A model generated the notes under the pieces. That model was not told where the DNA came from and searched no databases. It saw nothing but the letters and a program-made list of their open reading frames with translations. Below, piece after piece: positions 1 through 64,000 of a stretch of DNA of 64,000 bases. Within the stretch, counting starts at the first letter, position 1, and the number at the start of each line of letters is the position of its first letter. Position numbers and translations under genes: made by a program. The DNA comes from Psammoneis japonica (lineage: Eukaryota). Location of the stretch: positions 1-64,000 of the forward strand of contig QPGO01000174.1 in assembly GCA_008632985.1 (NCBI GenBank), given 5' to 3'.

Positions 1-150
1 CCAATCACTAATGTGTGGACAATTCGGCACTTGCGTTACCAGCTTCGTCATGAGGTCCACCACGCTCATGCCTTGTCGACAAAGGGACGATTCGATTATC
101 GGATAGGCGGCGACAGACCGATTGTTCGAATAAATCCTCCGTTTCTATCG
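1..150 (-). pseudogene. Truncated, frameshifted paralogous fragment of the adjacent GT31-like gene
   Basis: 1-150 aligns with about 595-752 (shared gattatcggataggcggcgacagaccgattgtt; peptide FEQSVCRRLSDN) with a short deletion. It runs off the window edge and retains TpA. Confidence 0.75.
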
Positions 151-309
151 CATTTGCAAGGATAGTATAACTTCTATTTTGAACAAGATGGACGGTTTCC
201 CTCTTTTCGAGTGGCGGGAAGCATTGCAAACTATACTGTGAATGCGATTGCGAAAATCAATTTACTATAGACTACCATAGTCTACAGGTGTTTTCTTTGC
301 GCGTCCCCT

Positions 310-1515
310 CTACAAAAACTTGTTTGGGAATCGAGATTGTACGACTGCAGAAATGTTTACCATTTCTTCTGGAGTCACATAATGGCACACATGCGAGTTT
401 GGACCGCAGCGATCCATCCACTGTTCCAGTCGGAAAAGCGATCCATGGTTTTTGCAACTTCCCGTCCTCCGCTTCCTCCCGTACAATTCACCATTATCCA
501 GCATGTGCAATCGTGATTGTGGCACGTCCTTGAACATGTCATTGTCGTCTGTATGCCTCGAGATGTAGTAGTAATTCACAAAGTAGGAAAGAGCCCAATC
601 ACTGTGTAGACAATTGGGAGCTTGCGTCACCAGCTCAGTCATTAACTCCACTATGCTCATGCCTTGTCGCCAAAGGGATGATTCGCCAATGAGATTATCG
701 GATAGGCGGCGACAGACCGATTGTTCAAAATCCTCATTATCCGTTTCTATCGTGGCACGGACAGCACTGGTGGTGCTGTTGTTGCAATACACTGGTTGAA
801 GCATGCGCTCCAAAGCACCTTTGCTATAGAAAGTACCCCAACCGCCAAACGGTAGCGTCCAATTGATCATGTGCACAGGGGATCTTATCATGCAGCCGGC
901 ATAAACTGTCGGTATCGAGCTGTTCTTTTCTTTCATTTCTTGATAAAACCATTCTAAATTCACATACGAGTCATCGTCAATCACAATAAAGTAGTCTGGC
1001 AGACTGTCCTGCAACGACGAGACAATCTTTGCCACATTGTATGGCATTCGCGTTTGAGCGCACAACCAGCCCATGGCGTTTGATTTTTTCCGCAACCATA
1101 GAACACTTGCAAAGCTGTTTCGAAAGTTCCTTGCAATATCAGATGTCAGACGGCTCTGTTTACATTTGCTTGAAAAATGATAGGCATATTGAGTCGTTTG
1201 ATTTGTGCATTCCGGAAAAAAGTCGTCGTTTCGTTCGTCCACGATAAAAAAGTTGCGCACCGAAACATGGGAGCCCCACGTTCGTTTCTGTGTCGTTGCA
1301 TACTGTGGCCTCGTCAAAGACCCAGTCACCATGACGTCCACCACTAATTTTTTGTGATTGCCGTTTTTGTTCTTGATGAGGTTGTGCGGCGGCGCATCAT
1401 CTGGCTGCTCGAGTGACGGCGGCAACATTTTCACCATCAACACGAATGAATGTATTGCCAAAGATGCCATTCCACTCATAAACAAGAGATTCTTGATGGA
1501 GTTGGGACGGACCAT
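310..1515 (-). CDS. Type II membrane glycosyltransferase, GT-A fold, Fringe/GT31-like
   Basis: Intact 401-aa ATG ORF with an N-terminal hydrophobic anchor, 'RTWGS', DxD motif 'PDYFIVIDDDSYVN', 'GGWGTFYS', 'SDWALSY'. Normal Tyr and TpA content. Confidence 0.75.
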   Translation of the reverse strand: MVRPNSIKNLLFMSGMASLAIHSFVLMVKMLPPSLEQPDDAPPHNLIKNKNGNHKKLVVDVMVTGSLTRPQYATTQKRTWGSHVSVRNFFIVDERNDDFFPECTNQTTQYAYHFSSKCKQSRLTSDIARNFRNSFASVLWLRKKSNAMGWLCAQTRMPYNVAKIVSSLQDSLPDYFIVIDDDSYVNLEWFYQEMKEKNSSIPTVYAGCMIRSPVHMINWTLPFGGWGTFYSKGALERMLQPVYCNNSTTSAVRATIETDNEDFEQSVCRRLSDNLIGESSLWRQGMSIVELMTELVTQAPNCLHSDWALSYFVNYYYISRHTDDNDMFKDVPQSRLHMLDNGELYGRKRRTGSCKNHGSLFRLEQWMDRCGPNSHVCHYVTPEEMVNISAVVQSRFPNKFL

Positions 1516-1744
1516 GTTGTTAAATACCTAGTTGTCAGCTGCCAGAACTGGTTGACAACCTTCACGAGGGATTACTCGTACAGTTTTGTGGGTTTTGGTT
1601 TTGAGTGAGCGGTGAGCGTTGAACGGATCAATCTCAACGGCTAGGTTGGACACGTAGACCTACAGTAGTGCAATACAGTGGAGACATATAGGGCTATTGT
1701 GTTTATGTCGCAGACATCTTCATGACTTATTCGTTTATTCCCTA

Positions 1745-2250
1745 AGTGTCATTCGGCCGTTATCATCTTACATTACTTAACACTCCCTCTCATCGGGGAC
1801 ATTGGGACGAATTGCCCAGAGTCATCTCGCCATCCACGAAAAGACGCAATCGAAAGCAAAATTGTTTCCTCATTCACTGGCTTGGTGAGGAAGTCGGAAA
1901 GTCGGTGTTTGGTGTCAATGGAATGGATCAATGTCTTGCCTCTGGAGGTGCAGCAGCCCCTGAAGTGATGTGACTTTGCACTCAAGTGCTTGGAGTTCTT
2001 GGGCTTTGCTTGCGGGTCTCCTGTTGTTTGCAGCCTTTGGAGCTCTGTTTGAGCTTTGGTCTTGGAGTTTTGGTCACATTCAAACCTTGTGGAATTGCAC
2101 CAGAAAACATTGACAGAATTCCGGAAAATCATGTGAGGAGACTTGCTTTGTTGCAATGCATTGTCAAACTTCACACACACTCCTGCCTCCCAAGTGCAAG
2201 CCGCCATTGAAAAAAAGCTCTGGCCACTCATTCTTCATGTTGAGGACAAA
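1745..2250 (-). mobile_element. Ty1/Copia 3' remnant: RNase H C-terminus, polypurine tract and start of 3' LTR
   Basis: 'SKHLSAKSHHFR..TLIHSIDTKHRLSDFLTKP' matches Copia 'TKHIxxKYHHFR..LADxFTKP'. PPT gagagggag (1783-1791, minus) is followed directly by TGTTAAG at 1782. Far LTR end not defined. Confidence 0.75.
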
Positions 2251-2329
2251 CAAAATCTTGTCGTCAGACGTCTCTCGATTGGACATGGAGCCGGACAGGG
2301 ACAAATTGGTCACATTGATGCTTTCCTCT

Positions 2330-5300
2330 AAATTGTTTTCAACAGCTTTACTTCATTTCCGGCCTTTCTTTTGTTTTTTGCCCCGGTCAACAAGAGCCAT
2401 CTTGGGCAATGCAACGCCCATTCCGCCACCAACGAGCGTGTTCTTCTGACAATGCCCAAAGGTGCATTTGGGTGATGTGCCCTCCATTCGCCAATGCTGA
2501 AACAAACCGTTCTTGCTTGCTTTTGTTTCCATGGTGCTTTGAGTCTGACAAGTTCTCCCAAAAGCAACAACTTCTTTTTCGTTGTCACTCAGAACAATGC
2601 CGTGCAGTTGCGTTGGAAACAAGCTGTTGGCTCCGTCATCATTTCTGCATTCAACACGTGCAAAGTCATGCCATTGCCCACCATTGCGGCAATTCGGGTG
2701 CACCCGAAAGTGCAACTCATGTTCAGCCTGTAGATTTGACTCGGAACACACAACTGCGTGCCTGCACTGGATTCCACACTGGTTGCAACGGCACAAAAAA
2801 TCAACAATGTCCAGCTCTAGATGAGCACTTCGTTCCCTTTTCATTTCCAAGGTGCCGGTGCACTCGCAGTGTGTTTTTTTGACTCGGTCGACTGTGAACA
2901 TGGCGTGACCCAGGTTGTGGTGTGATGATGCTGCCAATGACGAATCCTGAGTTGCATGTGGACGGACAATCAAATCATTGGCTCTCTCCAACAAAAGACT
3001 CTGCTCGTGCAGTTGGCTCGCAAGTTGACGTGTGAACTCTTCTTTGCCTTGCAATGCTTGGCAGGTCCAACTTAGAAGCTTTGCCCATTTCTTTAGACCA
3101 GACTTGCCGGTGGCGGCATCCCATCCAGAAAACACACCCAACCAACAAAGAGCGGCAATCAAGTGCAGCAGGTCGCGGAACTTGGATGTTTTCCATCCAT
3201 GTGTGCCTTCGCCACGATCAATCATGCTGTGCAGCTCGAACATCAGAAGCACCAGGCGACATTTGATGTTGGCTTGGTTGGTGTGTGAGCACAGGGAAGA
3301 ACCGCAGCTGCAGAAGGAGCAGAACAACAACAATTTGTTGAGCAACAGCAACAAGTGTTCCACATCGTCACAGTCCACTGAACAACAAGCCGGCTCCAGG
3401 TCGTCACACAGGCTGTTTAGCCTTTGGCGGAATGCAAGAGGCAACTCCTTTTCAATTTCTGAACAAACGAACAGCAGGTTGTGAGAATTTGCCTTTGTGT
3501 GAAGGGACTGGCGTCGATCCGCACAGCGTCTAAAAATCTCAGAAACGGAGGAATCGGCATGGTTTGGGATGCAGAATTGACGACCCAGGTTGACATTTCT
3601 TGTTTGCATCCACACAATGTTGTGACAAACATGAGCTTGAGCCGTTGTCAGCTGCGTTGTGCAAGGACATGTGTGCATGAGCCCATGAAGGCAACATTGT
3701 TCCTCCAGATGTTCGTTGTGGACTGGGTCATCATGGCTGCACTCTTCTTTGGTGCAAGGCTTGTCAACCAAGGATGCGGAGGCCTGCGGTGGTTGATCCC
3801 CAATGGAAACTTCCTCCTCATCACTCTCTTCCTTGTCATCTTGCAGATTTGGTTGCTGTTTGTCTGAATCACATGCGGACTCATCGTCATTGTCAAGCAA
3901 ATTGTTGTGGTTGTTGGAAACGGATTCACCTTCTTTGTGTGCACAACCATCATTGTCTTCTTCTTTGCATTCACATTCTTCTTCGCACTCACATTCTGAA
4001 GGCTGATCATCAAAATTAGAAGCACGGTTTTTCTTTGTCTTGTCAAAATCAGGATGGCAACGAAGACAGAGTGTGCTCCATCCCTCCTCGGTCTGACCCA
4101 TCAGTGCCAATGCAAACAGCTTTCCCATCTTTTGGTCGCAGGTCAAACCAGACAAGGTGCAAAATCCATTTCACAAGACAACCGGTGGAAAGTTTGATCT
4201 CTGACCTGGTCTGCACCACTGAGATCCAAACATGTGGTTTGCCAAATCATTGTCAGGATTGGGAGGAATCAGGCAAATCGTCAAGAATGACAGAGAGCGT
4301 CTGAGGGACTGTGCCGCCTTGGAACATGTGCATTGGATCAGGGGACGCAAACCCAAACACACCATGACAATTGTCTCCCATCTGAAGATGAAAGAATGAA
4401 TTGTCAACCGTGTGTTGGCCAAACACCTCATGAAGCATGGTGGAACAAATGTTCATGCGCTGGACAACTGCACTGCGTGCCTTGGAACGGATTGAATCAG
4501 CTTTCGTCTTGGACATCACTGTGTCTGTTTGTGATTTGACACAAAGATGCCATGGACTGTCGGTGGAACCGGGTGGTGGTCCAAATGCTGCAACAGTTGA
4601 ACGCTCCATCAGTTCTTGGGAAAAGTGTCTGCAGCAATGTAAAGGTTCACTGCTGTTGGTCCAGGAAGAAAGACAGGCATGACTGATGTGGCAGGAGTTT
4701 TCGCGACCAGAAACACGGCCGGTTGCTTGTGCGGCGTTAACAGCATCGACCAACAATGTTGTGCTGTGGACAATGATGCGCTTGTGACAATGCTGATCGC
4801 CCAGTCGGACTCAGCAGACAGAAGGTGATTCTTGTGCTTGAATTGCAGATGCTAGAAGGACAGATGAAATTCGGTGGTAATTTCTGATGTTCATCCTGAA
4901 AACGGGATTCTTTGTTTTGCAACCTGTGTGTGTCGGAACAAATCCAAGAGGACGCCATGCTTCAAAATGATGGCGGGCACATGACTTGATGAGAGTTACA
5001 GAGAAAACAAATGGCTGCATTGAATGAGGTGCAACCTGTCCTTTCCCGGTTTTGTCGGTGCAATGCAAAACAAGCACATGAAAGGAACCGGGGACGGTGG
5101 GAAAAATGCAGCCACAACAACAGTTGCTGCAAGTTTCACCGTCCTTCATTTCGGCATCGTCACAAAGTTTCCAATCACCATTCTCATCCAACATGGGTTC
5201 ACTGGAGAGCACCTGAGACCAACGTGAATCAGGAGGAACATCAAGATTTGAAAGATCGGCAAAAAGGGGATCGTTGAACAGATCCTGCAGTTGGAGGGAA

Positions 5301-6150
5301 AAGTCGCACACAGGGATGCCGGGAGAGAGCTCCTGAGGCGGGTCGTTCTTGAACTGGTTGACGATGGAGACAGACTTGAGAGGAATGCGCTGCAGCACCG
5401 GGGGCACAACGCCAGGAAACATTGACTTGAGCTTGGACAGGAAAGTTCAAGAAGAGGGGATTTGTCCAGTGACAGACAACCCACCACTGGAGAATTCCTC
5501 CTGCACAGTTCTCAGCAGCTCATCTGTCACACTGATTGGGACACCCTTGGAGCAGCACAAATTCAACATGGGACCATGGATGTCATTTTGCAGTTGCACG
5601 CTTTTTTCGCAGAGAGGTGCCCAACTTGATTGAGTGTGGAAAAAGGGCCAGATTCTGCAACATTGGCAGCAGAACCCTCAGTGTCGGAAACAAATTCTTT
5701 GGGGTCTGGAAACTGGCAGTCTGAAACATCATCAACGTGGGGAAGAACGGAGTTGTTGTGTGAACCCCGCAGCTCTGGGACATGTGAAGGTGCACGATTG
5801 GAATGCGACGGCCGGGGATTGTGTCAGGTGTGACCTTGTGGAGTTCGAACTGCGTTGGCATCGGGACTTGCAGCGACAAATTCAAATGGAGGAGAGCCGG
5901 GGGTAGAAGAGGCAGCAACATCCACTTGTTCATGTGATTCTCCAGTTTGGGGGTGTTTGCCATGAGCGGGGTTGGATTGACGGGAAGAAGCGTCCTGAAG
6001 GCTTTGAGAAAAGGACAGTTTGCAGGGAAGACAAGTTCTCAGGTGGTGTTGAAGACCAGCTGGGAGAAAACGTTTGCCACACATGGGACAATCATTTCCC
6101 ATGGCGAAGGGGGCCGCCATTGTTCATGTTGCAAAAACGAATGATGTGAC
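2330..6150 (-). mobile_element. Degenerate Plavaka-like DNA transposase gene
   Basis: N-terminal zinc finger 'CPMCGKRF..GLQHHLRTC'; 'LQDLFNDP'; 'VLHCTDKTG..MQPFVFSVTL..R...AWRPLGFVP'; 'PDPMHMFQGG'. Frameshifted and TpA-depleted. Confidence 0.65.
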
Positions 6151-6339
6151 AATGAGTGGGATGAACCACGTGGTAAAAAAACATGTGGCAGGTGACAAGA
6201 TTGGGTTGCACAAATCAACTCAGGCATTGACGTGTGAGATCACAGCTTGGTTTAATGCACAACTTTCAGTTGTCTGCACGCCGGCGTGCAGAGTTAGCAC
6301 CAGGCAATTGACAACGCAGGACAAATCCGACTTTCCGCA

Positions 6340-7560
6340 GTGATGGAAATTTTGCCATGCTGGCTCACATCTCGGATCATTGCCCCACCAGACGATGCCA
6401 CTGCAAGTGACAAGGAAGCCCAGACAGCCCACTTTGGGTTTGGCAGTGAAATGGAATTTCTTGGCATTGACCTTCAGCCCGGCTTGTGTTCAAGACACAT
6501 GCACACCTTTTCAAGCTCATTGAGATGGTCTTTAAAATCACCTTTTGCAAGGCATGGCATGTCATCAACACAAGTTCTGATGAACTCTAGACCTGCCATG
6601 AGCTCACTCATGTGCTCTTGGAAAATGTCCGCAGCTCCACAGATTCCCATGGGTGGTCTGCAGCATGCATTTCCCCCAAGGCATGACAATCATGCACAAA
6701 CAACATGCGTGCAGAGCCAATTCAACATGACAGCATCCCATGTTCAAATCAAGGGAAGTCACACACATGAAACCTTCAAGCTTCTGCAGCATGTCCTGAA
6801 CATCAGGCAGAGGAAACGGAGTGTGCATTGGCCTCTTGTTCAGCTCACGGCAGTCGGACAGAAACCAAACTCAACCATTTTTCTTTGGTTGAACAAAGGT
6901 TGGAGCTGCCCATTTGGAGAAATTTATTTTTCTCAAGACATTTAAATTGCACAGTCTTTCAACTTCCTTTTCGAAGTGGTCGCCTCCAAGGCTTGTGGCA
7001 TGGGAAATGGCCCAGTGTGACATGGACTCGCACCCAATCTCAACTTTAAATCCACTGGTTTCCCGGTCCATTTGCCTGGAGAACCATTGAATGGGTTTTC
7101 AAATCTTTTTAAGAGAAAGTTCAGCTGCTTCTGCTCTTCTGGAGTTAGATGAGTTGCTGCTGCTGTCACATTGTCAAGGTCAGCAGCATGATGATCTGAG
7201 TCAAGGATCCGATTGACCCTGTCATCAAGCGCAATCACGGCATGAGATTCCTCAATGTGATCGGCAATCAACTTGAAAACATCAGCATTGAAGCGTGCAT
7301 CAACATTCTCCACAGGTGCAGTTGCATCTTCCCATTTGATCTCTTTGAAAAGTCCAATGTGATCCCAAGACTGGACACCAAGTCACGTTTCACGTTCAAA
7401 CCAAATTGAAGCTTTTGAAGCTCTTGCAGACCAACATGAAGGATTGAAGGCCCTTTTGCATTGAACATTTTGTTTATCATGTCTTTTTAATTGCATTGTC
7501 GGATTGTGTCTTTTACACTTTCGTCCAAGGAAACAGTTCTCTTTTGAACAGCGTAAATTA
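6340..7560 (-). mobile_element. Ty3/Gypsy pol remnant (protease end to RT)
   Basis: 'KEVERL...WAAPTFVQPKKNG', 'PFPLPDVQDML..SLDLNMGCCHVEL' (GYYH), 'PMG...ADIFQEHM..LEFIRTCVDD' (YxDD). Confidence 0.9.
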
Positions 7561-7853
7561 AGTGGAAAGTCAGCCTGGATGTCAGAAATCAAGTAGAACT
7601 TCGGTGCTCAAAGTGTAGTCAATCCTAGAACCTTGCATTGGGTATTCTTCAGGATAAAAAAATAGGACTGCTTTTCTGTTTATGATGTTACAATCCACAG
7701 TTTGTGGCCCTCGTAATCTGGTTTGGGATCAATCTACAGGCTCGCTCGTTGCATGTCTATATTATGTTACCATAGCTAGTCAGAGTCAACTTCAAATCGA
7801 TGAGATCTGTGCTGTCGTTGCAAATAGCCATGACGTCGGCAACTCTGCATCAC

Positions 7854-9068
7854 TCAGGGGGACCATTCTTCTTGGTCGACTCCATATGAGTTGTAAAAAT
7901 GGTTGAATCCATTGCTCTCCGAGGCATGTGTCCGCCTCGAATCGTCACAGGAACGCCACAAAGCAGTCACTCGCCCGATGTTGCTGTTGAAGCTCCCCAC
8001 AAAGTACGTGGCACTGATCAACAATTTGATGTCGGCCAGCAAAAACACGGTGTGTCCGCCATCTCGTGTCGTATCGTAATCACTCCGGGCCAACGTGTAC
8101 AGCGTACAGTTAATGGATGCCCTGCGTAAGGCCTCCGTCATATTGGGCACGACGAGATAGTCATCAGTGGCTAAATAGCAGGAACGAATCTTGGACAAGT
8201 CGTCAAAAGACAACCGATTGGTGAGTTGATCCACGTATTCTTGAGCTTCGAACGGTCTCGATTCTCGTAGAATCTTATCCCCTCGCCGTACATGGAAAGC
8301 CGCCGAGTGCTCAGAATCAAGCCCCTTTCCAAAGAGCGGAATTGACGCATTTCGTAAGATGCAGTCGATGCGCGCATGGATTTCCGGACGAATCTTCAAG
8401 TTGCACGCCAAAGGCGACACACTGCCATATAGGGTAATATTCGAACGCGTTTCTTCAAAATAGCCATGAATTTTACGGAGTAGCACAAAGAAAGTGTTCC
8501 ATTGTCGATTCGTCGACAGGGAAACGGTCACTATGGGCACTTCGTCTGAAGGTTGAAAACCGGGCCACCAAGCTTTTTCGATTGGAACAGAAGAATTCAG
8601 CGACTCAATAACAGTCGGCTTGTCCTGGACGTTATCCAGAACAGAAAAGTCTGTCATGAGAAAGCCCGTGCACAAGCCATGAGTGTTGTTTGGACGGTAC
8701 TGTTCAAATCGACTTTGATCCACTACTAAGGTTCGATTTGCCGCTTCCAAGAAATATAGCTGGAACAGTATGATTTGCATGAAAAGAGACCCGAAGCCGA
8801 GGTATCTCGTGAATCTTCCAAACTCAAAAAGAAAGACTTTTTGTTTTTTCATGAGAAGATCCTTGAAGCCACCCACTCCGGATAGCGTTATAGTTTCTGC
8901 TGTGTGATGCATGGTTGATGTATTCATCAAGCCAGCCGTCCTTGTTCCATTTTGCGAGCTTTCGACCATCAACGACGAGAATGGCTGGAGGCCGGGCATA
9001 AAGTAAACTCCGCGACTGGCCAAAATTAGAACAACTCCTACCACCAGTATTCTGCGGAGAGACTTCAT
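7854..9068 (-). CDS. Alpha-1,6-fucosyltransferase-like (GT23/FUT8-like) glycosyltransferase
   Basis: Intact ORF from ATG at 9068 (the track start is a GTG). N-terminal TM segment, 'LGFGSLF', 'FHVRRGDK', 'YLATDD', 'FVGSFNSNIGR'. Normal TpA. Confidence 0.8.
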   Translation of the reverse strand: MKSLRRILVVGVVLILASRGVYFMPGLQPFSSLMVESSQNGTRTAGLMNTSTMHHTAETITLSGVGGFKDLLMKKQKVFLFEFGRFTRYLGFGSLFMQIILFQLYFLEAANRTLVVDQSRFEQYRPNNTHGLCTGFLMTDFSVLDNVQDKPTVIESLNSSVPIEKAWWPGFQPSDEVPIVTVSLSTNRQWNTFFVLLRKIHGYFEETRSNITLYGSVSPLACNLKIRPEIHARIDCILRNASIPLFGKGLDSEHSAAFHVRRGDKILRESRPFEAQEYVDQLTNRLSFDDLSKIRSCYLATDDYLVVPNMTEALRRASINCTLYTLARSDYDTTRDGGHTVFLLADIKLLISATYFVGSFNSNIGRVTALWRSCDDSRRTHASESNGFNHFYNSYGVDQEEWSP

Positions 9069-11989
9069 ATGGTCGCTGACTACAGAAGGTAGCACTCACG
9101 TTGCATTCCTCAATATCTCTTGAGGATGTTCCTTTCTCTCAAACGGAACACTTCTACTCTCTACATGCTACTACTAGAGAGTGTCTGGTCTACCAAGCAC
9201 CTCAATTGAAGGTAAAAACCTCAATTGAGGCAGTTTTTCGACCCCCGTCGCTAAATCGCTAAAACCGTTGTTGCCCCCAAGTGACACCACAATGTTGTTC
9301 TCCATGCTTTAAAACCTCTAGGGGCAACAATTGGGGCAATTTTTTCATGTTCGTGGCCGGTTAAAGGAAAAGGGAAAAAAGGAGGGGATTCGACCGTTGA
9401 ACACACACACAAATTGACCATGCAACCAAGGCCAGAGTTGCACTGGCTTCTTTTGGTCCAGGGCAGTTGCTGCAGGTGCAAAGAGTGGGGCACATTGCAG
9501 CTGCAGGAGTGACAATGTGACGCTGAGTGTGTGCCACCAAGCTGAGCAGCCCAGCTTGGTTGTCAGCCAAGCCCTGCCAGGCCAGCTGCTGCCCTGGCTC
9601 CAGCTGTTCCTCCCAGCGTGCGCCGGTTGTTGAAGGAGCACCACATTGACTCAAAGGCTGTGTTTTAAGTGGGGCAGAGAGAAAAAACTGTCATCTCAAT
9701 TGGTGCTTGCTTCAGACCCTGCATCATGAGCGCAAGCTCCTCTTGAGAAATGAGCGAGAGAACAGCCATTTTTGGCACTTCTCTTTGGTTGCCCACTTGG
9801 CATTGCCGACAAATCTTGAACCCAATTTTGCTGACAGTTTCTTCACTCTTCAACCAAAAAAGCAGGCTCAACTTTTTGTTGGCTTCTTGTGGCTGGGGGT
9901 TGCTGTTGCAGGCACAAGTGGTGGGCACATGCCATGTGGCTGCTTCTTGGCAACAATGTGATGCCAAGCATGTGCCGCACACCAAGGAGCCAAGCAGCCC
10001 AGCTCAGCTTTGAATGGAGCCCCAGGACAGCAGCCAACTCTGGGTGATCTCAGCATGGTTTGCTTGTTCAAGCTGTGCTGCACTCACCCCACAATGCTCT
10101 GTGTTGTGGCGGCTTGTTGCAAGCCATGGCTCTGAGAAGTCAGCAGTCAGCCAGGGGCCCATCTTGCAAAGGCCGTGCATGTTGACCCTGTGCAAAGCTG
10201 TGTGAGGGGCCAGGCACAGGGGTTGCAATGATGGCTTCATGGCCATTGGCTCCAAGTTGGCATTTGATTGGGAGCCATTGCTGAGGGGCTGTGAAGTGTG
10301 GGGTTGGGAGCCCCTCACACTCTTTTTGTTGTCACAAATTGCTGCCACAGCTGTCTTTGCACTGCAGCCAGTCAGGTGCAGTTGGCCCCGAGTTGGCACT
10401 TGATTTGGAGTGACTGCCAAGGAGCTGTGAAGTGTGGGGTTGGGCAGTCCGGCCAGCTTGCACTCTTTGCTGACAGCAGAAAGTGCTGTTGCAGCTGTCC
10501 TTGCATTGTGGTGCCAGCCAGGCACACATGGCCAGAGCAGCCTTGGCACATCCTGCTGACAAAGCCAGCAAAAACAGTGACTCTTGTGGTTGAGCCAACA
10601 TGCAGGAGGTCTGGGCACACCCCTGGGAAGTCAAACAGGAAGGAGGGCTCAGCATTGCCACCAGCGCCAGGCAGACCACACAGCCCAGAGTTGGGTGTCT
10701 TGGCTGGCAGGTTGGAAAGCATTCTTGAGCACAGTCTGGCATGTGGGCAGTGCTGTCACCAAGAGAGCTGCTCTGCAGAGGAAGAGGGAAACAGGCAACA
10801 ACATTTTGCAAGAACTGTTTTGTCAATGGTCGGGTGGGATGGGGCAGCATCTAGACTTTGACGGAGCATTTGGCAGACAAAGATTGAGCACAGAGAGCTG
10901 TCCACTCAAGCCCCACAAGTGGCACATTCCAAAGGTGACACACCACACATGGGCCATGTGTTCATGCATCAACATGCCTCAAGCTGCAAGTCACATGAGA
11001 AACCACAACCAACCTTTCAACCAACCACCATCATGGACAGAACAGGGCAAGAGATTTGAAACAAGAGCGATTCATTGACTCTCTTCTTGTTTCATGCATT
11101 CAAGAGCTTCTTGTCCTTCTCAAATGTTTGTTGTGCATTCTTGTCTCTTTTAATTCAAGTGCAAAGAGGAGTCACTTTTCTTGTTTCTTTCTCTTGAGGG
11201 GTTGTTGGTTGTTGAGTGATGCAATTTTTGTTGTCACATTTTTGGAAATGTTGGCAAACCTGATCACTGCTTGATTGTCAACCCATTTGCTGTTTTGAGT
11301 CTCCATGGCATGAATGCCACAATTCCAGAGCCCTCAATTGTTTCATCAAACACAGTGCTTTGAAACACGTCCAACATCAACTCAACTCAGTTGAAATCCC
11401 AGTTTGTGGGCAATGAAAAATCACGAATGTCAAACAAATGGCTGCTTTCAACACATCAAGATCCCCAAGTTCAATCCAAATGTGACAACACACCTCAGAG
11501 CTTGTGGCCATGACACATGCAAGCATGCTTCATTGTTGTCATTGCATGCTCACATCGAAAGTGCCGATGGATCAAAGTTCAGGAAAAGGATGGCATGCAA
11601 ATTCAATTGTGCATTCATTGTTGGCATTGGCGCAATGACATTTGCGGCAGAAGCAATCAAAAATCCTTGTTCGTCATTGACATTTCTGTGTTGCTCAGAA
11701 TTTGAAATCTGACCACTGCCGTTGAGCATTTGGCTCTCTTTGTGTTGAAGTGGAAATGCACACTGGCCATTTGGCTTTTTTTGTGATGAAGTGGAAATGG
11801 CGCTTGACGATTTGCACTGACCATTTGGCTCACTTTGGCTCAAAGTCAGACAAAGAGATCTGGTTGTGGGCTTGTCATCAACCAGCCACGAGCATGAAAT
11901 CTTTACCACAATTGGGCTCTTCATTTGCACTCAACCACACATTTGCCTTCTTCACCTTGTTGGCATGCAAACATGTGCGTGCCAAAAAT

Positions 11990-12210
11990 GTGCGAATTTT
12001 GGCACTTTGGTGATGATGATGCGACCGCCATTTTGATTTGCGTGGCAAAGAGCAACACCTTTGATCAGATGACATTTCAGCTGATTTCCTGAGAAGTTGA
12101 CATTTGAGTGTCGATGGGCAGACTGACTGACAAATGTCATTTCCAGTGCTCTTCTGCACAATTTCTGTGCAGCAACTCTGAGAGTCACAATGACTCCCAT
12201 TGAAGTCTTG
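11990..12210. repeat. Dispersed non-coding repeat, also at about 38455-38530 (inverted), 39670-39800 and 39975-40110 (inverted)
   Basis: Shared blocks tgatttcc(t/c)gagaagttgacatt, cagactgac and ctgcacaatttct. Confidence 0.65.
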
Positions 12211-12789
12211 GTCAGCAGAAAAAACAACTGAGACATCAGACTCCATCTCTGCAACATCAGGAAAGCATCAAAGCCCTTTGTTCAAAGCAGTGCATGTGTG
12301 CTGGACTTGTTGCCCAATGCCACAAGTTGCAAGGACTGTGCACATGTCATTGGGTGCTGCCACCATGCCATCTGTGGTGCAAAACAACAAATGGGATGAC
12401 CCCTGATGAGTGACAAGTTGCAAGATGTGAGAAAAGATTCTGTTGGAATGCTTGAGTTGGAGGTGGTTTTTGCAGAACAGACAAACAAAGTTGCGGCAAA
12501 AAGACATGCTGACAACTGTGGACAATGTGGTGAGTTTGCATTCGCAGCTCAGTTTGAGTCATTTGTCTCATGCTCACTTTTTAGCTTCTGCACCTGGCTG
12601 AGGCAACATGGTGATGGTGGTCAACAGCAACAACAACATGATGTTTGCGAGCCATGCAGTGAGTCAGGAGTTGGTGAGACCAAATGTGTGCCAGTCAACA
12701 AGCCACAAAGCTCCAACACAGAAGCTGAAAAGGCATGGCATGACACTCAAAGGAGTGGTGTCATTGGAAGGTTAGGAAGTTGAGAGGTG

Positions 12790-14230
12790 TCCAAAGATCT
12801 CAGGGCTGGGAAATTGATGGGAATCCAAAGGATGAGGGCTGGAAATTTGAAAGGAGTCCAAAGGCATGCCTTGTGTTGACAGATTGCAGCAAATGAGCCA
12901 GCTGGATGAGGGTGAAGAAATGGTCTCTGCGGGCCTTGTTGTTGAAGAAATTGATGAGGGTCTGCTGAAGGAGGGTGTGGTGAGGTTGTGTTGGGGTCAG
13001 CAAGACACAGTGCCGTGCAGCTGTTGTCAAGCCGTGGAACTCAAAAGCAAGTCTCAAAAAAGACAGGCAAGGACACAGTGCCATGCAGCTGTTGTCAAGC
13101 TGTGGAACTCAAAAGCAAGTCTAAAAAAACAGGCAAGGATGCTGCTGAGCACAGAAGCACAAAAGAACCAAAGGAGGGAGTGTCTGAAGCCATTGCCAAG
13201 TCAGCATGTCAGGCAAGAAACTGCTGCACAGAAACCACAAGGAAGATCAGCCAGCATGTTTGGAGAGAACATTTGGGCTGGAGATGCAGGCGCTGGTGTC
13301 TCTGAGGCAAGAGAACAACCCAAAAGAGCTGGAGCATCCATTGGGAAGCACTGTGTTGGAAAAGGACAAGAAAATCTGACAGAAGGAATGCAACAACTGT
13401 GCACAACAGAGTGGGATCTACAAAATGCAGAAGGCAAAGGTTTTTGGCATTGTCAGGGGCAACATGCAAAAGCCATTTGTCACAAACTTGAAGGAGTGAT
13501 GGATTTTGGGAGATGTGTGAAAGAGTGGGATGTGGCAGCAGTGCTGTTGGGTGTTCTCAGGTTGATCTCATTTGATGAAAATGAGATGACAAACCTGCAT
13601 GTTTGGGCAGTCATCAAGGCCAGAAGCAGCTGGCACTTGTTTGTCAAGATGAAGGAGAGGCACTTCAAGATTGTTGCAATTGGTCCATGAGCGTTGTTGA
13701 GGCAGCAGAAACATCTTGTGGCAGGGTCATCCCAGAAGAAATTGTCAGGAAAGAAAATGAGTTCAGCAAGGATGTGTTGATGAGCAGCTCACATTGGGGG
13801 TTGACATTTGCCCCAATTCAGCCAAGGAGGTGCCAAAGGTGTTTGACAACTGCAGGACCAAGAAACCTGATGGCGCAATTTTTGTGCAGAGCAAAAACAA
13901 GCAGATTCAATGCTGGAAGTGCACCAAAGTTGGGCATGCAAGAAAGCATTGCCCTGACAGCAATCATTCATTGGCAGAGCCAGATGATGCGGGCCATGGG
14001 AAATGACAGAACAGTTGAAGTGGCGCTGGATGGCACATGGACACATGTGGGGGCAGCATGCCCAGCATTGCTCCAAGTGCATTTTTCTAAGTGGCTCAGC
14101 TTTCCAACAAGCAATTGACAGCTGAGTGCCCCAGCAGGATCTTGGAAGATGCCGCTTGAGCATCCTTTGGCACTGGTCAATTGAGCATGGCTGCATCAAG
14201 TGAACGGCGGCAACATCTCACAATGCTGGC
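12790..14230 (-). mobile_element. Possible highly decayed non-LTR retrotransposon RT (CRE-like)
   Basis: Weak remnants 'CCQGNAF' (QGxP), 'PLAPPWLNWGKCQ' (LxLNxxKC), 'TNGF..AFLLSDFL..PQ..LHL..KCSL'. Confidence 0.3.
13004..13138 (+). repeat. Tandem duplication of about 68 bp (2 copies)
   Basis: gacacagtgcc(g/a)tgcagctgttgtcaagc(c/t)gtggaactcaaaagcaagtct..aaaa..acaggcaag occurs twice. Confidence 0.9.
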
Positions 14231-14910
14231 ACCCAGAGAATTCTGCGTGTCTCCTTCCACAGTGATGAAAAACACTTGATGGCAGCAATTGTGGCACAGC
14301 AAGGCTTTAAAAAGCACAGTTTGTGCTCGACTTGAGCGCGTCATTTGTCACCAAGGAAGGGCTTTTTTCCAATGAAACAAACATCAAGAGAAACAAATCA
14401 AGATGCTGGCAGCTGTGAGAGCCTGGGTGGTGACATGTGCACTGCAAGAATGCTGTGGATGTGCCTTTTTTGAAAGAAGCAGTCAGGCAAAAGAGGTGAC
14501 ATGCCAATGATCAGTTTTCCTGGGATGCAAGTGTGCACAACAGTCATGCCAAAAGGTTGCGAAAAGCAGCACCCGAGAAACTGACAATCGGGGTGTGCAA
14601 AAGAAAACAAGAGGAGCAGAAATCAGCCAAAACAAAACATTGCCCAAAAGAAAGTTTCAAGGTGCAACGGAGAAGAAGAACAACACTGTGACACATGGAA
14701 GAAAGTCGGTGCCCAGGCTCTTGGAAGTTTGTCAGTTTGCTCGCCATTTGACAAAAAACACAGCAATCTTAATTTGAACAGCACAGTGGACATGACCGGC
14801 TGGAGCATGAGCACTTCACAAATCTTGTGACAAAACTGCAGCTTCAAGGTGTGACTGCACTTTCATGTGACAAAAGCAAGCTTGTCTGCCCCCAGCAAGC
14901 TCCTCACTCA

Positions 14911-16100
14911 TCATTTCAGCATTCCTCCCCCCACACCATCATTGAAGGAAAAACATTCTTGGATTGCACCCTGTCCATTTGCCAGTGTCGGCACCTTGGC
15001 AACTTTTTCATGCTCCATTGGGTTGGATTCTAGCATTTGAACACGCTCAAGAGCGGGTGTTGCATTGTGCATGTCACAAAGGACAAAGGCATCTCGATCA
15101 AAGAGTTGAAAAATGTTGCAAGTGCCACAACAAATGGGAGCACAACCCCCCTGAAAGGCCATTGATGTCTTTTCCATCATGCAGCTGTCGTGAGTGCTGT
15201 GTTCCATGACCAAACAAAACCTGCAGTCGTGGCAGGATTGAACGTTGTCGGCCCAGTTTGACAGGGTGATGCCCGTGTCAATTTTTGTGTTGTTTTCACT
15301 TGCAATGTGCACCTGCCCAAGCTTGGAAATCTTGTCACATGCTGCCTCACGAAACGGCACGCAATTGGATTGGCTGTAAATCACAAAGTGCTTCTTTGTG
15401 CTTTTTGGCTTTTGACTGTGATCAAGCAGCTCGTCATGTCCCTTTTTAAAAAGTTCAAACCACCAAACAAACTGCAGACAGCAAATTCGCAACACATTGG
15501 GATGAAACGTGTTGGATGGCACTGGCCCAAGGTGACAGACAAAGTTGTCTTGCAAAATTGGCATTTGCGAAACGAGGTTGACATCAAGATCTTCCCCAAT
15601 GGACAAAACCACTTTGCCTTGAAAGGAATGCCTTGTCCAGTGTTCTACAATGGCCGCACAAAAGCCACCATTGGTCAACTGAAAAAGATCATGTTTGTGT
15701 GTGACATGCTTTCCTTGCAAATCTTTGAGCTCTTTGCCTTGAAATCTGCCTCGTCCCACATTTTGCAAACTCTTGAACAAGTGCTCAGGTGGCACATCTT
15801 GGAGTGCATTTTGGAATTGATCGTTTCCGTTGTTGTCACCCGCACAAGCAAACATGCGTGGTGCAGATTCAGCAATGTTTGCTTTCATTGCTGTTGTTGG
15901 TGTTGCTGCAACAGTCGTGGCGGCATTGTCCTCGTCATTGTCTGGCCACAAAGATGTCAACCAAAAAGCATTGAGAATCAGAGAGCTGAAAACTGTCAGT
16001 GCCAGGAAGAAAACCAAAAGTTTCTGACACAACACTGGAAAAGGGGTTTTGTTCAAAATCCGTTGTTGGGGAGACTTGGACTTTGTCCTCATGATTGCAG
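14911..16100 (-). pseudogene. Hypermutated alpha-1,3-fucosyltransferase (GT10) gene, frame still open
   Basis: TM anchor near the N-terminus. 'DCRFCLVMEH....SCMMEKTSMAFQGGCAPICCG' matches the GT10 motif YxFxLxxEN..YITEK..AF..GxxPIYxG with Tyr replaced by Cys. One Tyr seen in the 449-aa ORF. Confidence 0.8.
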
Positions 16101-16499
16101 TTTGCTTTGTTTGTGGGCATTGTTTCAAGCAGCAAACATCAGGCCTCGAGTGACGAGCATGTGCGGCGGTTCCCGGTTCCCGGATGTTGATGACGGTGAC
16201 GGTGCTCTTGCTCATCCCGGTTTCAAAACATTTTTCAAAACACACTTTCAACTTGTTCAATGACCAAAATGACCCTCAAATGACTGTTTTGTGCATTCTG
16301 TGCATTGCAAACACAACAGCCACAAACAACAAGTGATGTCAAAAAATGTTCGGAACATCCACTTTCCGTTGACATGAATTTGTGCGGTGTGGGCGCAAAA
16401 TGCACACGCGCGCAGGATGCAGAGCGAGGATGAAAACACAGTGCAGCATGGCATGAAGTGCTGATCCCAAAGTCTCATGATGGTTGTGTCAAATTTTGG

Positions 16500-17698
16500 G
16501 AACCATGGAATGCACAGGGAAACACTGCACCCGGATTGGCGTCACATTGATTTTAGTGCAGGTGGCTCATCTTGCTTCTGTTCAGCTTGCTTGCCTTTTT
16601 TGATGCAGTTTTCCAGTCCTCAGTGATGAGCAACACTCAGCTGCACTTCTGAATTCTGCCAAGAAAGTTCAGAACACAAACACCCATGAAAACAGAACGT
16701 TGGTGATTTTGATGGGAAACTTGCAATGTGGTGAGCTTGCATGGGAAACCCTTTGCACAGACATGTGTTGGATGCAAATTCAGCTGATCTGGCTCTGTTC
16801 ACCCAAGAGCCCACACAGCAATGTCAGAATGCATCCATCCTGCTGAGAGCAAAGCACATTTACAAACACCCAAAGTGCGATGATTGGGCTGATGCTGTTG
16901 ACATGACAAATGGCACAGCATGGCGCGGGCGTTTGTGCCCAATCTGCAACAAGAAGACTGCAAAGCTTGGAGGCATGGGAAACTTTAGTGGGAGTGGCAC
17001 AATCACATTCATGTGTCGATGGTTCATCTCACAACGCATCAAAAAACTTGAATGGATGAAGAAGTGTGATCGCTTTGTCATTTCACGAACTGATCATTTT
17101 TGCACAGCCCCCCATGACCTCTCAGACCTTGACAATCATTGTGTGTGGGTGCCAGCAGGAGAAGACTGTGGGGGGAAATGTGATGATCATTTGTGGTGAA
17201 CTCAACCTTGGTCTTGAAAGCTCTTGATGTGCTTCCACCAATCATCAAAAACCCAGAAAAGTTTGAAGCGCAACTGGCTTCTTTTTTAATGCACTCAACT
17301 CGGAACAGCTCCTTGCGGCACGCTGGGGACAAGAGGGGCTCATGGGTTCTGTGAAACGTTTTCAACAAATGATGTTTGTTTGTGGTGTTCCTGGAGACCA
17401 AGTCAGAATGAACCCCCTCCAAACTGTGATGGAAGAGGGAGTGCAGCCCAAGTGTGGGGCAGAATGTGCCCTTGCCAAATCGACAGGTGAGATGCAAATA
17501 GACTGTGGGTGTCCTGGTCATTGCAGCTCTCTTTCACTGAGCAGTGTTGAAGGCAAAATGCCACGTTCGTGCATGGAGCAGATGCAGCATGTGATGAAAA
17601 AGCACAAGATGAGTCAGAATGCATCATGTGTTCATGCGGCAGATTCAAGAGCTTGTGGACCCGAGTGCAACCCAAATCTTTGTGTTGCCGCAACTTAA
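16500..17698 (+). pseudogene. Hypermutated, frameshifted putative glycosyltransferase gene with C-terminal Cys-rich module
   Basis: 'HVLDANSADLAL', 'GSGTITFMCRWF', 'KCDRFVISRTDHFC', 'VWVPAGEDCGG.CD' (expected YDRFVxxRxD and EDYGGxxDR). Ends in 'CGCPGHC...CGPECNPNLC'. Confidence 0.65.
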
Positions 17699-18379
17699 AG
17701 AATGCATGGTGGAGAAATTGAGCATTGCAAATTTGAGCCACCACAACACTGTGCACACTCACCCAAGAACAATCAATCTAAAATCAACAGTCACAACACT
17801 TGAAGAAAACCACAACTGTGACAATTTAATGTTTTGGCTAGAGATCTTGATTGGCCCTCTTGTTTTTGGCATGAGGAAGTGCGGAAAGTCCAACTGTGGC
17901 ATGGAATTGGCACGACCTGTGCACACCGGGTGGGACCTGTCAGCATGCACTGCATCTTGTCTCCTTGAGCATGGTGGGAACTCAAGAACCTGCTGCATTG
18001 TGCATGCCAACATCGTGCAACTGTCTCATCACTTTGCTTGTTTGTCCTCCCATGAAGATCTGGTGTGGCGCTGGTGCAAAAACTGGACCAACATTTTTGC
18101 TGAGAGAGACTGCCAGTGGTGGGGCATGGCCAGCAGGTGGGAAAGGTGGGGGCAACCAAGCTGTCTCTCAGAGGCTTGCTGCCAAGCTCTTCAGAAGAAT
18201 TTTGAGGAGTGTCCACGATGAAAACCTCACCTTTTGCAAATGCTTTGGCAGCAACAGCATCTTCAAACTTGGTGGCAGGAGCATTGTCCTTGAGTGCCAG
18301 AGTCTGGCTGGCAGGCATCTGCAGCTCAATGCCACAAAGCAGTGGCATCAAAGGAGGAGTCTGTGGCACACCTCTGGGT

Positions 18380-20120
18380 GCTCAGGAACAGGCAGATGCA
18401 GGGCTGGACTGTCAGCAGGTGAGCTTGTGTTTGTTGCTCTTGTCCTTGTGTGCAACTGCCCTGCAGTCTTGCGGTCACTGCGCTTGCATGACTGACAAAG
18501 ATGACAAGCCAGCCTGTGTCACCTGCTGGAGAAACACACCACTGGCAACAATTTTTGTTGAGCTGAAGGAAGTCCTTGAAGAGTGCACTGCAGCTCCTCA
18601 AAATGATCAAGCTGTGGTGGGTGATTCTTCATCAAGCCACAACGGCATTTCATCTGAGCAGGAAGGACACAGCCCCATCAAACAAGATGCTCTTGACCAA
18701 TGTGTGCCCATCTCCACAGTGCCGTTGAACAATGCCAGGTTGCTTTGTGTTGCTTGGAAAATGCCAGCCTTCCAAGCAACTGGAAAATGGCAAACCTCTT
18801 GCTGTCCAGCACAACACACACTTGGTGCCAGAAGGATCAGGGAAGGGGGGGGAGGGGCTTCAATGTGTTTGCAATGGCATCTTCAAACCAGCTGGGTCCA
18901 GGCAAATGCACAGCCAAGCCTTTGGAAATTTCTTCTAAAGAGCAGCGCTCACAGAACCCACAACTTCAGGTTTGTCACAGCAATGATTTTGCTGCAGAGC
19001 TTGTGCACACTCAACTGTGTGGGTCCAGCATGTTGCACAGTTTCCCCCCATCAAACATGTGGCTTGCACCAAGGCACACACAGATGATGCAGCAAAACAA
19101 GCGGGTGCTTTTCAACNNNNNNNNNNNNNNNNNNNNNNNNNNNNNNNNNNNNNNNNNNNNNNNNNNNNNNNNNNNNNNNNNNNNNNNNNNNNNNNNNNNN
19201 NNNNNNNNNNNNNNNNNNNNNNNNNNNNNNNNNNNNNNNNNNNNNNNNNNNNNNNNNNNNNNNNNNNNNNNNNNNNNNNNNNNNNNNNNNNNNNNNNNNN
19301 NNNNNNNNNNNNNNNNNNNNNNNNNNNNNNNNNNNNNNNNNNNNNNNNNNNNNNNNNNNNNNNNNNNNNNNNNNNNNNNNNNAAGCTGTTTTGGCACAGC
19401 TGTGTCAATGAGTGTGTGTCTTGTTGGCTTGAAAAATGCGTGTGGTTGACAAATGATGAAAGACGGCCACAGATTCACATTTGTTTTGTCATGCTTGGGT
19501 GTCAAAAGAGCCAGGTTGGTCGAATTAATCCCGTTGGACCTCCCTGTTGGGGGAGTGAGCGGTCTGGGCCCACAAGCATGTGATCAACGAGAGCCAGGGT
19601 TCTGCAGTGCTGCACAGCAGTGAGATGTCTTTGCAGCAAAGACTGCGTGCAATGGATGCAATCAAGTCAGCATGCGTTTTGCTGTCAAATGTTTTGAGTC
19701 GATTCCTTGCCAGAATGTCAGGCTGAACCCAACAGTCATGCACCCCTGCATGCCGCAAAATTCCCCCCATGATGTTGTGCTCTTGCTCCCTCTCTCTCTC
19801 TCTCTCTCTGTCTCCAGTGGAGGGAGTCACAGTTGAGACAACATGAGCAAAAGGGATTGGTTGAATGTAAATGACATTGAGCGACCACTGACACGGCGCT
19901 GCTTGGTCCGTGCCATCTGGTCAGGGTTCGTCCTTGCTTTCCTTGTGACTGAAGCCTTTCTTTGTGCTTCCGTGTCGATGCAAGAGCCTGCATTGATGCA
20001 AGAGCAAGAGCTCAAATTGGTCTTCTTTGCCCAGCAGGAATCCCATTTGGCACTTGTTAAACAGACAGTGGAGGTTCAAGCAAATGGGATCTGTCCCCAC
20101 AGCGGGAATCACCCTTGACC
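18380..20120 (+). pseudogene. Possible heavily decayed membrane-anchored gene (perhaps exostosin-like) spanning the assembly gap
   Basis: Hydrophobic segment 'VSLCLLLLSLCA' followed by a stem-like region. Only faint motif resemblance. Confidence 0.25.
19117..19382. other. Assembly gap (N run)
   Basis: Run of n characters. Confidence 1.
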
Positions 20121-20230
20121 CACAATTGACTTCCAGAAAAGTGTTTTCATGAGGGTCCTTTTGTCATTGCTCTATAGAATCGTGTGCTCACACATGCTTT
20201 CCCGCCGAAAATGAGAATGACAGCAGAACA

Positions 20231-21844
20231 TTGCAGTGGCTCATTGAACTAAGAATGTTCATTTGCGTTGTCATTGACCACATGGTTTGGTGCCATCATT
20301 CTCATTTTCGGCAATGTCATTTTGTGTGCAACATTAAGAAGATGATTCCCATCTTTTTCTTGTCCAACGCACATGAAAACACTTTTTCGATCTGGAGTGA
20401 CTCCCGCCATGGGGACAGATCCAAGCAAATGACCCATTTCCTTGGTGGGGTGATTCCAGTGGAATTGATGTTGAAGCGATTGCAGCGTTCTTCAAAGTGT
20501 GGAGGTCAAAGACCAACAAGAACATGGATTTTCTGCATCCTCATGAGATGTGTCCCATTGGAAATGCCACTGCATTGTTTGGCCTGCCCACAGACCCCAA
20601 TGAAAACAATTCCAGTGAGGAGGGAGATCCAAAGGTTTGGGCAGAAATCTCCGCTAAAAACACTCGACGACTCATCCCAAACAGACTAGATCCAGGAGAA
20701 AAACTGCTTGTTGGTGCACTTGAGATGCTCTGCAATTCCATTTTTCACAAATGGAGCAGACTCAAGCAGGTTGCACTGACGTCTGGGCTGCCAATCATCA
20801 TCAACTGTGCAGACTGTCGAGGATGCAGCAAGGAAAACCTCCTGTTCAATGGGACCACATGCAGCACTCCAATCTTTTCCCTTTGTTCTGCATTCAAGGC
20901 AGAATCGTGCAATCGTGCATTTCCATTGCCAACATGTTTCGTTGTTGAGCATGCAAGGGGCAGTTCCAAAGAGTGGGATGCTGTTTTTGGGGAACAAGAT
21001 TTAACGCACCCTTGGGAAAACGAAACCAGCTGTGTGGAGAGGAACGAATTCAGGGTTTCCCAGTCAGGAAGACTGTCTTCGCCACAGAATGGCGCAAGAA
21101 GCATCCAAACACCAAGATCAACTGTTTGACATTGGACATGTCACAAGGGGAGCAGAATCAACATTTCGTTGTTCCCGGATCCCCTTTGAGGATTTTCAAA
21201 CCTGCAGAGCAACACTTGATGTGGACGGGAACTCGTGGTCAGGTCGTTTTGTCAAGCTCATGTCAATGAATTCTGTCGCAATAAAGGTGGAGCCGGAGTT
21301 TACTGATTTCTTCATGCCACAGCTTCAACCTTGGGTTCACTGCGCACCAGCACGGGCTGACATGTCGGATCTTGCCAACATTACAAAGTTCGTCCTGGCA
21401 GACAAGAATGCACCAAGAATGAAGAAAATTGTTCAGAATGCATGTGATTGGTCAAGGGATTTTTCTGTCTACAACAATGTGGTGGAATCAATCCTGCCCA
21501 TCTTGTCATTTTATGTGGAACTGCTGGACAGGAACAATCCTCATTGGGAAGACGTGTGGCGAAAAAACCTGCAACAATTGGTGAAGCCAGAGTTGAATTG
21601 GGCTGCGACTTGGTCAACCGAGGGACGAGAGAACATCAATTGCAGATGCCCTCAAACTTGCAACAAGGATGCATTGAGCAACAAGAGGAACAATCTTCCC
21701 TTCAGTTGCCAGCAACGCATCTGCTGCATGATGTCCACACATGGAATGTCTCAGAGTGAATCGTGCATCCATGCAAGCAATCCAGATTCTGGCGCATGTG
21801 GACCCGAGTGTGACCCTAACCTCTGCACAGCAACACAGACATGA
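20231..21844 (+). pseudogene. Hypermutated, frameshifted GT90 (CAP10/POGLUT-like) glycosyltransferase with C-terminal Cys-rich module
   Basis: 'FQTCRATLDVDGNSWSGRF..LMSMNSVAIKVEP....F...LQPWVHCAPARADMSDL' matches GT90 YxxxxDxDGNxWSxRF...PWVHYxPV. Frameshift near 21030. Confidence 0.85.
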
Positions 21845-22959
21845 CAGCCTGCAAATGATCCAGTCAGTGAGAGTTGCAGCCTTCACTTCAGTTCAGACAA
21901 CAAGAGTTGAGAGGGCAGTGACTGCCGACTTCTGCAGCAAAGTGTGCTTGACAAATTAAAAATGAAGTCAGCCTTCTCCCGGTTTGATGTTTAAGTTTTC
22001 AAGAAGCACCACCAAACAGTCCGTTCGTTCAAATCCCAAAACCTTCAGGGTGTGTCAAATGATTTACAAGCAGATGTTCTGCCAGTGCAAGGCCACCCAC
22101 GCCCAATGATCCCAGGCATTTCAGATGACATGTCCGATGCAGCGAATTCCATTGCTTTGGCTGGTGTCAAGAGCTGGACTTCTCTTGATGTCTCCAACAC
22201 ATCCCAAGATGGCGCCAAAGCACCACAGAAGAATCTGTCGGACAGTCAAGCTCCTCCTGCTCCCCAGCTCCCACTGATGTTGGAGTGCCCCCATTCAAAA
22301 CCTTTGTTGATTCATCCACCACCAAACCTCCTCCTGCTGGCACAACTTCAGACCTTGCCAATCATGCTTCAGACGTGGCTGACTTGAAACAAGAAATGGC
22401 TTGAATGAAACAGGACAATGAAGCCAGACTTGCCAGAATTGAGGAACAACACCAGCAATCTGTGGCCACACTCCAACATGATCTTTAGTGTGAGCATCAA
22501 ACCCAAAGGGACAACCTGGTTGAGCAAATTCAGGCATTCCTCCAAAAATGCCTTCCACCTCCCGACTCAGAATCTGAAACATGTTCATCTCCTGTGCACA
22601 AGAAACCTGCAGCTTTGGCTCCAGCTGGTGCCTCTGCTGAGCAGCCCCCGGATGCATCAATGATGGACATGGCTCAAGAGGACTCGCATTTTAATGGGGT
22701 GAACCAAGTCATCTTCTTTGCCCAAAGCAGTTGATGCAGACAATGCATCTTCTCCAGTCTCCCTTCAAGGGAGCACAGCATCATCATGAGGGGACTGCCC
22801 CTTCACCCGCAGTTGCTCCGCTGCAATGCAGGGGACCCCTCTGAACACGCAATCACCTGCATCCCTTCAAGAAGCTGCCCAACAATGGAGTCACATCCCA
22901 GATGGATGACAGCATTCTCTTCCTCCTCAAACTGTTGACTGTTCAAATCTAAAATCAAG

Positions 22960-25160
22960 TGAAGATTGGCGACCTGTTGGGTCCAAAAGCTCCAGAAACT
23001 GCTCGTCCATGTGTGCTCAATTCAAGTGGTTGTTTGTTTGACTCTCTCGGCAGTGATTTTAACTCCTGCTGCCAGGTTGTTGATGAAATTCAAGCTGATG
23101 TCATCGGCATGTCAGAAACTTGCTTGGATGCCTCCCAACCCTCCACAGCCAAAACAAGCAGGTTGGTTGTCAAGAACACCCTTCATCACAGACGCATGGT
23201 CTTCTCTGCATTCTCTGCCCCATGATTCACAACACCTCACAAACCAGGTGGCACTGCTGTTGTTTCTTGCAATTCAGCAGAATTCCAACACTGCCTCAAG
23301 ATGGCAGATCCACTGGGATGCTGGGCTGTTCAAATGTTTGATGGAAAGCAGGGTGGACAGGTCATGTTTGTCTCGTGCTGCCGAGTGTGTTCTGACAACT
23401 CTTCCACGGCAGGAAAAACCACAGCTTGTGCCCAACAAGTGAACCCACTGCACCAAGAACAAGGCAGAGCACAGCCTGAGCCGTGCCACACCTTTTGTTG
23501 CAACACAACAAGAATGCTCAAATCATTCTTGGATGAACCGAATTGTGAAGTCATCCTGTTTGGGGATTTCAACACTGACTTCCGGCATGATGCTGATTCC
23601 TTGGCATGCTGCCTTGGCAATGAGGTTTAAACTGTCGGACATGATGTTTGGCCAGATGCAAGACCTGGATTTTGCCGCTCACTTGCATGGATGCTGCCAT
23701 CTTGATTGTGTCCTGGCTGCACCTGGTGCTCTTGAGGCTGTGACAGCTTGTGGATGTGAACCTTTTGGTTGCAGGATTTTGTCAGATTGCCATGCCCATT
23801 TTGTGGATTTTGACATTGAGGTCCTTTTTGGAAACATGTCAGTTGGCATTCCTTGCTCTGCTCATTGGACTCTTTTGACCAAATCACCAAAGCATGTTGC
23901 AACCTGCCTGGATGCTGAAACATTTCAGCTCACAGCAAAGCCCCGCTGCTTTCTGAGGACCCAGATCATCACTTGGCAGAACATCTCAACCGCAACATGG
24001 CACAATTTTGCATTTCAGCTGCAAAGCACTGTCGTCAATGTCAAGAGCCAGAATGGTCCAAAAAACTTGCCGACTTGCACAGGAAAGTTTTTGTTCTTTC
24101 TCGGCTTCTCTCCATGTTTGAGAACAAGACCACTTTTGTGGATTCGATCGTCCATGCAAAGTGCAAGCTCAAGGAATCCTTTCTTCTCCCAATCACCACA
24201 GAAGAGTGTCAAACCTCCCTTTGTTGCACTCAATCCAAATGCAAGAAAGTTGCTGGAGCAAGTTTGCACCACCGAGAATTAGAAAGAGATGCAAAGACAG
24301 CAGACTTGGACATGGAGGGCACCCCTTCATCTGCCAAGGAAGCAAAAATCCTCCAAACCATGAGATGTGCTGAAGAGATCACCAGAGTTTTTTGCAAGAT
24401 CAACACATTTGCAGATGAGGATGGCTCCAGTGTCAGCAAAGTTCAAGTCCTTGAAAATCTGTTAGATGATCCCATGACATGCAACAGCTGGGCAATGATC
24501 GACGCTCCACAAGACGTCGTGGCTGTCTTGACTGCTTGGAACCAAAAGCATTTCGGCCAGGCCCATGGCACCCCACCTGCAATTCCTCCCCTGCAGATTG
24601 ACTTGGGATGTGAAAGCAACACTGTCATGGCTGAACTTGTGCTCGATGGTGACCACTCCATGACCAGCATGACAGAAGCAACAGCTCTTTTGACCAAGCA
24701 TCTCTGCAGATGCACCCCTGTTGCCACATCTAATTTCCTGATGGCCGACAACATCCGTGGTGAATTTCAAATGTGGGCTGAATCCACTTTGACATTGATC
24801 AAGTCTGGACTGCATTTGGGTCACTGGAAAGCCATGCATTCCAAGCATGTGCATTCAACAGCAACGGATCCACAAGGTGCACCTGCCACTCGGAATCAAG
24901 AGCTTGATGAAAATCAAGAAATGTTGCAACAGATTTGATTGAACCTTCTAAATTGCACACTCAAATGGGGACATTCCTTCAACAGGTGGCAAGATGTCAT
25001 CAACATCATGATCTTTAAAGAGCCTGGCAACAAAATGATCCACCGGCTCCATGTCATTCACATTCATGAAGCAGGTTTTCAATTGATCACCAGCATCAAG
25101 TGGCGGGCCCTTGCACAACACATGGAACATGATCGCTTGTTCAATCCTGGCATGCATGGC
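22960..25160 (+). mobile_element. LINE ORF2 remnant (AP endonuclease and RT N-terminus), 3'-truncated
   Basis: 'DVIGMSET', 'KPGGT', 'DPLGCW', 'VSCCRVC' (SAYR), 'ILFGDFN', 'LDCVL', 'SDCH..FVDF', 'SGLHLGHWKA', 'KEPGN..IHRLHVIHIHEA' (IHIYEAD). Confidence 0.85.
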
Positions 25161-25169
25161 ACTGGAGCT

Positions 25170-26000
25170 TTCTTGTGTGCCCAAACTGTGAAATGCTTGA
25201 GTGTCCTGACAACCTTTCTCTTCTTCCTTGATGCATCTGCATCATTTTGTGGATGTCAATGAGCACTTTTATTTTGTGGCCTTGGTCAGAGCTGTGACTC
25301 ATGCTGCAGTCTTTGGCTCATCTCTGATCTTCTTGACCATTGCATCCCATTTTGTGATGGACTCTTCCCTTGTGTTCTCTGACTTCTGTTTCAGTTCTTG
25401 TGCAGACACACCTTCCTCCGACGGCTCTTGCAGATCTTTCTGGAGCAGCACAAACACTCTCTTGTCCTGGTCATCATTCTTTTCAGCTGTTGTTAGATCT
25501 GGCTTGACAGTCTTGCACAAGTCCTTGCTTCCCTCTTGGTCCATCAGGCCTCTGTCTCATCAACCAACTCCACATCGCAATCCAATGTCAAAGTCCCATC
25601 CTTGTTTGGGCTCTTGCCAAGGTGCGCGCTGCACCCATCCTCCAGTCCTTGGAAGTGCACTCTTTCCAGCATGTGTCTCCAACAATCAGATGCAGCGTGC
25701 AGTTGCAGAACACTGTCTGCAAAGCCAGGTTTCCCAGGCAATCTTGGAATCTTTCCGCGAACGGCAAGATGCCATTGTCGTCACCACAGCAAGCACAAAG
25801 AGCTTCATTTGCAGCAGGGAAAGCAAGTGATGACACTGTCAGCAATTGCAATGGCTGCTCTTGTTGCACCCTCCATTTGATGTTTCCTTGACATGTTCTC
25901 TCACCTTTGCTGTGTTCTGCATGACCTTGGCATGATCCACCATCATCCATTCAGCAGAGCTTGTCTGCTGCTCCACAATGACCATCATCCCCGCTGCTGC
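25170..26000 (-). repeat. Decayed coding repeat of unknown family, homologous (inverted) to about 45000-45800
   Basis: 'ALCACCGDDNGILPF.ERFQD..L.LQTVFCNC.L.LIVGD..WK' vs 'VLCACCNKNNCILPL.E.FQD...TLQMVLCNCLL.LVVGDVHWK'; 'DCDVELVD' vs 'DCNVELDD'. Confidence 0.65.
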
Positions 26001-26199
26001 TGCAGTGATTTTTCCGGTGTGCCCTGAAGCACAGCACACTGAAGCAAGGTGACAGATGTGGTTGAGTGAGTCTTGCAGATGATGCGCGCACGACGGTTGT
26101 CTTTTTCCCTTCTTTGTGTTTTTTTGCTTGCCCAAAAAGGGTGTTTCCCCTGTGTTTTTTTTAATTTGGCTGCACATCTTCATTCAAATTTAAATGGAC

Positions 26200-26784
26200 C
26201 CTCCATCCAATTCAAAGCTGTGCCTCTTCAATGTCTGAACATGTGAACCGCAGGATGAAAAAACACGCCTTCTTGTCATTTTTCAACTTTTTGCAAAAAT
26301 CACATTGCCAAAAAGTGAAAAAATGGCCAAAACTGGGTGCCATTGTGAGAAAAGTTACACCCTGACGGCTCCAATGAGAATCATTTTTCTGCATGATTTC
26401 TGCATGGCTCATGCATGAATCACAGCACAACAGATGAATTTTGGTGAAAATGTTGAAGATTTGTGTGTGTCCAATGTTTGCACCACAGAGCACAAAACAA
26501 TTGCTCCAGATGTTTTTTGGCAGGTGTTCCACCTGCATGAGATTCATTGCCAATGTGCTGTCGCACAATCAGTCTTGAGTTTGCAGAGGGGATTTACAGT
26601 GCATGTTCCATGAGGACTTGAACGCCACCAAAAAAACCATTTGACTGTTCATGCACCCAACACCTGCAAAAACGCATCCACACAAGCATCTTTTTGTGCA
26701 AATTCCACATGCATGAGAGACACACAATTTGTCATGTCCAAAATGAGTTGTCATTTTGTGTGTCACCTGGGGCTGGAGCACATC
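26200..26784 (-). mobile_element. MITE related to the 33470-34036 element (left end not resolved)
   Basis: Right end reverse complement gatgtgctccagccccaggtgacacacaaaa matches 33470 ggcgtgttccagccccaggtgacacacaaaa. Internal homology of 26420-26470 to 33780-33830. Confidence 0.65.
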
Positions 26785-26799
26785 ATTGGCTGCTTGGCA

Positions 26800-28480
26800 G
26801 CACAGATGAAGTGTGGCAATGTGGAGCATCGGTGCACTCTGTTTGAGGCAGAACGGCTGTCAGCTCATGAAGATGGAGGCAGGGGGTTGGATTGATGCTG
26901 TTGTGACAGAGGGCAGTGACAGAGCAATCCTTGGCACAAAAGTTGTTTGTTTCAAGGTTGACTTTGATGCTTGCAAGTGGAAGCTGTGCCAATGTGACAA
27001 CCTTCCTGATGGGTGCTTGACCCCATCCAAACTTTGCCACAGTTCACTGTGGATTGCAGGCTTGCTGGATGATTTGAAGGCCCAGGAAGATGGCAAAAGG
27101 ACTGTTGGCCAGCTTGAGTCTGTCCGCTGAAGGACAGACATCCAATGCTTTCTTCCACTCGCCAACCACTGACTCCTGATTTCCCCTCAGCCCACAAGGT
27201 TGTTCTGTTGTCATTGTTGTTGTTGTTGTTGCAACAACAATGGGAGGACTGGGCCCACCTGTGGTGCACCCCACTCCCTGCCATGCCGCCAGTTGCTGGT
27301 GGTGCCACCATGGGTCAACACAGCCACAGCAACCCTGGCCACAGCAACCACAGCAATGGCTGCAACAGCCCTTGCCACAAGAAGTGGCACAACAGCTGCC
27401 ACCTGCCCAGCCTGTGCTGATGGCACCTGCACGGCAGCACCAACACTGGCCCAGCCAGCCTTTGGACCTGGATTGGGGGACAACGTGCCACAGCTTGTGT
27501 TGCCTGTGAAACCCCCCTTCAAGAAAACGTGCCCGGCGCACCTCCCAAGAATTGGCTGCCACAGTTTGTGATGCAAAACACACCATCACCCCTGTGTTCT
27601 GAGCTCTGTTGGTTGAAGAGCCCAGTGCTCCAGCAGAACACCTGGGCACTGCACATGATTGTTGCTGCGCAGTGCACTGTCCAGCCCCTTTGACGATGGG
27701 AGGAATGCCCGCGCACTCATGGGGGATGCACACAATGGGCAAGCTCCACAATCCATGACCTGGCCCTGAGATGCCTGCCACACTGTTGATGCTGCATGCA
27801 TGCCTTCACCCCAGCTGATGGACTGGCTGCTGGTGTCCGACCCTGCACCAGAAATGTCGAGACCATTTGACCCAACAACAGCTGGGCTGAGGTCACTGAG
27901 ATCTGCTGCGCTGTTGCGCCAGCCCCAAACAAGCACTGCCTGGCACCACTTGTCACTGGCCTGCCCCCCCCCCCCAGCATGCATGGGAAAGGCTCAGAGG
28001 AGCCATGGCAAGTGAAGGGGGGTGACAGACTGCCAGCCCTTTGCTGGCCAGCTGCGCTGGCTGCACGCTCCCCTGCCATGGTGCCAGCCAGCCCTCATGA
28101 TTGGTGGTCTGGCCACCAGCTCTTCCACACATCTCAGCACCTCAAGACTGGCAAGCTGCAAGTGCGTGCTGCTGCACACTGGTTTTGCACAACTTGCCGG
28201 ATCTCCTCGCTGCTGCCCCCCTTGCAGCTGGGGCGCAACAGACACAGCCCGAAAGACTCAGCGCCCTGGCAGAAGACCAGCAGCAGCACCTGAGAGACTT
28301 GCCTCCCACTGGTCCACATGGCCATGGCACATGCCAAGAAGGGGGTGTGGGGGACTTGCTTGAGGAACGACCATCCACTTCAGTGTTGTCATTGTGAAGC
28401 TTTCCCCACACTGCTTGACGAGCTTGCCCAAAAAATTTGCCATGCCAGTCATTGTGCTGGTGCAGCAATGTCGCAGTGAC
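26800..28480 (-). mobile_element. Possible decayed DIRS-like gag fragment
   Basis: GC-rich and TpA-free, with Ala/Pro/Gly-rich frames loosely like 30870-32170. No catalytic motif seen. Confidence 0.25.
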
Positions 28481-28686
28481 CCCTCAATTTGCAAAATTGG
28501 CATAGACTAACTGGGAGAGTGTGTCCATCCACTCTGCAGGGATTGGTACAAAATCCACACAACGGATGGCGTGACGCAAGGGCATGCCGCCGGTGCGGGC
28601 ACTTAGGCTACTTCACGAACAGAAGCAGGGAACGAACGAACAAAGGCCTCCACTTTGCCTGCACAGCAAAGTGGATCTGATCTGCC

Positions 28687-30312
28687 ATGAACAACAACAT
28701 GCCTCACCTCTTTAAGAGCTTATCCTTGTTTTTGCTTTGCAACATGATATTGGTTGCTCTTCGTCTGTTCCAACAAGCTTCTGGTATCTCGATGTACTAC
28801 GATTACGAAAGTGCCGCCCTCGATCTCCCTCAATTGGAGGAAAAGACGTCATCGTTGCACCCTGACTTGAAGGCCATGTTTGGCGTCTTGGCGGATCCTC
28901 CCTTAACGGTGACAGCAGAGGATCGGAGAATAGGAGCTGAATGGAAAACCTATATGTACCCACTTGAACAAAAGTTTCATACAGACGTATTCAAGAAAAT
29001 CAACAAGGGATGTATTCTGGAACCCTGTCCATTTGACACAATCAGTGGACACGGAATTCAGTACCTGGACCATGAATCCGAGGCAGTCATTCTATCTAAG
29101 CTTCTATCGTCTCTAGAGTTTGTTGACAGTCCCGAAGAAGCCGATCTCTTTCTTGTTCCAGCGCTAACAGTTACTGCATCAAATACGAAACCTGTCTGTC
29201 GTCGTTTCGGCAGGTGCAACCTTGGATGGTACGAGGAGCTTTTTCAACAGCTTGAGTTTCTCCAAGACTCGTCAAAGCCACACCTGTTTCTTGCGACTCA
29301 AGACTGGAGCCAAAACCACCCCTCAATTGCCAAAAAACTGTACAATCAGGAAAATGCCCTTGTCGTTAATTTGGGGCCTGGAGGTATCGTGGTTCCCTTT
29401 CTCAACACAAACATTAATGTCCAAGACCCCACGTACACAAGCATTCTTTTAGATACGACAGCAAAGAAAAGAGATATCTTCATCATGGCAAACATGGGAG
29501 TTAGACACGAGGAAAGAACCATTGTTGCTCCACAATTGGAAAGATACAAAGGAACAAGGAAAATTAAACTACCAAAGGACCCGTGGAGACCTGACGAAAT
29601 GTTTGGTGCGGTATTTACTCTTTGCTTATCTGGAGACCTTCCCGCTACAAAACGTTTCTTCGACGCGATACTCAGCTTGTCCATTCCAGTAGTAATTGAC
29701 AGCCAAGTCTCTCTCGAAGGAACCAATGAAACTTTTCGAACGTTCTGGCACAGAAATGATATTTTTTTCGCTGACATTATTGCAAATCACTCGGTAGCAG
29801 CCTCGTACCCGGATATCAGTTTTACCGGGGTTTCATATGACGACTTTTTGGTGACTTTGTCAGCTGAAGAAGCTTATTCCGACATTGTTGGAGCGCTCGA
29901 GCGTGTGTACAATGACAAGACGGGTATGAAAAAAAGACGAGACGCAATGAGAAAGATACGAGACATATTTCTATTTAACCTACGGGGTGATGCTCCTGAT
30001 GCCTTTACGGCACTTTTATGCAAACTCCACGCCATACTCAAGCCCAACGTCCCTACTCCCGTTGTTAATTGGAGTCTTAAGACTCCTGCGAAGCACAGCT
30101 CTTCGACACATATGAACTGCGGTTGTCCAAGAACCTGCAACGTGGTTGAAATAAACACAATGAAGAAGGATATGAAGATCTCCTGCTTCCACCGTATTGA
30201 GTATATGATGGCGAAGCACAATGTGTCTCAAGATGAATCTTGTACTCATGCTGGCCGTGCCGGTTTTTGTGGTCCTGAGTGCACGCCTGGTGTCTGTGCC
30301 ACCTTGCCTTAA
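28687..30312 (+). CDS. Exostosin-family (GT47) glycosyltransferase with C-terminal Cys-rich module
   Basis: Intact 541-aa ORF with N-terminal TM, 'VDSPEEADLFLVP', 'FTLCLSGD...KRFFDAILSLSIPVVI', tail 'CGCPRTC...CGPECTPGVC'. Tyr-rich, normal TpA. Confidence 0.85.
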   Translation: MNNNMPHLFKSLSLFLLCNMILVALRLFQQASGISMYYDYESAALDLPQLEEKTSSLHPDLKAMFGVLADPPLTVTAEDRRIGAEWKTYMYPLEQKFHTDVFKKINKGCILEPCPFDTISGHGIQYLDHESEAVILSKLLSSLEFVDSPEEADLFLVPALTVTASNTKPVCRRFGRCNLGWYEELFQQLEFLQDSSKPHLFLATQDWSQNHPSIAKKLYNQENALVVNLGPGGIVVPFLNTNINVQDPTYTSILLDTTAKKRDIFIMANMGVRHEERTIVAPQLERYKGTRKIKLPKDPWRPDEMFGAVFTLCLSGDLPATKRFFDAILSLSIPVVIDSQVSLEGTNETFRTFWHRNDIFFADIIANHSVAASYPDISFTGVSYDDFLVTLSAEEAYSDIVGALERVYNDKTGMKKRRDAMRKIRDIFLFNLRGDAPDAFTALLCKLHAILKPNVPTPVVNWSLKTPAKHSSSTHMNCGCPRTCNVVEINTMKKDMKISCFHRIEYMMAKHNVSQDESCTHAGRAGFCGPECTPGVCATLP

Positions 30313-30589
30313 CCCAACATTTTTTACTTGCATGAACATGTATGCAGAGACATGAAGCCATGATGCTCCACACATCCAATCTCGTCAGAGAGATCTGTCA
30401 CCTGCAATGGAACGGCAAGGACGATTCTTGTGCTTCTGAACAGCTTGGACCCATCAGCAGTTACGAGAGGGAGGCAATCTTGAAAAGACAGATGTTAGAT
30501 GATGTGCTAGACCTTAAGTTCTTGTTTTTAAAAAAGCAACTTTGGCATTTTCTGTCTAGAAGCCTCCAGCTAAGGTAAAACACTTCTAA

Positions 30590-30644
30590 TTTTTGTGGTC
30601 CCGAGTGCAAGCCTGGTGTCTGTGCCGCCTTGCTTTAACCCACT
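30590..30644 (+). repeat. About 55-bp duplicate of the GT47 gene 3' end (30265-30318)
   Basis: ttttgtggtcc(t/c)gagtgca(c/a)gcctggtgtctgtgcc(a/g)ccttgc(c/t)ttaaccca occurs at both sites. Confidence 0.9.
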
Positions 30645-30869
30645 GAGTCCAAAGAAGTGCAAACCCACAATGCCATGTTTGTGCCTTTTGAGTTTGTGAG
30701 CATTTTGCTCCCACAGCCTTTGCGGCCAAAGAAAGCATGCCGGCATGTCTGTGGAGCCGCGCCAGCAGCCAACAAAGCAGCGGCAATTGCGCCCCTGCTT
30801 GATTTTTCATGAGTGGCTTGCTGCGCAACTCAGAATGCACAGCTTCAACATGCTGTGGCATGAAATTGG

Positions 30870-33800
30870 CTCGCCATGACATGTCCACCCAATGACTTGC
30901 TCAACCGCTTTTTTGACCTCAAGGTGGAAAGGGACATCCCAGGGTGGCTGGGGCAAGGTCAGCCAATGGCACCACAGTTCCAGCCCATTGTCACTGCCAT
31001 CAAAGGGCTCGCCACAGAGCAGCACAGGGCCCGAGCCAACGCAGAAGAGCGTCAACACACCGCCTTGTGTGGCAAAACCCCAAACGAGTTTTGGGGTGTC
31101 TGCAGAGTCACCAAGCTCATGCGATGGTGCCAGGCATGCAACAAAGCAGCCCTGTCACCTCTCTGGGCTGCACTGTCTGCTGCTCAAAACACAGGGCACA
31201 TTGCCTTCACACCAAATGCCATTGACAAACAGTGACAGGCCCTGGCAGTGCACTTTGATGTGCCTGTCACAGTTGGGCTGATTGCTGAGCTCGTCCAACT
31301 GGATTTTGCGGGGCACAATCATGAAGAGCCCACACAGGGCATTGCTCCATTCATGTTTGGCCTCACCACCCCAGAGATGGCCAAGCAAAATTGCATGCCA
31401 AAATGCAATGTGCACTCAGATTCATGGTGGAACTGGAGCCCCGTTGCTTCAGGATCTTCAATCACTGGACAAGGTGCCAGTGGCAACCACCATGCAAGCC
31501 ATGCAACAGTCATGCAATGGCTTTTGTTTGCTCTTGTCCGCCGCATTGGGAGACAACCACCCCGTTGTCCAATGGCTCACCGGACAGCACTTGGACATGG
31601 ACCACTGTGCCAATGAGCTCATGGTCCAGCATGCAATGCACACCACAATCCCAGCCAACTTTCAGCATTGTGTGCAGGCTGAGATCTGACACTGGTTTGG
31701 GGCCCAAGCCAGCTCCTGTCAGGAGACACCGTTCATGCCTGCGGAAATTGTGCACAAAGTGGCCAAGGGTGAGATTTGTCTTGGTGGTGCCACCTGCCGG
31801 CTGCTGTTCAGGCAGCCAGCTCAGCAGCAACCATGCCACCAGCACCTCTTGACAACAACCCTGCACCACTGCCACCACGTGACACATCTGCCGCTCCTGG
31901 CAGCAACTCGATTGTGTGCAACCCCACCTGCGACCAGAGTTTCACCAAGCTGCACAACCGGCCCAATGTGCAATCACAAGCTGTCAAGATTCGGCACACA
32001 TGTGTCAAGACCAACCCTCCCAAAGATGACCAAGGCCACGTGCACTGCCCCCCACATCACTGCAAGGGCCAATGCAACACCAACTGTGGTGCCAGTTGTG
32101 ACCGTTGCAATGATCACACCAAAGACAAGCAAGCACGCATGCTCACATGGGGGGAGGAACATTGGAAGACCAAACAGGTCTTCTGCAATGGTCCAAGTTC
32201 CGGGACTCAGCACCAAGAGCCACCCACCGCACCAGCACAGAGGCTGGCACATCCACACCCCCCAACTGTGGAGAGTTTCAAGCGACAGTGCACCTGGCCC
32301 ATGACACATGGACAGGATGTTGCTGTGCCACAACCTGCAATGACAAATTGGGTGAGCATGTCAAAAATGATGTTGTTTCGTTGCACTGTCAAGGTCTCAG
32401 CTGCTTCCTGCACCAGTGCAGTGGCAGAGGCAATTGGGGCAAGCTTCGCCAGGTCAGGCACCATCCGGCTTGCCGCCTGCTCAAGAACTGCAAGTTTTGA
32501 GGAACCCCAGTCACTGCCACCGACATGCCTTGGATGCATGCTCAGCTGGACACCAGTGTCGCCAGGGGTCCATGCAAGTCCGCCTGCAAACATGTCGAAT
32601 TTTTATGCAAGGACATGGCCAACATGGTTGAGAAAGGCTTCTGGGTTGTGCTCCCCTGCAATGACATCCGCACTGTCCCAGGCTTGTGCCTCAGTCCCAT
32701 TGACATTGTCCCCCAACACAGCCAATGCCCCAGTCCCATCATCGACTGCACTTGTTGTGGTCTCAACACTTTGACGCAACCCAACACTCCCATGGAAGCC
32801 ATGCAATTTGGCTGCACACTTGACCAATTGCTGCACAAGATCTTGCTCTGTGATCCATCCAAAGGCAAAGTCTGCCTCATGAAAGTGGACCTTGCCAACG
32901 AATGCTGTTGCACGCAACTTGTGCCAGAATGGGCTCCACTCCTCAGAGCAGTGTTCCCTCACCATCTGGATGAACCGCCGCTGGTGGCCATTCTGACACG
33001 TCTTTCCATGGGTTGTGCAAACTCTCCACCACTGTTTCTTGCCACAACTGAAACAGCAGCAGACCTTGCCAATTTGGATCTGGCGTGCAATGTTCAAGCA
33101 CCAGCACACCCACTTGAACACCTGCTGGACAGCCATCTGGCACCTCGCCAACAAGCACCAGCTTCTGACCCCACTCACTCAGCTCTGGTGCCTGCTCATC
33201 CCGATCCCCACCTCCGGCCACATCAACGTCAATGCCTGCAATGCATCAACACATGTGTTGACAATTTCATGGGCACCGCTCAAGGATCTCACACTGCACG
33301 TCACATCCTTGATGATGTCTTTTAGCCGCTCGACTCTCAAGACCATGCCACCCACAAGGAGCCTGTCTCCGTCAAAAAGCTCTGCCAGGGTGATGCTGCA
33401 TGGTCCATGAAGAAAGAGGTCCTGGGATTGATCATCAACACTTTGTCAATGACCCTGCGTCTCACCCCCGGCGTGTTCCAGCCCCAGGTGACACACAAAA
33501 CAACAATCCATTTTGAACATAATTTGCATGAGCTTCGTGTGTTGAGGCTGTTCATCAAAATGCTTGTGCATTCTGGCTTTTACACTTGATTCGAGTGTGT
33601 GCATTTAAATGTTTTTTCATCGGTGCTCAAGTCTCCATGATGTGTGTGTCACAAAACTGTCAAGTGGAAACAGTGCTGACTGTACATTGGCACTCACACT
33701 GCAGAAATTTTTGTGCAAGTAGATTGATGCTACAATGTGCACAGGCAAACATTTTGTGTTAGCCTTCAAACAGCAACAGCACATGAATCTTCAAAAATTT

Positions 33801-36010
33801 TGGCAAAAATCATCCGTTGTGTTGCAGTTCATTTGTCGCAATGAAAAAACATTGATTGCACAAAAACAATGACATTGCAACACTGACACGAGTCTTGTCA
33901 GTGTTTCAAAACATTTGCATTTGTACAAATCTATGCTTTTGGTGGTGAAAATTCGTTTGCAAGTCAGAGACCGCGTAAAAATTGCGCGAATGTTGTTTTT
34001 GTGCATGTTTTGCTTCACGTGCCACTGGAACACGCCCCCCAGACAATGCCAGCAACTTTGCAATGCTCTGCATCAGGACTTCCTCCACACCCACAAACGT
34101 GCACACAATCCAGACTGTCAGAAACTTCTGGGAGAACTCCAATCACTTGCTGTGGCTGTCCCCAGCTTGCGCGGACTCTTCTCCAAAATTCAACACAATC
34201 TCCGCAACACCAACCCGGACTCCCGAGTCTGCATCACTCCAAACATGCACAGTGCTTTGGATGATTTTCAAGCCATTGAACCAACTCTCAAGAAACGCCC
34301 CATTTGTGTGCAGGAGCCAGTGCACCTGCCACCGACCTTCACCAGCTGCCATGATGCAGCCAGCCATGGAGCAGGCAGCATCATCCTGCCCACCAACACT
34401 GCTGCACCATGCACTTCAATGCTGCACTTCAGCAGCCAAAAGCAACACCAACAGTGCAACGCCAGTCCCATTGCATGGCACATGCCATTCCTGAAAAATG
34501 TCGCCAACCAGCTCTCCACCTGCCGCAACCCACGAGGTCCCATTGCCAACACCAACCCCAAACTCATGGATGGCATCATCCAATCTTGTGGAGCTGCTCA
34601 CTGCTTTGACATTCAAGAATGCACGCACCTGTCTCACACCAACAACTCTGGCACAATGCGTTGGGAATGCAAAGGTTCCACCACTGCAGTCAAGCCAGCC
34701 GCCAAACTCCTCCAGTGCCACGGCTGCCATCAATGCTGTGTCACTGCCGCCTGGGGCTGTGTGTGACTGAAGGCCCAGCCACCTCAACACGGCAGCAGAT
34801 GATGCATCATGACTTCAGTCCCTTGCTGACGGTGAGTTTTTGAACCATTTTAATCTCCATTGCCCACAGAAACTCTCCTGGCACCTTTGGATGCCGCCAC
34901 ACAAGCTGACTTCCTTCATGATCTTGATGCTGCTCAACACGCCGTGGCACATGGCATTGCCACCAGCTGAGCCTCCACCACCAACACTGGCTGGGACAAG
35001 TGGTGAGGGTTCTGTGCCTCTGTGGCCCTCAACCCACTGCTCCAAGATGTCAATGACCCTGTTGTCTTCTTCCTCCAAGTCTTCCTCCACTGCTGCCAAA
35101 CTGGCATCATCGCTCCCCAAGGAAATCCAGTCCAAGGACATGCCACTGAGGATGCCGCACAGTCAATTGGCCAAACGTTCACTGTGATGGGGGCCCTGGA
35201 TCCACGCCACACACACCCCAAGGCGGCATGGATTTCCGTCTTGCCTGCCAAGTCTGTTTCTGCAAGAAAGAGGATCCCCACAGCCCCAGCAGCAGTTCTC
35301 ACTTGGATCATGCATGCTGCCACCAACAGCAATGATCCAGACACCAAAGCCATTGCTGACATGATTGCAGTTGCTTTCTTTTTCTTGTTGCATCCTGGCA
35401 AGTGCACCGTGACACCGTTGGACACCACACCTTTCCAACTGGCAGACATGCGCTTGGCCTCTGACGGTGCCCATTTGGACACCTTCCAAGCCACACATGC
35501 CCAACTTGATGTGCTGCAACCTTTGCCACCCTCACTTTCACTGTGCAGAAAAATTGGGCACCTGGCAAAGTGCTTGGATCAGGCCTTTCAGGACACCCCA
35601 ATTTGTGCCCGACTCAAGCCCTTGTCTGCTGCATCAGACACCTCTGCGCCCATGGCGTGCTCCCTGACACTCCACTGGGCATCCATTTTCAAAACACTGC
35701 CTGGTGTCATGTGTTGCCAGCCGACATCACAAGCATCGTCTGGAACACTGTCATTGCTCTCAGCCCCAAAATCCCCAGGTTTCACTGCTTGAGATGTCAC
35801 CGCTTGGTGCCTTTGGGCCTCTGGTGCCATGGCACTCCTGTGTGCCAGAATCGACACCAATCTCACCTGGCTCTTGGGCTGCTGACAGTCTGATGAAATG
35901 CTGCACTGTCTTCACTTGCAAGCAGAGCCCATCATGCACAACTTTGCCCATGATGTGCTTGCAGGCAGCAACATCGTCCTTCATCCCAATGCCAAAGTCC
36001 CCATGAATCC
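30870..36010 (+). mobile_element. DIRS-type tyrosine-recombinase retrotransposon (gag, RT, RNase H, YR), decayed
   Basis: gag Cys/His tail 'CPPHHCKGQCNTNC'; RT 'GFWVVLP..LSP..IVPQ', 'KVDLANECC', 'LSMG..NSPP.F', 'TCVDNF'; RNase H 'HDAASHGAG', 'KGST'; YR 'AFFFLLHPGKCT' (LRPGEY), 'GAMALL...SDEMLHCLHLQA' (MLRYL). Confidence 0.9.
33470..34036 (+). mobile_element. 567-bp MITE inserted in the DIRS RT/RNase H region
   Basis: TIR ggcgtgttccag / ctggaacacgcc, flanked by 4-bp TSD cccc. Host peptide 'MTLRLTP|RQCQQL' rejoins across it. Confidence 0.85.
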
Positions 36011-36089
36011 CCAAGATCCCAATCAGGAACAACACCGCCGCCAGCCTTCCAGCCTCTCCCCACCCACCCATGCAATGGTGCATGCCTTG

Positions 36090-36920
36090 AAAGTGCTTTG
36101 CACTGTGGTGGCGCTGGTGGAAGGCCCTGCCACTCCAGCTTTGGGTTTGGGAAGGTGGCTTGCACATCCACTGGCAAAGCCACTCCAGTCCATCAGCCTG
36201 GAGGCTCCAGCTGGAGAGTCACAGAAGAAGGAACAAGAAGGGTGGTGTGAGCTGCCCACCTTGCATCGTTCGATGAGGCAAAATGATCCACTTGACCATT
36301 GGTCATTTGCGGCCATTAAAAATTTGAATTTGAGCAGGAGAGAGCAGCTAAGAGCAACAGCCGTCTCAGACAGTTTCATCGCTCCTGCCTCCCCCCCACC
36401 CTCTGGCCCTGTGCTGCTCCAGCTTTGGGTTTGGGAGTGAGGTGCGTGTGCATCCACCAGCAAAGCCACTCCAGTCCATCACCGTTGGCCCAGAGTCTCT
36501 GGCTCCAGCTAGAGAGTCACAGGAGAAGGAATGAGAAGGGTGGTGTGAGCCGCCCACCTCGTGTTGTTCGATGAGGCAAAATGACCCACTTGACCGTTGG
36601 TCATTTGCGGCCATTAAAAATTTGAATTTGAGCATGCTTGCATGAGCAACAAGAGCAAAGGTCATTTTCTCTTGGCTGCTCTCTCCTCTCATTCTTCCAA
36701 AGAGCAACCAAGAGCAACAGCTGTCTCAGACAGTTTCGTCACTCCCACCTCTCCTGCCCTCTGGCCCTGCTGCACCAGCTTTGGGTTTGGGAGTGATGTG
36801 CTTGTGCACCCAGCAGCAAAGCCATTCCAGTCCATCACCATTGGCCCAGAGTCTCTGGCTCCAGCTAGAGAGTCACAGGAGAAGAAACAAGAAGGGTGGC
36901 GTGAGCCGCCGGCACTCGTG
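36090..36920 (+). repeat. Three diverged tandem units (about 280-360 bp) downstream of the DIRS recombinase
   Basis: ccagctttgggtttggga..gcaaagcca..ccagtccatca..ggctccagct(g/a)gagagtcacag..gaagggtgg near 36130, 36415 and 36775. Confidence 0.9.
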
Positions 36921-37214
36921 TTGTCACAGTCCCAGTGCTTAGGGAGTCTATCATACCGCTATCCTCATTGCCCTTCGGTGTCATTGGATTGGCTCCGCCG
37001 TGCCAACAAAGACATTTGACATTTACACTGCAGGGGGATTCTATTTCTTTTCGTTCATTGTTTCAACAGTGTGGTCGATCGTCGGGCGACGTAAAAATAT
37101 TTGGCAGCGCAATAAGCTGCAATCTTTGAGCAGAAGAAACGATTCTTTAAATCACTGCCTAATACAGAATTAACTGTCTGTTTCAGAGTAACAGCTGCCC
37201 CTCACCTCATCGAA

Positions 37215-38291
37215 TCAAAAGTCGATGTTTGTGCTCTTGGCCTTCTTCATCCATGCAGCAACCTTTTCATCGCTTACTACTCCTCTTTTCTGGCCTCCCA
37301 TGCACTGGTCTTTGCGTTCACGTGCATGTTCTTCCGTGCACTTTGCAATCTTAATGACGTTTGCACTAAACTCCATGGAGCAAATACTGTCATCATTAGG
37401 CAGGACGCTCATCTCTTCTCGGCAAAACTCGTGACGATTCATAATGTCAATAAGTTGTTTGAATTTCTCAATCGCATTGTAGCGTGGCGAGGACCCGAGG
37501 CCAACCCCAGGCATTGGGTATGTATAGATATGAGGACGCTTGTCCCAATAGCTCGTTTCGACGTCTTCGACAATGTACAACCCGCCCGGAACGAGACATG
37601 GAAACATGTTGACAAAGCTAAACAATATGTGATGCGGTACGTGACTTCCATCATCAACAATAACATCCCAAGGGCCCTGCTTACAGAGAGTTTCCATGGT
37701 ATTGTGTTTTGATTGATCACCCCAAATAACCCGCAGCTTATCACGATTCTTGGTTACGAAATTGTCCATGTTGACTTTCTCGTCGACTCCCTTTGCCGGA
37801 TCACCATATGCCAAGCCCACGATTAGCTCTGGGTCATCAAAATACTCTGCCCATAAAGCTAAAGAGCGTCCTTTGTCTGCACCAATCTCTAGAAATTTGA
37901 TGCCCTGCTTCGATCGAAAGGGTGCCAACCAGCTTGCGTAGCTCTGCTCATAGTGATGGACAGAATACTTGTCCGTTCCAGTTCGCTTCATAATGTCACC
38001 AATTTTCTCTTTTGAAGAATACCCAGAAGCGCGGTCTGCAGATGGCGTCTCATCCTTGATGGAATTTATCTGTTCCCGTAAAGAGTTTTTCACTTTCTTG
38101 AGTTCTTCTATTTGCTGTTTTAGGTCTTGAATTGCTTCAAGAGACAAAGAGCGACCTTTGCCTCCTCCTGCCATAAACGAATCAATTTCGTGCTGCTGTT
38201 GCCGGAGGTTAGGTAATGAACTTTTTCTAACAACAATCACATTGAGGCAGACGCACACGACAAGAAGTGCGGCAAGAAGTTTCAACATCAT
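37215..38291 (-). CDS. Membrane-anchored class I SAM-dependent (sugar O-)methyltransferase, MycE-like
   Basis: Intact ORF. TM 'LLAALLVVCVCLNVIVV', coiled-coil stem, 'TDK...HHY...Y', 'FLEIG', 'GDQS', 'DVIVDDGSH', 'PGGLYIVEDVETSYW'. Alternative upstream ATG at 38375. Confidence 0.85.
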   Translation of the reverse strand: MMLKLLAALLVVCVCLNVIVVRKSSLPNLRQQQHEIDSFMAGGGKGRSLSLEAIQDLKQQIEELKKVKNSLREQINSIKDETPSADRASGYSSKEKIGDIMKRTGTDKYSVHHYEQSYASWLAPFRSKQGIKFLEIGADKGRSLALWAEYFDDPELIVGLAYGDPAKGVDEKVNMDNFVTKNRDKLRVIWGDQSKHNTMETLCKQGPWDVIVDDGSHVPHHILFSFVNMFPCLVPGGLYIVEDVETSYWDKRPHIYTYPMPGVGLGSSPRYNAIEKFKQLIDIMNRHEFCREEMSVLPNDDSICSMEFSANVIKIAKCTEEHARERKDQCMGGQKRGVVSDEKVAAWMKKAKSTNIDF

Positions 38292-38810
38292 CGTCAGCAG
38301 CGGCTTAATCCTCTTTCTTGCAAACAAAACCAGAGACGCACAATAGGAATCATTCGAAAATGTCGCGTGGGTCATAATTAATATTTTACATAAGGAAAAA
38401 CACAAAATCGTGTAGAAATGTACACAATGTCATACGAGAGAGTGATTAGAGCTAATAACTTTTCGGGAACTGAATTGAAATGCCATCTGATTGACGGCAC
38501 TGGCCTTCACTGTGTGAATCAAAATGCCATCAATCAGATGGCATTTCAATGGAGTGGCGCACTTTCCAAAAGTGCCGTGCGCAGTGCTCGTCTACATGCG
38601 GACAAATGGCGCCAGACTCTGTGCACCGAACACAACAAGATTTCACTCATTACGACAACAGCGCGGGAAGTCCATCACGTTGGGTGCGTCGACGTCGCTG
38701 TGCTTCTTGCGCACAAAAAATGCATCAATCCACTGACGTTGCGCATGCAAATTGGATGGGACACAGGATCTTGCAAATCTGGTGAAAAAATCGTCACCCC
38801 GTGCTTCACC

Positions 38811-39199
38811 GACGGGCTCCAGTCCTGGGTGGGACTTTTTGTGACATTTGCCCCGTAGAGTTCTACGTGCGAGCTCTGCACTTCGTACTCTGGTCAATGG
38901 ATGCACCCATCTTCGACATAAAAAAAATGGCCAAGTTTGCAGTGCATCTATCCCTGTTCACACTCGAAGTTTTGGACAATGCGCCTGCCCTGCGCCATTC
39001 TTAAGACACTCGAGAATGGCGTAGAAGAAAAAAATGTAAAAAGTTGTTCAATGGATGGCCTGACAAATGCACCATAAAATCACACAAAATTTCGCCAAAA
39101 TCACGTAGAAATGTACGTGCGCGACATACGACGCGATTCAAAAAACTGTCGATGTCACAGTTCAGCAGTGCGAGGTCCCACCTAGACCTGGAACGCGTC
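38811..39199 (+). mobile_element. MITE copy A (389 bp), partly spared from TpA loss
   Basis: TIR gacgggctccagtcctgggtgggac / gtcccacctagacctggaacgcgtc; TSD cacc on both sides. Confidence 0.85.
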
Positions 39200-39669
39200 C
39201 ACCGTGTTAAAAACCCCATGACAATCCTCCACAATGAATGGAAATCCAACTTTTTGTCAAAATCTGTTGTCGCGTGCTCACTTCAGTGCTTTGTCAATGC
39301 AGTCGACCGAGAAAACACTAAATGCACCCCAAAAAAAGTGAAAAACAACAGCCCCACTGCGGCCAAAACCTCTGCGTGATTTCAGCACCAAGTTGAGCGC
39401 GCCAAAAACCCTTCATCGCCAATGGCTCAACCAGCTCCCAAAACAACTTGATCATTGTCATTTGACATTGATGTCTCATTTCTTGTCATGTCAGTCCCAG
39501 TCCGCTGTCGTTGTTGTGTGTGTCCATTGCCGATGTGTCGGCGTCGTTGCCGCGATGTTTGTGTGTGAAGTGAACTCAAGTGAACATCTCTGCGAATTTT
39601 GTGGCACATTTTTGCGCGCGCACATTTTGTGCAGATCAGGCATGTGCACCGAATTTTTGAAAGTGTGCC

Positions 39670-40405
39670 ACTCCATTGATTTCCCGAGAAGTTGACATTC
39701 ATGTGCAGAGAGATGGACAGACTGACAACAGTTGTTTTTGGCACTCTCCTGCACAATTTCTACGTGATGACTCTCAGGACCCGAGTGATTCCCATTGCTG
39801 AGACCATCACGCATTGATTGCATGCAGCATGCTGCAATGCTCAGAGTGTGTCCCTGCGCACAGCGAACGACCACAAACGATGATTTGTGCGTGAAGCTCC
39901 CTCTCGTGCTCACCATTGCAGAGAAACGCACGCAGTGCGTGCGCGATGGTCATTGCAAGGGCTTGTGTGCAGTGTGAGTGGTCAGTTCAATGGCAATCTT
40001 TCACGCTGCAGAGTCATTTCTACAGAAATGTGCAGAACAGTGCCAAGACAATTGTCGAAAAGTCTGTCTGTCTGTCCTCAGTGAATTTTCTAACTTTGCA
40101 AAAAATGGACTTGACTGTTTTCTGATCAGGTGCATTTTTCTTCAATGCATTTGCAAAAATGCACCTGACCCGACAACAGTCAAGTCTGTTTTTGCACAAA
40201 TTTTTACATGACAGTTTCAGCACAAAAACGTGTGGATTCCACAGGCATCCACAGCTGTTTTGTGCTTTTTGCGTCGCCGCTCATTTTCGAAAGATTCCTG
40301 TTGCAATGGGAATTGTTTGAAAAAAAATGACCTGTGATGTGAATCGCATCAGTTGCTTGTGGACGTCCACAGAATCTACACATTTTTGCACCAAAACTCT
40401 GTCAT
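39670..40405. repeat. Cluster of fold-back inverted repeats
   Basis: Diverged IR 39670-39800 / 39975-40110; hairpin 40097-40196 (gacttgactgtt..caggtgcattttt / aaaaatgcacctg..aacagtcaagtc); IR 40208-40255 / 40355-40405. Confidence 0.75.
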
Positions 40406-41514
40406 CTTCTCAAAACTTTTGCAAAAAAGGACATTTTTCATTGGCGCTGGTCCAAACAATTTCTGTGCATTCAAGCCAACCCCAACCGAGTGAAAAAAGA
40501 AAATGAAAAAAGATGAAATGGCTCCAAAAGCTTGAGCTTACCCAGATTTTCACCCTCGACTCTTTTTCAACTCGGCCGAAACAAAAAAAGAGCCCGACTC
40601 TTTTTTCACAAACCTGGGAGCATGAAAAAAGAGAAAAGAGTGATGTGGGCCACAAGCTGTCACACATTTCGCACACGCGTCTTGGTTTGTGTGGGACACC
40701 AGCAAAGCAAGCCAAAGTTTGGCTCATGCGCCACACCGTCAAGTCACCATGGCAGTCTGTGATTGTTTTTGACGACTTCTTTCAATGTCATGACTGCAGA
40801 AGTGATGCCGGTTGACAATTTGAAGCAGGTGTGACATGTCTCTTGAAGGAATTGGTGAAGCATGTAGCAGCTCTTCTGCAACAGACCTTTTGTCTTCAAA
40901 TGATGTTGCCAGTCTTCACGTGCATCACAGAAAGTCAACACACAAGGTCCCTGAAGCAGATCTGTGTGACACAGGAATGACCGTGCTGACCAATTCACTG
41001 CAGATGCGACTCATTCAATGGGGCTGTTCTTGTGTTGTTTGATTTTAGATCAGGGGCTCAAAATGGCCTGAGAAGTGCACAAAAACTTTCCACTTGACAA
41101 CCATTTGAGTCACCCCACAAGCCTGTTGCATTTGCACTGAACAAAAAAAGAAATGGAGCCCACAGACCAAGAAAAAAATGGAGGTTCTGGTGGTGCCATT
41201 CTTGTTGTCACAAGGTGGAACTTCGATGCCGTCATGGGCCGTCATCTTCATTGTCATGTGAGGCCTCTTGCTTTGCATGCCCAAGACACCCAGACATTTG
41301 GCTTTTTAATTTTCGCGCCGGTCAGGTCACCAAAACGACAAAACGAAAAAAAGAGTTGAGATTGGCTCTTTTTCATTTGCTCAGCTGGGGTTGGCCTCAT
41401 CAAACAATGACTCTGCAGCACGAAAGATTGCTGCTGCATTTTTTTTTCAGCTCAAATTTGGCCAGAAAAGCTCATGATTTTCTGCTGAAAAAATTTTTGC
41501 CACACTTGCAACAC

Positions 41515-41910
41515 GACACGTTCCAGGCCTGGGTGGGAGCTCGAAGCACTGACGTGTGACACAATTGTTTTTCATCATCCGTCACATGTTTCGCGCGCAC
41601 ATTTCCACGTGTGACATTTCAAAAAATTGTTCCAGACTCGCTGTTTTGCAAAACCCCAGACATTTCATTTGACAAAATTGCAGGAACACAAATGGGCCAG
41701 GTGCATTCTTCAATGTCTGAAGAATGCAACTGGCCAAGCAGAAAATGATGCACTTCAATCACAGACGAGTTTGTGCATTCGCAAAATTGCCTCATTTTCT
41801 GTTGGTGATCATTGACACATTAATCACCTGATGATTTTACTTTGGAGCTCACACGCAGAATTCTGCGGGCCCAATGTTGCACGGATTCCCACCTTCATCT
41901 GGAACGCATC
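41515..41910 (-). mobile_element. MITE copy B (396 bp), inverted relative to A and C
   Basis: Ends gacacgttccaggcctgggtggga / tcccaccttcatctggaacgcatc; TSD acac on both sides. Confidence 0.85.
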
Positions 41911-42349
41911 ACACGGTGACCATGGCTGCTGCTTGTGATGATTCAGGCGAGTGCAGTGGAGGGGTTCCACTGCAAACAATGGGAATCTTTCAAAAATGAC
42001 CCACAATGTGAAACCAACAAATTGCTCAAGGACGTCTGCAGAATCTTCATGTTTTTGCACCAAAGCTGTTGTCTTCTCAAAACTTGTCCAAAAAAATGGA
42101 CTTTGCTGCCAACTGACCCACCCTTTTTTTTTTCAAACGTTCTTTTTTTTTTTGCTGGCAGCAAGCCCAATGTGTGCACATGGACCCAAGTGCAGTTTGC
42201 AACAAGCAATCAATGCTCGTGTGTTGTCAATCAATGCACTGGCAATGACAGAAAAATGCAAATGCTCTGCATGCATCAGAGCATTAAATGCAAAGATCCC
42301 ACACAAAATCACAAACCTTCAAACATGTGTGTTTGACATTTCAAATTTT

Positions 42350-44450
42350 CCATGACATTTCAAATGCAACGACAACGGCAACCGTGAACGCAACACACCC
42401 CATCAATGACCACAAACTCACCTTGACACTGCCATGTGTCGACAGCTTGCAATTCATCTCAAATGAACATGCCTTGCTGTGCTTTGAAAATGACAACCTG
42501 CATTGTCAGAGGTTGAGATTTAGCTCCTCTCCACATCCACAGATGTGGCTTGCAAAAAACCCAGTGTTAAAAGTCGACATTGAACTTTCTAAATTGCAAA
42601 AAGGGTCCCCCAGATTTTGGACGAATGCACGCTCCAAAACAAAATCACACAAACAAAACATTGCTCACATCTGAAATTACTTCATTTGCAACATTTGTGA
42701 TGCAAGCAAGCAAATCTCCACCCATGGAGATTTGCTCAAGACCGGTGGTTGAAGGGTTGGGGTGTGCATCTTGTGTGGTCCAGCTGGCAGGGCTGTGGCC
42801 AGCTTCTGCTGGTGTTTCAAGAAATCTTCCATTCATCCATTGCCAGTGTCTTTGCAAGACAGTTCATTTTCTTTTGTTGGGAGGAACGTGTTGGAAGCAT
42901 TTGTTGACAAACACATGCACAGTTGGTGAACCCAATCAGTGCCACCTCCATTGGTTGCCTTTGACCACAAATGCACCAGAGTCCTGAGGTTTCTGGTCAC
43001 CAAAAATTGGATCACATGAGCCAATGTCACCCACCCAAATTTGCCATCATCTGGGGTGGGTGCTTCTGAAGACACTTCAAGTCCTCCAACAAAAACAAGA
43101 GCATGTCATGGTGTGCCTGTGTGTTGGTGGACAGATCACGTGGTGCCAAGGCATCCTGATGGAGCTGCCAGTTTTGTTGGTGCAAGCAGACGAACCGCCC
43201 TTGTCAGTGCTTGGCATGAAACCCAAATGTTGCACCAGGAGCAAGAGTGTTCACAAGCTTTCATCTTCACAATGAAGATGCAGAACAACCAGGGTTCAAG
43301 TGGATGTCATTGGCACACATCAGCTCCTGTCTGGTCTGTGCACAAGCCCATTGGAAGAAGGAGATCCTTCTCTGGATTGAAATCTTTGGGGAGATTGTTG
43401 CATGTGTTGGAGTGCCATTTGTTTCAAACTGTTTCTCTGAGGTTGCAGTCATCTGCAGGAACAAACTTTTGGAGCTGTTCATGCATCGATTGGTTGACAT
43501 TGAGATTTTGATGTCGTCAAAAAGGGTGCAGGGCAGCAAGCAAGTCCCGGGAAAAACTTGGTGCCCACCAATGATGCATGTGTCTGGCTTTGGCATGCAC
43601 ACCTTTGTGCTGTCTCTTTTCAGCAACTGTTTGTGCCAAAGAGCCTTGCATGCATTGAGCTTTTTTCTTGTGGAGACATTGCAGCAGAGTGAGCAGCAAA
43701 TCGAAAAATCCTTGAGTGGCACTGGAATTTTGTCACACAGTGTGATCAGCTCAAGACAAGCTTCCTCAGCCAATTTGAGGCTGCAACCAAGTGGAAGGGA
43801 TGACTGTTCCTTGCCAACATCATCAGGGGGGTGAGCCAGCAAAAGGTGCTCTTCTTCATCAATGCCGCAACCCTTCGGCAGAGTTGGTGCCGGGAAACAT
43901 CTCCAAAAGACATGACTTGTCCTTGTTGTCTCCATTGGAATGAGATCCATTGGTGCATGCAGTGTCATCATCTTGTTCAACAGAGGCACTGTTCTCAAAA
44001 TCCACATCAGCGGCACTGAACTCTGCATCACATCCTGCCATGGCACCACATGACAAAAGGAAGGAAACAGCAGAAGAGCCAGATTGGCTGGAGGGTGCCA
44101 ATGAGGACTCCTTGTTGCTGTGTTGACAAACAAGCAAAGCAGTTGCTTGGGACAGCGTGCCCAAATCACTGGCAGCAACATCAACACAACCAATTTGGTG
44201 AAGCATGCACTGGCAATGGTGGGAACAAACCATGCCCAACAATTGCAATTTGCAGGGTGGGGATTGCCAAGATTGACCAAATCAAAGAGAGAGTCGCTGG
44301 AAGTGAGTGAACTGATTGATTTTAAAATTGGGTTGTTGTGCAGGCATGAAAGCTGACTGAGAATGCAAATGCCTTGCGGCTGGGCAGACATGAATGTTGG
44401 AATGATGGGAAACAGAATTTGAAAAATCAGCAATTAAAACATTCAGTCAC
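42350..44450 (-). mobile_element. Second, more decayed Plavaka-like transposase remnant
   Basis: 'LELITLCDKIPVPL', a 'W..GFMP'-like segment near 43220 and 'FFGDQKPQD' near 42990, in the expected order. Confidence 0.4.
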
Positions 44451-46857
44451 AGCCAAATGCAATGTTTTTGAAACTTGGGCAAGTGAATTTGAGTCATGTC
44501 AGTGAACACATGACAACAAATGAAACCAATGGCAATCCATTGTTTGGGGCTTGACATTTGCAAATGCAGGAAATTCTAGATTGCAGTGGCAAATGGCCGG
44601 GTGGCAAGGCACACATGACCGGCGCTGGGAGGAGTGCTGACAAAACAAACACATCAGAAAACAACACCAAGTTGTGGCAACCATGGTGCAGAGACTTGTC
44701 AATCCAGCCGAGTGGAGGGCAAGAGACCATGTCAAAGGAAAGGTGTTTCTCAGTGTTGCACTCATCTTTGATGCAAGGCAGCTGGAGGAAACCTGCATGC
44801 TGTGCAGAAACTGCGCCCCCAGAACAGTGGGCCAACGCTGATGGACGGAATGCCAGCAGACCTGCCAGAAGCAAAGCAAAAAACACACCTGCATTTCCTG
44901 TGGATGAAAATGAAACAAAACAGGTTGCACCAGGATTGACCAGCAATGAAGTGATCCAATGCATGTCAGGCCCAGCAAGATGAATTTCACAGCAAGCACC
45001 ATCACCAAGGATTGCCGCGGACAAAGAGATGACAAACTGATGTTGGGGACATGTTGTTGCTGATGATGCAGTGCTTTGTGCATGCTGCAACAAGAACAAT
45101 TGCATCTTGCCTTTGCCGGAATGATTCCAGGATTGATCGTTGAATCCAACATTGCAGATGGTGCTCTGCAACTGCTTGTTGTGACTGGTTGTGGGAGATG
45201 TTCATTGGAAGAAAAGCCTCTCTGACAACACAAGGTCAGGCACGTCGTGTGCCAAGGCATTCACCCACATGCTCCTGCAGAACAATTTTGCAGCATGGCA
45301 CATGGATCACAAGAGCAACAACAAGGACAGTTGTTTGATGTCAGACTGCAATGTGGAGCTCGACGACCAAGGAAGCCCCACCAGAAGGGAAGACTTGTGT
45401 GAGAAGATGATGCCAGATGCAACCGTTGGATCAAGCTCATTTACCATTTTGGAAAAAGACCTGAAGAGTCAACAGAGCAACGCACAGTGGAGGAAATGTC
45501 AAACAAATTCAAAGAGGCATGGGAGAAGTCCACATTGATTGTTTTGACAGAGGTCACGAGCAAGCTGGAAAGCAACAAGAGCTTGCCTGACAGGGAATGC
45601 AGCGCCAAGAAAAGAAAGTGCTTGAGATGCCTGAAGCACTCCATGGCAGGGAACTCCAGGAATGGAGTGGAAGAAAGTGCACCCAGGACCTGATGCAAGA
45701 TGCCCAGGACTTGCAAAGGATGGTCCCTGAGGGCAAACAAGTTCTTTGAGAAACTGGTGAGGGAAATCAAACAAGACATTGTGAGTGAACAACCAGGTGG
45801 ATGGGAGGATTAGCACAGGAAGTTTGCAGCAGGTTGCAATGAGAAAGTGGAGAAAGACAACAACGGGTCAGGGGACAAGGGTGACCACATGGCAAGCTGC
45901 GCTGAGATGCATGAGCTAGAGTTGATGCCAGTTCAGTGGATTGCAGAGTGAATCTAAATTGAAAAACTGAATTCCAGCTGGCAAGTGAGCCAGAAGGATG
46001 CATCACAAAATGGCCAGTTGGGACACCAACCACCCAATCCCTTGTCAGTCAGTTGTCAACAGCCATCAAATGGAGTGTCATGCCAGAGTTAACTTGTTGC
46101 AATGCAACGAACTTGTTGGTTTGCACATCCTTGATTCAAAACCATGGACATTTGTTGGAGGTGCCAGGTGCTCATTTTTGCACAAATCACACTTGTTTGT
46201 CACAAACAACTGTGGTCAGTGACAAATCTGACTCATTGGGACATGAACACATCGACGTGCTTGCGCTCACACATGTTTTGTCAGACTGAGGTCTGGCCAT
46301 CTGTGATTGTGAGGATTCATTGATTCGCCCCCCTGATGATGCAAGGCATTGCAGCTGAAGGTTGCAATGTTTGGACATTGATTTTTGACAATGCAGCAAT
46401 GACACAAGATTGCATTGTGTGATTGTCCTTGTCAGGCACAGAAACAAAGGGGTGTCAGAGTTGTCCACTGTGCTGAGCACAATCACCAGTTTGAAAGCAA
46501 GCGCGCACACTGACAAGTGCAAAATTCAAAAATCCATCATCTCAAAAAGGAGAAGCAATGCTGTGTTGCATTCACAAATTGAGGTGAACAGTTGAAAGAC
46601 AAAAGCAACAGGCACTCAGACATTTGTTGACATTGACGACTTTTAAAAAACATGGCCAATCGATTGGCCAGGAGCCAATCTCAAATCCCAACCCAAAAAT
46701 GACCAAGGCAGTGCGAAATTCGGTTTGTCACATGTTCATTTGCAAAGCAACCCATGTCATGAAGTCCCAAAGCCTTCGAAAGTCATTGGATGCCATTTCA
46801 TGCACGGCAAAGACCGCTTGCAAATTCGGTCATTTTGAAAGTGGCCAGCCCCAAACC

Positions 46858-47041
46858 TGAGCGGTCTTGACAAGTTGTCCACGAATGCTTTCTAAAAATT
46901 GTGGGAAAAGCTGCAATTAACTGCAGCCACAGTGTTTGGGTTTCTGTTGCAGAATTTCTTCGAGGTGTCAACAATCCCGGTCATTCAAATCTCCCGAATC
47001 TTGCAGCTGCTGATGCAATTGTGACGCAGAAGTTTGCTTCA
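46858..47041 (-). repeat. 3' LTR (184 bp)
   Basis: Direct repeat of 52386-52573. Confidence 0.95.
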
Positions 47042-50000
47042 CTCTTCCCTTCCGCGATTCATGCGAATGCTTTGAATCGCAATCCACTTGATCATGCCGA
47101 AGTCGACACGGCAAAATGCACCAAATGTTGATTCTTTCAAATGCATGAGGCACTCTTTGCATGGTGACATTTCCATTCACATGAACCTGTGTGATGGGAA
47201 AGGGACCAAAAGATCTTTCTTCCAATTTGGTGGGATCGTCTGTTTTGACCAAAATTTGCTGCCCGACACGACAATCGAAAAAGTGTCTTTTGAGATTTTG
47301 CCGACGTGAGTTGTCATCAACCAACACTTGCCAATGATCCTGAACAGCAATTGAATCTGCAATGAGAGGCAAATCGAGGAACATGTCTCTCTGGCAGATG
47401 AGAGCTCCTGGCGAAATTCCCAAAACTCTCAAGGTGGCACATCGTAGACCGTGCATGGTTGCAGCCAATGCGTTGTCAACAATCTGTTGAGCCTCTGTCA
47501 TGTTGTAAGGAGGATGTCCCCTGACTGTGGTTCAAATGATGTTGCCAGCCATTTGATGCATTCTTTTGCAAATGGCGTTGGCTTGAGGATTTCTAGCGGT
47601 GGTTTCCACGTCTTTGATTCTCCAGCTTTTGCCAACAGAATCTGAAATGGCTCACCAATGAATTCACCGCCCTTGTCATGGATGCAGCGGTTTGGCTTTG
47701 GATGTCTTGCCAACCAACAATTGGCAAACTTCATCTGCACATGATCTGAAGTCTTGTTGTCAATGTGAGCCAATTCCACAAGGTTGGAAACAGTGTCAAT
47801 CACTGTCAATGCATCAAACTCATTTTCCTGTTGTTGCACTTGTGCTTTCCAAGGACCAATTGAGTCAATGGCCACTTCATCCCAAGGAACTAAAGGAGCT
47901 TCTCTTGGTGGCAAGCAACCACATCCAACTCCCCAAAGTTTGTTCCTTTGGCATGTGTCGCAATGATGATTTTCGACCAATCGGCGCAACGACAGATGAC
48001 AGCAATGCATGCGAATCGTGCAACAGAGCTTTTGCATGCCACAATGCCCCAAAACTTGATGACACCACCTAACCACAGGCGCCAACAAAGCAGTTGGCAA
48101 AGCAATTTTCCAATCATTTTCTTGAACGTTGTTTTCAGGCCTCCAACAAATTAACGGAACTCCGCCAACGCATCGAGTCGGAAATCGAAGCGGATTCCTC
48201 TGCCGCTCTTGATTCAGCTCACAATCTTCAAACTGAAACCTTTGCATGTCAGGATTGTTCAAGGGGCATTGCATTTCTTTCAGACTTGGACAACTCAAAA
48301 AACAATCCACCAATTCTTGATCTTGAACGGTGCAGAATAGAGTTTTTAATTCCGGGCCCAAATTTTCCTCGAGCGACTCGTCTTCTGGAGCCACAGCAGC
48401 TGGAGGAACCGAAAAATCCACAACAGCGCCTTTCGACTCCACTTTAGAAGAACTCTTCCCTTCCACGGTTTTCTCCATGGGAGGAAATTGTGAAAAGAAA
48501 TCAGCTAGAATGTTCTCTTTGCCTTTAACATGTTCAAACTTTAGCGCAAATTCTTTGAGAAAAAGTCGCCAGCGGAGCACTCGTTGCGCATTGAGCGTCT
48601 TGAAAGCAAAATTCTTGTGATCTGTGTGGACTGTTGTTTCAGCTCCCAACAACATAGAGCGAAATTCTTTGAAACAAAGAACTGCAGCAAGCATTTCTTT
48701 CTCCACAGCAGAACAATTCTTTTGAGCTGCGTTGAGTTTTTGGGACCAACATGCGATCAGCTTGCCATTCTGCATGACAACCGCACCAAGCTGACAGTCG
48801 CTGGCATCTGTGTAAATTTGAAAAGGAAGGTTGTGATCGGGACAAGCAAGTGACACATCACCCACCACAATGGCCTTGATCTCCTCAAAGGCTTTCTGAC
48901 AAGCTGGAGTCCACTCAAAATGTTGTTTTCCAGTCAAATCGGTCAATGGCGCCAAAACGTGAGATCGCCGAGGCCACATGTCACGATGACAAGTGACGGC
49001 TCCAACAAAAGATCTAAGTTGTGCATGGTTCTTGGGAGGAGTGAGCTTGAGCACAGCCTCTGCTTTCTTCTTCCAAGGCTTGACACCTTCTGGAGTCATC
49101 CAATGTCCCAAAAAATCAGTTTCTTGAATGGCCCATTTGCACTTGAGTGGGTTCACTTTCAAACCGTTTTGTTCCAAACATTGCAGTGCGGCACTCAACA
49201 CTGCCAAATGCTCAGACCAAACCATTGAGAAGAGGCCAACATCATCAACAAAACAATCTGCATCAAGCTCATTCATCACTTCTTCAATGACTGCTTGAGC
49301 AACATCTGCTGCTGGCTTCAAACCCATCGCAAGCCGACAATGTTGAAACTTGCCGCGCAAGGAGTGACAACAGTGCACAGTTCTTTGGATTCTTCATCTG
49401 GCTCTAAAGTGTGACAGAACATGGACAGATCCAACTTGGTGAAGCACTTGCACCCTTTTCTCTTCTTGACAATGTCTTGTGTTCTTGGCAAAGGACAGAT
49501 CAGCCTCTTCAGTGCCTTGTTGAGCGCACAAAAATCGGATGCCCACCGCACTCGTTGATCCTTTCTAGGAACAACAAATGAAGGAGATGCCCAACAGGTG
49601 GGACCACATGGCCTCAGCACTTCTGTCTGAACTAAATGCTGAAGTGCTTTCTTGAAAACCTCATCATGAACCTTTGGAACTGAGTGTGGTCGAGCATGAA
49701 CCGGAATCGCATTAGGATCGATTTCCAAATGAACCAATTCATGTGGGTGTTGACCCAATTTTCCGTCGAACACTTTTGGGAACTTTGCTGGCACTTGCTG
49801 CAACTCCAGTTGTTGCTCTCTTGAAAGGTGTGTTTGCCTCTTAGCCACTTCTTCCGGAGACACTGACTCGCACTTGGCGTCCAGAATTTGCACAGCAAAT
49901 GCACAAAACTCGACCACGTCGATTTCTTCTTCTTCGACTTCTGGACCTGCAAGAGCAAAACAAGCATTCTCTGCATTGTCCCAAAAGGCAAGTTCTTTCA

Positions 50001-51866
50001 CAGGTGTGAACTTGTCCAACCACTTGACTGTCCTTGATGAGAAATTTACATCAACACCCGCCTTGGTCAAAAAATCCAATCCAAGAATCACGTCGCAACG
50101 ACACGGTGTTTGAAATGTCAGAGCTTTCTGGAAATCAATGCTTCTTGATCTGTCAAATTCAGGCAGCATCATTGTTTCCAAACCGACTGTTCTGCTGCTT
50201 TTCATTGGCCCTGCAGCTGCATTGCATGCCACTGTTTTCTTGAGCAGGCTTGGAGCAGCTCCACGTGCCAAACATCGCTCGTGAACAAGAGTGGTCATGC
50301 TGCCTGAATCAAATGATGCTCTCAACAAACGAGAAGAGTGAGCTCCATTCATTTGTTTGCATGCAAGCACTGATGCAGGCACCATGTTGGGATTCATGTT
50401 TTTTGTTTTGGGTGCCGGCATGCCAGCATGAAGCAATCCCATCGGCTCTTCTTGATTTTTCACGCCGTCAATTTCATGTGACAAATGTGCATCATGTGAA
50501 GATTTGTGTTCAATTGGTGCATTTGTGTCAACAGCAATGGTGTCGTCAACTTCAAAGCTGACACCAGGACTGGAGCAGCACTCCAAACTGGATCATGATC
50601 CAGGTCCTCTTAGATGTGGACCTTGTCCGACATCCGTTCCTCCTGACATCTCGTCAGGACCTCCTGGCAGACCACAGCCTGCCATGTCAAAATGGCACAC
50701 ATCTGCACCCCATTCTTGTGACTGAGTGTCAGTCGGAGGAGCTCATTGAGCCGGATGAGCATTTGATTCTTCTGAACTGCTCTGCACCTGATTTTGATTC
50801 GCACAAAAATTTTGAGGTGAATTCTGCGGACCGCATCCTCGGCCCACACTGTTTTGGTTGTAACCACGGCCATGTCCACCTTGACCACGTCCAAAACCAT
50901 TGTTGGGAGCACATCCACCATCGCCACGTCCACGTCCAGCGCAGTTGGTGTTCTGAGGACCACAAAATTGGCCTCCATAATTTCCTCAGCCTGGACATGG
51001 GTTTCGACCTCGTCCACGACCTGCATCTCGGCCTGCACTTGGCAAACCTCGGCCACCTCTCTGAAAATGAGGATTTGGACCGCAATTTGGGCTCTTGGGA
51101 TTCTCCCTGCAATTTTGCCACAGATGGGGTGTTGCAGAATCCTTGTGCAACCAACAACAAGAATCGGGACCAAACTTCTTCCCATTCCCGGCAGATTCCG
51201 TGTCTCCAGCCTTGCGCTTCTTGGAATCATCATCAGGCTTGGCAGCACCTTTCTGATCAGCAAATCCTTTCTCGTTGGACACACACTGAATGACATCTTC
51301 CAAAGAATCAGCACTGACATCCTTTCCAGCATGCACACAACTCTGTTTCCATGTCATCAGCATGCCTGTGAATGTGATGTTCTTGATCTGCTGCTCATTG
51401 AGCAAAGGTTCAGCTCCAGGTGGCTTGCCAGCACAACGCGACATTTGAATCATCCTGTCAGCACACTTGCGAGGAGAATCGCCAAAAGGTTTAGAAGAAT
51501 TTTTCAAAAATTCAAACATCGCATCACGCACTTGATGATTGCAACATTGCTGACAAAAGCGTGTGATTTCTGCGTCAAACCTGGCCATGGTCCGATCTGC
51601 TTCTGCGACACCTGAAACCAAATTGCTCCACGTGTCTTGAGCGTTGTCTTCTAACACTTCTTCAAAATGGGTGAATTTTTTCAGGTCCTTCATCACAATC
51701 TCAGTGTTCGGCACAGTTCTCAAAGTGCTCTGCAGTGCAGAGCAAGCACTCGATGCCGCACTTGCCGGTGAACTGAGGGCACATTTTCTGTTTCTTGGCA
51801 CCATCGTCACAGTTCTGTGCGAGTTTCACTTTGTCCAAATCTCCGTGTTTGAAGGTTGGTTTGCAT

Positions 51867-52262
51867 GATGGGTTCCAGTCCCAGGTGGGACTTTTTGTGA
51901 CATTGGGCCCACAGAATTCTGCGTGCGAGCTCCGCAGCAAAATCACCAAGCAACGCACACATGAATGATTGCCAACAGAAAAAGAGGCAATTTTGCTGAC
52001 GCATCTCCTCCTCCACACTTGAAGCACATTCTTTGCAGCATGCCCGGGTGTGTTCTTCAGACATTAAAGAATGTGCCCAGTGCGTTTGTGTTGTCACAAA
52101 CGCAGACAACAGAAAGCCTTTGGCTTCGCAAAACAGGCAGTGTGGAACAAATTTTTGTGACAGAACACGCAGAAATGTGCGCGCGAAACATGTGGCGGAT
52201 GATGACAAACAATTGTGTCACAGTTGAGCAGTGCGAGGTCTCACCCAGAGCTGGAATGCGTC
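51867..52262 (+). mobile_element. MITE copy C (396 bp) nested at the 5' end of the Gypsy gag
   Basis: Ends gatgggttccagtcccaggtgggac / gtctcacccagagctggaatgcgtc; TSD gcat on both sides. Confidence 0.85.
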
Positions 52263-52385
52263 GCATGCAAAGCACCGCGCACGGTGCTCTCAGCAAAGCT
52301 CTCACCAAATGCGACACTGCGTTTGAGGCAAAGGATGCACAACAAAGAAAGGAGAAGGAAAGAACAAGACACAGTGTGATCACAG

Positions 52386-52573
52386 TGAATGGTCTTGACA
52401 AGTTGTCGGTCCACGAGTGCTTTCTAAAAATTGTGAGAAAAGCTGTGATTGACTGCAGCCACAGTGTTTGGGTTTCTGTCGCAGAATTTCTTCGTGGTGT
52501 CAACAATCCCGGTCATTCGAATCTCCCGAATCTTGCAGCTGCTGACGCAATTATGATGCAGAAGTTTTCTTCA
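52386..52573 (-). repeat. 5' LTR (188 bp)
   Basis: Direct repeat of 46858-47041 with a 4-bp indel. Confidence 0.95.
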
Positions 52574-52669
52574 AAACCTGCCTGCGCCTGGTGCCCCGAC
52601 TGCCGGCAGACTGAATGCCGCAGCAACTGACTTTGTCTTGCCCGTCTGTCTCTGTCAGGGCTTGGGCAG

Positions 52670-54870
52670 GGAGTTGCATGAAATGTCAAAATTTTCATTT
52701 TTCCCTGCAAAAACGCACAGAATGTCAGAGAGACCTGCCTGCACGCGAGTGCCACCACAGTCTGCACGATGCTGCGAAAGTTTGTGCACTTGCCACCAAA
52801 ACGCTGCTCGCACTTTTTGCCAGGGGATGTGCCACAGACACACAACATTCGAAGCATTTGGCTGCAGGACAAATCCTGTGTTTTTGGGGCTCTGTTTGAT
52901 TTGACAAAATGTCGAAATTCCATGGAAGGTTTCTCAACAATTGCCTTTTTTCCCAACTGGTGCTGAGACAAAATGCCCCCAGAAATGCAGGTGGTTGTGT
53001 CTTCACCAGACCCCGCCAAAATTTCTCGTTTGAGAAGACAACCCACTGGATGGAGTGAGAATGTTTGAATGATGTTGCACAGTGCGTGAAAAATGACAAC
53101 CTGCGCTCACTCAATTGGGTTGGCATGGTGACATGAAGCACTGAAATGAACGACAAAACGGTGTGACAATCGATGATGACGACACCTGCCTTCTATCGGT
53201 GCCTGCCTGTGAGCTCATTTTCTGCTGTGTTCAAATTTGCATGTCCATGCACACATCACAAGCAGTTGCTGCTGTGTGAGCACATCACGTTGTCACGGCG
53301 TTTCTGCATGCATGATGACACGCATGGCACCGTGCGACTGCAAGAGACGCCGTTGAGTTCCCTTCTCGATCCCGAACTCCGATTTGAACCAGTCACGACT
53401 GTCTCAACCTCATCGCTTCGTGCGACAGCACAGATTTCAAATTCAAACCCGCCAAATGGCTCCAACCGCCAAAACCAAAAAAGGCCTCTTGGGGGGGGAC
53501 TGGGGCTAGAGACTGTTTTGGATTGTTGTTGTTCAAGATTCCCTTGCATGCCGTTCCAAAAGCGTTCCGAGAACGTTCTCACATGCACTGATTCGCGCCG
53601 AAATCAAACTTTGGAGCCGGTCAATTCGCCAATGAGACATGTGATGCATTGCAATTGGTGCACTGTTGTTGGAACTGTTTGAGTGTGGCACAACAGTGTA
53701 AAAGTTTAACAGATTATGTGGATTTATTGCAAAAAGGTACACCCGTCAAAACAGGTTTCTATTTTCTCTAAGAAAAAGAACGGCTGGCAGAAGTCTCAAC
53801 AATTTTGAGTTACAGTGGCTGTGGGTTGAACCACAAGGGTGTGTTGTAACTGCTGGCATTGTTTGACAATAAACCACATCTGCAACAACCGCCAACAGCT
53901 CCAACACGGAAACACCATTCGACGAAATGGGCATTTCGTCATTCCCGTGTTTCCACCGTTCCGGGACCGCACCAAAAGCGTTCCAAAACCGCACCAAAAG
54001 CGTTCCCGAAGGGAATCTCTCTAAAAGGCCTGACATCAAAACATTGTTTTTAGACGTTGGAAACGAATGAGAACCCTGCCCGACAACACATGGAACCATC
54101 AATCCACCTGCGGCAACAAAAACACTGCTGCATGGCAACAGCGCGGCATCAATCATTTGAGCACAATGTAAAATGACAAATGCGCAACACACGACTGTGC
54201 CACTCACCACGCAAATGCGCCTGCCCAGAGCCACAGTGGATTGTCTTGCAAGGACAGTCATTCAGAGGCAGACAAGATCGGAATGGATTTGGAACCAATG
54301 GGTTCGCGTCACACTTGAGCACTTTGCAGGACATGCAGCAGTGTGCGAGTTGTGGGGCCTTCTTCAAGATGAAGGCAACCTTTCTCATGGGTTCCTGCCC
54401 ACTCACTTGTTGTGTGCCCTTGTTTTCTGAATCTGCATTGTTCTGAAACCATTTTGCCAGGAATCTGTGGTGGAGCACACGAAGACACGATAAGAAAATG
54501 GTTTTGTGTCGGAACAGAGTCAACCGCAAATCTGCACTTGTTGCGCACCATCATTCCAATCTCTTTTTGAAAATCAACGCACTGGCATTGGCTTCACCAT
54601 CTTGTCATCTTAGATTGACTGGCAACACAGGTTTGCGGATGACAATGGCATGCACGGTGATGGTGGACGGCACTGACTTTCGCTTCGCATCAACGAACCA
54701 TCAACGCGTTCGCCGTTCGACCCCATCTAATCTGGTGTCTGGTGTTCGCATGTTCATAGCCCTAAATGCAACGTTTTAGGGGATGTGTAAAATGAATTAT
54801 CGTAACGAAAAAACACGAAAAACCACGAAAAACAGGGAAAAACGAAAATTTCGACATTTCATGCAACTCC
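52670..54870 (+). mobile_element. TIR DNA transposon containing a PIF/Harbinger-ISL2EU-like transposase remnant
   Basis: About 38-bp TIR ggagttgcatgaaatgtc(a/g)aaattttc(a/g)tttttccctg at both ends; 3-bp flank cag on both sides. 54300-54690: 'HFAG...VCELW.LL...PTHLLCALVF' and 'CTVMVDGTDFR'. The remnant could belong to a nested element. Confidence 0.75.
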
Positions 54871-55137
54871 CAGGGGGGAGACACAGACGGATGTTTTTAT
54901 TGCCATATCATACCGTGTGAAATTATTCATACGGTGTATGTACTGTACCGTACGGCACGTAGGGTGTAGGGCCCTATACCAGGTAGCTAGCTATAGGTAA
55001 CGAAGCACGATGGCGGCTTGAAACCAAAACTCTCTTCCTCTTTTACCGATTTACAATACTGTAAAGTACCTCTGGATACATCGTAGGACCCGGCAGGAAA
55101 GTCACTTCATTTGCAGGAGAAAAGAGTAGCTGAAATT

Positions 55138-56476
55138 ATGACCGATCCATTGCGATGCGTCAAGAGAAAACTGTTGTTTCCAATGATCGTGTGGGTTTTC
55201 ATCTGCATTCGCAGATTCAGTCTAAGTCACTCTCGCTTAATGGCGCAGTTTTCCCCGTCAGGTTTCGTCGACCATCAATCCATAATTGCAAGTGGATCAT
55301 CAGTGTCGTACAGCAAGAACATTTCGATTGTTGTGGGGTTGCGCGGCGAAATGGGAAATCAGATCTCCAGAATAGCGTTCGCTCGTGCAGTGCAGCTGTG
55401 GGCCCGAGACGACTTTGGGATTCACAACACTGAGCTTATCATTAAAGCAGAGAACGCACAAGGAGATTGGTACAAGACTCATGTTGAAGAATCAATGGTG
55501 ACGACGAAACGATGTTTCCCAAATATGCAGCAATACGATTTTGGAGCTGGCAACACAGAAGAAGTAGCAGCTGCCTTTGCGCAGCAATTGGAGTGGCTAG
55601 GAGAAGCTAATGCATCTCGACTTTCTCTTTTAGAAGATTCTTGTTTTGATGAAAATTGCCTTAACGATGCTCTCCGGTATCTGAAGACGCTGTTACAAGC
55701 CCCACCTCATCCATCCAACACCAACGCATCAATATCGATCCCGATATTGCTAGCATCACAATATAGCAATTATGCATTTGTGGTGATGGACAGATACTAC
55801 CAAGAGTTTCGGAACCTGTTTGTGTTCGATGAAGAAGTGTGTTGTAAACTACGACCGGATCCAGACGAGAGTGTGTTTGTAAGTTTCATATATTTATCAA
55901 CAAAAAATGCTGGCGTTAATGTTATCTTATCACGTCCGTGCGATTTTCCAGCACTTTCGAAATTTCAAGCGTGAATTGAAGTCGAGATCGAATGATTTAG
56001 GTTATGTAGAATTGAGCCCGAACAAAACAGCCTATGAATTGTTTGGCCATTTACGGCCAGGTGACAAGGTCGCGATAACTACACGATTCGGTGGAGACGC
56101 AGCGCAGAAATATGTTTCCGCGCTTGAATCACGTGGTTTGGTTGTTCGCTTGGTCAAGGGACAGTCGGCAGTTGAAGATTTCTGCTTCCTTCTCTCTGCG
56201 CAAAAGGAACTAGTAGGAATGGCAATGTCCACCTTCACTATTTGGGCAGGTTACATTGGCCATGCAAAACGAGTCGTTTGGTATTCCATGGATACTCCAT
56301 CTCGTCGTCGACGCTTTGGTGACAAACTGTTTGAGCACTACAATTGGACAGATCCTCAACTGAAACAAAGGGTGATTTTTCAGCTGTACAAGTCTGAAGA
56401 AGCAGAGAAACTTGATACAAAATTGAGACTCGAAAGGGGATCGCCGCCCTTGATCAAATCGCGCACGGCATTCTAA
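55138..56476 (+). CDS. Alpha-1,2-fucosyltransferase-like (GT11-like) gene; exons 55138-55878 and 55952-56476
   Basis: N-terminal TM and 'LRGEMGNQ'. A 73-bp intron gtaagt...ttttccag joins 'PDPDESVF' to 'HFRNF' in frame. Also 'DFCFL' and 'STFTIWA'. Normal TpA. Confidence 0.8.
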
Positions 56477-57069
56477 TCACATTGAACAAGTCTTCTCGTT
56501 GTCATAAGTCTTCAGGTGTACGACGTTAAATCTTCCAAAATAAACTTCTTAACGAAAGTGATTGTACCAAGACACTTTGAATAGAAACTCAAAATTGCTG
56601 GAAAACCAGGGTGGCTGGCATTGAATGTTGAAAAATGCACTCAGCCCTGAACAAAAACAATGTGTTGTGAATTGCACATGAAACAGACACTTTGGAAAAA
56701 CACATCAAACAAAATGAGCGAGTTTGTGTGATGCGCTGTTTTGGCGGCAAATTGAAAAAAAGAAAATCCACGCACTTTGCTGCAATCCCAAAAATGGCAT
56801 GAACCATCAAACATGACAGTCATCCATGTTGCCAGTGGCTCCACCACCTGCTGCCACAGCAGCGCCACCCCAGTTGCAGAGCCATGCACACATGCCTGTT
56901 GGCTGTGTGACCATCGTCCACTGGGAGGGTCAACGTGCAGCAGCACACAAGGTGACAAGTTCATTCACAAGCCATTGCATTGCAAAGTGAGAGAAGTGAG
57001 GAGTGAGAGGCATGGAGGGGTGGGACTGATGGCATGGTCAATGCTCTTTGGCAGGCCTGGTTGCATTTA

Positions 57070-57700
57070 GGGCCCTGTGCTGGAGAGAATTTGTGATGAC
57101 AGACACACACCTTGTCGCCACAATTTGCCGATGCTTTTGGTTGTAAATTGATGAATGGAAAACAGATGTTTGATTTTTGTGTGCAAGAGTTTCTGAGTCA
57201 TTCCAGCCACATTGTCACCAAAACAAGTGTCACAACCATTTGGCAAAGACTGCTGCTGCCACTTGAAGATTGGGTGCACAGAGCAACCCTCACAACTTCC
57301 GAAATCTTGTTGATTGCCAACAACACTTTTCCATTGCATCTTGTCAATTTCTTGGCAACTGTGGTGTGATTTGCTCACTTGACTTTGTCAGAGCCATTGA
57401 TGTCTCTCTTTGTTCTGGAGCCTGAAATGGGCAATGGCTTTGCAGCAATTTTTGTTGATTTTTGCAATGAGCACCATGGGTCCATGGTTGCTTGCACAAC
57501 TGCAATGTTTGACATGATTCGATGCAGTTGTGAGTGCCAACACACTTGCTTGTTTGACCCAAGCAGTGCAATGAAAACCAGTTGTTGGAAATGACTTGTT
57601 GTGTGCACATGACAAGTGTGTGCCAAGATGCACGTGGCACAAACAGATGATGATTTTAACACATGGTTGCTGTTTGCCATTGTGCATTTTAATTGGTTGG
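57070..57700 (-). mobile_element. Possible hAT-like transposase remnant
   Basis: 'LLGSNK..CWHSQ..IM' resembles TRWNSxxxM. Weak support. Confidence 0.3.
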
Positions 57701-57958
57701 CATTCTCATGGACAATTCACAGCCACAAAATCACTCATTGCTCCTCTCACTTTTCTCACAAAATCACACTTGTGACACCACTTGCACACCCTCTCTGAAA
57801 AAGACACACCACTCACAACCATGGCTGCAGCCATTGCTTTTAACACCTGTCTTGATGGGACAGTTTTTGCAGCAGGAGCCCAGAGCTGCACTGTCACCCA
57901 AGGCTTTGCTGCCATTGAAGACTTGTGTCAAGTGCCTTCCTCTAAGATTGGCGACATG

Positions 57959-58405
57959 TGCAGCATGCATGCAGACAAAAGGTTGTTTTTGTCACGCCCT
58001 TTGTGACATTTAAAGGCTGCAACACATTGCCGTGATGCATCAACTCTTGTCAGCAGCTGTGTGTTGCACTCCTCCCCATGTGTCACGCGTCCGTGCGGTT
58101 CTTTACCAACGTGTGCTGACACTGCACGTTTTTGGCAGAACAGTGTGGGTGCGCACGAAGGAACATGCAGAACTGCACAGAGTTTTGCGCGTTCGACAGT
58201 GATCAATGTTGCTGCAGACAACTCCCACTCAGGGTTTCGAACCCCTGGCCTCCTGCCTGATGGTTGCGATGAACCACTCCGCTGTGAAGTCACAATGCAG
58301 CATGCATGCAGACAAAAGGTTGTTTTTGTCACGCCCTTTGTGACATTTAAAGGCTGTGACACGTCGCCGTGATGCATTGGCTCTCATTGGCAGCTGTGTG
58401 TTGCA
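57959..58405 (-). mobile_element. TRIM-like mini LTR element (447 bp) inserted in the Copia gag
   Basis: 110-bp direct repeats 57959-58068 and 58296-58405 (TG..CA); PPT ggggaggag (58069-77, minus); TSD catg. Host reads 'KIGDM|IKGF' across it. Confidence 0.85.
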
Positions 58406-59381
58406 CATGATCAAGGGATTTTGCAAGGACACATTCAATGATGATGTGGCCAACTTTCCCCACTTGGCAGTCAGGAAGTTTTCAATTCACTGTGCACATG
58501 TCTGGGCTGTTGGGCCATCAGGAGTCAGCCTCTGCAAGCTCAGGTGTTTGTGGGCAGCAACATGATTGCTGCATGGGCTGACTGCCTTGCCAAGTTGCAC
58601 AACATTCATGGGAACAAATTGGAAGATGGTGCCACCACTGTGACCCCTCTTGCTTGGATGCACAGTTTTTTCAAGTGAGAGGAGCTTTTTGGGCTAAACT
58701 CCAGCACCATCACAATGCTGTGACCAGAGCACTGCCACTGGGCATCATTTGTAAAGAGTCAGACATTGCTGGTTGGATGGATTTGTGCTGTCACGTGCAA
58801 CACCATCCATGAAGACTTGACTGCTGCTGTGACCAAGCATGATGCACAGGCCTGTGGGACTGTGTGTGTGGCAGGTCAAAGGAGCCAATCATTGAAGGAC
58901 CTGGGTGGGCCTTCATCAAACCATTTGAGGGTTGCACCTGGAATGGACAAGAAGCCTTTTTGGCTTTAAAGAGGCCAGGCAGGCAAAGGCTTGGCTGCCA
59001 CTGCCACTTGGAAGAACTGCGCATGTGCTCAGACAGCAACCGCAAAGTGCACTGGGGGCTGCCATGCTTTTGACCAGCACACTCAGCACTGGCAGAGGGC
59101 TCACAATGATCTCCTCAACCTGAAGGGGCCTGTGGCTGACACCAAGAAGGTCGCTGTTTTTCTCAAAGGGTGGGGTGCTGACCCTCAATTGAAGCTGGCA
59201 AGAACGTCGTGAATGGCAACAAAATGCCAAGCTCTTGAGTTTTGAGTTTTGCCAGCAGCACATGAAGACCGCTGTTGAGAACACCAACAATGCCATGGAC
59301 AAGCAGTGCACTGTTGGCTCAGTTCAGAATGAATGTGATCCCAAGAAGAGGGGAAATCTGAACAGGAAGAAATGGGACAAG

Positions 59382-59491
59382 TGCAACACACAGCTGCTGA
59401 TGAGAGTCAATGCATCACGGCGATGTGTTGCAGCCTTCAAATGTCACAAAGGGCGTGACAAAAATGACCTTTTGTCTGCATGCACACTGCA
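59382..59491 (+). mobile_element. Solo LTR of the TRIM, opposite orientation
   Basis: Reverse complement of the 110-bp repeat; TSD caag on both sides. Confidence 0.85.
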
Positions 59492-62400
59492 CAAGCCCAG
59501 GATTGGGGCCAGACACCATCCAAAGGAGGGCCAATGGCCAGATCTGGAGTTGCAAGTGCAAGCCAAAGTTGAAGAGCTCCACAAGAACAGCATTGAGCCT
59601 GAGCCTGAGGAGCTGACAGCTGAGGCCATGGGCAGAGCCGATGCTGGCATGCAGCTCAGGAGGGTGGTGCACAAGCCCAGGCCTTTGGTTGAAGATGCAA
59701 TTGAGCATGAACCCTTGAAGGAGAAAACTGATCAGGAATGATTGGCTGCACTGACAAGCAAGAGGACTCTTGCAGTGTCACCTGTTGACAACAGCAGTCC
59801 TTGTCTGACTCGCTCATGTGGTGTGTGTCTGTCGGCACTGCTCCTGCCAGCTTCACGTCAGTTTGCTTTGCATGTGCAGTTCAGTGCACCTCAAACTCAG
59901 TCAACACTGAATCTTCAGACAAAGTGTCGTGCAACAAGCTTGACTGACGCATGGATGGTGCATGCATTGCTGGCTCAGCTCAAGCCCCATTTTCTGATCA
60001 CAACCACACCATTTTCAGTGCGGCCATGCTCTGACAAGTGTGAGCCAGTTCACAATGTTCCCACACAGTCAGCTGCCACATTGGTGCTGCATGAGGCCAT
60101 GACCATGCATTTTGGGGGCTGAGTGAAGAACTCGTTGACATGTCCCAACCAATTGAGAGCCAATGGCACAACTTTGGATGGCGGTCCAAAGCAGTTTGAC
60201 AGCATGAGCTCACACTTGATCTCATTCCCAGACTCAAAAGTCTGGACTCCACTCCTGGAGGAACTGCCATGTCTGGAACTCACATCCAATGAGTTTGCAC
60301 AGAACAAGGATGTTGTTGAGTTGAAGCTCAACACTGTTGGCAGTTTGTCTCAATCCTTGGGGCTCAGCCCAAAGGGGGAGCACAGGGTTGCGAATGAAGC
60401 GTGCTGCATTTCTGTGACCTGGCCATGCAATGACTGGTGACGACTCCATGCCATGCAAGTGCGTGGCAGCCAATGCAACCATTTTCCACCTCAACTTTGA
60501 AAGGGGACAGCCTGCATGACAAATGTGAACAAGATGTGCACAAGGATTGTGAGAAGCATGTGCAGGTGTTCACACTCTCAACCTCTGAAAGCATGTCCAC
60601 TCTCACACACAATGTTTTGTCCAGACATTGGGGCACTGGCCCAACTGCCACAAAGAACATGCTCAGGGTGACAACTGAAGCCAGAGTCAGGAATCTGTGT
60701 GCACCATCCAAGAGGAAGGTGTGGAAGAAGGCTCCTTGGCTCAAGTTCCTGATTGTGAATGACGAGTTTTGCATGAACCAAATTTTCTCAAAGGTCAAAT
60801 CAATTCATGAGGACATTGCTGGCTCAATTTTCAAAAAACAGCAGAGAACATGGCTGACCATTTCTGCCCTTGGGAGCTGATGCTGCCCAGGGGTGGCAAG
60901 CTCCTTCGTGCAAAGGTCAAGAGTTGCAAACCTGATTTGGGTGGAGTGCCAATTGGGGCCAGGAATTCCAGACTTGTCCCAGACTCAGGTGTGCTCACAC
61001 ACAAAAAGATGCCCCTTTTTGCATGAAACACGCAGTCCAAACTTTTGGTGCAATTTTCAATGGTTGAAATGCAATGATTTTCAAATGTGTTGTTGTGGGC
61101 ACACACAGAAAGGTCTTGTGCATGCACCCATGCACTTGAAAGTGAGAATGGACTGAGTTGTTGATTTCCAAATTGTGCCGCATGATCAGAGCTTGGTTTT
61201 CTGATGTGCAATTTGCAACTGTGGTCATGTGTGGAGAGCTGATCGTTTCCTCCCGAGTGACTGCAAATGACCACATTTTGCGTTTGACTTTTACATTTCA
61301 TGTGTGCAAAGCATGTGGTCATTGTCCAAAGAGACATTTCTCAGATGAACAATTTCATGTTGAAGCATGTCCAAATTAAACACGAAATGACAGTGCCCAG
61401 CTTGGGGTGACAGACACATCAGATGCAGATGCAGGGTCATGCCATTGGCGTCAAACAGCAGCATTGGGACCCAGTTGATCCCATCTGGAACAGCCCATGG
61501 CAGTGGAAGGCACCCATTTTGACAGAAGTTAAACAGGGGCAAAGTCATCACACTAAAGTTGGTCCTCTGCGCAGAGCTCCGCATGTGTTTGTCTGTCTGT
61601 TGCCAGTTTGTGCCAACATTTGGGGGAATGAAAGAGCTGCCAGTGTCTGCGTCCCAAGTGACCAATCATTGGAGACAAAGCAACAATGTCTGCTCTGCCT
61701 GCAGAGCAACAAGAGACAACAGCCAAGCATGTGGCAGCTCGCAGACACAGTCATTGAAGAGACGGACCGATTGAGTGGGAGATTCATGCGCACACAGAAG
61801 CACAATTTTCTCATGTGATTTTAGATTTTTGTTTCCACTGAATGCAAAAAAAAACGTTTGGGAGGAAACTGTTGATGCCACATTAAAAGTCTTTTTAAAA
61901 ATGCTTGAGCACAACTTGCTCTCAACGGATTAAATCAAACATGTGTTGATTTGCAAGTTTCAGAAGACGTGAGAAGAAGTGAAGCTCAGCCTGCACAATG
62001 TCATCAACTTTGGACCCTTTTTCACTGTTCCATTGGCATGGGTGACTCACGCACTTGCATCAGTTGATGCCATGGAGGAAATGTGCATGGAGGTGGGAAA
62101 AAAATGGTCCTTGGAGGCAGATTGTGAGTGAGCTGAGGCTCAATTGTTGGCGCTGACAGTTTTGGTCTTCTTGTGCCATGCCGCAGCCTGCATCAAGCAT
62201 TTTCATCATTGTGGCAGATGCCACAGACTGCATCAAATGCTGCGGTTGGTTGAAAAAAGTGGGCCATCATGGTTGCTAAAAGTCACAGCCATTTTGGCAG
62301 TCAGTTGGCTCAAATTTAGTGACTGATGGATGGGATCTTCAGGTTGAATGGAAGGATGGCATGTCCAACTGGCACAAATGAGATTGCTGGTGAGCCAGCT

Positions 62401-64000
62401 TTCAACTGATTGGTGTGGGACATCTTGCATGTCAGTGTGCCAGGATGGTTGTGAAGGTCAAGTCTAGCAGGTGCCAGGAGTGCACACTCCCAAAGACCAT
62501 GGTGCAAGCCCTGGCTGTGGACCAGAAGACAGGGTTGGACCTTTGGAAGAAGGCAATCAAGAAAGAGATGAAAAACGTCATGCCTGCACTCGAATTCTCA
62601 GATGACAACTCCATGCCAGTTGGACACAAACATGTTGAGTGCCACACAGCATTTGATGTTAAGACTGATTTGACCCAGAAAGTCTGATTTGTTGTGGGAG
62701 GTCACAAAATGGAGCCACCCAAAGAGTCAACCTGCTCTGGCACAGTCTCGCATGACAGTGGTGTCAGGATGGCTTTTGCCGCTGCTGCGTCAAACAATCT
62801 TGACATTGTGTGTGCGGACATTCAGAATGCCTGTCTGAATGCAAAGACTGAGAAATGCTGCCACACCACTGCTGGTCTGGAATTTGGAAAGCAGAATGAA
62901 AAACAACTGCTTGCACATGTTGATGACTTGCTGGTTGTCTCTCATGAGCCTCAGATGTTTGTGGGTCATGTGGCATCTTGTTGCATGCTCAAAAAAGGCA
63001 GCATCAAGGAACCAGAAGAGCACCTTGGTGCCCAGATCTGCAAGCACCAACCATTTGGCTTGGATGGCAAGGCATGTTGGGCATTGTCCTCTGACTTGCA
63101 TGTCAAAAGGGGGCAATTGCCAATGTTGAATTCAAGCTTGGCCAGGTTGGCCAGAGCTTCAGATCCAAGGCTTCAACTCCATTGAGCTTGGGATGCAGAC
63201 CAGAACTCAACAGTTCTCCTGAATTGGATGCCCGGATTGCAAGTTGCCATCAGGGGCTCATTGGCATGCTGTTTTAGATGGCAGAGCTGGGCCAGATTGA
63301 TGTCACAGTGCCAGCGCCCCTTGTGTCCTTACACTTGGCAGCGCCAAGGGTTGGTTGCCTGGACGAGGTGCTTTGCACATTCCCACAAGTGTGGCTGCAG
63401 ACAGAACATTGTCCCAGGGTGGCTGAAGCCATCCCAAGGGACATCCCTGAGGCATGGAGCAATGTCAATTTTGCTTCATTGCACACTGAGTTGTGTGCAT
63501 GTTGAATCCTGCATGAACCACTCGACTCAACATTTTTGGTGGAATTGGCTAGACTTTGACCCCTGCCAGAGCCACAACATGCACAAGATGTGAGCATTGT
63601 TGGTCTCAAACTCTTTAAACTGATGTCTTGCAAGAATGCAACAGGTGTGCATGTCAATGGCATCTGTCACTTCAAAATGGAGCTGACTTTTTTGTGGAGC
63701 ACCTTTGTTGCATGGACAAGTGCGAGAGTCAATGTTCAGTGATTGGCAACTGACTGACTTTCACCCCCATTCCAGGCCCCAAAAGTGTGCTGAACTGCAC
63801 ATTTGTGTGCTGTCAGTCAATCAAGGGGCATTTGGATAAAAACAGAAGGGTCAATTTTTGCACGTGGCATCATGGAGCTGAGGCGGAAAGTTGTTGGGAA
63901 GATGTGAAAAAAAATGCACACCATGACAAGCGCCGCTGATGCATTGTCTTGCAGCTCCACCAAAATAACACCAACGGCTCTCACAAACAACACACACAAT

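Follow-up and report, generated by a model that had tools for sequence, protein, structure and literature searches.

Probable TpA-specific hypermutation of transposons, repeats and dead genes around spared single-gene islands in Psammoneis japonica

Gene islands and TA-depleted blocks

The window analysed here is a 64,000-nucleotide (64-kb) stretch of Psammoneis japonica contig QPGO01000174.1. Dinucleotide counts gave only 638 TA in the window, an observed/expected ratio (o/e) of 0.15, alongside 1.65 for CA, 1.70 for TG and 0.45 for CG. The window is divided into five islands and five blocks, with limits taken from the first-pass annotation. Each island consists of one gene and about 60-320 bp on each side:

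1..1789, minus strand: island 1; ORF 313-1527(-), a C1GALT1/Fringe-like glycosyltransferase lead; TA o/e 0.45-0.67; Tyr 4.0%
7541..9369, minus strand: island 2; ORF 7857-9095(-), weakly FUT8-like (PF19745, E 1.3e-5, under the gathering score); TA and CG normal
28501..30599, plus strand: island 3; ORF 28681-30309(+), exostosin GT47 (PF03016, E 6.5e-15); borders 28503 and 30587
36946..39249, minus strand: island 4; ORF 37218-38429(-), Methyltransf_24 (PF13578, E 4.3e-7); TA o/e 0.40-0.59
54751..56599, plus strand: island 5; gene 55087-56473(+) with one 73-nt GT..AG intron, 55879-55951

The nearest Atlas clusters of the island 1 ORF are commonest in Bacillariophyta (score 0.97). In island 5, contig 14 of run X2 skips the intron at exactly 55879-55951. 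This intron is TA-rich, which shows that TA is retained in the islands even without selection on coding sequence.

The five blocks were described in the first-pass annotation as nearly devoid of TA and abundant in CA and TG, and the five genes as having ordinary TA; the counts bear this out. The blocks, which make up 53,864 bp or 84% of the window, hold 213 TA (o/e 0.06; CG 0.36; CA and TG 1.75; TpA frequency 0.0040), compared with 425 TA in the 9,870 bp of islands (o/e 0.58; CG 0.96; CA and TG 1.22). The difference in TA density is significant by Fisher test (p = 2e-188). Borders are sharp, falling within 50-100 bp, and agree with the annotated limits to 100 bp or less. Consecutive TA sites at borders lie at 1778 and 2329 (so that, as had been claimed, 1790-2325 contains none), 9362 and 9666, 26595 and 28503, and 56582 and 57068. 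The blocks are as follows:

1790..7540: block 1; 28 TA in 5.75 kb, mostly YTAR; TA o/e 0.02-0.10 in 1-kb bins; a KDZ/Plavaka-like ORF and a gypsy reverse transcriptase (RT) fragment
9370..28500: block 2; 60 TA in 19.1 kb; CG o/e 0.09-0.53; dead GT10 and GT90 ORFs; assembly gap (N run) 19117-19382
30600..36945: block 3; GC 54-55%; 20 TA, 10 of them inside the patch 33520-33976; several 1-kb bins with 0-1 TA
39250..54750: block 4; 75 TA in 15.5 kb; summed contig depth at least 274 in 22/22 bins versus about 65 for single copy; an LTR gypsy element, a second KDZ-like ORF and high-copy short repeats
56600..64000: block 5; 30 TA in 7.4 kb; depth up to 49,634 in bin 58010-58676; a 115-bp high-copy repeat and an ORF reading 'NACL...HVDD'

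The loss of TA is balanced by a gain of its transition products. Pyrimidine-purine steps are equally frequent in blocks and islands (244.1 and 243.8 per kb), and the sum of TA lost (1837) and CG lost (1903) approximates that of CA gained (1750) and TG gained (1814). The two strands are affected alike (CA 5994, TG 5788). AA/TT (o/e 1.25) and AT (0.87) show no depletion.

About half of the CA/TG excess in the blocks is contributed by CpG decay. Deamination of 5-methylcytosine at CpG operates in the same blocks as the TA process, but it is incapable of removing TA. CpG decay is a separate process: CG o/e varies independently of TA loss, at 0.5-0.9 in the TA-free 39-41 kb and 52-54.7 kb regions and at 0.09-0.31 in 10-14 kb.

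Direction of change in transposon and host-type genes

Nameable block contents comprise two gypsy pieces, two KDZ/Plavaka-like pieces, one GT10 ORF and one GT90 ORF. These and a short repeat of block 5 are located at:

46863..52586, minus strand: Ty3/gypsy LTR retrotransposon; pol 47103-50379(-) with Pfam RVT_1, RT_RNaseH, Integrase_H2C2 and rve; aligned by tblastn with 120 homologues
46873..47057, plus strand: gypsy LTR, low-coordinate side; 91% identical to 52391-52573
52403..52586, plus strand: gypsy LTR, high-coordinate side, aligned with the low-side LTR
6489..7226, minus strand: second, fragmentary gypsy RT, from tblastn HSPs of gypsy homologues; GCCH at 6738, CVDD at 6572
2356..4800, minus strand: probable KDZ/Plavaka-type DNA transposon ORF; 605 aa open with 0 Tyr, 7.1% Cys and 5.5% His
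43000..44433, minus strand: second KDZ-like fragment; ORF 43270-44433(-) with 0 Tyr; 19 tblastn HSPs of the same homologue set at 42500-43999(-)
14914..16275, minus strand: hypermutated GT10 fucosyltransferase-like ORF (PF00852, E 5.2e-5, just under the gathering score); 1 Tyr in 454 aa; holds PICCG
21005..21841, plus strand: hypermutated GT90 (POGLUT-like) ORF (PF05686, E 3.1e-16), aligned to 5l0r_A
57957-58076, 58296-58409 and 59374-59493 (inverted): three copies, about 90% identical, of a very high-copy repeat of about 115 bp

Tyrosine makes up 0-0.7% of residues in six block ORFs and 2.8-4.0% in the five island ORFs. The first-pass annotation had set the direction of change by conserved residues, and the gypsy pol alignment supports that polarity. 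Only 1/20 Tyr columns is kept, while 10 are now Cys (TGY), 8 are His (CAY) and one is TTT, with the Cys and His outcomes interleaved along the protein (CCHHCCCHHFHHCYCCCHHC). In the same alignment every column was retained for D (26/26), H (15/15), W (15/15), N (14/14), Q (13/13) and C (8/8). Leu columns carry 23 TTG, 2 TCA and 2 CCA codons. Arg was kept at 22/33 columns, and nine of the others became C, H, Q, W or stop through CGN to TGN or CAN changes.

The remaining elements show comparable losses. The KDZ-like ORF at 2356..4800 has 220 homologues at E<=1e-3, of which three of the ten tested contain PF18759 (Plavaka). It keeps 1/5 Tyr columns, the others being two Cys, one His and one Phe. 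A DNA transposon of KDZ/Plavaka type is probably among the mutated elements. The GT90 ORF reads PWVHC at a position where solved POGLUT1 (5l0r_A) reads PWVHY; a PDB search with the GT10-like ORF returned no match. Peptide strings cited in the first-pass annotation are present, namely PICCG at 15138(-), GCCH at 6738(-), NACL at 62826(+), HVDD at 62916(+) and 5739(-), and CVDD at 6572(-). The Copia and DIRS labels given there could not be confirmed, since Pfam detected no member of either family among the 215 ORFs of at least 100 aa or among 113 shorter ones, those of the 451 ORFs with 55-99 aa that lie in 1726-7607 and 56592-63936 (328 ORFs scanned in all).

Could the blocks simply have a natively TA-poor composition, or one shaped by selection or by GC-biased gene conversion among repeats? 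In favour of such readings, GC is slightly higher in blocks (48.7%) than in islands (45.4%). However, catalytic and conserved Tyr residues have been destroyed, and no homologue is Tyr-free at these columns. The maximum at the lost-Tyr columns is three Cys/His, reached by 1/120 homologues (P0114), so the gypsy family is not natively Tyr-free. Biased conversion, moreover, is not dinucleotide-specific, yet AA/TT and AT are undepleted, and the island 5 intron keeps TA where coding selection is absent. We therefore regard this reading as scarcely credible.

Sequence context, separate copies and read support

The TA sites that survive in the blocks are not a random sample. Among the 213 survivors, 140 are YTAR, 70 mixed and 3 RTAY, while the 425 island sites comprise 82 YTAR, 219 mixed and 124 RTAY. 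All three block RTAY survivors sit in two escaped patches, and none of the undisturbed survivors is RTAY:

33520..33976: TA-keeping patch in block 3; 10 TA in 457 bp, including susceptible GTAC, CTAC and CTAT; two of the three surviving RTAY
53699..53870: TA-keeping patch in block 4; 10 TA in 172 bp, with GTAC at 53738; adjoins high X2 depth (124-776 over 53341-54674)

Both patches are multi-copy yet retain susceptible TA sites. Since survivors are mostly YTAR and undisturbed RTAY is absent, the preferred target looks like the palindrome 5'-RTAY-3', with YTAR partly surviving. This rule appears to be a new result. The first-pass annotation was right that TpA is targeted, but the context is wider than TpA alone, as RTAY is erased and YTAR is not fully. 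A purine precedes the site in 6/8 Tyr to His and 3/10 Tyr to Cys changes, a comparison of 18 sites only.

Alignment of repeat copies, which had been suggested as a check, showed that CA/TG doublets dominate. In six paralogue pairs (1189 columns, 199 mismatches) they account for 34/74 adjacent double mismatches, with other types at three or fewer each, and they make up 10/40 listed differences from genome-wide paralogues. The 115-bp repeat shows four CA/TG doublets per pairwise comparison, the three comparisons being mutually dependent. The gypsy LTRs are identical in 163/179 aligned columns, and their differences include one CA/TG doublet, two TA/TG and four CG/TG-or-CA. Such doublets in LTRs and paralogues require separate events in each integrated copy. 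Thus mutation occurred on integrated DNA, in each copy separately after insertion and on both strands about equally.

These observations bear on RNA editing, in which ADAR/ADAT-type A-to-I changes in retroelement transcripts would be fixed by reverse transcription. ADARs and fungal A-to-I mRNA editing do prefer a 5' U, and the best-characterised element in the window is a retrotransposon. But editing of the sense strand gives Tyr to Cys only, and 8/18 changes are Tyr to His; the strand symmetry already contradicts it, as does the need for separate events per integrated copy. Furthermore, the KDZ-like DNA transposon ORF, the glycosyltransferase pseudogenes and non-coding repeats are depleted equally, and AA is undepleted (o/e 1.25) though a 5' A is no bar to ADARs. 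Such an editing origin is very unlikely. ADAR is cited in the Discussion of the one preprint on a comparable process (bioRxiv 10.64898/2026.01.13.699255).

A modified base at TpA that is misread as CA or TG, with TA in the true DNA, could also produce such blocks, and the reads all come from one sample of one study with the library type unrecorded. Strand-specific misreading at a palindromic site would, however, split reads between CA and TG, halving word depth or breaking contigs. Instead, TA-free contigs of 690-1086 bp were recovered at depth 64-66 with 0-2 differences; over 43776-44861 the X1 read contigs show 0 differences and a depth of 65.5, against 66.3 for a gene-island contig. The read check thus reproduces TA-free stretches exactly at gene-island depth, although these reads are probably the assembly's own source and so are not independent of it. 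In addition, the TA that remains obeys the strict context rule, and alternative outcomes are fixed in different paralogues. We consider a sequencing or assembly artefact highly improbable.

Summed contig depth is at least four times single copy in 26/27 block bins. The exception is the TA-free bin 58677-59343, which is single copy even at 80% likeness, so the target may be defined by more than repeat status. This raises an effect of chromatin domains, in which silent chromatin is exposed to a TpA mutator or TpA-biased repair while transcribed genes and their flanks of a few hundred bp are protected, with no recognition of repeats as such. The one-gene islands with short flanks fit such a scheme, as do the RNA-like contig 55013-56536 lying inside the TA borders of island 5 (54757 and 56582), the mutation of host-type ORFs (GT10 and GT90) within a block, and the preprint's report that the main target in Bigelowiella natans is single copy and transcriptionally silent. 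Borders sharp to tens of bp, in contrast, fit insertion junctions better than spreading chromatin, and two small patches within blocks escaped. On balance, we judge a chromatin-domain effect unlikely.

Candidate chemistry and comparison with known systems

The reading we favour as probable is a DNA-level, context-specific TpA hypermutation of transposons, repeats and dead genes that spares the gene islands. The core of the first-pass annotation, a mutator of TA to CA or TG (A:T to G:C) in repeat domains with polarity taken from conserved residues, is in this respect upheld. T:A pairs at TpA would be converted to C:G pairs, giving TA to CA or TA to TG. The targets would be integrated transposons, other repeated DNA and the dead genes found between these, with each copy mutated separately after insertion and on both strands. 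Mutation would be near saturation, outpacing CpG decay, with a preference for RTAY. As a result Tyr codons become Cys or His codons, TAA and TAG stops cannot persist, and transposon proteins are destroyed. The depletion itself, its polarity and strand symmetry, the independent mutation of separate copies, the sharpness of the borders, the context rule and the distinction from CpG decay are shown by the data. From them we infer that the process is a defence against selfish or silent DNA.

In the leading candidate chemistry, a TadA/ADAT-type deaminase would convert adenine in DNA to hypoxanthine. TadA/ADAT2-3-family deaminases, the derived fungal A-to-I mRNA editing and ADARs share the proposed A-to-I chemistry, read as G. 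All three favour U/T immediately 5' of the edited A, and in the natural tRNA target of TadA/ADAT the A is preceded by U. TadA/ADAT2-3 and ADARs act on RNA in nature, whereas the imprint described here marks both strands of the DNA and extends to non-transcribed repeats and a DNA transposon.

Alternatively, a targeted process might oxidise or otherwise modify the TpA thymine in silent DNA, the product mispairing with G to yield T to C. Candidates are 5-hydroxymethyl-uracil (5hmU), 5-formyl-uracil or a base J-like product of a TET/JBP-type dioxygenase. Because T to C on one strand is A to G on the other, all the sequence results fit thymine modification equally. The palindromic RTAY would suit an enzyme reading double-stranded DNA. 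In dinoflagellates and at kinetoplastid telomere repeats, base J and 5hmU take the place of T ahead of an A. In some fungi, TET/JBP genes and KDZ transposons move together, and KDZ-like ORFs are present in the window. However, neither deaminase nor TET/JBP domains were found by Pfam among the 328 ORFs scanned in the window, and the sole experimental precedent, the B. natans preprint, proposes deamination, itself unproven. We thus see thymine modification as doubtful and adenine deamination as the better candidate.

Functionally, the TA loss mirrors fungal RIP. In Neurospora and other fungi, RIP likewise consists of dinucleotide-specific transitions at the DNA level; it ruins both strands of repeats, one copy at a time, and its traces are a dinucleotide signature and sharply bounded compositional blocks. 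Its direction is opposite: C to T, mainly CpA to TpA, creates TA, while here TA is destroyed and CA/TG created. RIP needs RID/DIM-2-type cytosine methyltransferase homologues and a premeiotic stage.

The first-pass annotation knew of no described system of this kind, which no longer holds: TA-erasing hypermutation has been reported once so far, in a 2026 preprint on another alga. In mutation-accumulation lines of B. natans, 230/231 single-nucleotide mutations in two viral regions were A>G or T>C, all at TpA (Mettrop et al., bioRxiv 10.64898/2026.01.13.699255). The same preprint gives a rate of about 6e-7 per site per generation and describes, genome-wide, TpA-poor clusters rich in CpA and TpG and enriched in RT and DDE domains.

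The process in P. japonica is probably of the same kind. Both systems involve A>G/T>C only at TpA, yielding TpG and CpA on both strands, and in both the changes are restricted to separate regions of a nuclear genome that is ordinary elsewhere. By the preprint's account, the main targets in B. natans were an NCLDV and a virophage insert, still at Rho_TpA 0.45, whereas here both transposon classes and dead glycosyltransferase genes are affected (0.06). TpA frequency is 0.0018 in the preprint's low-TpA CDS set and 0.0040 in our blocks. B. natans provides the process measured in real time and our window its end state alone. The words 'context', 'flanking' and 'trinucleotide' have 0 occurrences in the preprint's main text, while a preference for RTAY is seen here. 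The window's genes are intron-poor, have no identical match among database proteins and have diatom-leaning homologues, as suits an organism other than B. natans.

Loss of TpA and its borders

The first-pass annotation had described a near-absence of TA from five blocks and had read it as 'reverse-RIP', a hypermutation of TpA to CpA or TpG in repeats. The depletion is real and extreme. The whole window holds 638 TA where about 4,260 are expected from base composition (observed/expected, o/e, 0.15), with o/e values of 1.65 for CA, 1.70 for TG and 0.45 for CG. When the window is split at the coordinates of that annotation, the blocks have a TA o/e of 0.06 and the TA-retaining one-gene stretches beside them, here called islands, a TA o/e of 0.58 (Fisher p = 2e-188 for TA density).

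Composition of the blocks and islands
Blocks 1-5 together (1790-7540, 9370-28500, 30600-36945, 39250-54750, 56600-64000): 53,864 bp; TA 213, o/e 0.06; CG o/e 0.36; CA/TG o/e 1.75; GC 48.7%
Islands 1-5 together (1-1789, 7541-9369, 28501-30599, 36946-39249, 54751-56599): 9,870 bp; TA 425, o/e 0.58; CG o/e 0.96; CA/TG o/e 1.22; GC 45.4%
Assembly gap, 266 N: 19117-19382, inside block 2

At the borders TA drops from 5-9 per 100 bp to 0 inside one 100-bp bin, which places the edges within 50-100 bp; the gaps from one TA to the next run from 1778 to 2329, 9362 to 9666, 26595 to 28503 and 56582 to 57068. The loss is limited to discrete regions, and the adjoining nuclear DNA is ordinary (TA 0.58 and CG 0.96 in the islands). 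Pyrimidine-purine steps are equally frequent per kb in the two compartments (244.1 vs 243.8). Measured against the islands, the blocks are short of 1837 TA and 1903 CG and show a surplus of 1750 CA and 1814 TG. Because these losses and gains balance, TA>CA/TG and CG>TG/CA transitions together explain the entire compositional anomaly.

CpG decay is evident in the CG o/e of 0.36 and in the change of Arg to C, H, Q, W or stop in 9 of 33 conserved columns of a retrotransposon, and it accounts only for the CG half of the signal. Loss of CG shares the blocks with loss of TA but varies independently. TA-free stretches at 39-41 kb and 52-54.7 kb have a CG o/e of 0.5-0.9, and at 10-14 kb the CG o/e is 0.09-0.31. 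TA loss therefore saturates ahead of extensive CpG decay, and we infer that it is a separate, much faster process. Biased gene conversion was rejected as the source of TA loss.

The TA sites that survive are strongly biased in their flanking bases.

TA sites by flanking context (sites in blocks; sites in islands; length-normalised survival)
YTAR: 140/213; 82/425; about 0.31
Mixed (YTAY/RTAR): 70/213; 219/425; about 0.06
RTAY: 3/213; 124/425; about 0.004

ATAT is found 0 times in blocks vs 34 in islands, and ATAC/GTAT 0 vs 57. All three RTAY sites that survive in blocks sit in two escaped patches, 33520-33976 and 53699-53870, so RTAY is extinct elsewhere in the blocks. The erasure of RTAY and the sparing of YTAR constitute a testable recognition rule.

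Block contents and the direction of change

Pfam was run on stop-free ORFs, namely 215 of at least 100 aa and 113 of the 451 of 55-99 aa (328 in total). Only 3 of roughly 210 block ORFs of at least 100 aa gave a credible family match; homology searches extended the list.

Features of the blocks
47501-49393, minus strand, block 4: Ty3/gypsy pol, span recognised by Pfam
47103-50379, minus strand, block 4: gypsy pol, extended by tblastn of 120 gypsy homologues
6489-7226, minus strand, block 1: second gypsy RT fragment (tblastn, same 120 homologues)
2356-4170, minus strand, block 1: KDZ/Plavaka-like ORF, 605 aa (region 2356-4800)
43000-44433, minus strand, block 4: second KDZ-like fragment (homology)
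14914-16275, minus strand, block 2: GT10-like ORF, hypermutated
21005-21841, plus strand, block 2: GT90 ORF, hypermutated

The gypsy element, an LTR retrotransposon at 46863-52586 (minus strand), carries RVT_1, RT_RNaseH, Integrase_H2C2 and rve (the last two weak matches in Pfam); RT, RNase H and integrase stand in Ty3/gypsy order between two LTRs, each about 180 bp long, with 91% identity. ORF 2356-4170 has 220 homologues at E<=1e-3, with a Plavaka (KDZ) transposase domain in 3 of 10 tested, and is a probable DNA transposon ORF. The Plavaka superfamily is mainly fungal and is linked there to TET/JBP genes. The GT10 ORF gave no match in PDB. Peptide strings quoted in the first-pass annotation are present, for example NACL at 62826 and HVDD at 62916 (both plus strand). 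The Copia and DIRS labels of that annotation drew no support from Pfam, with no match at E<=0.01 to RVT_2, Copia-type pol or DIRS tyrosine recombinase among the 215 ORFs and the 113 of 451 short ORFs, where heavy mutation may hide families. Viral genes were not recognised in the window, and tRNA and Rfam scans of it found nothing.

Gypsy pol was scored at 423 columns with at least 70% agreement among at least 40 homologues.

Conserved columns kept in gypsy pol
Tyr: 1/20; now 10 Cys (TGT/TGC), 8 His (CAT/CAC), 1 Phe
Asp: 26/26
His: 15/15
Trp: 15/15
Asn: 14/14
Gln: 13/13
Cys: 8/8
Arg: 22/33; 9 to C, Q, H, W or stop via CGN>TGN/CAN; 2 others

Leu columns hold 23 TTG, 2 TCA and 2 CCA codons, the expected products of TTA and CTA. 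Judged from its homologues, the gypsy family is not natively Tyr-free, since just 1 of the 120 (P0114) reaches 3 Cys/His across the Tyr columns; a native TA-poor composition was rejected on the grounds that homologues are not Tyr-free at conserved columns. Similarly, the KDZ-like ORF keeps 1 of 5 Tyr columns (2 Cys, 1 His, 1 Phe), and the GT90 ORF reads PWVHC where human POGLUT1 reads PWVHY. Six block ORFs contain 0-0.7% Tyr, 4.5-7.1% Cys and 2.5-5.5% His; Tyr makes up 2.8-4.0% of the five island ORFs. The polarity proposed earlier, TA to CA/TG (A:T>G:C), is thus supported by the single Tyr kept among 20 columns that now hold 10 Cys and 8 His.

Both strands are affected. Tyr>Cys (sense-strand A>G) and Tyr>His (sense-strand T>C) number 10 vs 8 and are interleaved along gypsy pol (CCHHCCCHHFHHCYCCCHHC), strand-coordinated runs are not significant (7 runs vs about 10 expected), and the dinucleotide totals are 5994 CA vs 5788 TG. 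An ADAR/ADAT imprint, A>G on the transcribed strand only, was rejected with 8 of the 18 changes being sense-strand T>C. A purine precedes Tyr>His in 6 of 8 cases and Tyr>Cys in 3 of 10, small numbers that agree with the RTAY preference.

Among six within-window paralogue pairs (1189 aligned columns, 199 mismatches; three pairs share sequences and are not independent), CA vs TG makes up 34 of 74 adjacent double mismatches and every other type at most 3. The two LTRs of one element are identical at integration; those of the gypsy element now differ by 1 CA/TG doublet, 2 TA/TG sites and 4 CG/TG-or-CA sites. The copies were mutated separately, after being made. An imprint of RNA editing passed on by reverse transcription is excluded because of this separate mutation and because the DNA-transposon-like ORF and the glycosyltransferase ORFs are affected.

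Contigs from two sequencing runs, X1 and the RNA-like X2, were compared with 40001-60000. At 80% likeness or more, 7237 X1 contigs match this stretch; their differences comprise 2225 transitions vs 507 transversions, and CA/TG doublets account for 10 of the 40 differences listed, 2708 others aside. X1 contigs match TA-free 43776-44861 with 0 differences (depth 65.5), TA-free 45918-46607 with 2 (64.2) and 54846-57349, which spans a gene island, with 1 (66.3). All three runs stem from a single sample in one study, which probably also supplied the assembly, so that they check the reads and are not an independent replication. If a modified base at a palindromic site were misread, some reads would show CA and others TG, and either depth would fall by half or contigs would break; none of this was seen. 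Together the results show a T:A>C:G process that acts on DNA, on both strands and copy by copy, prefers RTAY and is restricted to the blocks.

Precedents and possible chemistry

To our knowledge, the hypermutation defences known in eukaryotes before 2026 were cytosine-based only (RIP, APOBEC). Fungal RIP changes C to T, chiefly CpA>TpA, and raises TpA, whereas the blocks have a TpA o/e of 0.06 and a CpA/TpG o/e of 1.75, the opposite polarity, which supports the 'reverse-RIP' reading. As in RIP, duplicated DNA is affected and each copy is mutated independently, as seen in the CA/TG doublets of paralogues and LTRs and in the multi-copy depth. Unlike an ADAR/ADAT imprint, which is expected on the transcribed strand of reverse-transcribed elements, the changes extend to a DNA-transposon-like ORF and to pseudogenes.

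The statement in the first-pass annotation that no such system had been described is out of date. A full-text literature search for TpA hypermutation found one description, a 2026 preprint on Bigelowiella natans (bioRxiv 10.64898/2026.01.13.699255). According to its main text, mutation-accumulation lines acquired 231 single-nucleotide mutations in an NCLDV and a virophage insert, of which 230 were A>G or T>C, every one at TpA; the rate was about 6e-7 per site and generation. Across the B. natans genome the preprint counts 124 clusters poor in TpA and 324 CDS almost free of it, with RT and DDE domains enriched. The authors propose adenine deamination in DNA, with an ADAT2 homologue as candidate; flanking context is not mentioned in the main text (bioRxiv 10.64898/2026.01.13.699255). 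Insofar as the preprint describes them, the two cases agree in A>G or T>C at TpA giving TpG/CpA (10 TGY and 8 CAY in 20 Tyr columns here), in both strands being affected, in discrete regions lying amid ordinary nuclear DNA and in the targeting of foreign or selfish DNA, viral inserts there and transposons here. Since the preprint reports the same mutation type, the phenomenon in the window belongs to a known kind, for which that very recent preprint is the one description.

The most likely chemistry would be that a TadA/ADAT-type enzyme deaminates adenine in DNA, yielding hypoxanthine. The natural substrate of TadA/ADAT is tRNA A34 after U33. The main rival, in which thymine at TpA is modified and then mispairs with G, fits the sequence as well as adenine deamination does. 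Among 328 ORFs of the window, the Pfam scan returned neither a deaminase nor a TET/JBP domain.

The broader proposal, to which we give slightly less than even chances, is that of a RIP-like defence of opposite chemistry, in which T:A pairs of double-stranded DNA become C:G at palindromic RTAY sites, whether through deamination of adenine in the DNA or through an agent that modifies thymine. It would operate in at least two distant lineages, a chlorarachniophyte and an organism that is probably a stramenopile or diatom-like, and would here have saturated most intergenic DNA, killing both transposon classes and neighbouring duplicated host genes. If true, a widespread branch of genome defence in eukaryotes would have escaped notice until now, and nature would offer a DNA A-to-G editor with sequence specificity. 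The findings also predict a natural enzyme whose A>G changes in double-stranded DNA look programmable. New here are the process at saturation, probably in a lineage other than that of B. natans, its effect on retrotransposons, a probable DNA transposon, short high-copy repeats and dead host-type genes alike, its borders at tens of bp and the RTAY rule. The identity of the enzyme and the targeting signal become a tractable comparative and genetic problem. In practice, DNA erased of TA in this way defeats the usual RIP indices and the annotation of transposons by Pfam.

Targeting and the spared genes

Summed depth is at least 274 in 26 of 27 block bins, vs about 65 for single copy (40001-60000), and some short repeats reach 30,000-50,000 in X1; the blocks are therefore repeated DNA. 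One bin, 58677-59343, is an exception, being TA-free yet single copy (72.9). The escaped patches are a further exception, each with ten TA that include susceptible contexts, among them GTAC, which is extinct in the rest of the blocks; such patches may have inserted more recently or may be shielded. Patch 53699-53870 adjoins high X2 depth (124-776 across 53341-54674).

Two sets of short repeats are TA-free with CA/TG doublets between copies, one at 57957-58076, 58296-58409 and 59374-59493 (inverted) and the other at 41514-41911 and 51866-52263 (inverted). Their summed X1 depth, up to 49,634 and 33,607 vs about 65, indicates hundreds of genomic copies, and they may be MITE- or satellite-like.

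Selfish targets include gypsy twice and KDZ-like elements twice, and the host-type GT10 and GT90 ORFs are affected too. Each island comprises one open gene with roughly 60-320 bp per side.

Island genes
313-1527, minus strand, island 1: glycosyltransferase-like lead, C1GALT1/Fringe-like (Atlas only)
7857-9095, minus strand, island 2: weakly FUT8-like ORF
28681-30309, plus strand, island 3: exostosin GT47 ORF
37218-38429, minus strand, island 4: Methyltransf_24 ORF
55087-56473, plus strand, island 5: gene with one 73-nt GT..AG intron, 55879-55951

The sharp borders and one-gene islands agree with either of two readings, that the process singles out inserted or repeated DNA or that all DNA outside active transcription units is exposed to it. 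The window appears to be a glycosyltransferase neighbourhood, with three live in islands (the C1GALT1/Fringe-like lead, FUT8-like and GT47) and two dead in a block (GT10 and GT90). The dead copies beside live glycosyltransferases suggest that the process can remove host-type gene copies.

The intron at 55879-55951 (GTAAGT...CAG) is itself TA-rich, and the islands therefore retain TA in non-coding DNA also. One X2 contig skips this intron and an X1 contig runs through it; from this one intron, X2, listed as 'DNA?', is probably cDNA. The five island genes have at most one intron among them; B. natans genes are intron-rich. Island proteins had no near-identical entry in a collection of 5.8 billion proteins (best matches 35% and 40%). 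For the GT47 protein there is 1 homologue, with 35% identity, and for the 313-1527 protein there are 35, at up to 40%, of which only that of Seminavis robusta (30%) carries an organism name. Atlas leads point to Bacillariophyta for one gene and Chlorophyta/Streptophyta for another; organism-named gypsy matches are diatoms at 41-45%. On these grounds the window probably has a source other than the B. natans reference, with diatoms as a lead.

A tandem repeat with a unit of roughly 280 bp (76% between units) at 36123-36924 abuts the border of island 4. Additionally, two X1 contigs join 46857 to 54871 and skip 8,013 bp, comprising the gypsy element and its right-hand neighbours; this junction, whose shorter side is just 21 letters, may represent a paralogous arrangement or an insertion-free allele.

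What the first reader, a model, noticed from the sequence alone, without database searches (positions are those of the whole stretch)
9370..19116. Surviving TA sites suggest the target motif: YTAR is spared, RTAY is essentially gone
Most residual TAs I could find in this block are ttaa, ctaa, ttag or ctag (9666, 10852, 11151, 12582, 13122, 14088, 14308, 15031, 15447, 17287, 17779, 18935). A few are YTAY or RTAR, and I saw no RTAY. This fits a mutator that prefers 5'-TAY-3' on either strand. Established parallels: TadA-type adenine deaminases favour a 5' T, and polymerase eta makes A>G at WA motifs. Which, if either, applies is inference.
Basis: partly seen in the sequence, partly recalled or inferred. 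Interest (0 to 1): 0.8.

Follow-up and report, generated by a model that had tools for sequence, protein, structure and literature searches.

The report
Neighbour rule of a TA-erasing mutator
In this alga-like genome, repeat-rich DNA has lost about 95% of its TA steps to TG or CA, and the few TA steps left obey a strict neighbour rule that is a fingerprint of the still unknown mutating enzyme.

Summary
The block 9370-19116 has 25 TA where about 650 are expected. Of these, 19 are YTAR, 6 are YTAY or RTAR, and none is RTAY (P=8e-10 against genic TA contexts).

Across all TA-poor DNA of the window (51 kb) the split is 127 YTAR, 56 mixed and 0 RTAY of 183. In the genic islands it is 72, 199 and 113 of 384.

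About 77% (63-91%) of lost YTAY became YTGY, so the changed A lies next to the Y flank. Conserved tyrosines of a gypsy pol agree.

YTAR itself is not spared. The base at +2 matters as much as +1:
- TA in TYTARA survives about 0.9.
- YTAR with no TARA half-site survives 0.08.
- RTAY survives 0 of about 686 expected.

AA is untouched, so the pol-eta WA model fails. ADAR's UAG hot spot is among the better-surviving contexts here.

TpA-only hypermutation is in print only in one 2026 preprint, on Bigelowiella. Its main text gives no flank rule. This scan has already reported the YTAR/RTAY rule on two other pieces of this genome. The enzyme remains inferred.

The parts
9370..19116 (.). The block of the finding: DNA almost free of TA (25 TA; O/E 0.02-0.06), low in CpG and rich in TG/CA. 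Residual TA are 19 YTAR, 6 mixed and 0 RTAY. 23 of the 25 carry at least one TARA half-site. Six are full TYTARA sites, at 10852, 13122, 14308, 15447, 17779 and 18936.
9370..14036 (.). Left part of the block: a high-copy repeat. Summed word depth of run X1's contigs is 321-6385, against about 55-70 for single-copy DNA. No Pfam family was recognised.
14037..19116 (.). Right part of the block: single-copy depth (50-91) yet equally free of TA. It holds dead glycosyltransferase gene copies.
14914..16275 (-). Open frame of 454 aa with weak GT10 fucosyltransferase similarity (E 5e-5, just under Pfam's cut-off). Tyr is 0.2%, Cys 5.1% and His 4.2%, against Tyr 2.8-3.9% in the intact genes. This is a hypermutated dead gene copy.
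17474..17683 (+). Remnant similar (37% aa over 70) to the C-terminus of the intact exostosin-like gene at 28681-30312. A second remnant lies at 21632-21775.
7642..9113 (.). Unmutated island left of the block, delimited by its RTAY sites. It holds a FUT8-like ORF at 7854-9095 on the minus strand. TA density drops from 20 per 500 bases (9001-9500) to 1 (9501-10000).
19117..19382 (.). Run of N (an assembly gap).
19383..28545 (.). Continuation of the same TA-depleted domain, with no RTAY up to 28546.
28546..30340 (+). Unmutated island with an intact exostosin GT47-like gene (ORF 28681-30312). It is one source of the baseline TA contexts.
46863..52573 (-). Ty3/gypsy retrotransposon, with LTRs at 46863-47041 and 52391-52573 (about 91% identical) and pol at 47100-50592. 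It gave the independent coding test. In ORFs 47498-50592, 21 of 25 conserved Tyr columns are Cys (13) or His (8), while Trp is kept in 15 of 15 and His in 13 of 14. One further conserved Tyr column, in the pol C-terminus 47100-47618, is Cys.

Best explanation
The block is part of a domain of at least 19 kb of silenced repeat DNA and dead gene copies. A local mutation process has rewritten almost every TpA there to TpG or CpA, on top of ordinary CpG decay. The surviving TA sites reveal the neighbour rule of that process.

Shown here:
- Each strand is hit on its own.
- The chance that the A of a TA changes is set by the two bases 3' of it on the same strand.
- At +1 the order of sensitivity is T >= C > G > A.
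- An A at +2 protects. TA followed by RA (TAAA, TAGA) is practically immune, so TYTARA hexamers keep their TA.
- RTAY, sensitive on both strands, is wiped out.

Inferred:
- The agent is an enzyme that reads about four bases, 5'-T-A-N-N-3', on one strand. Most likely it is a DNA adenine deaminase (A to inosine, read as G).
- It is recruited by chromatin state rather than by the sequence itself, because high-copy and single-copy DNA inside the domain are equally affected.

The confidence given is for the context-dependent, per-strand TpA mutator. The adenine-deaminase identity alone I would put at about 0.45.
For: Depletion and products:
- TA O/E is .06 in depleted DNA against .52 in the islands. 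CA/TG is 1.76 against 1.28, and CG is .35 against .92.

Flank rule:
- 127 YTAR, 56 mixed and 0 RTAY of 183, against 72, 199 and 113 of 384 in the islands.
- Survival conditioned on flanks, by the two bases after TA: AA .39, GA .29, AT .18, AC .11, AG .09, GC .07, GT .05, CA .04, GG .025, CC .024; CG, CT, TC, TG and TT .011-.016; TA-TA .37, not meaningful (35 steps).
- These values are nearly the same in the left and right halves of the window: AA .384/.390, GA .299/.274, AT .169/.184.
- By class: TYTARA keeps 39 TA of about 44 expected, and its density is .76 per kb in depleted DNA against .78 per kb in the islands. YTAR with 1 TARA half-site survives .43 and with 0 survives .076. Mixed contexts survive .14 and .018. 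RTAY keeps 0 of about 686.

Per-strand action:
- 77% (63-91%) of lost YTAY became YTGY.
- At sites with one immune and one sensitive half-site, the share of loss on the immune strand is -0.13 (-.51 to .17), so all conversion went through the sensitive strand.
- The rate ratio from survival predicts a 79% share, against 77% from the products. This is my arithmetic.

Coding read-out:
- In the gypsy pol, 21 of 25 conserved Tyr columns are Cys or His.
- With a pyrimidine before the codon the split is Cys 10 to His 4. With a purine it is 6 to 5.

Targeting:
- 9370-14036 is high-copy and 14037-19116 is at single-copy depth, and both are free of TA.

Precedent:
- TpA-only A>G/T>C hypermutation was observed directly in mutation-accumulation lines of Bigelowiella natans (preprint 10.64898/2026.01.13.699255; abstract and passages read).
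Against: - Ancestral TA contexts are taken from only 9 kb of coding islands. Coding DNA avoids in-frame TAA and TAG, so the survival of TAR contexts may be overestimated. The TYTARA baseline rests on 7 TA of 44 steps (bootstrap survival .45-2.7).
- The P, M and S half-site classes were defined from the same data. Only the left/right comparison guards against circularity.
- Log-survival is not strictly additive. The additive model predicts about 6 RTAY or sensitive-sensitive survivors and 0 are seen. Immune-plus-medium sites survive .39 against .23 predicted. Some dependence on both flanks, or cooperation between the strands, remains unexplained.
- The Tyr-codon test alone is not significant (10:4, one-sided p about .09, my arithmetic).
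- Direct pairs are few. The LTR pair gives 4 TA-related differences, and two of them hit TAA contexts.
- Sequence cannot tell A>G on one strand from T>C on the other.
- No enzyme gene could be sought, because no genome is held.
Confidence: 0.7

Rival explanations
1. The chemistry acts on the thymine rather than the adenine. For example, a TET/JBP-type dioxygenase oxidises T of TpA to 5hmU or 5fU, which mispairs with G, or a glycosylase drives T-to-C repair. The rule then reads mirrored: T is hit in 5'-R-T-A and protected in 5'-T-Y-T-A.
For: A>G at TAY on one strand cannot be told from T>C at RTA on the other in any test made here. That 5-formyluracil mispairs with G, and that base J sits at TpA steps of trypanosome telomeres, is recalled and comes from no call.
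Against: There is no evidence for such an enzyme or base here. The only published case (B. natans preprint) argues for an adenine deaminase, though also only by inference. A four-base reading window around a flipped base is typical of nucleic-acid deaminases (recalled).
Confidence: 0.2
2. The residual TA are not survivors. They are new TA made by ordinary C>T or G>A changes at CA/TG after the mutator stopped.
For: CA and TG are very abundant in the block (O/E 1.76), so back-mutation must create some TA.
Against: CA+TG steps in depleted DNA divide 2717, 2802 and 5610 among Y..R, R..Y and mixed flanks. Random back-mutation would therefore put about 25% of new TA in RTAY, and 0 of 183 is seen. 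TYTARA density equals that of unmutated DNA, as expected for retention. If the mutator is still active, the equilibrium again reflects its context rule.
Confidence: 0.05
3. ADAR-type A-to-I editing of double-stranded retroelement RNA, fixed by reverse transcription.
For: It gives A>G with a 5' U preference. A gypsy element is among the mutated DNA.
Against: Depletion is continuous over at least 19 kb and includes single-copy dead host-gene copies and DNA between elements. ADAR's hot spot is 5'UAG (PMC10661471, Table 1 passage). Here TAG survives better than TAY overall (trinucleotide ratio .12 against .01-.03), and TAGA is nearly immune.
Confidence: 0.02
4. Error-prone repair synthesis by a pol-eta-like polymerase at WA motifs.
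Against: AA is not depleted. It is .328 of purine-purine steps in the islands and .320 in depleted DNA, and AA O/E is 1.19 against 1.25. TA is reduced about 20-fold.
Confidence: 0.02
5. Selection or function keeps the surviving TA, for example as stop codons, poly(A) signals or protein-binding sites.
For: TAA and TAG are stop codons, and TAAA-like words occur in signals.
Against: The rule is symmetric on both strands and identical in the two halves of the window. Survivors are scattered through dead, Tyr-free frames and unrecognisable repeats.
Confidence: 0.03

Closest known systems
TpA-targeted hypermutation of integrated giant-virus and virophage DNA in Bigelowiella natans (Mettrop et al., bioRxiv 10.64898/2026.01.13.699255; outline, abstract and 12 passages read)
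   Same: Changes are only at TpA, giving TpG or CpA. The process is confined to local domains of foreign or transposon-like DNA. The long-term signature is low TpA with high CpA+TpG. An adenine deaminase is proposed by inference.
   Different: The organism differs: the nearest Atlas clusters of one gene are commonest in diatoms (a weak lead). Depletion here is near total (TA O/E .02-.06, against Rho .45 for their viral region) and is joined to CpG decay. It also covers dead host-gene copies at single-copy depth. The preprint's main text holds no occurrence of 'context' or 'trinucleotide' and gives no flank rule. Its Table S2 of mutations could not be read, because bioRxiv supplements are closed.
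Repeat-induced point mutation (RIP) of Neurospora and other ascomycetes
   Same: Transition hypermutation with a dinucleotide preference kills repeats and duplicated genes in sharply bounded domains.
   Different: RIP changes C to T at CpA and so raises TpA (abstract of PMC2621366 in the listing). Here TpA is erased and CpA/TpG rise, which is the opposite direction and a different target base.
TadA/ADAT2 tRNA adenosine deaminases and base editors derived from them
   Same: The target is an A preceded by U or T. Their listed motif is 5'ACG after U33 (PMC10661471, Table 1 passage). TAC, and especially TACG, are among the least surviving contexts here.
   Different: TAT is at least as sensitive as TAC. 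The TACG value is confounded by CpG decay. Eukaryotic ADAT2/3 edits anticodons with G or A at the next position (recalled), which would not predict immunity of TAGA and TAAA. No gene was examined.
ADAR editing of double-stranded RNA
   Same: A-to-I chemistry with a 5' U preference.
   Different: Its hot spot is 5'UAG, and TAG is among the better-surviving contexts here. Its substrate is RNA, whereas here a contiguous DNA domain is affected.

Membership tests
TpA-targeted hypermutation (Bigelowiella natans type) | Changes are confined to TpA and give TpG or CpA (A>G / T>C transitions) | tested here: met
   TA O/E is .06 and CA/TG is 1.76 in depleted DNA. The balance conditioned on purine/pyrimidine class fits. 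21 of 25 conserved Tyr columns are Cys or His. AA, AG, GA and GG shares are almost unchanged.
TpA-targeted hypermutation (Bigelowiella natans type) | Local domains are affected and neighbouring genes are spared | tested here: met
   RTAY sites occur only in seven islands, with none between 9113 and 28546. TA per 500 bases drops from 20 to 1 at about 9500.
TpA-targeted hypermutation (Bigelowiella natans type) | Targets are foreign, viral or transposon-derived DNA | tested here: inconclusive
   A gypsy element and high-copy repeats are hit. So are single-copy dead glycosyltransferase copies at 14037-19116. No viral genes were recognised.
TpA-targeted hypermutation (Bigelowiella natans type) | New mutations are observed directly, and the same flank rule applies | not testable with these tools
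   No mutation-accumulation data exist for this organism. The preprint's mutation table is a closed supplement.
RIP (fungal repeat-induced point mutation) | C>T at CpA, raising TpA and lowering CpA/TpG | tested here: not met
   The direction is opposite: TA .06 and CA/TG 1.76.
RIP (fungal repeat-induced point mutation) | Only duplicated DNA is hit | tested here: inconclusive
   Half of the block is high-copy and half is at single-copy depth at 88% likeness. Remnants are distant paralogues of an intact gene (37-44% aa).
TadA/ADAT-type deaminase as the agent | Target A is preceded by U/T and followed by C-G (bacterial TadA) | tested here: inconclusive
   The 5' T requirement is absolute. TAC and TACG survive poorly (.024-.043 and .015), but TAT survives equally poorly and TACG is confounded by CpG decay.
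TadA/ADAT-type deaminase as the agent | A deaminase gene of this family, beyond the tRNA enzyme, is present in the genome | not testable with these tools
   No genome is held for this window.
ADAR-type editing | The preferred motif is 5'UAG | tested here: not met
   TAG survives better than TAY overall (trinucleotide ratio .12 against .01-.03), and TAGA survives .29. The motif is from PMC10661471.
Pol-eta-type WA mutagenesis | A>G at both AA and TA | tested here: not met
   The AA share of purine-purine steps is .328 in the islands and .320 in depleted DNA.

The most novel reading that the evidence does not exclude
A chromatin-directed DNA adenine deaminase system, so far unknown as an enzyme, works as a 'reverse RIP' genome defence in this diatom-like alga. 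Its four-base specificity is T-A followed by anything but R-A. If the Bigelowiella mutations obey the same rule, one ancient system would be shared between stramenopiles and rhizarians.
Probability: 0.4. Interest if true: 0.9.

Novelty: new variant of a known kind. Interest (0 to 1): 0.75.

Why it matters
A mutator that erases TpA in silenced DNA is known from a single 2026 preprint, and its enzyme is unidentified. A quantitative neighbour rule makes the search for the enzyme testable:
- TAT and TAC are fast.
- TAAA and TAGA are immune.
- The strands are hit independently.

Candidate deaminases or thymine-modifying enzymes can be assayed on four oligonucleotide contexts. The published Bigelowiella mutations can be checked for the same rule. 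It argues against ADAR-like specificity and the AA result against pol-eta-like mutagenesis.

The rule also has practical uses. RTAY sites mark unmutated DNA sharply, which helps to delimit functional genes in such genomes. Open frames in TA-free DNA are not evidence of genes, because TAA and TAG stops have been erased.

Tried and rejected
- Plain product counts (TGN/CAN per kb, depleted against islands) were too confounded by CpG decay and composition to read. I replaced them with the analysis conditioned on purine/pyrimidine class.
- In-window repeats are few: blastn kept 17 pairs, and tblastx mostly found the same pairs. The LTR pair gives only 4 TA-related and 4 CpG differences. The three-copy alignment is too diverged.
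- The one public DNA run that holds the block (X1; possibly the assembly's own source) was laid on 1-19116. It gave copy-depth information and a transition excess: 482 transitions to 113 transversions by place. Only 40 of 595 differences were listed, too few for a context test.
- I looked for kb-scale strand bias or runs of TG against CA. The variance of z is 1.5 and autocorrelation is about 0, so no strand-coordinated patches showed in this diluted test.
- Pfam on 40 frames of the block found only the weak GT10 match.
- The homologue search with the exostosin-like gene found one unnamed protein. Its Atlas hits are plant and green-alga clusters. The Atlas hits of the methyltransferase ORF are commonest in Bacillariophyta, a weak lead only.
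- No tRNA genes were found.
- The small 'island' at 33500-34000 is merely less mutated DNA.
- Literature: five full-text searches found no description of TpA-erasing hypermutation other than the Bigelowiella preprint, and none of a flank rule. One search was about TadA context only. PMC10953296, opened for 'YAC', proved irrelevant.
- No whole genome is held, so the proteome search for deaminases could not be done.


Full report

The window is eukaryotic DNA. No whole genome is held for it. Most 2-kb bins have a TA observed/expected ratio of 0.01-0.11. A few islands lie at about 0.45-0.56.

The block 9370-19116 holds 25 TA in 9747 bases, where about 650 are expected. The full tally is 19 YTAR, 6 YTAY/RTAR and 0 RTAY.

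I divided the window into 500-base bins:
- 102 bins with <=6 TA ('depleted', 51 kb)
- 18 bins with >=15 TA ('normal', 9 kb)
- 8 intermediate bins

| Domain | YTAR | mixed | RTAY | n |
|---|---|---|---|---|
| Depleted | 127 | 56 | 0 | 183 |
| Normal | 72 | 199 | 113 | 384 |
| Intermediate | 23 | 34 | 14 | 71 |

The chi-square of depleted against normal gives p=9e-35. For the block alone, P(>=19 of 25 YTAR) is 8e-10. The result does not depend on the thresholds.

All 127 RTAY sites of the window lie in seven islands, and none lies between 9113 and 28546. The block's right end is an assembly gap (N run 19117-19382), and the depleted domain continues behind it.

**2. What the TA became**

| Dinucleotide | O/E depleted | O/E normal |
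|---|---|---|
| TA | .06 | .52 |
| CG | .35 | .92 |
| CA/TG | 1.76 | 1.28 |
| AA | 1.25 | 1.19 |

They show TA>TG/CA transitions on top of CpG decay.

In frames inside depleted DNA tyrosine is nearly absent (0-0.2%), and Cys and His are raised. The intact genes have 2.8-3.9% Tyr.

I aligned the Ty3/gypsy pol at 47498-50592 with 40 homologues (P0002-P0041, of 346 found). Of 25 conserved Tyr columns, 13 are Cys, 8 are His, 1 is Tyr and 3 are other residues. Trp is kept in 15 of 15 columns, His in 13 of 14 and Gly in 34 of 37.

**3. Which flank, and which strand**

Survival alone cannot tell two models apart: 'A is hit in T-A-Y' and 'A is hit in R-T-A'. Both spare YTAR. They differ in the product. 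YTAY becomes YTGY under the first and YCAY under the second.

Both mutation processes are transitions, so the purine/pyrimidine class of every position is preserved. I therefore conditioned on that class.

Shares in Y-YR-Y contexts, with R-YR-R contexts folded in:

| Domain | TA | TG | CA | CG | n |
|---|---|---|---|---|---|
| Normal | .172 | .348 | .277 | .203 | 1160 |
| Depleted | .009 | .534 | .374 | .083 | 6180 |

With CpG loss split evenly between TG and CA, 77% of the lost TA became TG (bootstrap over bins 63-91%). The survival figures (YTAR .29, mixed .053) give a Y:R rate ratio of about 3.7. That predicts 79%, which agrees (my arithmetic).

The Tyr codons give an independent check:

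| Base before the codon | Cys (TGY) | His (CAY) |
|---|---|---|
| Pyrimidine | 10 | 4 |
| Purine | 6 | 5 |

Three Phe, two Trp, one Ser and one retained Tyr are not counted. The direction is as predicted, but the test alone is not significant.

**4. The rule is wider than YTAR**

Among survivors the base at +2 is A in 60% of half-sites, against 26% at all YR steps of depleted DNA. Of 183 survivors, 151 carry at least one TARA half-site, against 99 of 384 in normal DNA. In the block it is 23 of 25.

Survival conditioned on flanks, by the two bases after TA:

| Bases after TA | Survival |
|---|---|
| AA | .39 |
| GA | .29 |
| AT | .18 |
| AC | .11 |
| AG | .09 |
| GC | .07 |
| GT | .05 |
| CA | .04 |
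| GG | .025 |
| CC | .024 |
| CG, CT, TC, TG, TT | .011-.016 |
| TA | .37 (35 steps only; not meaningful) |

The values repeat closely in the two halves of the window.

By class:

| Class | TA left | Expected | Survival |
|---|---|---|---|
| YTAR, two TARA half-sites (TYTARA) | 39 | about 44 | .89 |
| YTAR, one TARA half-site | 70 | about 161 | .43 |
| YTAR, no TARA half-site | 18 | about 236 | .076 |
| Mixed, one TARA half-site | 42 | about 298 | .14 |
| Mixed, no TARA half-site | 14 | about 762 | .018 |
| RTAY | 0 | about 686 | 0 |

TYTARA density is .76 per kb in depleted DNA and .78 per kb in normal DNA.

At sites with one immune and one sensitive half-site, the share of conversions on the immune strand is -0.13 (-.51 to .17). 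All loss therefore went through the other strand. The strands are read separately, each A by its own 3' dinucleotide.

Caveats:
- The baseline is 9 kb of coding DNA.
- The half-site classes were defined on the same data.
- Additivity is imperfect. About 6 RTAY-type survivors are predicted and 0 are seen.

**5. Other models**

- Pol eta (WA): AA is .328 of purine-purine steps in normal DNA and .320 in depleted DNA. Rejected.
- ADAR: its hot spot is 5'UAG (PMC10661471, Table 1 passage). Here TAG survives better than TAY overall, and TAGA is nearly immune. The depletion also covers contiguous DNA, not only retroelements. Rejected.
- Random back-mutation: this would place about 25% of new TA in RTAY, and 0 of 183 is seen.
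- TadA (listed motif 5'ACG after U33): compatible with the 5' T and with sensitive TAC and TACG. TAT is equally sensitive, though, and TACG is confounded by CpG decay.
- A thymine-directed route (T>C at RTA): sequence cannot exclude it.

**6. What the block is**

Contigs of the only public DNA run that holds the block were laid on 1-19116. Depth is 50-91 for 1-1914 and 14037-19116. It is 321-6385 for 8933-14036 and 413-2563 for 1915-7656.

So the left half of the block is a high-copy repeat. The right half is at single-copy depth. It holds a Tyr-free GT10-like frame (14914-16275, minus strand) and a remnant resembling the intact exostosin-like gene at 28681-30312.

Targeting therefore follows the domain, which coincides with CpG decay, rather than present copy number. 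That the domain is silenced chromatin is an inference.

**7. Comparison with what is known, and novelty**

Five full-text searches found one description of TpA-only hypermutation: the 2026 preprint on Bigelowiella natans.

RIP runs in the opposite direction.

Earlier notes of this scan report the same TpA erasure on many pieces of this genome. Two of them report the YTAR/RTAY rule (e1-7548941, e1-7621409). None that I found reports the +2 effect.

The organism is called a diatom in those notes. Here only the Atlas neighbours of one methyltransferase ORF point that way.

**Verdict**

The TAY reading is supported, but 'YTAR spared' must be sharpened to 'TA followed by RA is immune'. The enzyme is inferred, not shown.

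Noticed in passing
window 14037-19116, compared with 9370-14036: The right half of the TA-free block is at single-copy depth in the public run (50-91). The left half is at 321-6385. Hypermutation is therefore not limited to DNA that is repetitive today.
   Followed up: partly
window 14914-16275 (-), 17474-17683 (+), 21632-21775 (+), 28681-30312 (+): This is a cluster of glycosyltransferase genes. One exostosin-like gene is intact. Dead, Tyr-free relatives (GT10-like and exostosin-like remnants) lie in the depleted DNA beside it, which suggests that old gene duplicates were inactivated by the mutator.
   Followed up: partly
whole window, depleted domains: TAA and TAG have been erased, so depleted DNA is full of long overlapping open frames on both strands, for example 14911-16275 (-) and 15262-16263 (+). 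ORF length is no evidence of a gene here.
   Followed up: partly
window 46863-52573: A Ty3/gypsy element has LTRs about 91% identical. The LTR differences are a mix of TA against TG/CA (4) and CpG against TpG/CpA (4), so both processes acted after insertion.
   Followed up: partly
window 33500-34000: A short, less-mutated patch (10 TA, two GTAC) lies inside otherwise TA-free DNA. No gene or tRNA was recognised there.
   Followed up: partly
window 1100 and 1138 (genic island): The public run's contig reads G where the window has the A of a TA (ATAG and ATAT contexts). These are possible allelic TA>TG differences inside an unmutated island.
   Followed up: no
depleted domains, purine-pyrimidine steps: The GC step share rises (.215 to .293) and the AT share falls (.288 to .236). 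This is as expected if GTA>GCA and TAC>TGC create GC, while ATA and TAT lose AT.
   Followed up: partly

What the first reader, a model, noticed from the sequence alone, without database searches (positions are those of the whole stretch)
14911..21844. Host-type glycosyltransferase genes caught and recoded by the mutator
A GT10, a GT90, a third GT-like gene and possibly a fourth lie inside the TA-free domain. They show Tyr>Cys/His and changes consistent with Ile(ATA)>Met/Thr and Val(GTA)>Ala. The GT10 frame is still open, and GT90 keeps a patch of TA (about 21280-21520), so it is only partly processed. Either gene duplicates are recognised or the process spreads from flanking TEs; it could inactivate or diversify glycan genes.
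Basis: partly seen in the sequence, partly recalled or inferred. Interest (0 to 1): 0.8.

Follow-up and report, generated by a model that had tools for sequence, protein, structure and literature searches.

The report
Glycosyltransferase gene relics riddled by TA-mutation
Three sugar-transferase genes in this stretch are dead copies in which almost every TA has been turned into TG or CA, so tyrosines became cysteines or histidines, showing that a recently described TA-specific DNA hypermutation also hits ordinary cellular genes.

Summary
A 19-kb domain (9461-28397) has TA at 0.03-0.09 and CG at 0.13-0.44 of expectation, and TG+CA gained almost exactly what TA+CG lost. It holds a GT10 fucosyltransferase-like gene (16092-14863, minus), a GT90 gene (20401-21844) and a third gene of unknown family. 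Compared with 50 homologues, 7 of 8 conserved GT10 tyrosines are now Cys/His, and 11 of 15 changes at conserved columns are TA>TG/CA.

They are relics, not recoded working genes:
- GT10 has two in-frame TGA stops and lacks 8 conserved residues.
- GT90 is frameshifted.
- The third gene lies in five frame pieces.

The "open frame" says little, because TA>TG/CA cannot create a stop. The GT90 "TA patch" is within chance (P=0.24). No fourth GT was found.

Intact glycosyltransferase genes nearby sit in 2-3 kb islands with normal TA and CpG. The mutation therefore follows silent, probably CpG-methylated DNA.

The chemistry matches a 2026 preprint on Bigelowiella natans. Here the targets are host-type genes, apparently in a diatom-like genome. 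Expression and genome-wide paralogues could not be tested.

The parts
9461..28397 (.). TA-poor, CpG-poor domain that holds the three gene relics
   Evidence: 60 TA in 18,671 bp. TA o/e is 0.03-0.10 and CG o/e 0.13-0.44. TA+CG+TG+CA per kb is 233-246, against 242.8 in island genes.
14863..16092 (-). GT10 (alpha-1,3-fucosyltransferase-like) gene relic. ATG at 16092-16090, and the family's native stop at 14865-14863.
   Evidence: HMMER hit at E 2e-108 to P0002. tblastn gives 192 of 414 identical over 16041-14866. Pfam PF00852 scores 23.4 bits against a cut-off of 23.9. A hydrophobic N-terminal stretch was read by eye.
14908..14913 (-). Two consecutive in-frame TGA stops where relatives have Gln-Arg. 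Homology continues for 14 more codons.
   Evidence: CGA>TGA is the only route to a stop open to the two processes.
15306..15307 (-). Site of an in-frame loss of 8 residues. Relatives have H-G-G-R/K-C-x-G-x here, with the Cys conserved in 98% of 50 homologues.
16557..17698 (+). Third gene relic of unknown catalytic family. It reads in five frame pieces: 16557-16652, 16604-16846, 16735-17199, 17187-17354 and 17267-17698.
   Evidence: the continuity across pieces was read by eye. No family in Pfam, PHROGs or PDB. Atlas lead only (DUF7796, rank 7, score 0.94).
17474..17683 (+). Cys-rich C-terminal domain of the third gene
   Evidence: tblastx to 30088-30297 (80.8 bits) and to 21623-21781. Alignment A2 has 22 invariant columns, 7 of them Cys.
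20401..21844 (+). GT90 gene relic. The N-part lies in frame 20401-21129 and the C-part in frame 21005-21844.
   Evidence: Pfam PF05686 scores 59.7 bits on profile positions 158-378. PDB hits are POGLUT1 (6.3e-8) and POGLUT2 (1.5e-6). W-V-H-Y in relatives reads W-V-H-C here.
21005..21025 (+). Frame change inside GT90: ...HPWE in one frame, KTKPAVWRG in the next, at a GGGAAAA run
   Evidence: Contig record 7 of run X1 covers 20884-21282 with 0 other letters and 0 gaps.
21623..21832 (+). Cys-rich C-terminal domain of GT90
21282..21512 (.).
   Evidence: not beyond chance (P=0.24)
28681..30309 (+). Intact GT47 gene in a TA-normal island. It carries the unmutated copy of the shared C-terminal domain (30088-30297) and serves as the in-window comparison.
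   Evidence: Pfam PF03016 scores 55.6 bits. 35% identical to P0180. The Tyr in R-I-E-Y-M-M reads His or Cys in the two mutated copies.

Best explanation
The segment holds the remains of three Golgi-type glycosyltransferase-cluster genes (GT10, GT90 and one of unknown family). They fell into, or were swallowed by, a silent chromatin domain. Two context-specific transition processes then rewrote them in place.

Shown:
- Almost every TpA became TpG or CpA, and about half of the CpG became TpG or CpA.
- Together this changed about 6.5% of the bases of GT10.
- The result is wholesale Tyr>Cys/His, Ile>Thr and Leu>Ser changes (from TA), and Thr>Met, Val>Met and Gly>Ser changes (from CpG).
- The genes also carry ordinary decay lesions: stops, a deletion and frame changes.

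Inferred:
- The TpA process is the same kind of localized A:T>G:C DNA hypermutation that mutation-accumulation lines showed in Bigelowiella natans. It is possibly adenine deamination on either strand of the palindromic TpA.
- It is directed at, or simply not excluded from, silent CpG-methylated DNA. Transcription-unit-sized islands around working genes are spared.
- The genes are therefore dead. Their long open frames persist only because this spectrum cannot make stop codons.
For: 1. Mass balance. TA+CG+TG+CA per kb is 242.8 in the five island genes and 241.7 in GT10, 245.9 in gene 3 and 233.5 in GT90. In GT10, TA fell by 37.0 and CG by 28.7 per kb, while TG+CA rose by 64.7.

2. Ancestral state from relatives. 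Of 15 changed columns conserved in at least 80% of 50 homologues, 11 revert to the consensus residue by TG/CA>TA and 1 more by TG/CA>CG. Three of five control reversions explain 0 and one explains 1. The fifth explains 6 but shares the same base change in TGT codons, so it is not independent.

3. No shielding by selection. 7 of 8 conserved Tyr are lost. TA density in the GT10 coding sequence equals that of the flanks.

4. Lesions. Two TGA stops and an 8-residue deletion in GT10. A frame change in GT90, reproduced by a run-X1 contig. Five frame pieces in gene 3.

5. The processes act on DNA in place and recently.
- The two LTR-like ends of the Gypsy element (46863-47041 and 52391-52573) differ by one CA-versus-TG double mismatch, two TA-versus-TG sites and four CpG sites among about 13 differing columns.
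- Contigs of run X1 differ from the window by about 1%. 84 of the 98 differences are transitions. Of the 40 shown, 20 are CpG<>TpG/CpA and 5 are TpA<>TpG/CpA.

6. Islands. Five stretches with TA o/e 0.50 and CG o/e 0.88 each hold one intact intronless gene: a Fringe/GT31-like lead, a FUT8-like gene, GT47, a methyltransferase and one unknown.

7. Published chemistry. All but one of the 231 de novo mutations in two B. natans regions were A>G or T>C, and all of those GC-biased changes fell on TpA. This comes from the preprint 10.64898/2026.01.13.699255; I read the Results and Discussion.
Against: - No RNA data could be found, so silence is inferred, not shown.
- Methylation is inferred only from CpG depletion.
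- GT10 has no frameshift over 1.2 kb and its deletion is in frame, so a recently dead or even weakly active gene cannot be formally excluded.
- The frame changes of gene 3 (other than the one near 16755) were read by eye, without a homologue to guide them.
- Only one recognisable transposon lies in the window, 25 kb away. So 'spreading from flanking TEs' has no identified source next to the genes.
- Run X1 may be the sample the window was assembled from, so its agreement is not independent proof.
- The lineage (diatom-like) rests on few named relatives.
Confidence: 0.75

Rival explanations
1. A homology-triggered process, a mirror image of fungal RIP. The window's GT cluster is a duplicate of an intact cluster elsewhere. 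The duplication itself was sensed, and one copy was hypermutated at TpA.
For: Run X1 holds further contigs that lie on the region at 90-95% likeness (19 of 72 pieces) and then run on unlike it (share 0.17). One loose end at 15771 is in register with the window (19 of 30 letters) and keeps TA and CpG. It encodes ...DVLPEY..., the family consensus, where the window has ...DVPPEH... A second loose end at 16754 reads through the gene-3 frame break with a TAC codon. Depth rises above the roughly 54 baseline at 15504-15754 and 16508-16758.
Against: - The other copies keep their TA, whereas RIP-like sensing would be expected to hit both partners.
- The GT10 loose end is only 63% alike over its 30 shown letters, so it may be an old paralogue.
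- Nothing in 14.9-21.8 kb repeats within the window.
- Depth is flat (about 54) over most of the region.
- In B. natans the hypermutated NCLDV region is reported as single copy.
- Sparing that follows single transcription units fits a chromatin rule better.
Confidence: 0.15
2. The glycosyltransferase genes are cargo of an integrated giant virus or another foreign element, as in B. natans, and were hypermutated because they are foreign.
For: The only published case targets integrated NCLDV and virophage DNA. The genes here are intronless. The Atlas neighbours of gene 3 include clusters labelled mostly viral (a lead only).
Against: - Relatives of GT10 include a Chaetoceros transcript (P0003), another marine-eukaryote transcript (P0019) and a gene on a 1.75-Mb contig (P0007).
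- No viral hallmark family appeared in 82, 127 and 25 ORFs scanned, though mutation lowers sensitivity.
- Two scans of viral contigs found nothing.
- The intact, unmutated GT47 next door shares the C-terminal domain with the mutated genes, so mutated and spared genes are of one kind.
Confidence: 0.07
3. The genes are alive. The mutator diversified them into Cys/His-rich variants with new glycan specificities.
For: The GT10 frame is the longest in the domain (454 codons). 46 of 62 strongly conserved columns are kept.
Against: - Loss of the Tyr invariant in 50 of 50 homologues, and of 6 more conserved Tyr.
- A deleted conserved segment, two in-frame stops, and frame changes in the other two genes.
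- TA loss is as complete at replacement sites as in non-coding flanks.
- The spectrum cannot create stops, so openness carries no weight. A 333-codon frame is open on the opposite strand too.
Confidence: 0.03

Closest known systems
   Same: The same dinucleotide target and the same two products. The same long-term signature of TA loss with TG+CA gain in clusters of 1-kb windows. The hit regions are silent or degraded, and TE-type domains are enriched among TpA-depleted genes.
   Different: - Here the identified victims are cellular-type glycosyltransferase genes, not viral ORFs.
- TA loss is near saturation (o/e 0.03-0.09, against 0.45 for the B. natans NCLDV region) and covers about three quarters of a 64-kb window.
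- It coincides with strong CpG depletion, which the preprint's main text does not mention (0 occurrences of 'CpG').
- The named relatives of the window's genes point to a diatom-like host, not a chlorarachniophyte.
- No de novo rate data exist here.
Repeat-induced point mutation (RIP) of fungi and its leakage into neighbouring single-copy genes (for example Leptosphaeria maculans, PMC3105345; search listing and start of abstract only; the rest recalled)
   Same: A context-specific transition process that saturates silent or repeated DNA, makes compositional domains beside normal gene islands, and can ruin or alter ordinary genes caught in such domains.
   Different: The chemistry and direction are opposite. 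RIP makes TpA from CpA (C>T) and creates stop codons. This process destroys TpA (A>G / T>C) and cannot create stops. Dependence on duplication and on a sexual cycle is untested here.
CpG decay of methylated transposons (5-methylcytosine deamination; diatom DNA methyltransferase paper PMC9998398 seen in a search listing only; otherwise recalled)
   Same: CG o/e is 0.13-0.44 in the domain against 0.88-0.97 in the islands. Half of the differences shown between the window and run X1 are CpG<>TpG/CpA.
   Different: It explains only the CpG part. It does not touch TpA.
Polynucleotide adenosine deaminases (ADAT2/3, ADAR), proposed in the preprint as candidate enzymes
   Same: A>I is read as G. The preprint notes that ADARs favour a U before the edited A.
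   Different: No enzyme was looked for here, because no genome is held. The LTR pair shows that changes arose after integration, on DNA in place, which an RNA-editing route before reverse transcription would not give.

Membership tests
GT10 fucosyltransferases (Pfam PF00852) | Score at or above Pfam's gathering cut-off | tested here: not met
   23.4 bits against a cut-off of 23.9. Unmutated relatives score 32.7-45.5 bits (6 of 6 GT10 relatives scanned), so the shortfall fits erosion.
GT10 fucosyltransferases (Pfam PF00852) | Full-length homology to proteins that are themselves members | tested here: met
   E 2e-108 to P0002 over residues 90-454. 496 hits at E<=0.001. tblastn gives 46% identity over 414 columns.
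GT10 fucosyltransferases (Pfam PF00852) | Intact donor-binding motif around Y-x-T-E-K (the role of the motif is recalled, not tested) | tested here: not met
   Relatives read G-Y-V-T-E-K, with the Tyr in 50 of 50 homologues. The window reads S-C-M-M-E-K.
GT10 fucosyltransferases (Pfam PF00852) | Fucosyl transfer activity | not testable with these tools
   Needs expression and an assay.
GT90 (Pfam PF05686) | Score at or above the gathering cut-off | tested here: met
   59.7 bits against 24, on profile positions 158-378 of 396. POGLUT1 and POGLUT2 are hit in the PDB.
GT90 (Pfam PF05686) | Whole domain in one reading frame | tested here: not met
   The frame changes at about 21010-21020. The upstream frame gives no Pfam hit, even at E<=10.
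TpA>TpG/CpA localized hypermutation (B. natans type) | TpA depletion matched by a CpA+TpG gain, in clustered windows | tested here: met
TpA>TpG/CpA localized hypermutation (B. natans type) | The changed sites were TpA before | tested here: met
   15 of the 20 Tyr of P0002 are Cys or His here. 11 of 15 changed conserved columns are explained by TA reversion. The LTR pair shows a CA-versus-TG site and TA-versus-TG sites.
TpA>TpG/CpA localized hypermutation (B. natans type) | Measured de novo rate far above the genome's | not testable with these tools
   Only polymorphism was seen: 5 of the 40 shown differences to run X1 are at TpA, although TA is nearly exhausted.
TpA>TpG/CpA localized hypermutation (B. 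natans type) | The target is integrated viral or foreign DNA | tested here: not met
   Relatives include diatom and other marine-eukaryote transcripts. No viral family was found in the ORFs scanned. Two viral-contig scans found nothing.
Fungal RIP | C>T at CpA, giving a TpA excess | tested here: not met
   TpA is almost absent, the opposite of RIP.
Fungal RIP | Dependence on duplicated sequence | tested here: inconclusive
   No repeat of the region within the window. There are hints of other family copies in run X1. No genome is held.

The most novel reading that the evidence does not exclude
The TpA mutator is a homology-sensing genome defence, a chemical mirror image of RIP outside the fungi. 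The window's GT10, gene-3 and GT90 block is the sacrificed twin of an intact glycosyltransferase cluster elsewhere in the same diatom-like genome. The unmutated versions glimpsed in run X1 (...LPEY... and an in-frame TAC) would be that twin.
Probability: 0.15. Interest if true: 0.85.

Novelty: new variant of a known kind. Interest (0 to 1): 0.55.

Why it matters
- It shows what the newly described TpA hypermutation does to ordinary cellular genes. It gives a saturating, codon-specific rewrite (Tyr to Cys/His) that leaves long open frames, because the spectrum destroys TAA and TAG and can never make a stop. Gene finders will call such relics as genes, so frames without Tyr and rich in Cys/His are a simple warning flag.
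- It extends the phenomenon beyond viral inserts and, if the lineage lead holds, beyond chlorarachniophytes.
- The pattern of transcription-unit-sized spared islands, and the coupling with CpG decay, give testable clues to how the mutator is aimed: at silent, methylated chromatin.
- TA is saturated even where CpG decay is only half done, as in the GT genes and the Gypsy element. The two clocks could therefore date silencing events.

Tried and rejected
- Whole-genome paralogue search: no genome is held for this window.
- Earlier notes of this scan: nothing on this genome or for these words.
- Word-indexed protein search with the mutated GT10 frame: 0 hits among 1915 candidates. With the GT90 frame ('longer' lengths only): 1 hit, P0001. 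I did not run the 'near' length class for GT90, so its closer relatives were not sampled.
- RNA evidence: no RNA holder is listed for 14500-19100. This says nothing about expression.
- Viral-contig scans with gene 3 and GT90: no relative. The method needs near-exact 8-residue words, so this is weak.
- Metagenome loci of GT10 relatives (80 of 146 kept). All 20 loci I profiled have normal TA (o/e 0.64-1.00). None of the 80 encodes a relative of the other 11 window frames tried, so no synteny was found. The contig of the closest relative (P0002/P0152) was not among them.
- Family of gene 3: Pfam at E<=10, PHROGs and PDB gave nothing. The Atlas gives only a lead, DUF7796 on 21% of one cluster at rank 7.
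- A fourth GT: none of the frames in 17.6-20.4 kb hit any family.
- The TA patch in GT90 as 'partial processing': rejected as within chance.
- An assembly artefact as the cause of the frame changes: X1 contigs reproduce 16039-18568 and 20884-21282 without gaps. X1 may be the source sample, however.
- An RNA-editing-then-retrotransposition route for the TA loss: it does not fit single-copy genes or the differences between the LTR-like ends.
- Literature: apart from the B. natans preprint, five full-text searches found no paper describing a TpA-destroying hypermutation.


Full report
**1. What is in the sequence**

The 64-kb window alternates between two states.
- About three quarters of it has almost no TA: 0-11 per kb, o/e 0.0-0.18 in its 1-kb bins. 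It is also poor in CG (o/e 0.09-0.6) and rich in TG and CA (o/e 1.5-2.0, apart from one bin that holds the N gap).
- Five islands (1-1900, about 7100-9400, 28450-30700, 36450-39300 and 53600-56650) are normal: TA o/e 0.50 and CG o/e 0.88 overall.

The finding lies in the longest TA-poor stretch, 9461-28397, which has 60 TA in 18,671 bp.

A mass balance shows what happened. The sum TA+CG+TG+CA per kb is 242.8 in the five island genes. It is 241.7 in the GT10 frame, 245.9 in gene 3, 233.5 in GT90 and 240.7 in both flanks. In GT10, TA is down by 37.0 and CG by 28.7 per kb, while TG+CA is up by 64.7. Two transition processes, TA>TG/CA and CG>TG/CA, therefore account for the composition. The genes started out looking like the island genes.

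**2. The genes**

*GT10.* The minus-strand frame 14911-16275 scores 23.4 bits on Pfam GT10, just under the 23.9 cut-off.
- A search of 1.84 billion representatives gave 496 hits. The best is P0002 (E 2e-108, 50% identity).
- The six GT10 relatives I scanned all pass the Pfam cut-off at 32.7-45.5 bits.
- tblastn shows homology from 16041 to 14866. It runs straight through two in-frame TGA codons (14913-14908) where relatives read Gln-Arg.
- An 8-residue gap removes a conserved H-G-G-R/K-C-x-G segment.
- The likely start is the ATG at 16092, followed by a hydrophobic stretch that I read by eye.

*GT90.* The frame 21005-21844 scores 59.7 bits on profile positions 158-378 and hits POGLUT1 and POGLUT2 in the PDB.
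- The part upstream lies in another frame. '...HPWE' in one frame continues as 'KTKPAVWRG' in the next, at a GGGAAAA run near 21010-21020.
- A contig of the public run X1 covers 20884-21282 with no difference and no gap. The break is therefore in the reads of that run too. X1 may, however, be the sample the window came from.

*Gene 3* (16557-17698, plus strand). It reads as protein-like text in five overlapping frame pieces. I joined the pieces by eye.
- No family was found in Pfam (even at E<=10), PHROGs or the PDB.
- The Atlas gives only a lead: DUF7796 on 21% of one cluster at rank 7.
- Its last 70 residues are a Cys-rich domain shared with GT90 and with the intact GT47 island gene (tblastx). 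Alignment A2 has 22 invariant columns, 7 of them Cys.
- That link is the only support for calling it GT-like.

*A fourth GT.* None was found in 17.7-20.4 kb. That stretch also contains a 266-N gap.

**3. Did the mutator recode them?**

Yes. I aligned the window's GT10, read through with X at the stops, with 50 homologues. These were the 50 of the top 78 hits whose length was 380-560 residues; the other 28 were left out as fragments or fusions.
- Among 62 columns conserved in at least 80% of the homologues, the window agrees at 46.
- Of the 8 conserved Tyr columns it keeps 1. Six are Cys and one is His.
- Of the 15 changed columns that are not deleted, 11 return to the consensus residue if a TG or CA overlapping the codon is set back to TA, and 1 more if set back to CG.
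- Among five control reversions, three explain 0 and one explains 1. The fifth explains 6, but it shares the very same base change in TGT codons and is not independent.
- Against P0002 alone, its 20 aligned Tyr are 11 Cys, 4 His, 1 Tyr, 2 Phe, 1 Arg and 1 Lys in the window.
- The homologues have 4.7% Tyr (minimum 2.8) and 1.7% Cys (maximum 2.5). The window has 0.2% Tyr, 4.4% Cys and 4.1% His.
- The motif G-Y-V-T-E-K, whose Tyr is present in 50 of 50 homologues, reads S-C-M-M-E-K here. From the window's codons and the family consensus, the first four changes fit one TA and three CpG transitions. This rests on inference about the ancestral codons.
- In GT90, the W-V-H-Y of relatives reads W-V-H-C.
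- In the shared C-terminal domain, the single Tyr of the intact GT47 copy is His in gene 3 and Cys in GT90.

Ile>Met and Val>Ala were not seen at conserved columns.

**4. Alive or dead?**

Dead, with high probability.
- TA survives in the GT10 coding sequence at 3.3 per kb, against 2.1-2.7 per kb in the flanks.
- Conserved Tyr codons were kept in 1 of 8 cases, so replacement sites were not shielded.
- Added to that are the two stops, the deleted conserved segment, the GT90 frame break and the broken gene 3.

The long open frame is not a counter-argument. TA>TG/CA cannot create TAA, TAG or TGA from a sense codon, and it erases TAA and TAG. Of the two processes, only CGA>TGA makes a stop. This follows from enumerating the codons.
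- In the domain, 926 of the 1028 stop triplets over six frames are TGA.
- A 333-codon frame is open antisense to GT10.
- The GT10 frame (454 codons stop to stop) is still the longest in the domain and far above the 99th percentile of 206. It is a true coding relic that has met few mutations of other kinds, hence probably a young one.

**5. The 'TA patch'**

Five TA lie in 21282-21512. With 60 TA placed at random in the domain, some 231-bp window holds 5 or more in 24% of 5000 trials. This gives no support for partial processing.

**6. Evidence that the processes act on DNA in place and are recent**

- The two 180-bp LTR-like ends of the Gypsy element (46863-47041 and 52391-52573, 91% alike) must have been alike at insertion. 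They now differ by a CA-versus-TG double mismatch (the mark of one ancestral TA hit on different strands), two TA-versus-TG sites, four CpG sites and five other changes.
- Contigs of run X1 lie on 14500-22000 with about 1% difference: record 1 has 10 in 1017 and record 2 has 23 in 2530.
- 84 of the 98 differences are transitions.
- Of the 40 the tool printed, 20 are CpG<>TpG/CpA, 5 are TpA<>TpG/CpA, 8 are other transitions and 7 are transversions. The other 58 were not shown.
- Both versions are TA-free, so the erasure predates their split and decay goes on.

**7. How it is aimed**

- Each island holds exactly one intact, intronless gene plus a few hundred bases on each side. The genes are: 313-1527 (Atlas lead Fringe/GT31-like); 7857-9095 (FUT8-like, 24.6 bits, under its cut-off); 28681-30309 (GT47, 55.6 bits); 37218-38429 (methyltransferase, 31.2 bits); and 55087-55971 (no family).
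- Sparing thus follows transcription units, in non-coding flanks as well. Selection on proteins cannot explain that.
- CpG depletion marks the same domains, which fits methylated, silent chromatin. This is inferred; there is no methylome.
- CpG decay is less advanced in the three gene relics (o/e 0.32-0.44) and in the Gypsy element (0.54) than in the DNA around and between them (0.13-0.24), while TA loss is equally complete. This suggests that the TpA process saturates fast and that the genes were silenced later than their surroundings.
- It is compatible with silencing that spread over a gene cluster. However, no recognisable transposon adjoins the genes. A CCHC-like knuckle near 13.8 kb was seen only by eye.

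**8. Duplicates?**

Nothing in the region repeats inside the window, and X1 depth is flat at about 54 over most of it. Yet 19 of 72 laid pieces are only 90-95% alike, and some run on unlike the window.
- One loose end at 15771 is in register with the window (19 of 30 letters) and keeps TA and CpG. It encodes the family's ...DVLPEY... where the window has ...DVPPEH...
- Another, at 16754, lacks two letters and reads through the gene-3 break with a TAC codon.

Other, unmutated family copies therefore exist in that run. Whether they are old paralogues or a recent twin cannot be told without the genome. That they keep their TA argues against simple pairwise sensing.

**9. Host or virus?**

- Named relatives of GT10 are a Chaetoceros transcript and another marine-eukaryote transcript. 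One relative lies on a 1.75-Mb contig.
- The Atlas neighbours of the first island gene are mostly diatom clusters.
- No viral hallmark family appeared in 25, 82 and 127 ORFs scanned. Two viral-contig scans were blank. Both tests are weakened by the mutation load.
- 'Host-type' is therefore supported, and the host looks diatom-like. This is a lead, not a determination.

**10. Comparison with what is known**

The chemistry is that of the B. natans preprint. In that work, all but one of the 231 de novo changes in two integrated viral regions were A>G or T>C, and all of those GC-biased changes fell on TpA. The preprint also reports genome-wide clusters of TpA-poor, CpA+TpG-rich windows and an ADAT2-like candidate enzyme.

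The differences here are:
- cellular-type victims;
- near-saturation;
- coupling with CpG depletion, which the preprint's main text does not mention;
- island-shaped sparing;
- probably another lineage.

Fungal RIP is the closest concept but runs the other way chemically. Five full-text searches found no other description of a TpA-destroying hypermutation.

**11. Verdict**

- The relics themselves are ordinary casualties.
- The interest lies in what they reveal about the mutator: it hits host genes, it preserves open frames, and it respects active transcription units.

Noticed in passing
window 1-1900, 7100-9400, 28450-30700, 36450-39300, 53600-56650: Five islands with normal TA (o/e 0.50) and CpG (o/e 0.88). 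Each holds one intact intronless gene: 313-1527(-) Fringe/GT31-like by Atlas lead; 7857-9095(-) FUT8-like; 28681-30309(+) GT47; 37218-38429(-) methyltransferase; 55087-55971(+) unknown. Sparing extends a few hundred bases beyond each frame.
   Followed up: partly
window 46863-52573: Gypsy-type retrotransposon: RT, RNase H and integrase at 47501-49393(-), and 180-bp LTR-like ends at 46863-47041 and 52391-52573. It is TA-free but keeps more CpG (o/e 0.54). Its two ends differ by a CA-versus-TG double mismatch, two TA-versus-TG sites and four CpG sites.
   Followed up: partly
window 17474-17683, 21623-21832, 30088-30297: A roughly 70-residue Cys-rich C-terminal domain (C-x-C-P...S-C...C-G-P-E-C-x-P-x-x-C) is shared by three otherwise unrelated genes: gene 3, GT90 and GT47. 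It has no Pfam family.
   Followed up: partly
window 15262-16263 (+): A 333-codon open frame runs antisense to GT10. It is a by-product of the erasure of TAA and TAG: 926 of the 1028 stop triplets in the domain are TGA.
   Followed up: yes
window 2356-4170 (-): A 605-codon TA-free frame without any Tyr (Cys 7.1%, His 5.5%) and without a Pfam family. It is probably another hypermutated gene relic.
   Followed up: no
window 13761-14006 (+) and 18206-19087 (+): A CCHC-knuckle-like string (C-W-K-C-x-K-x-G-H-x-x-x-x-C) and a shared 'DDKPAC' string in two frames, both seen by eye only. They may be remains of a gag-type gene. Pfam did not report either.
   Followed up: no
window 20022-20523 and 21277-21527: The summed contig depth of run X1 rises to 168-281, against about 54 elsewhere. 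These stretches seem to have further copies in the run.
   Followed up: no
window 36123-36924: Diverged tandem repeat: 36123-36567 against 36405-36924, 76% alike over 525 columns, at the edge of a TA-free domain.
   Followed up: no
window 19117-19382: A gap of 266 N lies between gene 3 and GT90. Whatever lies there is unknown.
   Followed up: no
P0180 (relative of the GT47 island gene): The only relative found for the intact GT47 gene (35% identical) is a fusion of a reversibly-glycosylated-polypeptide domain (PF03214, 209 bits) with GT47.
   Followed up: no

Follow-up and report, generated by a model that had tools for sequence, protein, structure and literature searches.

Fungal repeat-induced point mutation (RIP) is a genome-wide transition hypermutation of one dinucleotide by which repeats are destroyed and single-copy genes are spared, and a new insertion escapes until the next round; the change is C>T at CpA, and TpA is enriched. 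Deaminase-driven, clustered transitions are also fixed in genomic mobile-element copies by APOBEC/ADAR editing of retroelements in animals; these enzymes act on replication intermediates or RNA, so that one strand of the retroelements is marked. Among adenine deaminases, bacterial TadA has its natural site at U-A-C in the anticodon loop, early adenine base editors derived from this group preferred YAC, and the substrates of eukaryotic ADAT2/3 carry various bases after A34.

Loss of TpA as a signature is described, in the literature found, solely in one preprint on one alga, Bigelowiella natans, in which TpA>TpG/CpA hypermutation of integrated viral DNA was measured in mutation-accumulation lines (Mettrop et al. 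2026, bioRxiv 10.64898/2026.01.13.699255). According to the main text of the preprint, the changes are exclusively TpA>TpG and TpA>CpA, a defence via adenine deamination, apparently episodic, is proposed, the 95-Mb genome (6% TpA) is hit in two viral regions and in 124 short clusters, and reverse transcriptase and DDE transposase domains are over-represented among the depleted coding sequences (bioRxiv 10.64898/2026.01.13.699255). RIP is cited there as C>T and ADAR as preferring U before the edited A; a 3'-neighbour preference is not mentioned in the main text, where 'context' and 'trinucleotide' occur 0 times (bioRxiv 10.64898/2026.01.13.699255).

The window analysed here is the whole stretch of 64,000 nucleotides at the start of contig QPGO01000174.1 of Psammoneis japonica (assembly GCA_008632985.1). 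Our main reading, to which a probability of about 70% is assigned, is that its non-genic, repeat-derived DNA has undergone a TpA-specific transition hypermutation, to which two copies of a short TIR element (B and C) were exposed and a third, late copy (A) was not; B and C would have lost nearly all of their TA. The change observed is TA to CA or TG, far faster than other substitutions, on both strands, dependent on sequence context and with whole gene units untouched; TG arising from TA on one strand would be read as CA on the other. Type of change, clustered TpA depletion with CpA and TpG enrichment, and a rate above background (in relative terms only) are shared with B. natans as described in the preprint, whereas the depletion here reaches about five sixths of the window, with TpA down to approximately 0.4%, and genes stand as islands.

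Over the window, O/E values of 0.15 (TA), 1.65 (CA) and 1.70 (TG) were determined, and the TA-poor DNA, 53,409 bp in all, carries 3.7 TA per kb versus 44.5 per kb in five TA-rich blocks (9,362 bp; Table 1). Each block holds one intact frame free of introns, in which every codon phase contains TA (13/18/21 for the methyltransferase) and NTA codons number 15–24. Selection alone was rejected as the cause of TA retention, since synonymous phases and flanks are just as rich in TA; an origin of the blocks as retrogenes was likewise rejected, no poly(A) tract having been found at those block ends that were read. CG follows a similar course (O/E 0.13–0.5 in deep TA-poor DNA, about 0.9–1.0 in gene blocks). 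The window resembles CpG decay with CpG islands, in which a dinucleotide is lost outside genes and retained in gene-sized islands. CpG decay, however, cannot remove TA, and the two losses are separable at 38457–39674, where TA O/E is below 0.1 with CG O/E at 0.9–1.0 (0.89–1.01 in the zone 38457–40000). Rfam and tRNA scans of the window gave no matches, and a TA-bearing patch (53690–53880) showed no clear TIR. In a cluster look-up of 10 homologs, the single named member was Symbiodinium pilosum, from a cluster sharing 41% identity with the query, which is too little for a placement of the organism.

Table 1. Positions of the features discussed, numbered from the first letter of the window.
Feature	Position	Strand	Properties
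Block with frame 310–1527	1–1778	-	TA-rich; no Pfam family; runs off window start
FUT8-like block	7475–9362	-	TA-rich; intact frame 7854–9095; FUT8-like match weak, under Pfam cut-off
GT10 fucosyltransferase-like relic	14911–16275	-	TA-depleted; codons 1 Tyr, 19 His, 23 Cys
GT90 glycosyltransferase relic	21005–21841	+	TA-depleted; 4 conserved Tyr columns: Cys 2, Phe 1, Tyr 1
Element X	26230–26785	-	TA-poor, with 3 TA; related to Y, good alignment over the first ~110 nt; far end not defined
GT47 exostosin-like block	28503–30636	+	TA-rich; intact frame 28681–30312; GT47 family confirmed by protein look-up
Element Y	33470–34036	+	567 bp; same TIR core as A, B and C; CCCC duplication; 10 TA (O/E 0.20)
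Methyltransferase block	36866–38456	-	TA-rich; 70 TA (O/E 0.58); CG O/E 0.92; frame 37215–38429, Methyltransf_24
TA-poor stretch, methyltransferase block to A	38457–38810		2 TA in 354 bp (O/E 0.09); CG O/E 1.01
Host element of A ('MITE2')	38551–39674		1124 bp including A; TIR starts GGAGTGGC; 2-bp duplication AT
Copy A	38811–39199	+	TIR element, 389 bp; 13 TA (O/E 0.49); CG O/E 1.05
TA of A aligned to CA/TG in both B and C	38856, 38864, 39022, 39106, 39114, 39127, 39183
Copy B	41515–41910	-	TIR element, 396 bp; 2 TA (O/E 0.07); CG O/E 0.79
Ty3/gypsy LTR retrotransposon	46858–52573	-	TA-depleted; 5-bp duplication AAACC; LTRs 46858–47041 and 52391–52573; pol frame 47498–49393
Copy C	51867–52262	+	TIR element, 396 bp; 1 TA (O/E 0.04); CG O/E 0.70
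Block with frame 55087–55974	54611–56582	+	TA-rich; no Pfam family

The direction of change, which the preliminary description had given as TA>CA and TA>TG, is borne out by the gypsy pol frame, by differences within its LTR pair and by the comparison of B with C described below. When pol was aligned with 40 homologs, the 14 conserved tyrosine columns were found to hold Cys (7), His (5), Phe (1) and Tyr (1); 13 of 14 were thus lost versus 71 of 291 other conserved residues (220 retained; Fisher p=3e-7). Over all columns with at least 50% Tyr, eight are Cys (sense-strand A>G) and six His (T>C), which places the changes on both strands. The two LTRs of one retrotransposon are identical at insertion; here they differ at 14 substituted columns, of which four are TA-type (two TA/TG sites and one CA/TG site), five CpG-type and five other. 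With one further TA shared, four of eight TA-site copies have changed in place, against five other substituted columns in 184. Depletion extends over the LTR element, the TIR elements and two glycosyltransferase gene relics, and TG and CA counts are balanced (p>0.05) in 30 of 32 2-kb bins, with no notable strand bias. This differs from APOBEC/ADAR editing, since both strands are equally affected, DNA transposons and gene relics are included and the next base is preferably a pyrimidine; the confinement to the transcribed strand of retroelements that ADAR-type RNA editing would show is contradicted by the joint Cys and His outcomes in pol, the affected DNA transposons and the TG/CA balance.

For the sequence context, expected counts were derived from the TA density of the TA-rich islands. 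TA after a purine or before a pyrimidine is lost first: observed/expected counts are 0/319 (ATAC), 0/194 (ATAT) and 1/177 (GTAC) in fast contexts, and 57/177 (TTAA) and 60/222 (CTAA) in slow ones. Fast and slow TA number 282 and 135 in the gene blocks and 32 and 166 in TA-poor DNA. Copy A, with 10 of its 13 TA in contexts near-extinct in TA-poor DNA, resembles the gene blocks; six of the ten TA of Y are also in fast contexts, and both residual TA of B are in slow ones. Polarised sites fit TAY>TGY or RTA>RCA in 13 cases versus 4 (p=0.049), and the rule is most likely to be read as A>G at 5'-TAY-3', a reading built on these 17 sites and on gains in composition to which CpG decay also contributes. 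An adenine followed by a pyrimidine and preceded by T recalls TadA/ADAT2 and the derived base editors, which act on A after U/T and whose U-A-C or YAC sites resemble the TAY preference. Adenine in DNA may be pictured as deaminated by a TadA/ADAT2-like enzyme, as proposed for B. natans, which would be directed to silent or repeated chromatin and would act in episodes; new insertions would then stay intact until the next episode. The window itself holds no TadA/ADAT2-like gene.

The same rule can be written from the other strand. A modified or damaged thymine at 5'-RTA-3' that pairs with G would give T>C without any deamination of adenine, and a base of the hydroxymethyl-uracil type occurs in dinoflagellate DNA; in double-stranded DNA, A>G and T>C on opposite strands are indistinguishable. 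We consider this chemistry unlikely, although it fares best among the alternatives. It is opposed by the likeness of the TA-then-pyrimidine preference to the U-A-C anticodon-loop target of TadA, as far as such an analogy carries, and the candidate named in the B. natans preprint is an ADAT2-like deaminase (bioRxiv 10.64898/2026.01.13.699255).

Copies A, B and C had been described beforehand as three MITE copies. They are genuine repeats, but B lies on the minus strand and the limits had to be refined to the exact ends. The strings cited for them were all recovered: cgTAgagttcTAcg (38854), cacgTAgaaatgTAcg (39102) and ccTAga (39181) in A, caCAgaattcTGcg (51910) and cacgCAgaaatgTGcg (52166) in C, and cgCAgaattcTGcg (41854) in B. 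Comparing the first 30 nt with the reverse-complemented last 30 gives 21 matching positions in A, 18 in C and 19 in B, and 7 instances of the TIR core motif were counted over the window, where 0.21 are expected. Target duplications are CACC for A (38807–38810 and 39200–39203), GTGT on the element's strand for B and GCAT for C, a constant 4 bp in all three copies and likewise in Y. Frames over the copies matched no Pfam family, and no transposase domain or autonomous partner was found in the 73 + 13 frames scanned in the window. Summed contig depth is highest over A (65,341; 30,638 and 40,035 over the other two), a figure that is not a copy number and compares with a single-copy contig depth of about 61–65; 17 loose ends with unlike flanks converge at 51867, the start of C, which is itself nested within the LTR retrotransposon. 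A, B and C are thus a highly repeated, non-coding, MITE-like TIR DNA transposon of about 390 bp. They agree with MITEs in length, TIRs, target duplication, a lack of coding capacity, a very large number of copies and the nesting of insertions; the duplication of 4 bp without fixed sequence is different. A metagenome scan with a 20-base TIR string returned a single match, rejected as chance because the coding region in which it lies looks bacterial and has no relation to the element.

All three copies were recovered by nhmmer (E 4e-130, 3e-125 and 3e-106), and no fourth copy of the family was found within the window. By blastn, C and B share 72.7% identity over 399 nt (E 6e-60), whereas A matches C at the ends only (70 nt at 84% and 101 nt at 76%). 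The termini of A are 68–78% identical to those of the other copies and its middle only 45–51%. A can thus not serve as the 'before' state of B and C, as had been suggested; since its middle is barely alignable, it is a relative from another subfamily.

Seven of the 13 TA of A lie opposite CA or TG in both B and C (Table 1). With CA or TG in both at 61 of 370 ungapped dinucleotide columns, this gives a binomial p of 0.002. The remaining six fall in the middle, where alignment is poor; they face other dinucleotides and have no clear counterpart. B and C are discordant for CA versus TG at 17 columns and concordant at 49, and the discordances require TA or CG in the ancestor. Site 39106 is the sole three-state site (TA in A, CA in C, TG in B). 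At the other six of the seven sites B and C carry the same product, for which context accounts in three; the further shared-product sites could reflect common ancestry, part of the load being then inherited and not acquired in place. On the main reading, TA loss in B and C was largely independent. Of the 23 CG of A, only six are CG in both B and C. The three copies by themselves barely resolve polarity, and the direction rests on the independent evidence in the window.

Copy A lies 382 bp from the open frame end of the methyltransferase gene and outside the TA-rich block, which stops at 38456. It is inserted in another TIR element (Table 1), which without A measures 731 bp and has 4 TA (O/E 0.08) with a CG O/E of 1.0. 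TA O/E is 0.49 in A versus 0.09 on the gene side (354 bp) and 0.06 on the far side (475 bp; Fisher p=0.0002). One contig joint (38806>39200) skips 393 bases, i.e. 389 + 4, with five letters fitting either side. The host element without A appears in two further records, one with a joint at 38772>39200 and one with a loose end at 39200. Records without A are paralogs of the host element (about 88–91% alike) from other loci, and the empty-site test concerns A only. Three contigs skip from 38548 to 39675, the whole host element. Because A was inserted late into a TA-depleted element, the TA it carries is a record of its brief stay at the locus and not of shelter by the gene: late insertion, and not shielding by the methyltransferase gene, is most likely what kept its TA.

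A second such case is element Y, whose flanks have TA O/E values of 0.03 and 0.0 (Fisher p=0.0001 versus Y). Since A and Y are both TA-bearing inside TA-depleted DNA, TA load follows each insertion's own history, age and position being separated at these two loci of one window. Not everything fits a simple clock: Y retains more TA than B or C, but with a CG O/E of 0.60, below those of both.

This last value also fits the idea that targeting follows repeat family or episode, for example by small RNAs or homology, with the subfamilies of A and Y unrecognised whatever their age. The whole middle of A indeed differs from B and C, the summed depth over A indicates that many similar copies exist, and in B. 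natans only some lines and some viral inserts are affected, according to the preprint (bioRxiv 10.64898/2026.01.13.699255). The idea is nevertheless improbable, and is ranked after the thymine chemistry: the window holds no old A-type copy with TA, nesting makes A the later arrival at its locus, and kinds as unrelated as the LTR element, gene relics and other TIR elements are affected alike.

Close behind, and improbable as well, comes steering by place, in which open chromatin around the expressed methyltransferase gene shields the nearby copy and farther copies lose TA. All five intact frames are in TA-rich blocks that include flanks and synonymous sites, A is close to the gene, and the zone 38457–40000 keeps CG as an unmethylated gene-proximal zone might. 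Against it, both flanks of A are as TA-poor as anywhere, the gene side included, and Y keeps TA with no gene block alongside. TA may have been scarce in the host element of A from its arrival on, in which case later local protection is possible and shelter would look identical; at 38608 and 39232, however, the only two such sites among the positions listed, most paralogs have TA and the window TG or CA, which suggests that TA was lost in this host copy. The preliminary statement that position, and not just being repeated, determines the load is thus not upheld as to position. The counter-case named with it, that A is simply much younger, is what the nesting shows, at the locus of A only. The narrower part of the preliminary statement, that repetition is not sufficient, stands, A being in the most repeated stretch by summed contig depth and yet unmutated.

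Two further alternatives are very improbable. Reverse polarity, with CA/TG ancestral and TA gained by A through C>T at CpA as in RIP, would fit six of the seven sites by one change on the branch of A (three sequences, no outgroup), but is contradicted by the three states at 39106, by the 17 discordances with their TA or CG ancestor, by the opposite run of the outgroup-polarised Tyr>Cys/His changes and by a TA level in A equal to that of intact genes and not higher. Miscalled or misassembled TA in part of the genome is at odds with Logan contigs of run X1, which repeat the TA-poor stretches with 0–4 other letters per 0.7–1.1 kb (X1 is possibly the source of the assembly, so that this agreement is not independent), with the alternation of TA-rich and TA-poor DNA within single elements at exact insertion boundaries, and with the ordinary decay of the TA-poor elements (CpG loss, an LTR indel, other substitutions).

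TpA-specific hypermutation with late arrival of A, the preferred reading, shares with RIP a genome-wide attack on a single dinucleotide that spares genes. It differs in that repeats here are poor in TpA and polarised changes lead from TA to CA/TG, so that the RIP test is negative, and in that dependence on duplication is not seen, the most repeated element being unmutated. More tentatively, and with somewhat less than even confidence, this may be a second protist genome with a genome-wide, RIP-like defence of opposite chemistry, in which episodic TadA/ADAT2-like deamination at 5'-TAY-3' would have stripped all repeat-derived and pseudogenic DNA of more than 90% of its TpA, gene units being exempt and nested A and Y serving as time stamps.

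A process that erases one dinucleotide and spares genes bears on the silencing of mobile and foreign DNA, on the evolution of base composition and on the existence of natural DNA adenine deaminases; the window suggests that TpA hypermutation can dominate a genome. To what is described for B. natans, the window adds a preference for certain neighbouring bases, evidence of change in place from the two LTRs of one element, and a caution on 'before and after' repeat pairs. Since late arrival accounts for the TA-bearing copy here, positional protection should be claimed only after genome-wide tests in which age is controlled. If the more tentative reading is true, loss of TA, then of CpG, then other substitutions could form a three-speed clock for dating mobile elements.

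Some observations concern the methyltransferase gene itself. Viral contigs searched with it yielded no locus, and the best match in a homolog search was at 62%, with no identical protein. Run X2, which is not recorded as RNA, covers the frame and its near flanks only. The contig of run X1 over 36855–38369 has a depth of 61, i.e. the single-copy level.

The preliminary description had proposed that position next to the intact methyltransferase gene sets the load of TA (TpA) loss in three MITE-like copies (A, B and C). This proposal was not supported: copy A sits in TA-poor flanks, and Y, a longer relative distant from any gene block, is TA-bearing. Given the observed/expected dinucleotide ratios (O/E) of A and its flanks in the table (p=0.0002, Fisher's test on TA), A is a separate TA-bearing island amid TA-poor DNA, outside the methyltransferase block. 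It is nested in a host element (38551-39674; TIR starting GGAGTGGC, 2-bp duplication) that had TA O/E 0.08 and CG O/E 1.0 once A was subtracted. When contigs from two sequencing runs (X1 and X2) were compared with the window, three X1 contigs omitted exactly the host element, one X2 contig skipped A by linking 38806 with 39200, and another two contig records contained the host element with A absent. Since the host element was found without A, A is the later arrival at this locus, which is the case of a simply younger copy that the preliminary description had set against its own claim.

Features of the window, with TA counts and TA O/E for Y, A and the flanks of A
Feature	Coordinates	Strand	TA	O/E	Remarks
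TA-rich block	1-1778	-			intact frame, without Pfam family
TA-rich block	7475-9362	-			intact frame, weak FUT8-like match below Pfam cut-off
GT10 relic	14911-16275	-			TA-depleted glycosyltransferase gene relic
GT90 relic	21005-21841	+			TA-depleted glycosyltransferase gene relic
X	26230-26785	-			longer relative, TIR core match
TA-rich block	28503-30636	+			intact GT47 frame
Y	33470-34036	+	10	0.20	longer relative, CCCC duplication
TA-rich block	36866-38456	-			intact Methyltransf_24 frame
Gap, gene block to A	38457-38810 (354 bp)		2	0.09	
Copy A	38811-39199 (389 bp)	+	13	0.49	perfect 4-bp target duplication CACC
Beyond A	39200-39674 (475 bp)		2	0.06	
Copy B	41515-41910	-			perfect 4-bp target duplication GTGT
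Copy C	51867-52262	+			perfect 4-bp target duplication GCAT
TA-rich block	54611-56582	+			intact frame, without Pfam family

Contexts were classed as fast (ATAC, ATAT, GTAC, ATAA, ATAG and CTAC) or slow (all others). Because 10 of the 13 TA of A stood in fast contexts, as in the gene blocks (fast:slow 282:135) and in contrast to the TA-poor DNA (32:166), A was never exposed to the process. B and C showed a TA level like that of their TA-poor surroundings, and all three of their remaining TA were in slow contexts. Y lay between flanks with TA O/E 0.03 and 0.0 (p=0.0001) and had six TA in fast contexts. The load in the window tracks the history of each insertion, not gene proximity, and the best account of A is that it inserted late and escaped exposure.

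A plain clock is too simple for Y, in which CG is more decayed than in B or C, yet more TA is kept; selection of targets by family or in episodes is thus a viable alternative. The host element could also have been TA-poor on arrival, with A sheltered afterwards; against this, 38608 and 39232, alone among the places listed in the host element, are TA in most paralogs and TG/CA in the window.

The strings quoted in the preliminary description were all present at their coordinates, and the three stretches proved to be genuine repeats for which MITE is a fair name (TIRs, 4-bp duplications, high repetition). In blastn, C matched B at 72.7% over 399 nt (E 6e-60), and the match of A to both was restricted to the ends (70 nt at 84% plus about 100 nt at 74-76%). 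The TIRs of the three copies matched at 18-21 of the first 30 positions. Alignment identity between A and B/C was 45-51% in the middle versus 68-78% at the termini; A belongs to a different subfamily from B and C. No fourth copy of this type was found in the window with nhmmer, and a Pfam scan of frames within the window found no transposase; the TIR core motif occurred seven times (0.21 expected), two of these matches falling in Y and X. X1 contigs stacked on A, B and C to a summed depth of 30,638-65,341, compared with 61-65 for single-copy contigs (contig depth does not equal copy number and was used solely as a sign of high repetition), and 17 unlike flanks converged at 51867 in the contig comparison; the family is highly repeated. 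A 76-nt direct repeat (75%; 40323-40398 and 41992-42067) lies on either side of B at a distance, contigs connect 42002 back to 40356, and B may be nested within another repeated element.

The proposed direction, TA to CA or TG, held, mainly on evidence from outside the three copies, which alone hardly polarise it: B and C shared one state at six of seven informative sites, and 39106 was the sole site with TA, CA and TG all present across A, B and C. For the LTR element, pol (47498-49393) was compared with 40 aligned homologs, a Tyr column being one with Tyr in at least 70% of them. At 14 such columns pol had Cys (7), His (5), Phe (1) and Tyr (1), whereas 220 of 291 other conserved residues were retained (p=3e-7); TAY codons had changed to TGY or CAY. 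The GT90 relic added a little support (four columns: Cys 2, Phe 1, Tyr 1). The two LTRs of one element are identical at insertion. In this element (5-bp duplication AAACC) they differed by a single 4-bp indel and at 14 substituted columns (four TA-type, made up of one CA/TG and two TA/TG sites; five CpG-type; five other). Four of the eight copies of the four inferred TA sites had changed, so TA loss occurred in place; it was faster in this pair than CpG decay (5 of 18 CpG copies changed). B and C showed CA versus TG at 17 columns (49 concordant), and such double differences require a TA or CG ancestor struck independently.

The process works on both strands, as follows from the balance of TG and CA counts in 30 of 32 2-kb bins and from the occurrence of both Cys and His among the pol Tyr changes. 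Survival of each context in TA-poor DNA was determined as observed/expected counts with the gene blocks as baseline: ATAC 0/319, ATAT 0/194, GTAC 1/177, ATAG 7/297, CTAC 11/285, ATAA 13/337, GTAA 33/285, CTAG 16/86, CTAA 60/222 and TTAA 57/177. The ranking was unchanged with a flat base-composition baseline, and an additive model fitted in which A on each strand is lost fast before a pyrimidine and slowly before a purine. Polarised sites, drawn from A/B/C, pol, the LTR pair and GT90, gave 13 for TAY>TGY (equivalent to RTA>RCA) versus 4 for the mirror reading (p=0.049). Compositional gains were +19.6 per kb for Y-TG-Y versus +9.5 per kb for R-TG-R, CpG decay contributing to both. A TAY>TGY preference is tentatively proposed.

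Over the whole window, O/E was 0.15 for TA, 1.65 for CA, 1.70 for TG and 0.45 for CG. TA was concentrated in five blocks, each about 2 kb long and holding one long intact frame (44.5 per kb, versus 3.7 per kb in the remaining 53.4 kb). This TA-poor remainder contains a Ty3/gypsy element, TIR elements and the GT10 and GT90 relics, and the contigs marked it as repeated (likeness of 80% or more), with a depth several times the single-copy level. Selection alone does not account for the TA kept in genes, because TA occurred in all three codon phases of the five frames (15-24 NTA codons each) and the blocks reached about 30-480 bp past them. TA loss is separable from CpG loss: in 38457-40000, TA O/E was 0.06-0.09 and CG O/E 0.7-1.0, compared with CG O/E 0.13-0.5 in most TA-poor DNA. 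Together with the LTR pair, this suggests that TA was lost first and CG later. The TA-depleted relics indicate that the process also struck non-transposon gene copies.

The genes in the window are intronless. Homologs of the methyltransferase are labelled as O-methyltransferase or cephalosporin-hydroxylase types in databases, and the names of Methyltransf_24 homologs gave no sign of a DNA methyltransferase; no identical protein was present in the database searched (best 62%). Named homologs in the methyltransferase and pol searches came from diatoms, Bathycoccus and Symbiodinium (38-45% identity), the best unnamed matches reaching 53-62%.

The window is a striking instance of a rare phenomenon that was described only recently. 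According to the main text of a 2026 preprint on Bigelowiella natans (bioRxiv 10.64898/2026.01.13.699255), A>G/T>C changes in mutation-accumulation lines affected two integrated viral regions and fell solely on TpA; 124 short TpA-depleted clusters were found, depleted coding sequences were enriched for reverse transcriptase and DDE domains, and an ADAT2-like candidate deaminase was proposed; that text gives no neighbour-base preference. The signature so described is identical to that of the window, but the scale is very different, most of the present window being depleted; among the targets here are glycosyltransferase gene relics as well as DNA transposons and an LTR element. The lack of introns, together with the lack of an identical database protein, would point to an organism other than B. 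natans. A full-text literature search found no other relevant paper. Fungal RIP follows a similar logic, although the present process is opposite in direction, and CpG-island biology has a similar layout, but TA loss here is separable from CpG loss. ADAR-type RNA editing does not fit, since the changes affect both strands and extend to DNA transposons.

Several further structures were recorded. A near-perfect 42-nt palindrome (38469-38555; 81% complementary, 3-nt loop) lies between the methyltransferase block and the host element, and overlapping direct repeats (36203-36910; spacing about 300-360 bp, 85-92% alike) lie downstream of the methyltransferase gene. A TA-dense 100 bp (54898-54998, about 20 TA) stands just upstream of the frame 55087-55974. 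The patch 53690-53880, amid TA-poor DNA, holds 10 TA, five in fast contexts, and is bordered by short repeats whose period is 11 nt; it may be a third young insertion, but has no clear TIR. An assembly gap of 266 N falls within 18001-20000, and in TA-poor 57957-59493 a 110-120-nt repeat occurs three times (two direct, one inverted, about 90% alike). The GT10 and GT90 relics are situated between intact glycosyltransferase and methyltransferase genes. One short stretch is common to 17640-17682, 21783-21825, 30264-30316 and 30580-30642, that is, the 3' end of the GT47 frame, a site 326 bp downstream and two TA-poor places including the GT90 relic end; it may represent a C-terminal module shared within a paralogous family.

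Follow-up and report, generated by a model that had tools for sequence, protein, structure and literature searches.

TA and CG loss in a dead Ty3/Gypsy-type LTR retrotransposon within a TA-erased block

Structure of the element and its family

A dead LTR retrotransposon of the Ty3/Gypsy type, 5,716 bp long, lies on the minus strand of the window, that is, the whole 64-kb stretch of DNA analysed, and a MITE-like insertion is nested within it. Its features are as follows.

46853..46857, no strand: target-site duplication AAACC, left copy (identical 5-mer at 52574-52578)
46858..47041, minus strand: 184-bp LTR with TG..CA ends, the 3' LTR when the element is read in its own direction; 2 TA and 6 CG
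47042..47053, minus strand: putative polypurine tract, directly upstream of the 3' LTR (role assigned from position and purine content)
47103..47618, minus strand: pol piece C, covering the C-terminal part of integrase in the third frame (tblastn, ORF boundary, codon list)
47621..49354, minus strand: pol piece B, with the C-terminal half of reverse transcriptase, RNase H, and the zinc-binding and core domains of integrase (Pfam, tblastn)
49360..50421, minus strand: pol piece A (protease region and reverse transcriptase N-terminal half), second frame (tblastn)
50422..51867, minus strand: presumed gag region and leader ('gag' from position only)
51868..52262, no strand: MITE-like element nested in the retrotransposon, about 395 bp long, with terminal inverted repeats of about 25 nt, from a very high-copy family
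52386..52573, minus strand: 188-bp LTR with TG..CA ends, the 5' LTR in the same reading direction; 2 TA and 8 CG
52574..52578, no strand: target-site duplication AAACC, right copy, read from the sequence

The LTR pair was found where it had originally been predicted, and the four sequence differences quoted in that prediction were all correct; the end coordinate then given for the element (46858..52578) takes in the target-site duplication. By tblastn, pol was split over three frames by two frameshifts, near 49355-49359 (between pieces A and B) and near 47619-47620 (between pieces B and C), with the domain order RT, RNase H, integrase. Piece C also carried an in-frame TGA at 47532-47534, at a column with Arg in homologues. 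Pfam matches in piece B were RVT_1 (2.7e-09), RT_RNaseH_2 (1.1e-26), Integrase_H2C2 (0.0015) and rve (0.0045), while homologues of piece A carry PF00077 and PF00078; the ORFs at 50610-51353 and 50986-51825, in the presumed gag region, were without a Pfam match. The best pol homologues were 53-65% identical, the named ones being from diatoms (Nitzschia inconspicua, Epithemia, Mayamaea). The reading of the genome as probably that of a diatom draws on these named retroelement homologues; a search with a host gene returned a single hit, which carried no name.

A public sequencing run kept as contigs contained a 0.62 share of the 31-letter words sampled from 46500-53000, and 473 contigs matched at 99% identity or more, in records of up to 315 kb. 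Depth was 31,000-118,000 over the nested MITE and about 1,000 over the rest of the element, and some family contigs skipped the piece at 51868..52262. The best-supported 40 family differences (1,625 further ones were found besides) gave no clean polarisation; nine of them were apparent CG gains, which probably stem from decay of other family copies too.

Differences between the two LTRs

Alignment of the LTRs over 184 columns gave 12 transitions and 2 transversions, 14 substitutions in all, besides one 4-bp indel, an insertion in the 5' LTR (52386..52573) relative to the other. Five of the differences were of the CG versus TG/CA class, two were TA versus TG, one double site of two nucleotides read CA versus TG, and the remainder were three other transitions and the two transversions. 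Most differences had been predicted to fall at TA, CG, CA or TG sites, and this held in that 11 of the 14 lay in the 88 columns of pyrimidine-purine (YR) steps (12.5%), against 3 of the 96 other columns (3.1%; Fisher P=0.024). Such steps hold about half of all bases, CA and TG being over-represented 1.6-1.7 times. When the 12 transitions were placed randomly on the left LTR in 20,000 rounds, nine observed inside CG, TA, TG or CA steps compared with 5.6 expected (P=0.04), and five CG-type differences with 2.9 expected (P=0.13). TA-type differences were not in excess under the same placement (2 observed, 2.4 expected, P=0.73). Taken alone, the LTR pair is weak evidence for a context bias beyond chance, and by itself it cannot separate loss from gain of TA or CG.

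At 46919, a TA-type site, all 14 other family contigs covering the position had G, so the TA there may be a gain or a lone survivor. At 46915, G made up 2,193 of the 2,228 of the family contigs' read depth (11 contigs tabulated), and given this depth the CA/TG double site derives more simply from CG than from TA. As that site could have come from an ancestral CG or TA, the counts by origin are ranges: 5-7 of the 14 nucleotides from CpG decay, 2-4 derived from TA, and 5 other substitutions (the three transitions outside YR steps and the two transversions). On the assumption that all differences are losses, 13 LTR CpG copies were kept and 5 lost. The TA poverty was almost entirely common to both LTRs, with two TA each in 184-188 bp.

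Raw LTR divergence was 7.6%, compared with 3.1% at non-YR columns, and LTR dating would overstate the age of the element about 2.4-fold; the direction of the predicted bias was therefore right. CpG decay, a known bias, adds more than TA loss to the inflated divergence of this pair. For a dead retrotransposon rewritten at TA and CG, the usual dating by end repeats gives too old an age.

Direction and context of change in pol

Direction was read at 395 pol columns with agreement among 80% or more of 40 homologues, the ancestral residues being inferred from homologues 44-65% identical. At these columns 317 residues were kept and 78 changed. The changes comprised 33 at TA (19 TA>TG, 14 TA>CA), 14-17 at CG (7 CG>TG plus 3 ambiguous, and 7 CG>CA), 6 other transitions (plus 2 ambiguous), 17 transversions and 3 multi-step changes; none of the 78 created TA or CG. 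Since no reverse changes occurred at the conserved columns, pol gives the direction that the LTR pair cannot, and the predicted loss of TA and CG after insertion finds its support mainly in pol, not in the LTRs. Both strands were affected (TG:CA of 19:14), which argues against editing of sense RNA alone.

Only 1 of 20 conserved tyrosines was kept, the others being replaced by 11 Cys, 7 His and 1 Phe, whereas conserved His (13/13), Trp (13/13), Gln (15/15) and Cys (6/7) were retained. A control homologue (P0121), scored identically, had kept 354 of 378 columns and 16 of 18 Tyr, and a separate run with 60 other homologues again gave 1 of 19 Tyr kept. The changes that removed 19 of the 20 conserved tyrosines presumably cannot predate the last autonomous transposition. 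Among arginine CGN codons, 11 were kept and 8 had decayed (about 42%), a loss fraction that did not differ from that of the LTR CpG copies (P=0.50). The rates of loss differ about 5.4-fold between tyrosine TA, gone in 18 of 19 cases, and CGN-Arg, decayed in 8 of 19 (P=0.001 for the two fractions).

The changed A preferred a 3' pyrimidine (T-A-Y). With present-day neighbours used for cross-codon changes, the base 3' of the changed A in the 33 pol TA changes was T 20, C 6, A 6 and G 1, and the base at the same place on the unchanged strand was T 6, C 8, A 10 and G 9 (Y versus R, P=0.005). ADAR, in contrast to this pyrimidine, prefers a 3' G. Surviving TA stood mostly in YTAR: of the 31 left in the element, 22 were YTAR, 9 had TAY on one strand and none was RTAY. 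The same three classes were split 72/199/113 in normal zones and 129/59/2 in depleted zones, which are different kinds of DNA, so that survival figures from them are approximate. From normal to depleted zones, TAT fell from 1.21% to 0.02%, TAC from 1.16% to 0.04%, TAG from 0.87% to 0.10% and TAA from 1.04% to 0.21%.

The surrounding compartment and the origin of the losses

The element sits in a larger block, delimited by 1-kb, 500-bp and 250-bp counts:

39001..54750, no strand: TA-erased block housing the element

In the element, TA o/e was 0.08 and CG o/e 0.59, about a third of the C-G steps having been rewritten. CG was far scarcer in the DNA to its left (42-46.8 kb) than in the element, and older DNA around it held 1-6 CG per 250 bp at a TA loss equal to the element's. 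At the block margins (39001-40000 and 53001-54750) TA was lost and CG near-normal, for example at 39501-40000 (TA o/e 0.03, CG 0.89) and 53001-53500 (0.03 and 0.82). Of 127 intervals of 500 bp along the window, 102 had a TA o/e below 0.2, with a median CG o/e of 0.29 (range 0.03-0.89), and 18 had a TA o/e of at least 0.4, with a median CG of 0.97. A CG o/e below 0.6 was found in 88 of the 102 TA-depleted intervals and in 3 of the 25 others, and residual TA and CG were weakly correlated within the depleted intervals (rho 0.26, P=0.008). The predicted correlation of TA and CG loss is thus real across the 64 kb, both losses occupying the same compartment, and the TA:CG loss ratio differed from block to block. 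Near-total loss of TAT and TAC spanned 51 kb. Pseudogene fragments of host glycosyltransferases also sit in stripped DNA.

These losses probably reflect two separate mutation processes acting in place, a TpA mutator and 5mCpG decay, in one silenced compartment. The insertion would have come first, and both processes would then have worked on the element within a block of silenced repeat DNA. The former would be a fast, TpA-specific A:T>G:C mutator acting strand by strand, turning the A of 5'-T-A-Y-3' into G and reading as TA>TG on its own strand and TA>CA on the other; this pattern was observed, and its chemistry is probably adenine deamination in DNA. TA loss is now near saturation, to judge from the element's TA o/e, the one conserved tyrosine codon left and the mostly YTAR survivors. 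The latter would be a slower decay of CpG to TpG or CpA; loss and direction were observed, and 5-methylcytosine deamination in methylated repeats is the likely cause by analogy with known diatom methylomes. Both strike the same compartment at rates that are not tied, and shared targeting and age would give the co-occurrence of the two losses. With TA loss saturated, CpG decay is now the main source of LTR differences, and the pair under-records the TA process. Action in place is seen in the nested MITE, which had 1 TA left compared with 14 in a copy at 38811-39199; at seven aligned sites with a YR step in both other copies, these read CA/CA (three), TG/TG (three) and CA/TG (one).

The original prediction had coupled the losses in one process, with 5mC deamination triggering error-prone repair that also removes neighbouring TA. 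The shared intervals and the weak correlation within them fit such coupling, but the entire margins at 39-40 kb and 53-54.7 kb are TA-less with CG nearly intact, the loss ratio varies among blocks, repair errors should not be confined to T-A-Y or to A:T>G:C alone, and only 6-8 other transitions accompany the 33 TA changes at conserved columns; coupling is therefore very improbable. The same margins and variable ratio count against a single ADAT2-type enzyme that deaminates both the A of TpA and the C of CpG on DNA, a quite improbable explanation, although one compartment shows both losses and, in the available text of 10.64898/2026.01.13.699255, ADAT2 of amphioxus and Trypanosoma deaminate A and C in DNA; moreover, the CpG methylation of diatom repeats described in the accessible parts of PMC5124317 and PMC9998398 already accounts for CG decay. 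It is doubtful, but deserves serious weight, that the altered base is instead the T of 5'-R-T-A-3', modified, for example, into something like 5-hydroxymethyluracil, whose mispairing with G gives T>C: TA is self-complementary, T-A-Y>T-G-Y being R-T-A>R-C-A on the other strand, and all counts fit both equally. The sequence cannot separate these chemistries, and the adenine reading draws on the proposal in the portion of 10.64898/2026.01.13.699255 at hand and on polynucleotide adenine deaminases.

Most TA loss might also predate insertion, through editing of RNA before reverse transcription or mobilisation of a dead copy by another element's proteins, in which case the LTRs would never have recorded it. 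The nearly shared TA poverty of the LTRs points that way, as does a pair in which no more than one site is reciprocal (CA/TG) and two are half converted; by a hand estimate that takes per-strand survival from the counts of surviving TA, about two reciprocal sites are expected for about seven ancestral TA, so the 0-1 observed pose no conflict with loss in place. Both strands are affected, however, TA is stripped to the same degree from the nested MITE and from the DNA flanking the element on either side, and the glycosyltransferase fragments lie in stripped DNA, which makes earlier loss unlikely. In nanopore assemblies, methylated motifs are known to be miscalled systematically, A as G and C as T, and heavy modification of repeat DNA could in that way lead long-read basecalling to report G for A and T for 5mC. 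Such an artefact is barely credible here: the public run (which may be the window's own source sample) contains many of the sampled words, noisy reads would not yield its 473 matching contigs and long records, the extent of TAT/TAC loss and a CG o/e down to 0.03 exceed what miscalls should give, and the element also has frameshifts, a stop codon and 17 transversions. The comparable events in Bigelowiella natans, according to the available account, came from Illumina data (10.64898/2026.01.13.699255).

That account (Mettrop et al., bioRxiv preprint of 2026, 10.64898/2026.01.13.699255), in the parts available, describes de novo mutations of TpA>TpG/CpA only, in silent viral inserts, with integrated giant-virus and virophage DNA as targets, a Rho of 0.45 in the NCLDV region, and TpA-poor genes enriched for reverse-transcriptase and DDE domains. 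The two systems share a spectrum almost confined to TpA>TpG and TpA>CpA, which affects both strands of silent foreign or repeat DNA, ordinary genes being spared, with TpA-poor, CpA- and TpG-rich clusters as the long-term trace. They differ in host (a chlorarachniophyte rhizarian there, a probable diatom, hence a stramenopile, here), in targets (here LTR retrotransposons, a MITE and pseudogene scraps) and in extent, erasure here being near saturation (TA o/e 0.08 in the element, 0-0.1 in blocks). Here a T-A-Y flank rule is present, none having been noticed, without a dedicated search, in the Results and Discussion of that account; CpG decay is superimposed, the term 'CpG' being absent from its available text; and the changes are known from standing sequence alone, whereas de novo events were seen in B. 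natans.

For the CG component, the consulted parts of two diatom studies report CpG-methylated repeats in large 'binary' blocks of up to 30 kb in Cyclotella cryptica (PMC5124317) and, in P. tricornutum, repeat CpG methylation that depends on DNMT5 for its maintenance (DNMT5a knockout, PMC9998398). CG>TG/CA here was confined to repeat blocks alternating with gene islands, an arrangement that matches the C. cryptica blocks. Both outcomes were equally common (7-10 TG, 7 CA), as in methylated-transposon CpG decay, and by this likeness CG loss is probably linked to 5mC.

Deaminase editing of retroelements, in the available text of 10.64898/2026.01.13.699255, comprises ADAR (A>I on RNA) and APOBEC (C>U on cDNA), and the changes here likewise have a deaminase-type signature with a preferred 5' U/T beside the edited A. 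Unlike with those enzymes, both strands, the flanking non-element DNA and the nested DNA transposon were all affected, so the substrate would be chromosomal DNA.

In repeat-induced point mutation (RIP) of Neurospora and other ascomycetes, CpA is turned into TpA, enriching TA and AT content. RIP is likewise a transition hypermutation limited to repeated or foreign DNA; transposons are killed by it, adjacent sequence can be hit too, and LTR dating is disturbed. It is mentioned for fungal DNMT4 in the accessible text of PMC9998398. Its outcome is opposite to that observed here, where TA was destroyed and GC was slightly higher with TA loss (45.6% to 48.7%).

Structure of the element and decay of its pol gene

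The 5,716-bp element is a Ty3/Gypsy-type LTR retrotransposon, now dead, whose coding strand is the minus strand; the left LTR is accordingly its 3' LTR. Its parts, and the copies of a MITE-like element nested in it, are as follows.

46858-47041: left LTR, 184 bp, with TG..CA ends
52386-52573: right LTR, 188 bp, with TG..CA ends
46853-46857 and 52574-52578: target-site duplication AAACC, on both sides of the element
50421-49360, 49354-47621 and 47618-47103, minus strand: three pol pieces in three frames, located by tblastn with four homologues
51868-52262: nested MITE-like element of about 395 bp with terminal inverted repeats of about 25 nt
41514-41911 (inverted) and 38811-39199: further copies of the MITE

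The two LTRs are identical at 170 of 184 aligned columns (92.4%; 91.3% over 183 positions by blastn, which counts the gap). A 12-nt purine run adjoins the left repeat on the minus strand, and no primer-binding site was recognised beside the 5' LTR by inspection of the sequence. RVT_1, RT_RNaseH_2, Integrase_H2C2 and rve (reverse transcriptase, RNase H, zinc-binding domain and integrase core) follow one another in one frame, the last two matches lying under the Pfam cut-offs (E = 0.0015 and 0.0045) and being spanned by tblastn from homologues. The homologues carry PF00077 (protease) upstream, and the pol order with integrase last thus matches Ty3/Gypsy. Since coverage is spread over three frames, two frameshifts break pol; one in-frame TGA also interrupts it, at a column that is arginine in homologues. 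The closest pol proteins are 53-65% identical, and the few that are named come from diatoms (Nitzschia inconspicua, Epithemia and Mayamaea), so that, going by its retroelement homologues, the host is probably a diatom. A search with the host-gene frame at 28681-30312 gave a single hit, which carried no taxonomic information. The best homologue and nearest intact relative, P0121 (65% identical), is close enough for polarity at conserved columns and too distant for site-by-site ancestry.

The DNA left of the element is a multi-copy repeat (position 46827, for example, is covered by 38 contigs of a public sequencing run kept as contigs) and is much poorer in CG, indicating that the Gypsy insertion is nested in older repeat DNA. 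In the same run the MITE family reached a depth of 31,000-118,000, compared with about 1,000 elsewhere in the element, and some contigs of the Gypsy family skip the MITE. A second, more decayed Gypsy-type reverse-transcriptase remnant lies at 6489-7346 (minus strand; 23-46% tblastn identity to the same pol homologues). An exact 28-nt LTR stretch had no match in JGI metagenome contigs.

The direction of change was read from pol. The three pieces were translated separately and each aligned with 40 homologues; a column was retained if 30 or more homologues covered it and agreement reached 80% or more (395 columns), and each change was classed by the single-nucleotide path from the codon of the consensus residue. 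The element kept the consensus residue at 317 columns and had changed at 78.

Changes at conserved pol columns, by class
TA>TG: 19
TA>CA: 14
CG>TG: 7 (and 3 ambiguous with a transversion)
CG>CA: 7
Other transitions: 6 (and 2 ambiguous)
Transversions: 17
Multi-step changes: 3
TA- or CG-creating changes: 0

TA to TG or CA thus accounted for 33 changes, falling on both strands, and CG to TG or CA for 14 unambiguous and 3 ambiguous ones, with no reverse flow among the 78 polarised changes. The original prediction that the element has lost both TA and CG therefore holds in pol, and both dinucleotides were lost directionally in the lineage of this copy. The effect was greatest on tyrosine, which was kept at 1 of 20 conserved columns (replaced by 11 Cys, 7 His and 1 Phe), or 1 of 19 in a separate run with 60 other homologues, and makes up 0.2% of the element's pol relative to 3.2-3.5% in eight homologues. 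Other conserved residues were largely retained (His 13/13, Trp 13/13, Gln 15/15, Cys 6/7), and P0121, scored in the same way as a control, kept 354 of 378 columns and 16 of 18 tyrosines. With 19 of 20 conserved tyrosines gone the element could not have moved itself, so the loss probably postdates its last autonomous transposition.

Two other explanations were weighed. The TG and CA outcomes are interleaved along pol, even between adjacent codons (19 TG, 14 CA), which excludes editing of sense RNA alone. Fungal RIP, which changes C to T at CpA and leaves an excess of TpA in repeats, was rejected because it runs in the opposite direction: here TA goes to CA or TG, with a TA observed/expected ratio (o/e) of 0.15 across the window and 0.08 within the element, and with a 1.6-1.7-fold excess of CA and TG.

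Flanking bases and the relation of TA loss to CG loss

The base 3' of the changed A in the 33 polarised events was T in 20, C in 6, A in 6 and G in 1, compared with T 6, C 8, A 10 and G 9 on the strand left unchanged at those sites (pyrimidine versus purine, P = 0.005). The TA dinucleotides that survive follow the same rule.

Surviving TA dinucleotides by context (element; TA-normal windows; TA-depleted windows)
YTAR: 22 (of 31); 72; 129
TAY on one strand: 9; 199; 59
RTAY: 0; 113; 2

From normal to depleted windows, strand-symmetrised trinucleotides fell from 1.21% to 0.02% for TAT, from 1.16% to 0.04% for TAC, from 0.87% to 0.10% for TAG and from 1.04% to 0.21% for TAA. These patterns fit a strand-wise process in which A is changed in T-A-Y or, fitting the sequence equally well, T is changed in R-T-A opposite.

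The window's own repeats allowed comparison of sites between copies. The nested MITE kept 1 TA and the 41514-41911 copy 2, compared with 14 in the 38811-39199 copy, which lies at the edge of a TA-normal island. Where the latter has TA and both others have a pyrimidine-purine (YR) step, the outcome was CA/CA at three sites, TG/TG at three and CA/TG at one, with no case of the reverse; this concordance at six of seven sites does not settle whether the flank fixes TG or CA, and may partly be shared ancestry, since at six further sites both stripped copies read TG where the 38811-39199 copy has CG. At 57957-58409 with 59374-59493, and at 36123-36924, lie short repeats (direct, inverted and tandem) with identities of about 90% or of 76-78%. 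Differences between such repeats were mostly reciprocal, and at 57.96-59.5 kb four of about seven sites carried CA in one copy and TG in the other; reciprocal CA/TG sites are the mark of the same dinucleotide lost independently in two copies.

TA was lost faster than CG. In pol, 18 of 19 tyrosine-codon TAs were lost (the Tyr to Phe transversion left out), compared with 8 of 19 arginine CGN codons decayed and 11 kept (P = 0.001), a TA:CG rate ratio of about 5.4 if equal time is assumed for both. In the LTRs, 13 CpG copies were kept and 5 lost if every difference is counted as a loss, not different from pol (P = 0.50), and these figures fit CpG decay being wholly post-insertion.

The original prediction had proposed that the two losses may be coupled, for instance through repair, and the distribution of the two dinucleotides speaks against this. 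The window was divided into 128 windows of 500 bp, one of which was dropped for Ns (an assembly gap of 266 N lies at 19117-19382), leaving 127 that are neighbouring and hence not independent. TA o/e was below 0.2 in 102 of them, with a median CG o/e of 0.29, and at least 0.4 in 18, with a median CG o/e of 0.97; CG o/e was below 0.6 in 88 of the TA-depleted windows (14 not) versus 3 of the others (22 not). The TA-normal islands (1-2000, 8001-9000, 29001-30000, 37001-39000 and 54751-56000) have a TA o/e of 0.40-0.67 and the rest of the window 0-0.18. At the two margins of the TA-erased block in which the element sits (39.0-40.0 kb and 53.0-54.75 kb), however, the DNA is almost free of TA with CG near normal (o/e 0.82-0.92; 39501-40000 and 53001-53500 combine a TA o/e of 0.03 with CG o/e of 0.89 and 0.82, respectively), and TA loss apparently extends past the CG-decayed DNA by 1-1.7 kb. 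Open reading frames in these margins (53746-54261 and 52513-53106) had no Pfam match. The ratio also varied between blocks: CG o/e was 0.59 in the element, and the DNA at 42-46.8 kb, into which it inserted, had 1-6 CG per 250 bp at equal TA loss. Within TA-depleted windows residual TA and CG were weakly correlated (rho = 0.26, P = 0.008), as would arise from age alone. The losses share a compartment in a variable ratio, which supports two processes rather than one. Taken together, the rates and the spatial separation make TA loss fast and saturating, and CG loss slow and the better clock.

Several frames resembling glycosyltransferases were observed in both compartments. Those in TA-erased DNA are GT10 fucosyltransferase-like (14911-16275, minus strand; E = 5e-05, 23.4 bits against a Pfam cut-off of 23.9) and GT90-like (21005-21844, plus strand; E = 3e-16), and those in TA-normal islands are GT47 exostosin-like (28681-30312) and FUT8-like (7854-9095; E = 1.3e-05, 24.6 bits, below the cut-off of 27.6). 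Judged from these matches, this appears to be a cluster of glycosyltransferase genes accompanied by dead copies that have been stripped.

What the LTR pair records

The LTR pair differs by 14 substitutions and one 4-bp indel over 184 aligned columns, and the individual differences cited in the original prediction were accurate against the alignment.

Differences between the LTRs, with left-LTR positions
CG versus TG or CA: 5 (46862, 46948, 46987, 47014, 47025)
TA versus TG: 2 (46919, 47021)
Double CA versus TG: 1 site (46914-46915)
Other transitions: 3 (46861, 46885, 46904)
Transversions: 2 (46963, 47036)

The predicted concentration of these differences at YR steps (CG, TA, TG and CA) stood in part. 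Eleven fell in 88 YR columns versus three in 96 others (Fisher P = 0.024), and when the twelve transitions were placed at random on the left LTR (20,000 repeats), nine lay within YR steps against 5.6 expected (P = 0.04). By type, CG differences numbered 5 against 2.9 expected (P = 0.13), and TA differences showed no excess (2 against 2.4 expected; P = 0.73). The pair carries little statistical weight: CA and TG are so abundant in the window (o/e 1.65 and 1.70) that about half of all bases sit in a YR step. Loss and gain, moreover, cannot be told apart from one LTR pair, and no other copy of the LTR was found within the window.

Of the 3,257 public-run contigs that were aligned, those of the family read G at 46919 in all 14 contigs covering the site, so the TA of the left LTR may be a gain or a lone survivor; at 46915 they read G in nearly all of the depth (2,193 of 2,228; 11 contigs), and the double CA/TG site arises more simply from an ancestral CG. 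These were the only LTR sites among the best-supported 40 of 1,665 variant rows, and those 40 polarise poorly because the other copies have decayed too.

As TA loss is saturated, most TA conversions in the LTRs after insertion were either concordant, and hence invisible, or never existed. The TA record of the pair comprises CTAA as its one shared survivor, two sites that are half-converted and no more than one that is reciprocal. A hand estimate from per-strand survival gave about two reciprocal sites and one half-converted site for about seven ancestral TAs, which does not conflict with the counts and proves nothing. The pair thus mostly records CpG decay and background.

The expectation that LTR dating would overestimate age was borne out: raw divergence was 7.6% (K2P 0.082) and fell to 3.1% when only the 96 non-YR columns were counted, so that age is inflated about 2.4-fold. 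Inflation of LTR ages by CpG decay is a known bias. The present case adds to this the need to mask every YR step, and the expectation of a far greater inflation in young pairs.

A likely TpA-directed mutator in a probable diatom

In mutation-accumulation lines of the chlorarachniophyte Bigelowiella natans, two silent viral inserts accounted for 231 of the 302 new single-nucleotide mutations in the nucleus; all A>G and T>C changes in these inserts (230 of 231) were TpA>TpG or TpA>CpA, and de novo TpA mutations were elevated about 1000-fold in some cell lines; Mettrop et al. propose an ADAT-like DNA adenine deaminase (bioRxiv 10.64898/2026.01.13.699255). The words 'CpG', 'diatom' and 'LTR' are absent from the main text of their paper (bioRxiv 10.64898/2026.01.13.699255). 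As in B. natans, the changes in our element are TpA to TpG or CpA on either strand without reverse flow, and TA loss is confined to repeat or foreign DNA, probably silent, with ordinary genes in the TA-normal islands spared. We read the locus as an older case, now saturated, of the action of a TpA-specific mutator in a probable diatom, combined with ordinary CpG decay, and as a further example of a process described once before, in another algal lineage. A full-text search of largely open-access literature found no description of TpA erasure in diatoms. Diatom repeats are CpG-methylated in large blocks in C. cryptica (PMC5124317), and repeat methylation in P. tricornutum depends on DNMT5a (PMC9998398); by analogy with these diatoms, the CG decay seen here may be linked to 5-methylcytosine.

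A tentative reading, which as a whole we consider somewhat likelier to be wrong than right, is that diatoms carry a dedicated, chromatin-aimed defence mutator, a DNA adenine deaminase, belonging to the same system as that of Bigelowiella. The enzyme would act on one strand at a time in silenced repeats, with 5'-T-A-Y-3' as its target, independently of cytosine methylation, and would erase TpA from new insertions quickly relative to CpG decay. LTR pairs would then pass through a brief phase with nearly all differences at TpA and end like the present pair, in which saturation hides the TA signal. The T-A-Y preference resembles the anticodon-loop sequence U-A-C that TadA-type tRNA deaminases target. 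A system common to diatoms and Bigelowiella would be old within SAR lineages.

If diatoms do have a TpA-erasing mutator, a genome-defence-like process known so far from one 2026 preprint would extend to a second, distant lineage, suggesting that it is widespread among marine algae. To that process the locus adds tyrosine-codon TA loss about 5 times faster than CGN-arginine decay, the T-A-Y rule, and TA and CG losses that are separable in space. LTR-divergence ages in such genomes would be biased non-linearly, strongly inflated early and later mainly through CpG decay, so that pyrimidine-purine steps need masking beforehand. Because TAA and TAG stops vanish, repeat DNA shows misleading open reading frames, and recoding of tyrosine to cysteine or histidine offers a quick diagnostic of the process.
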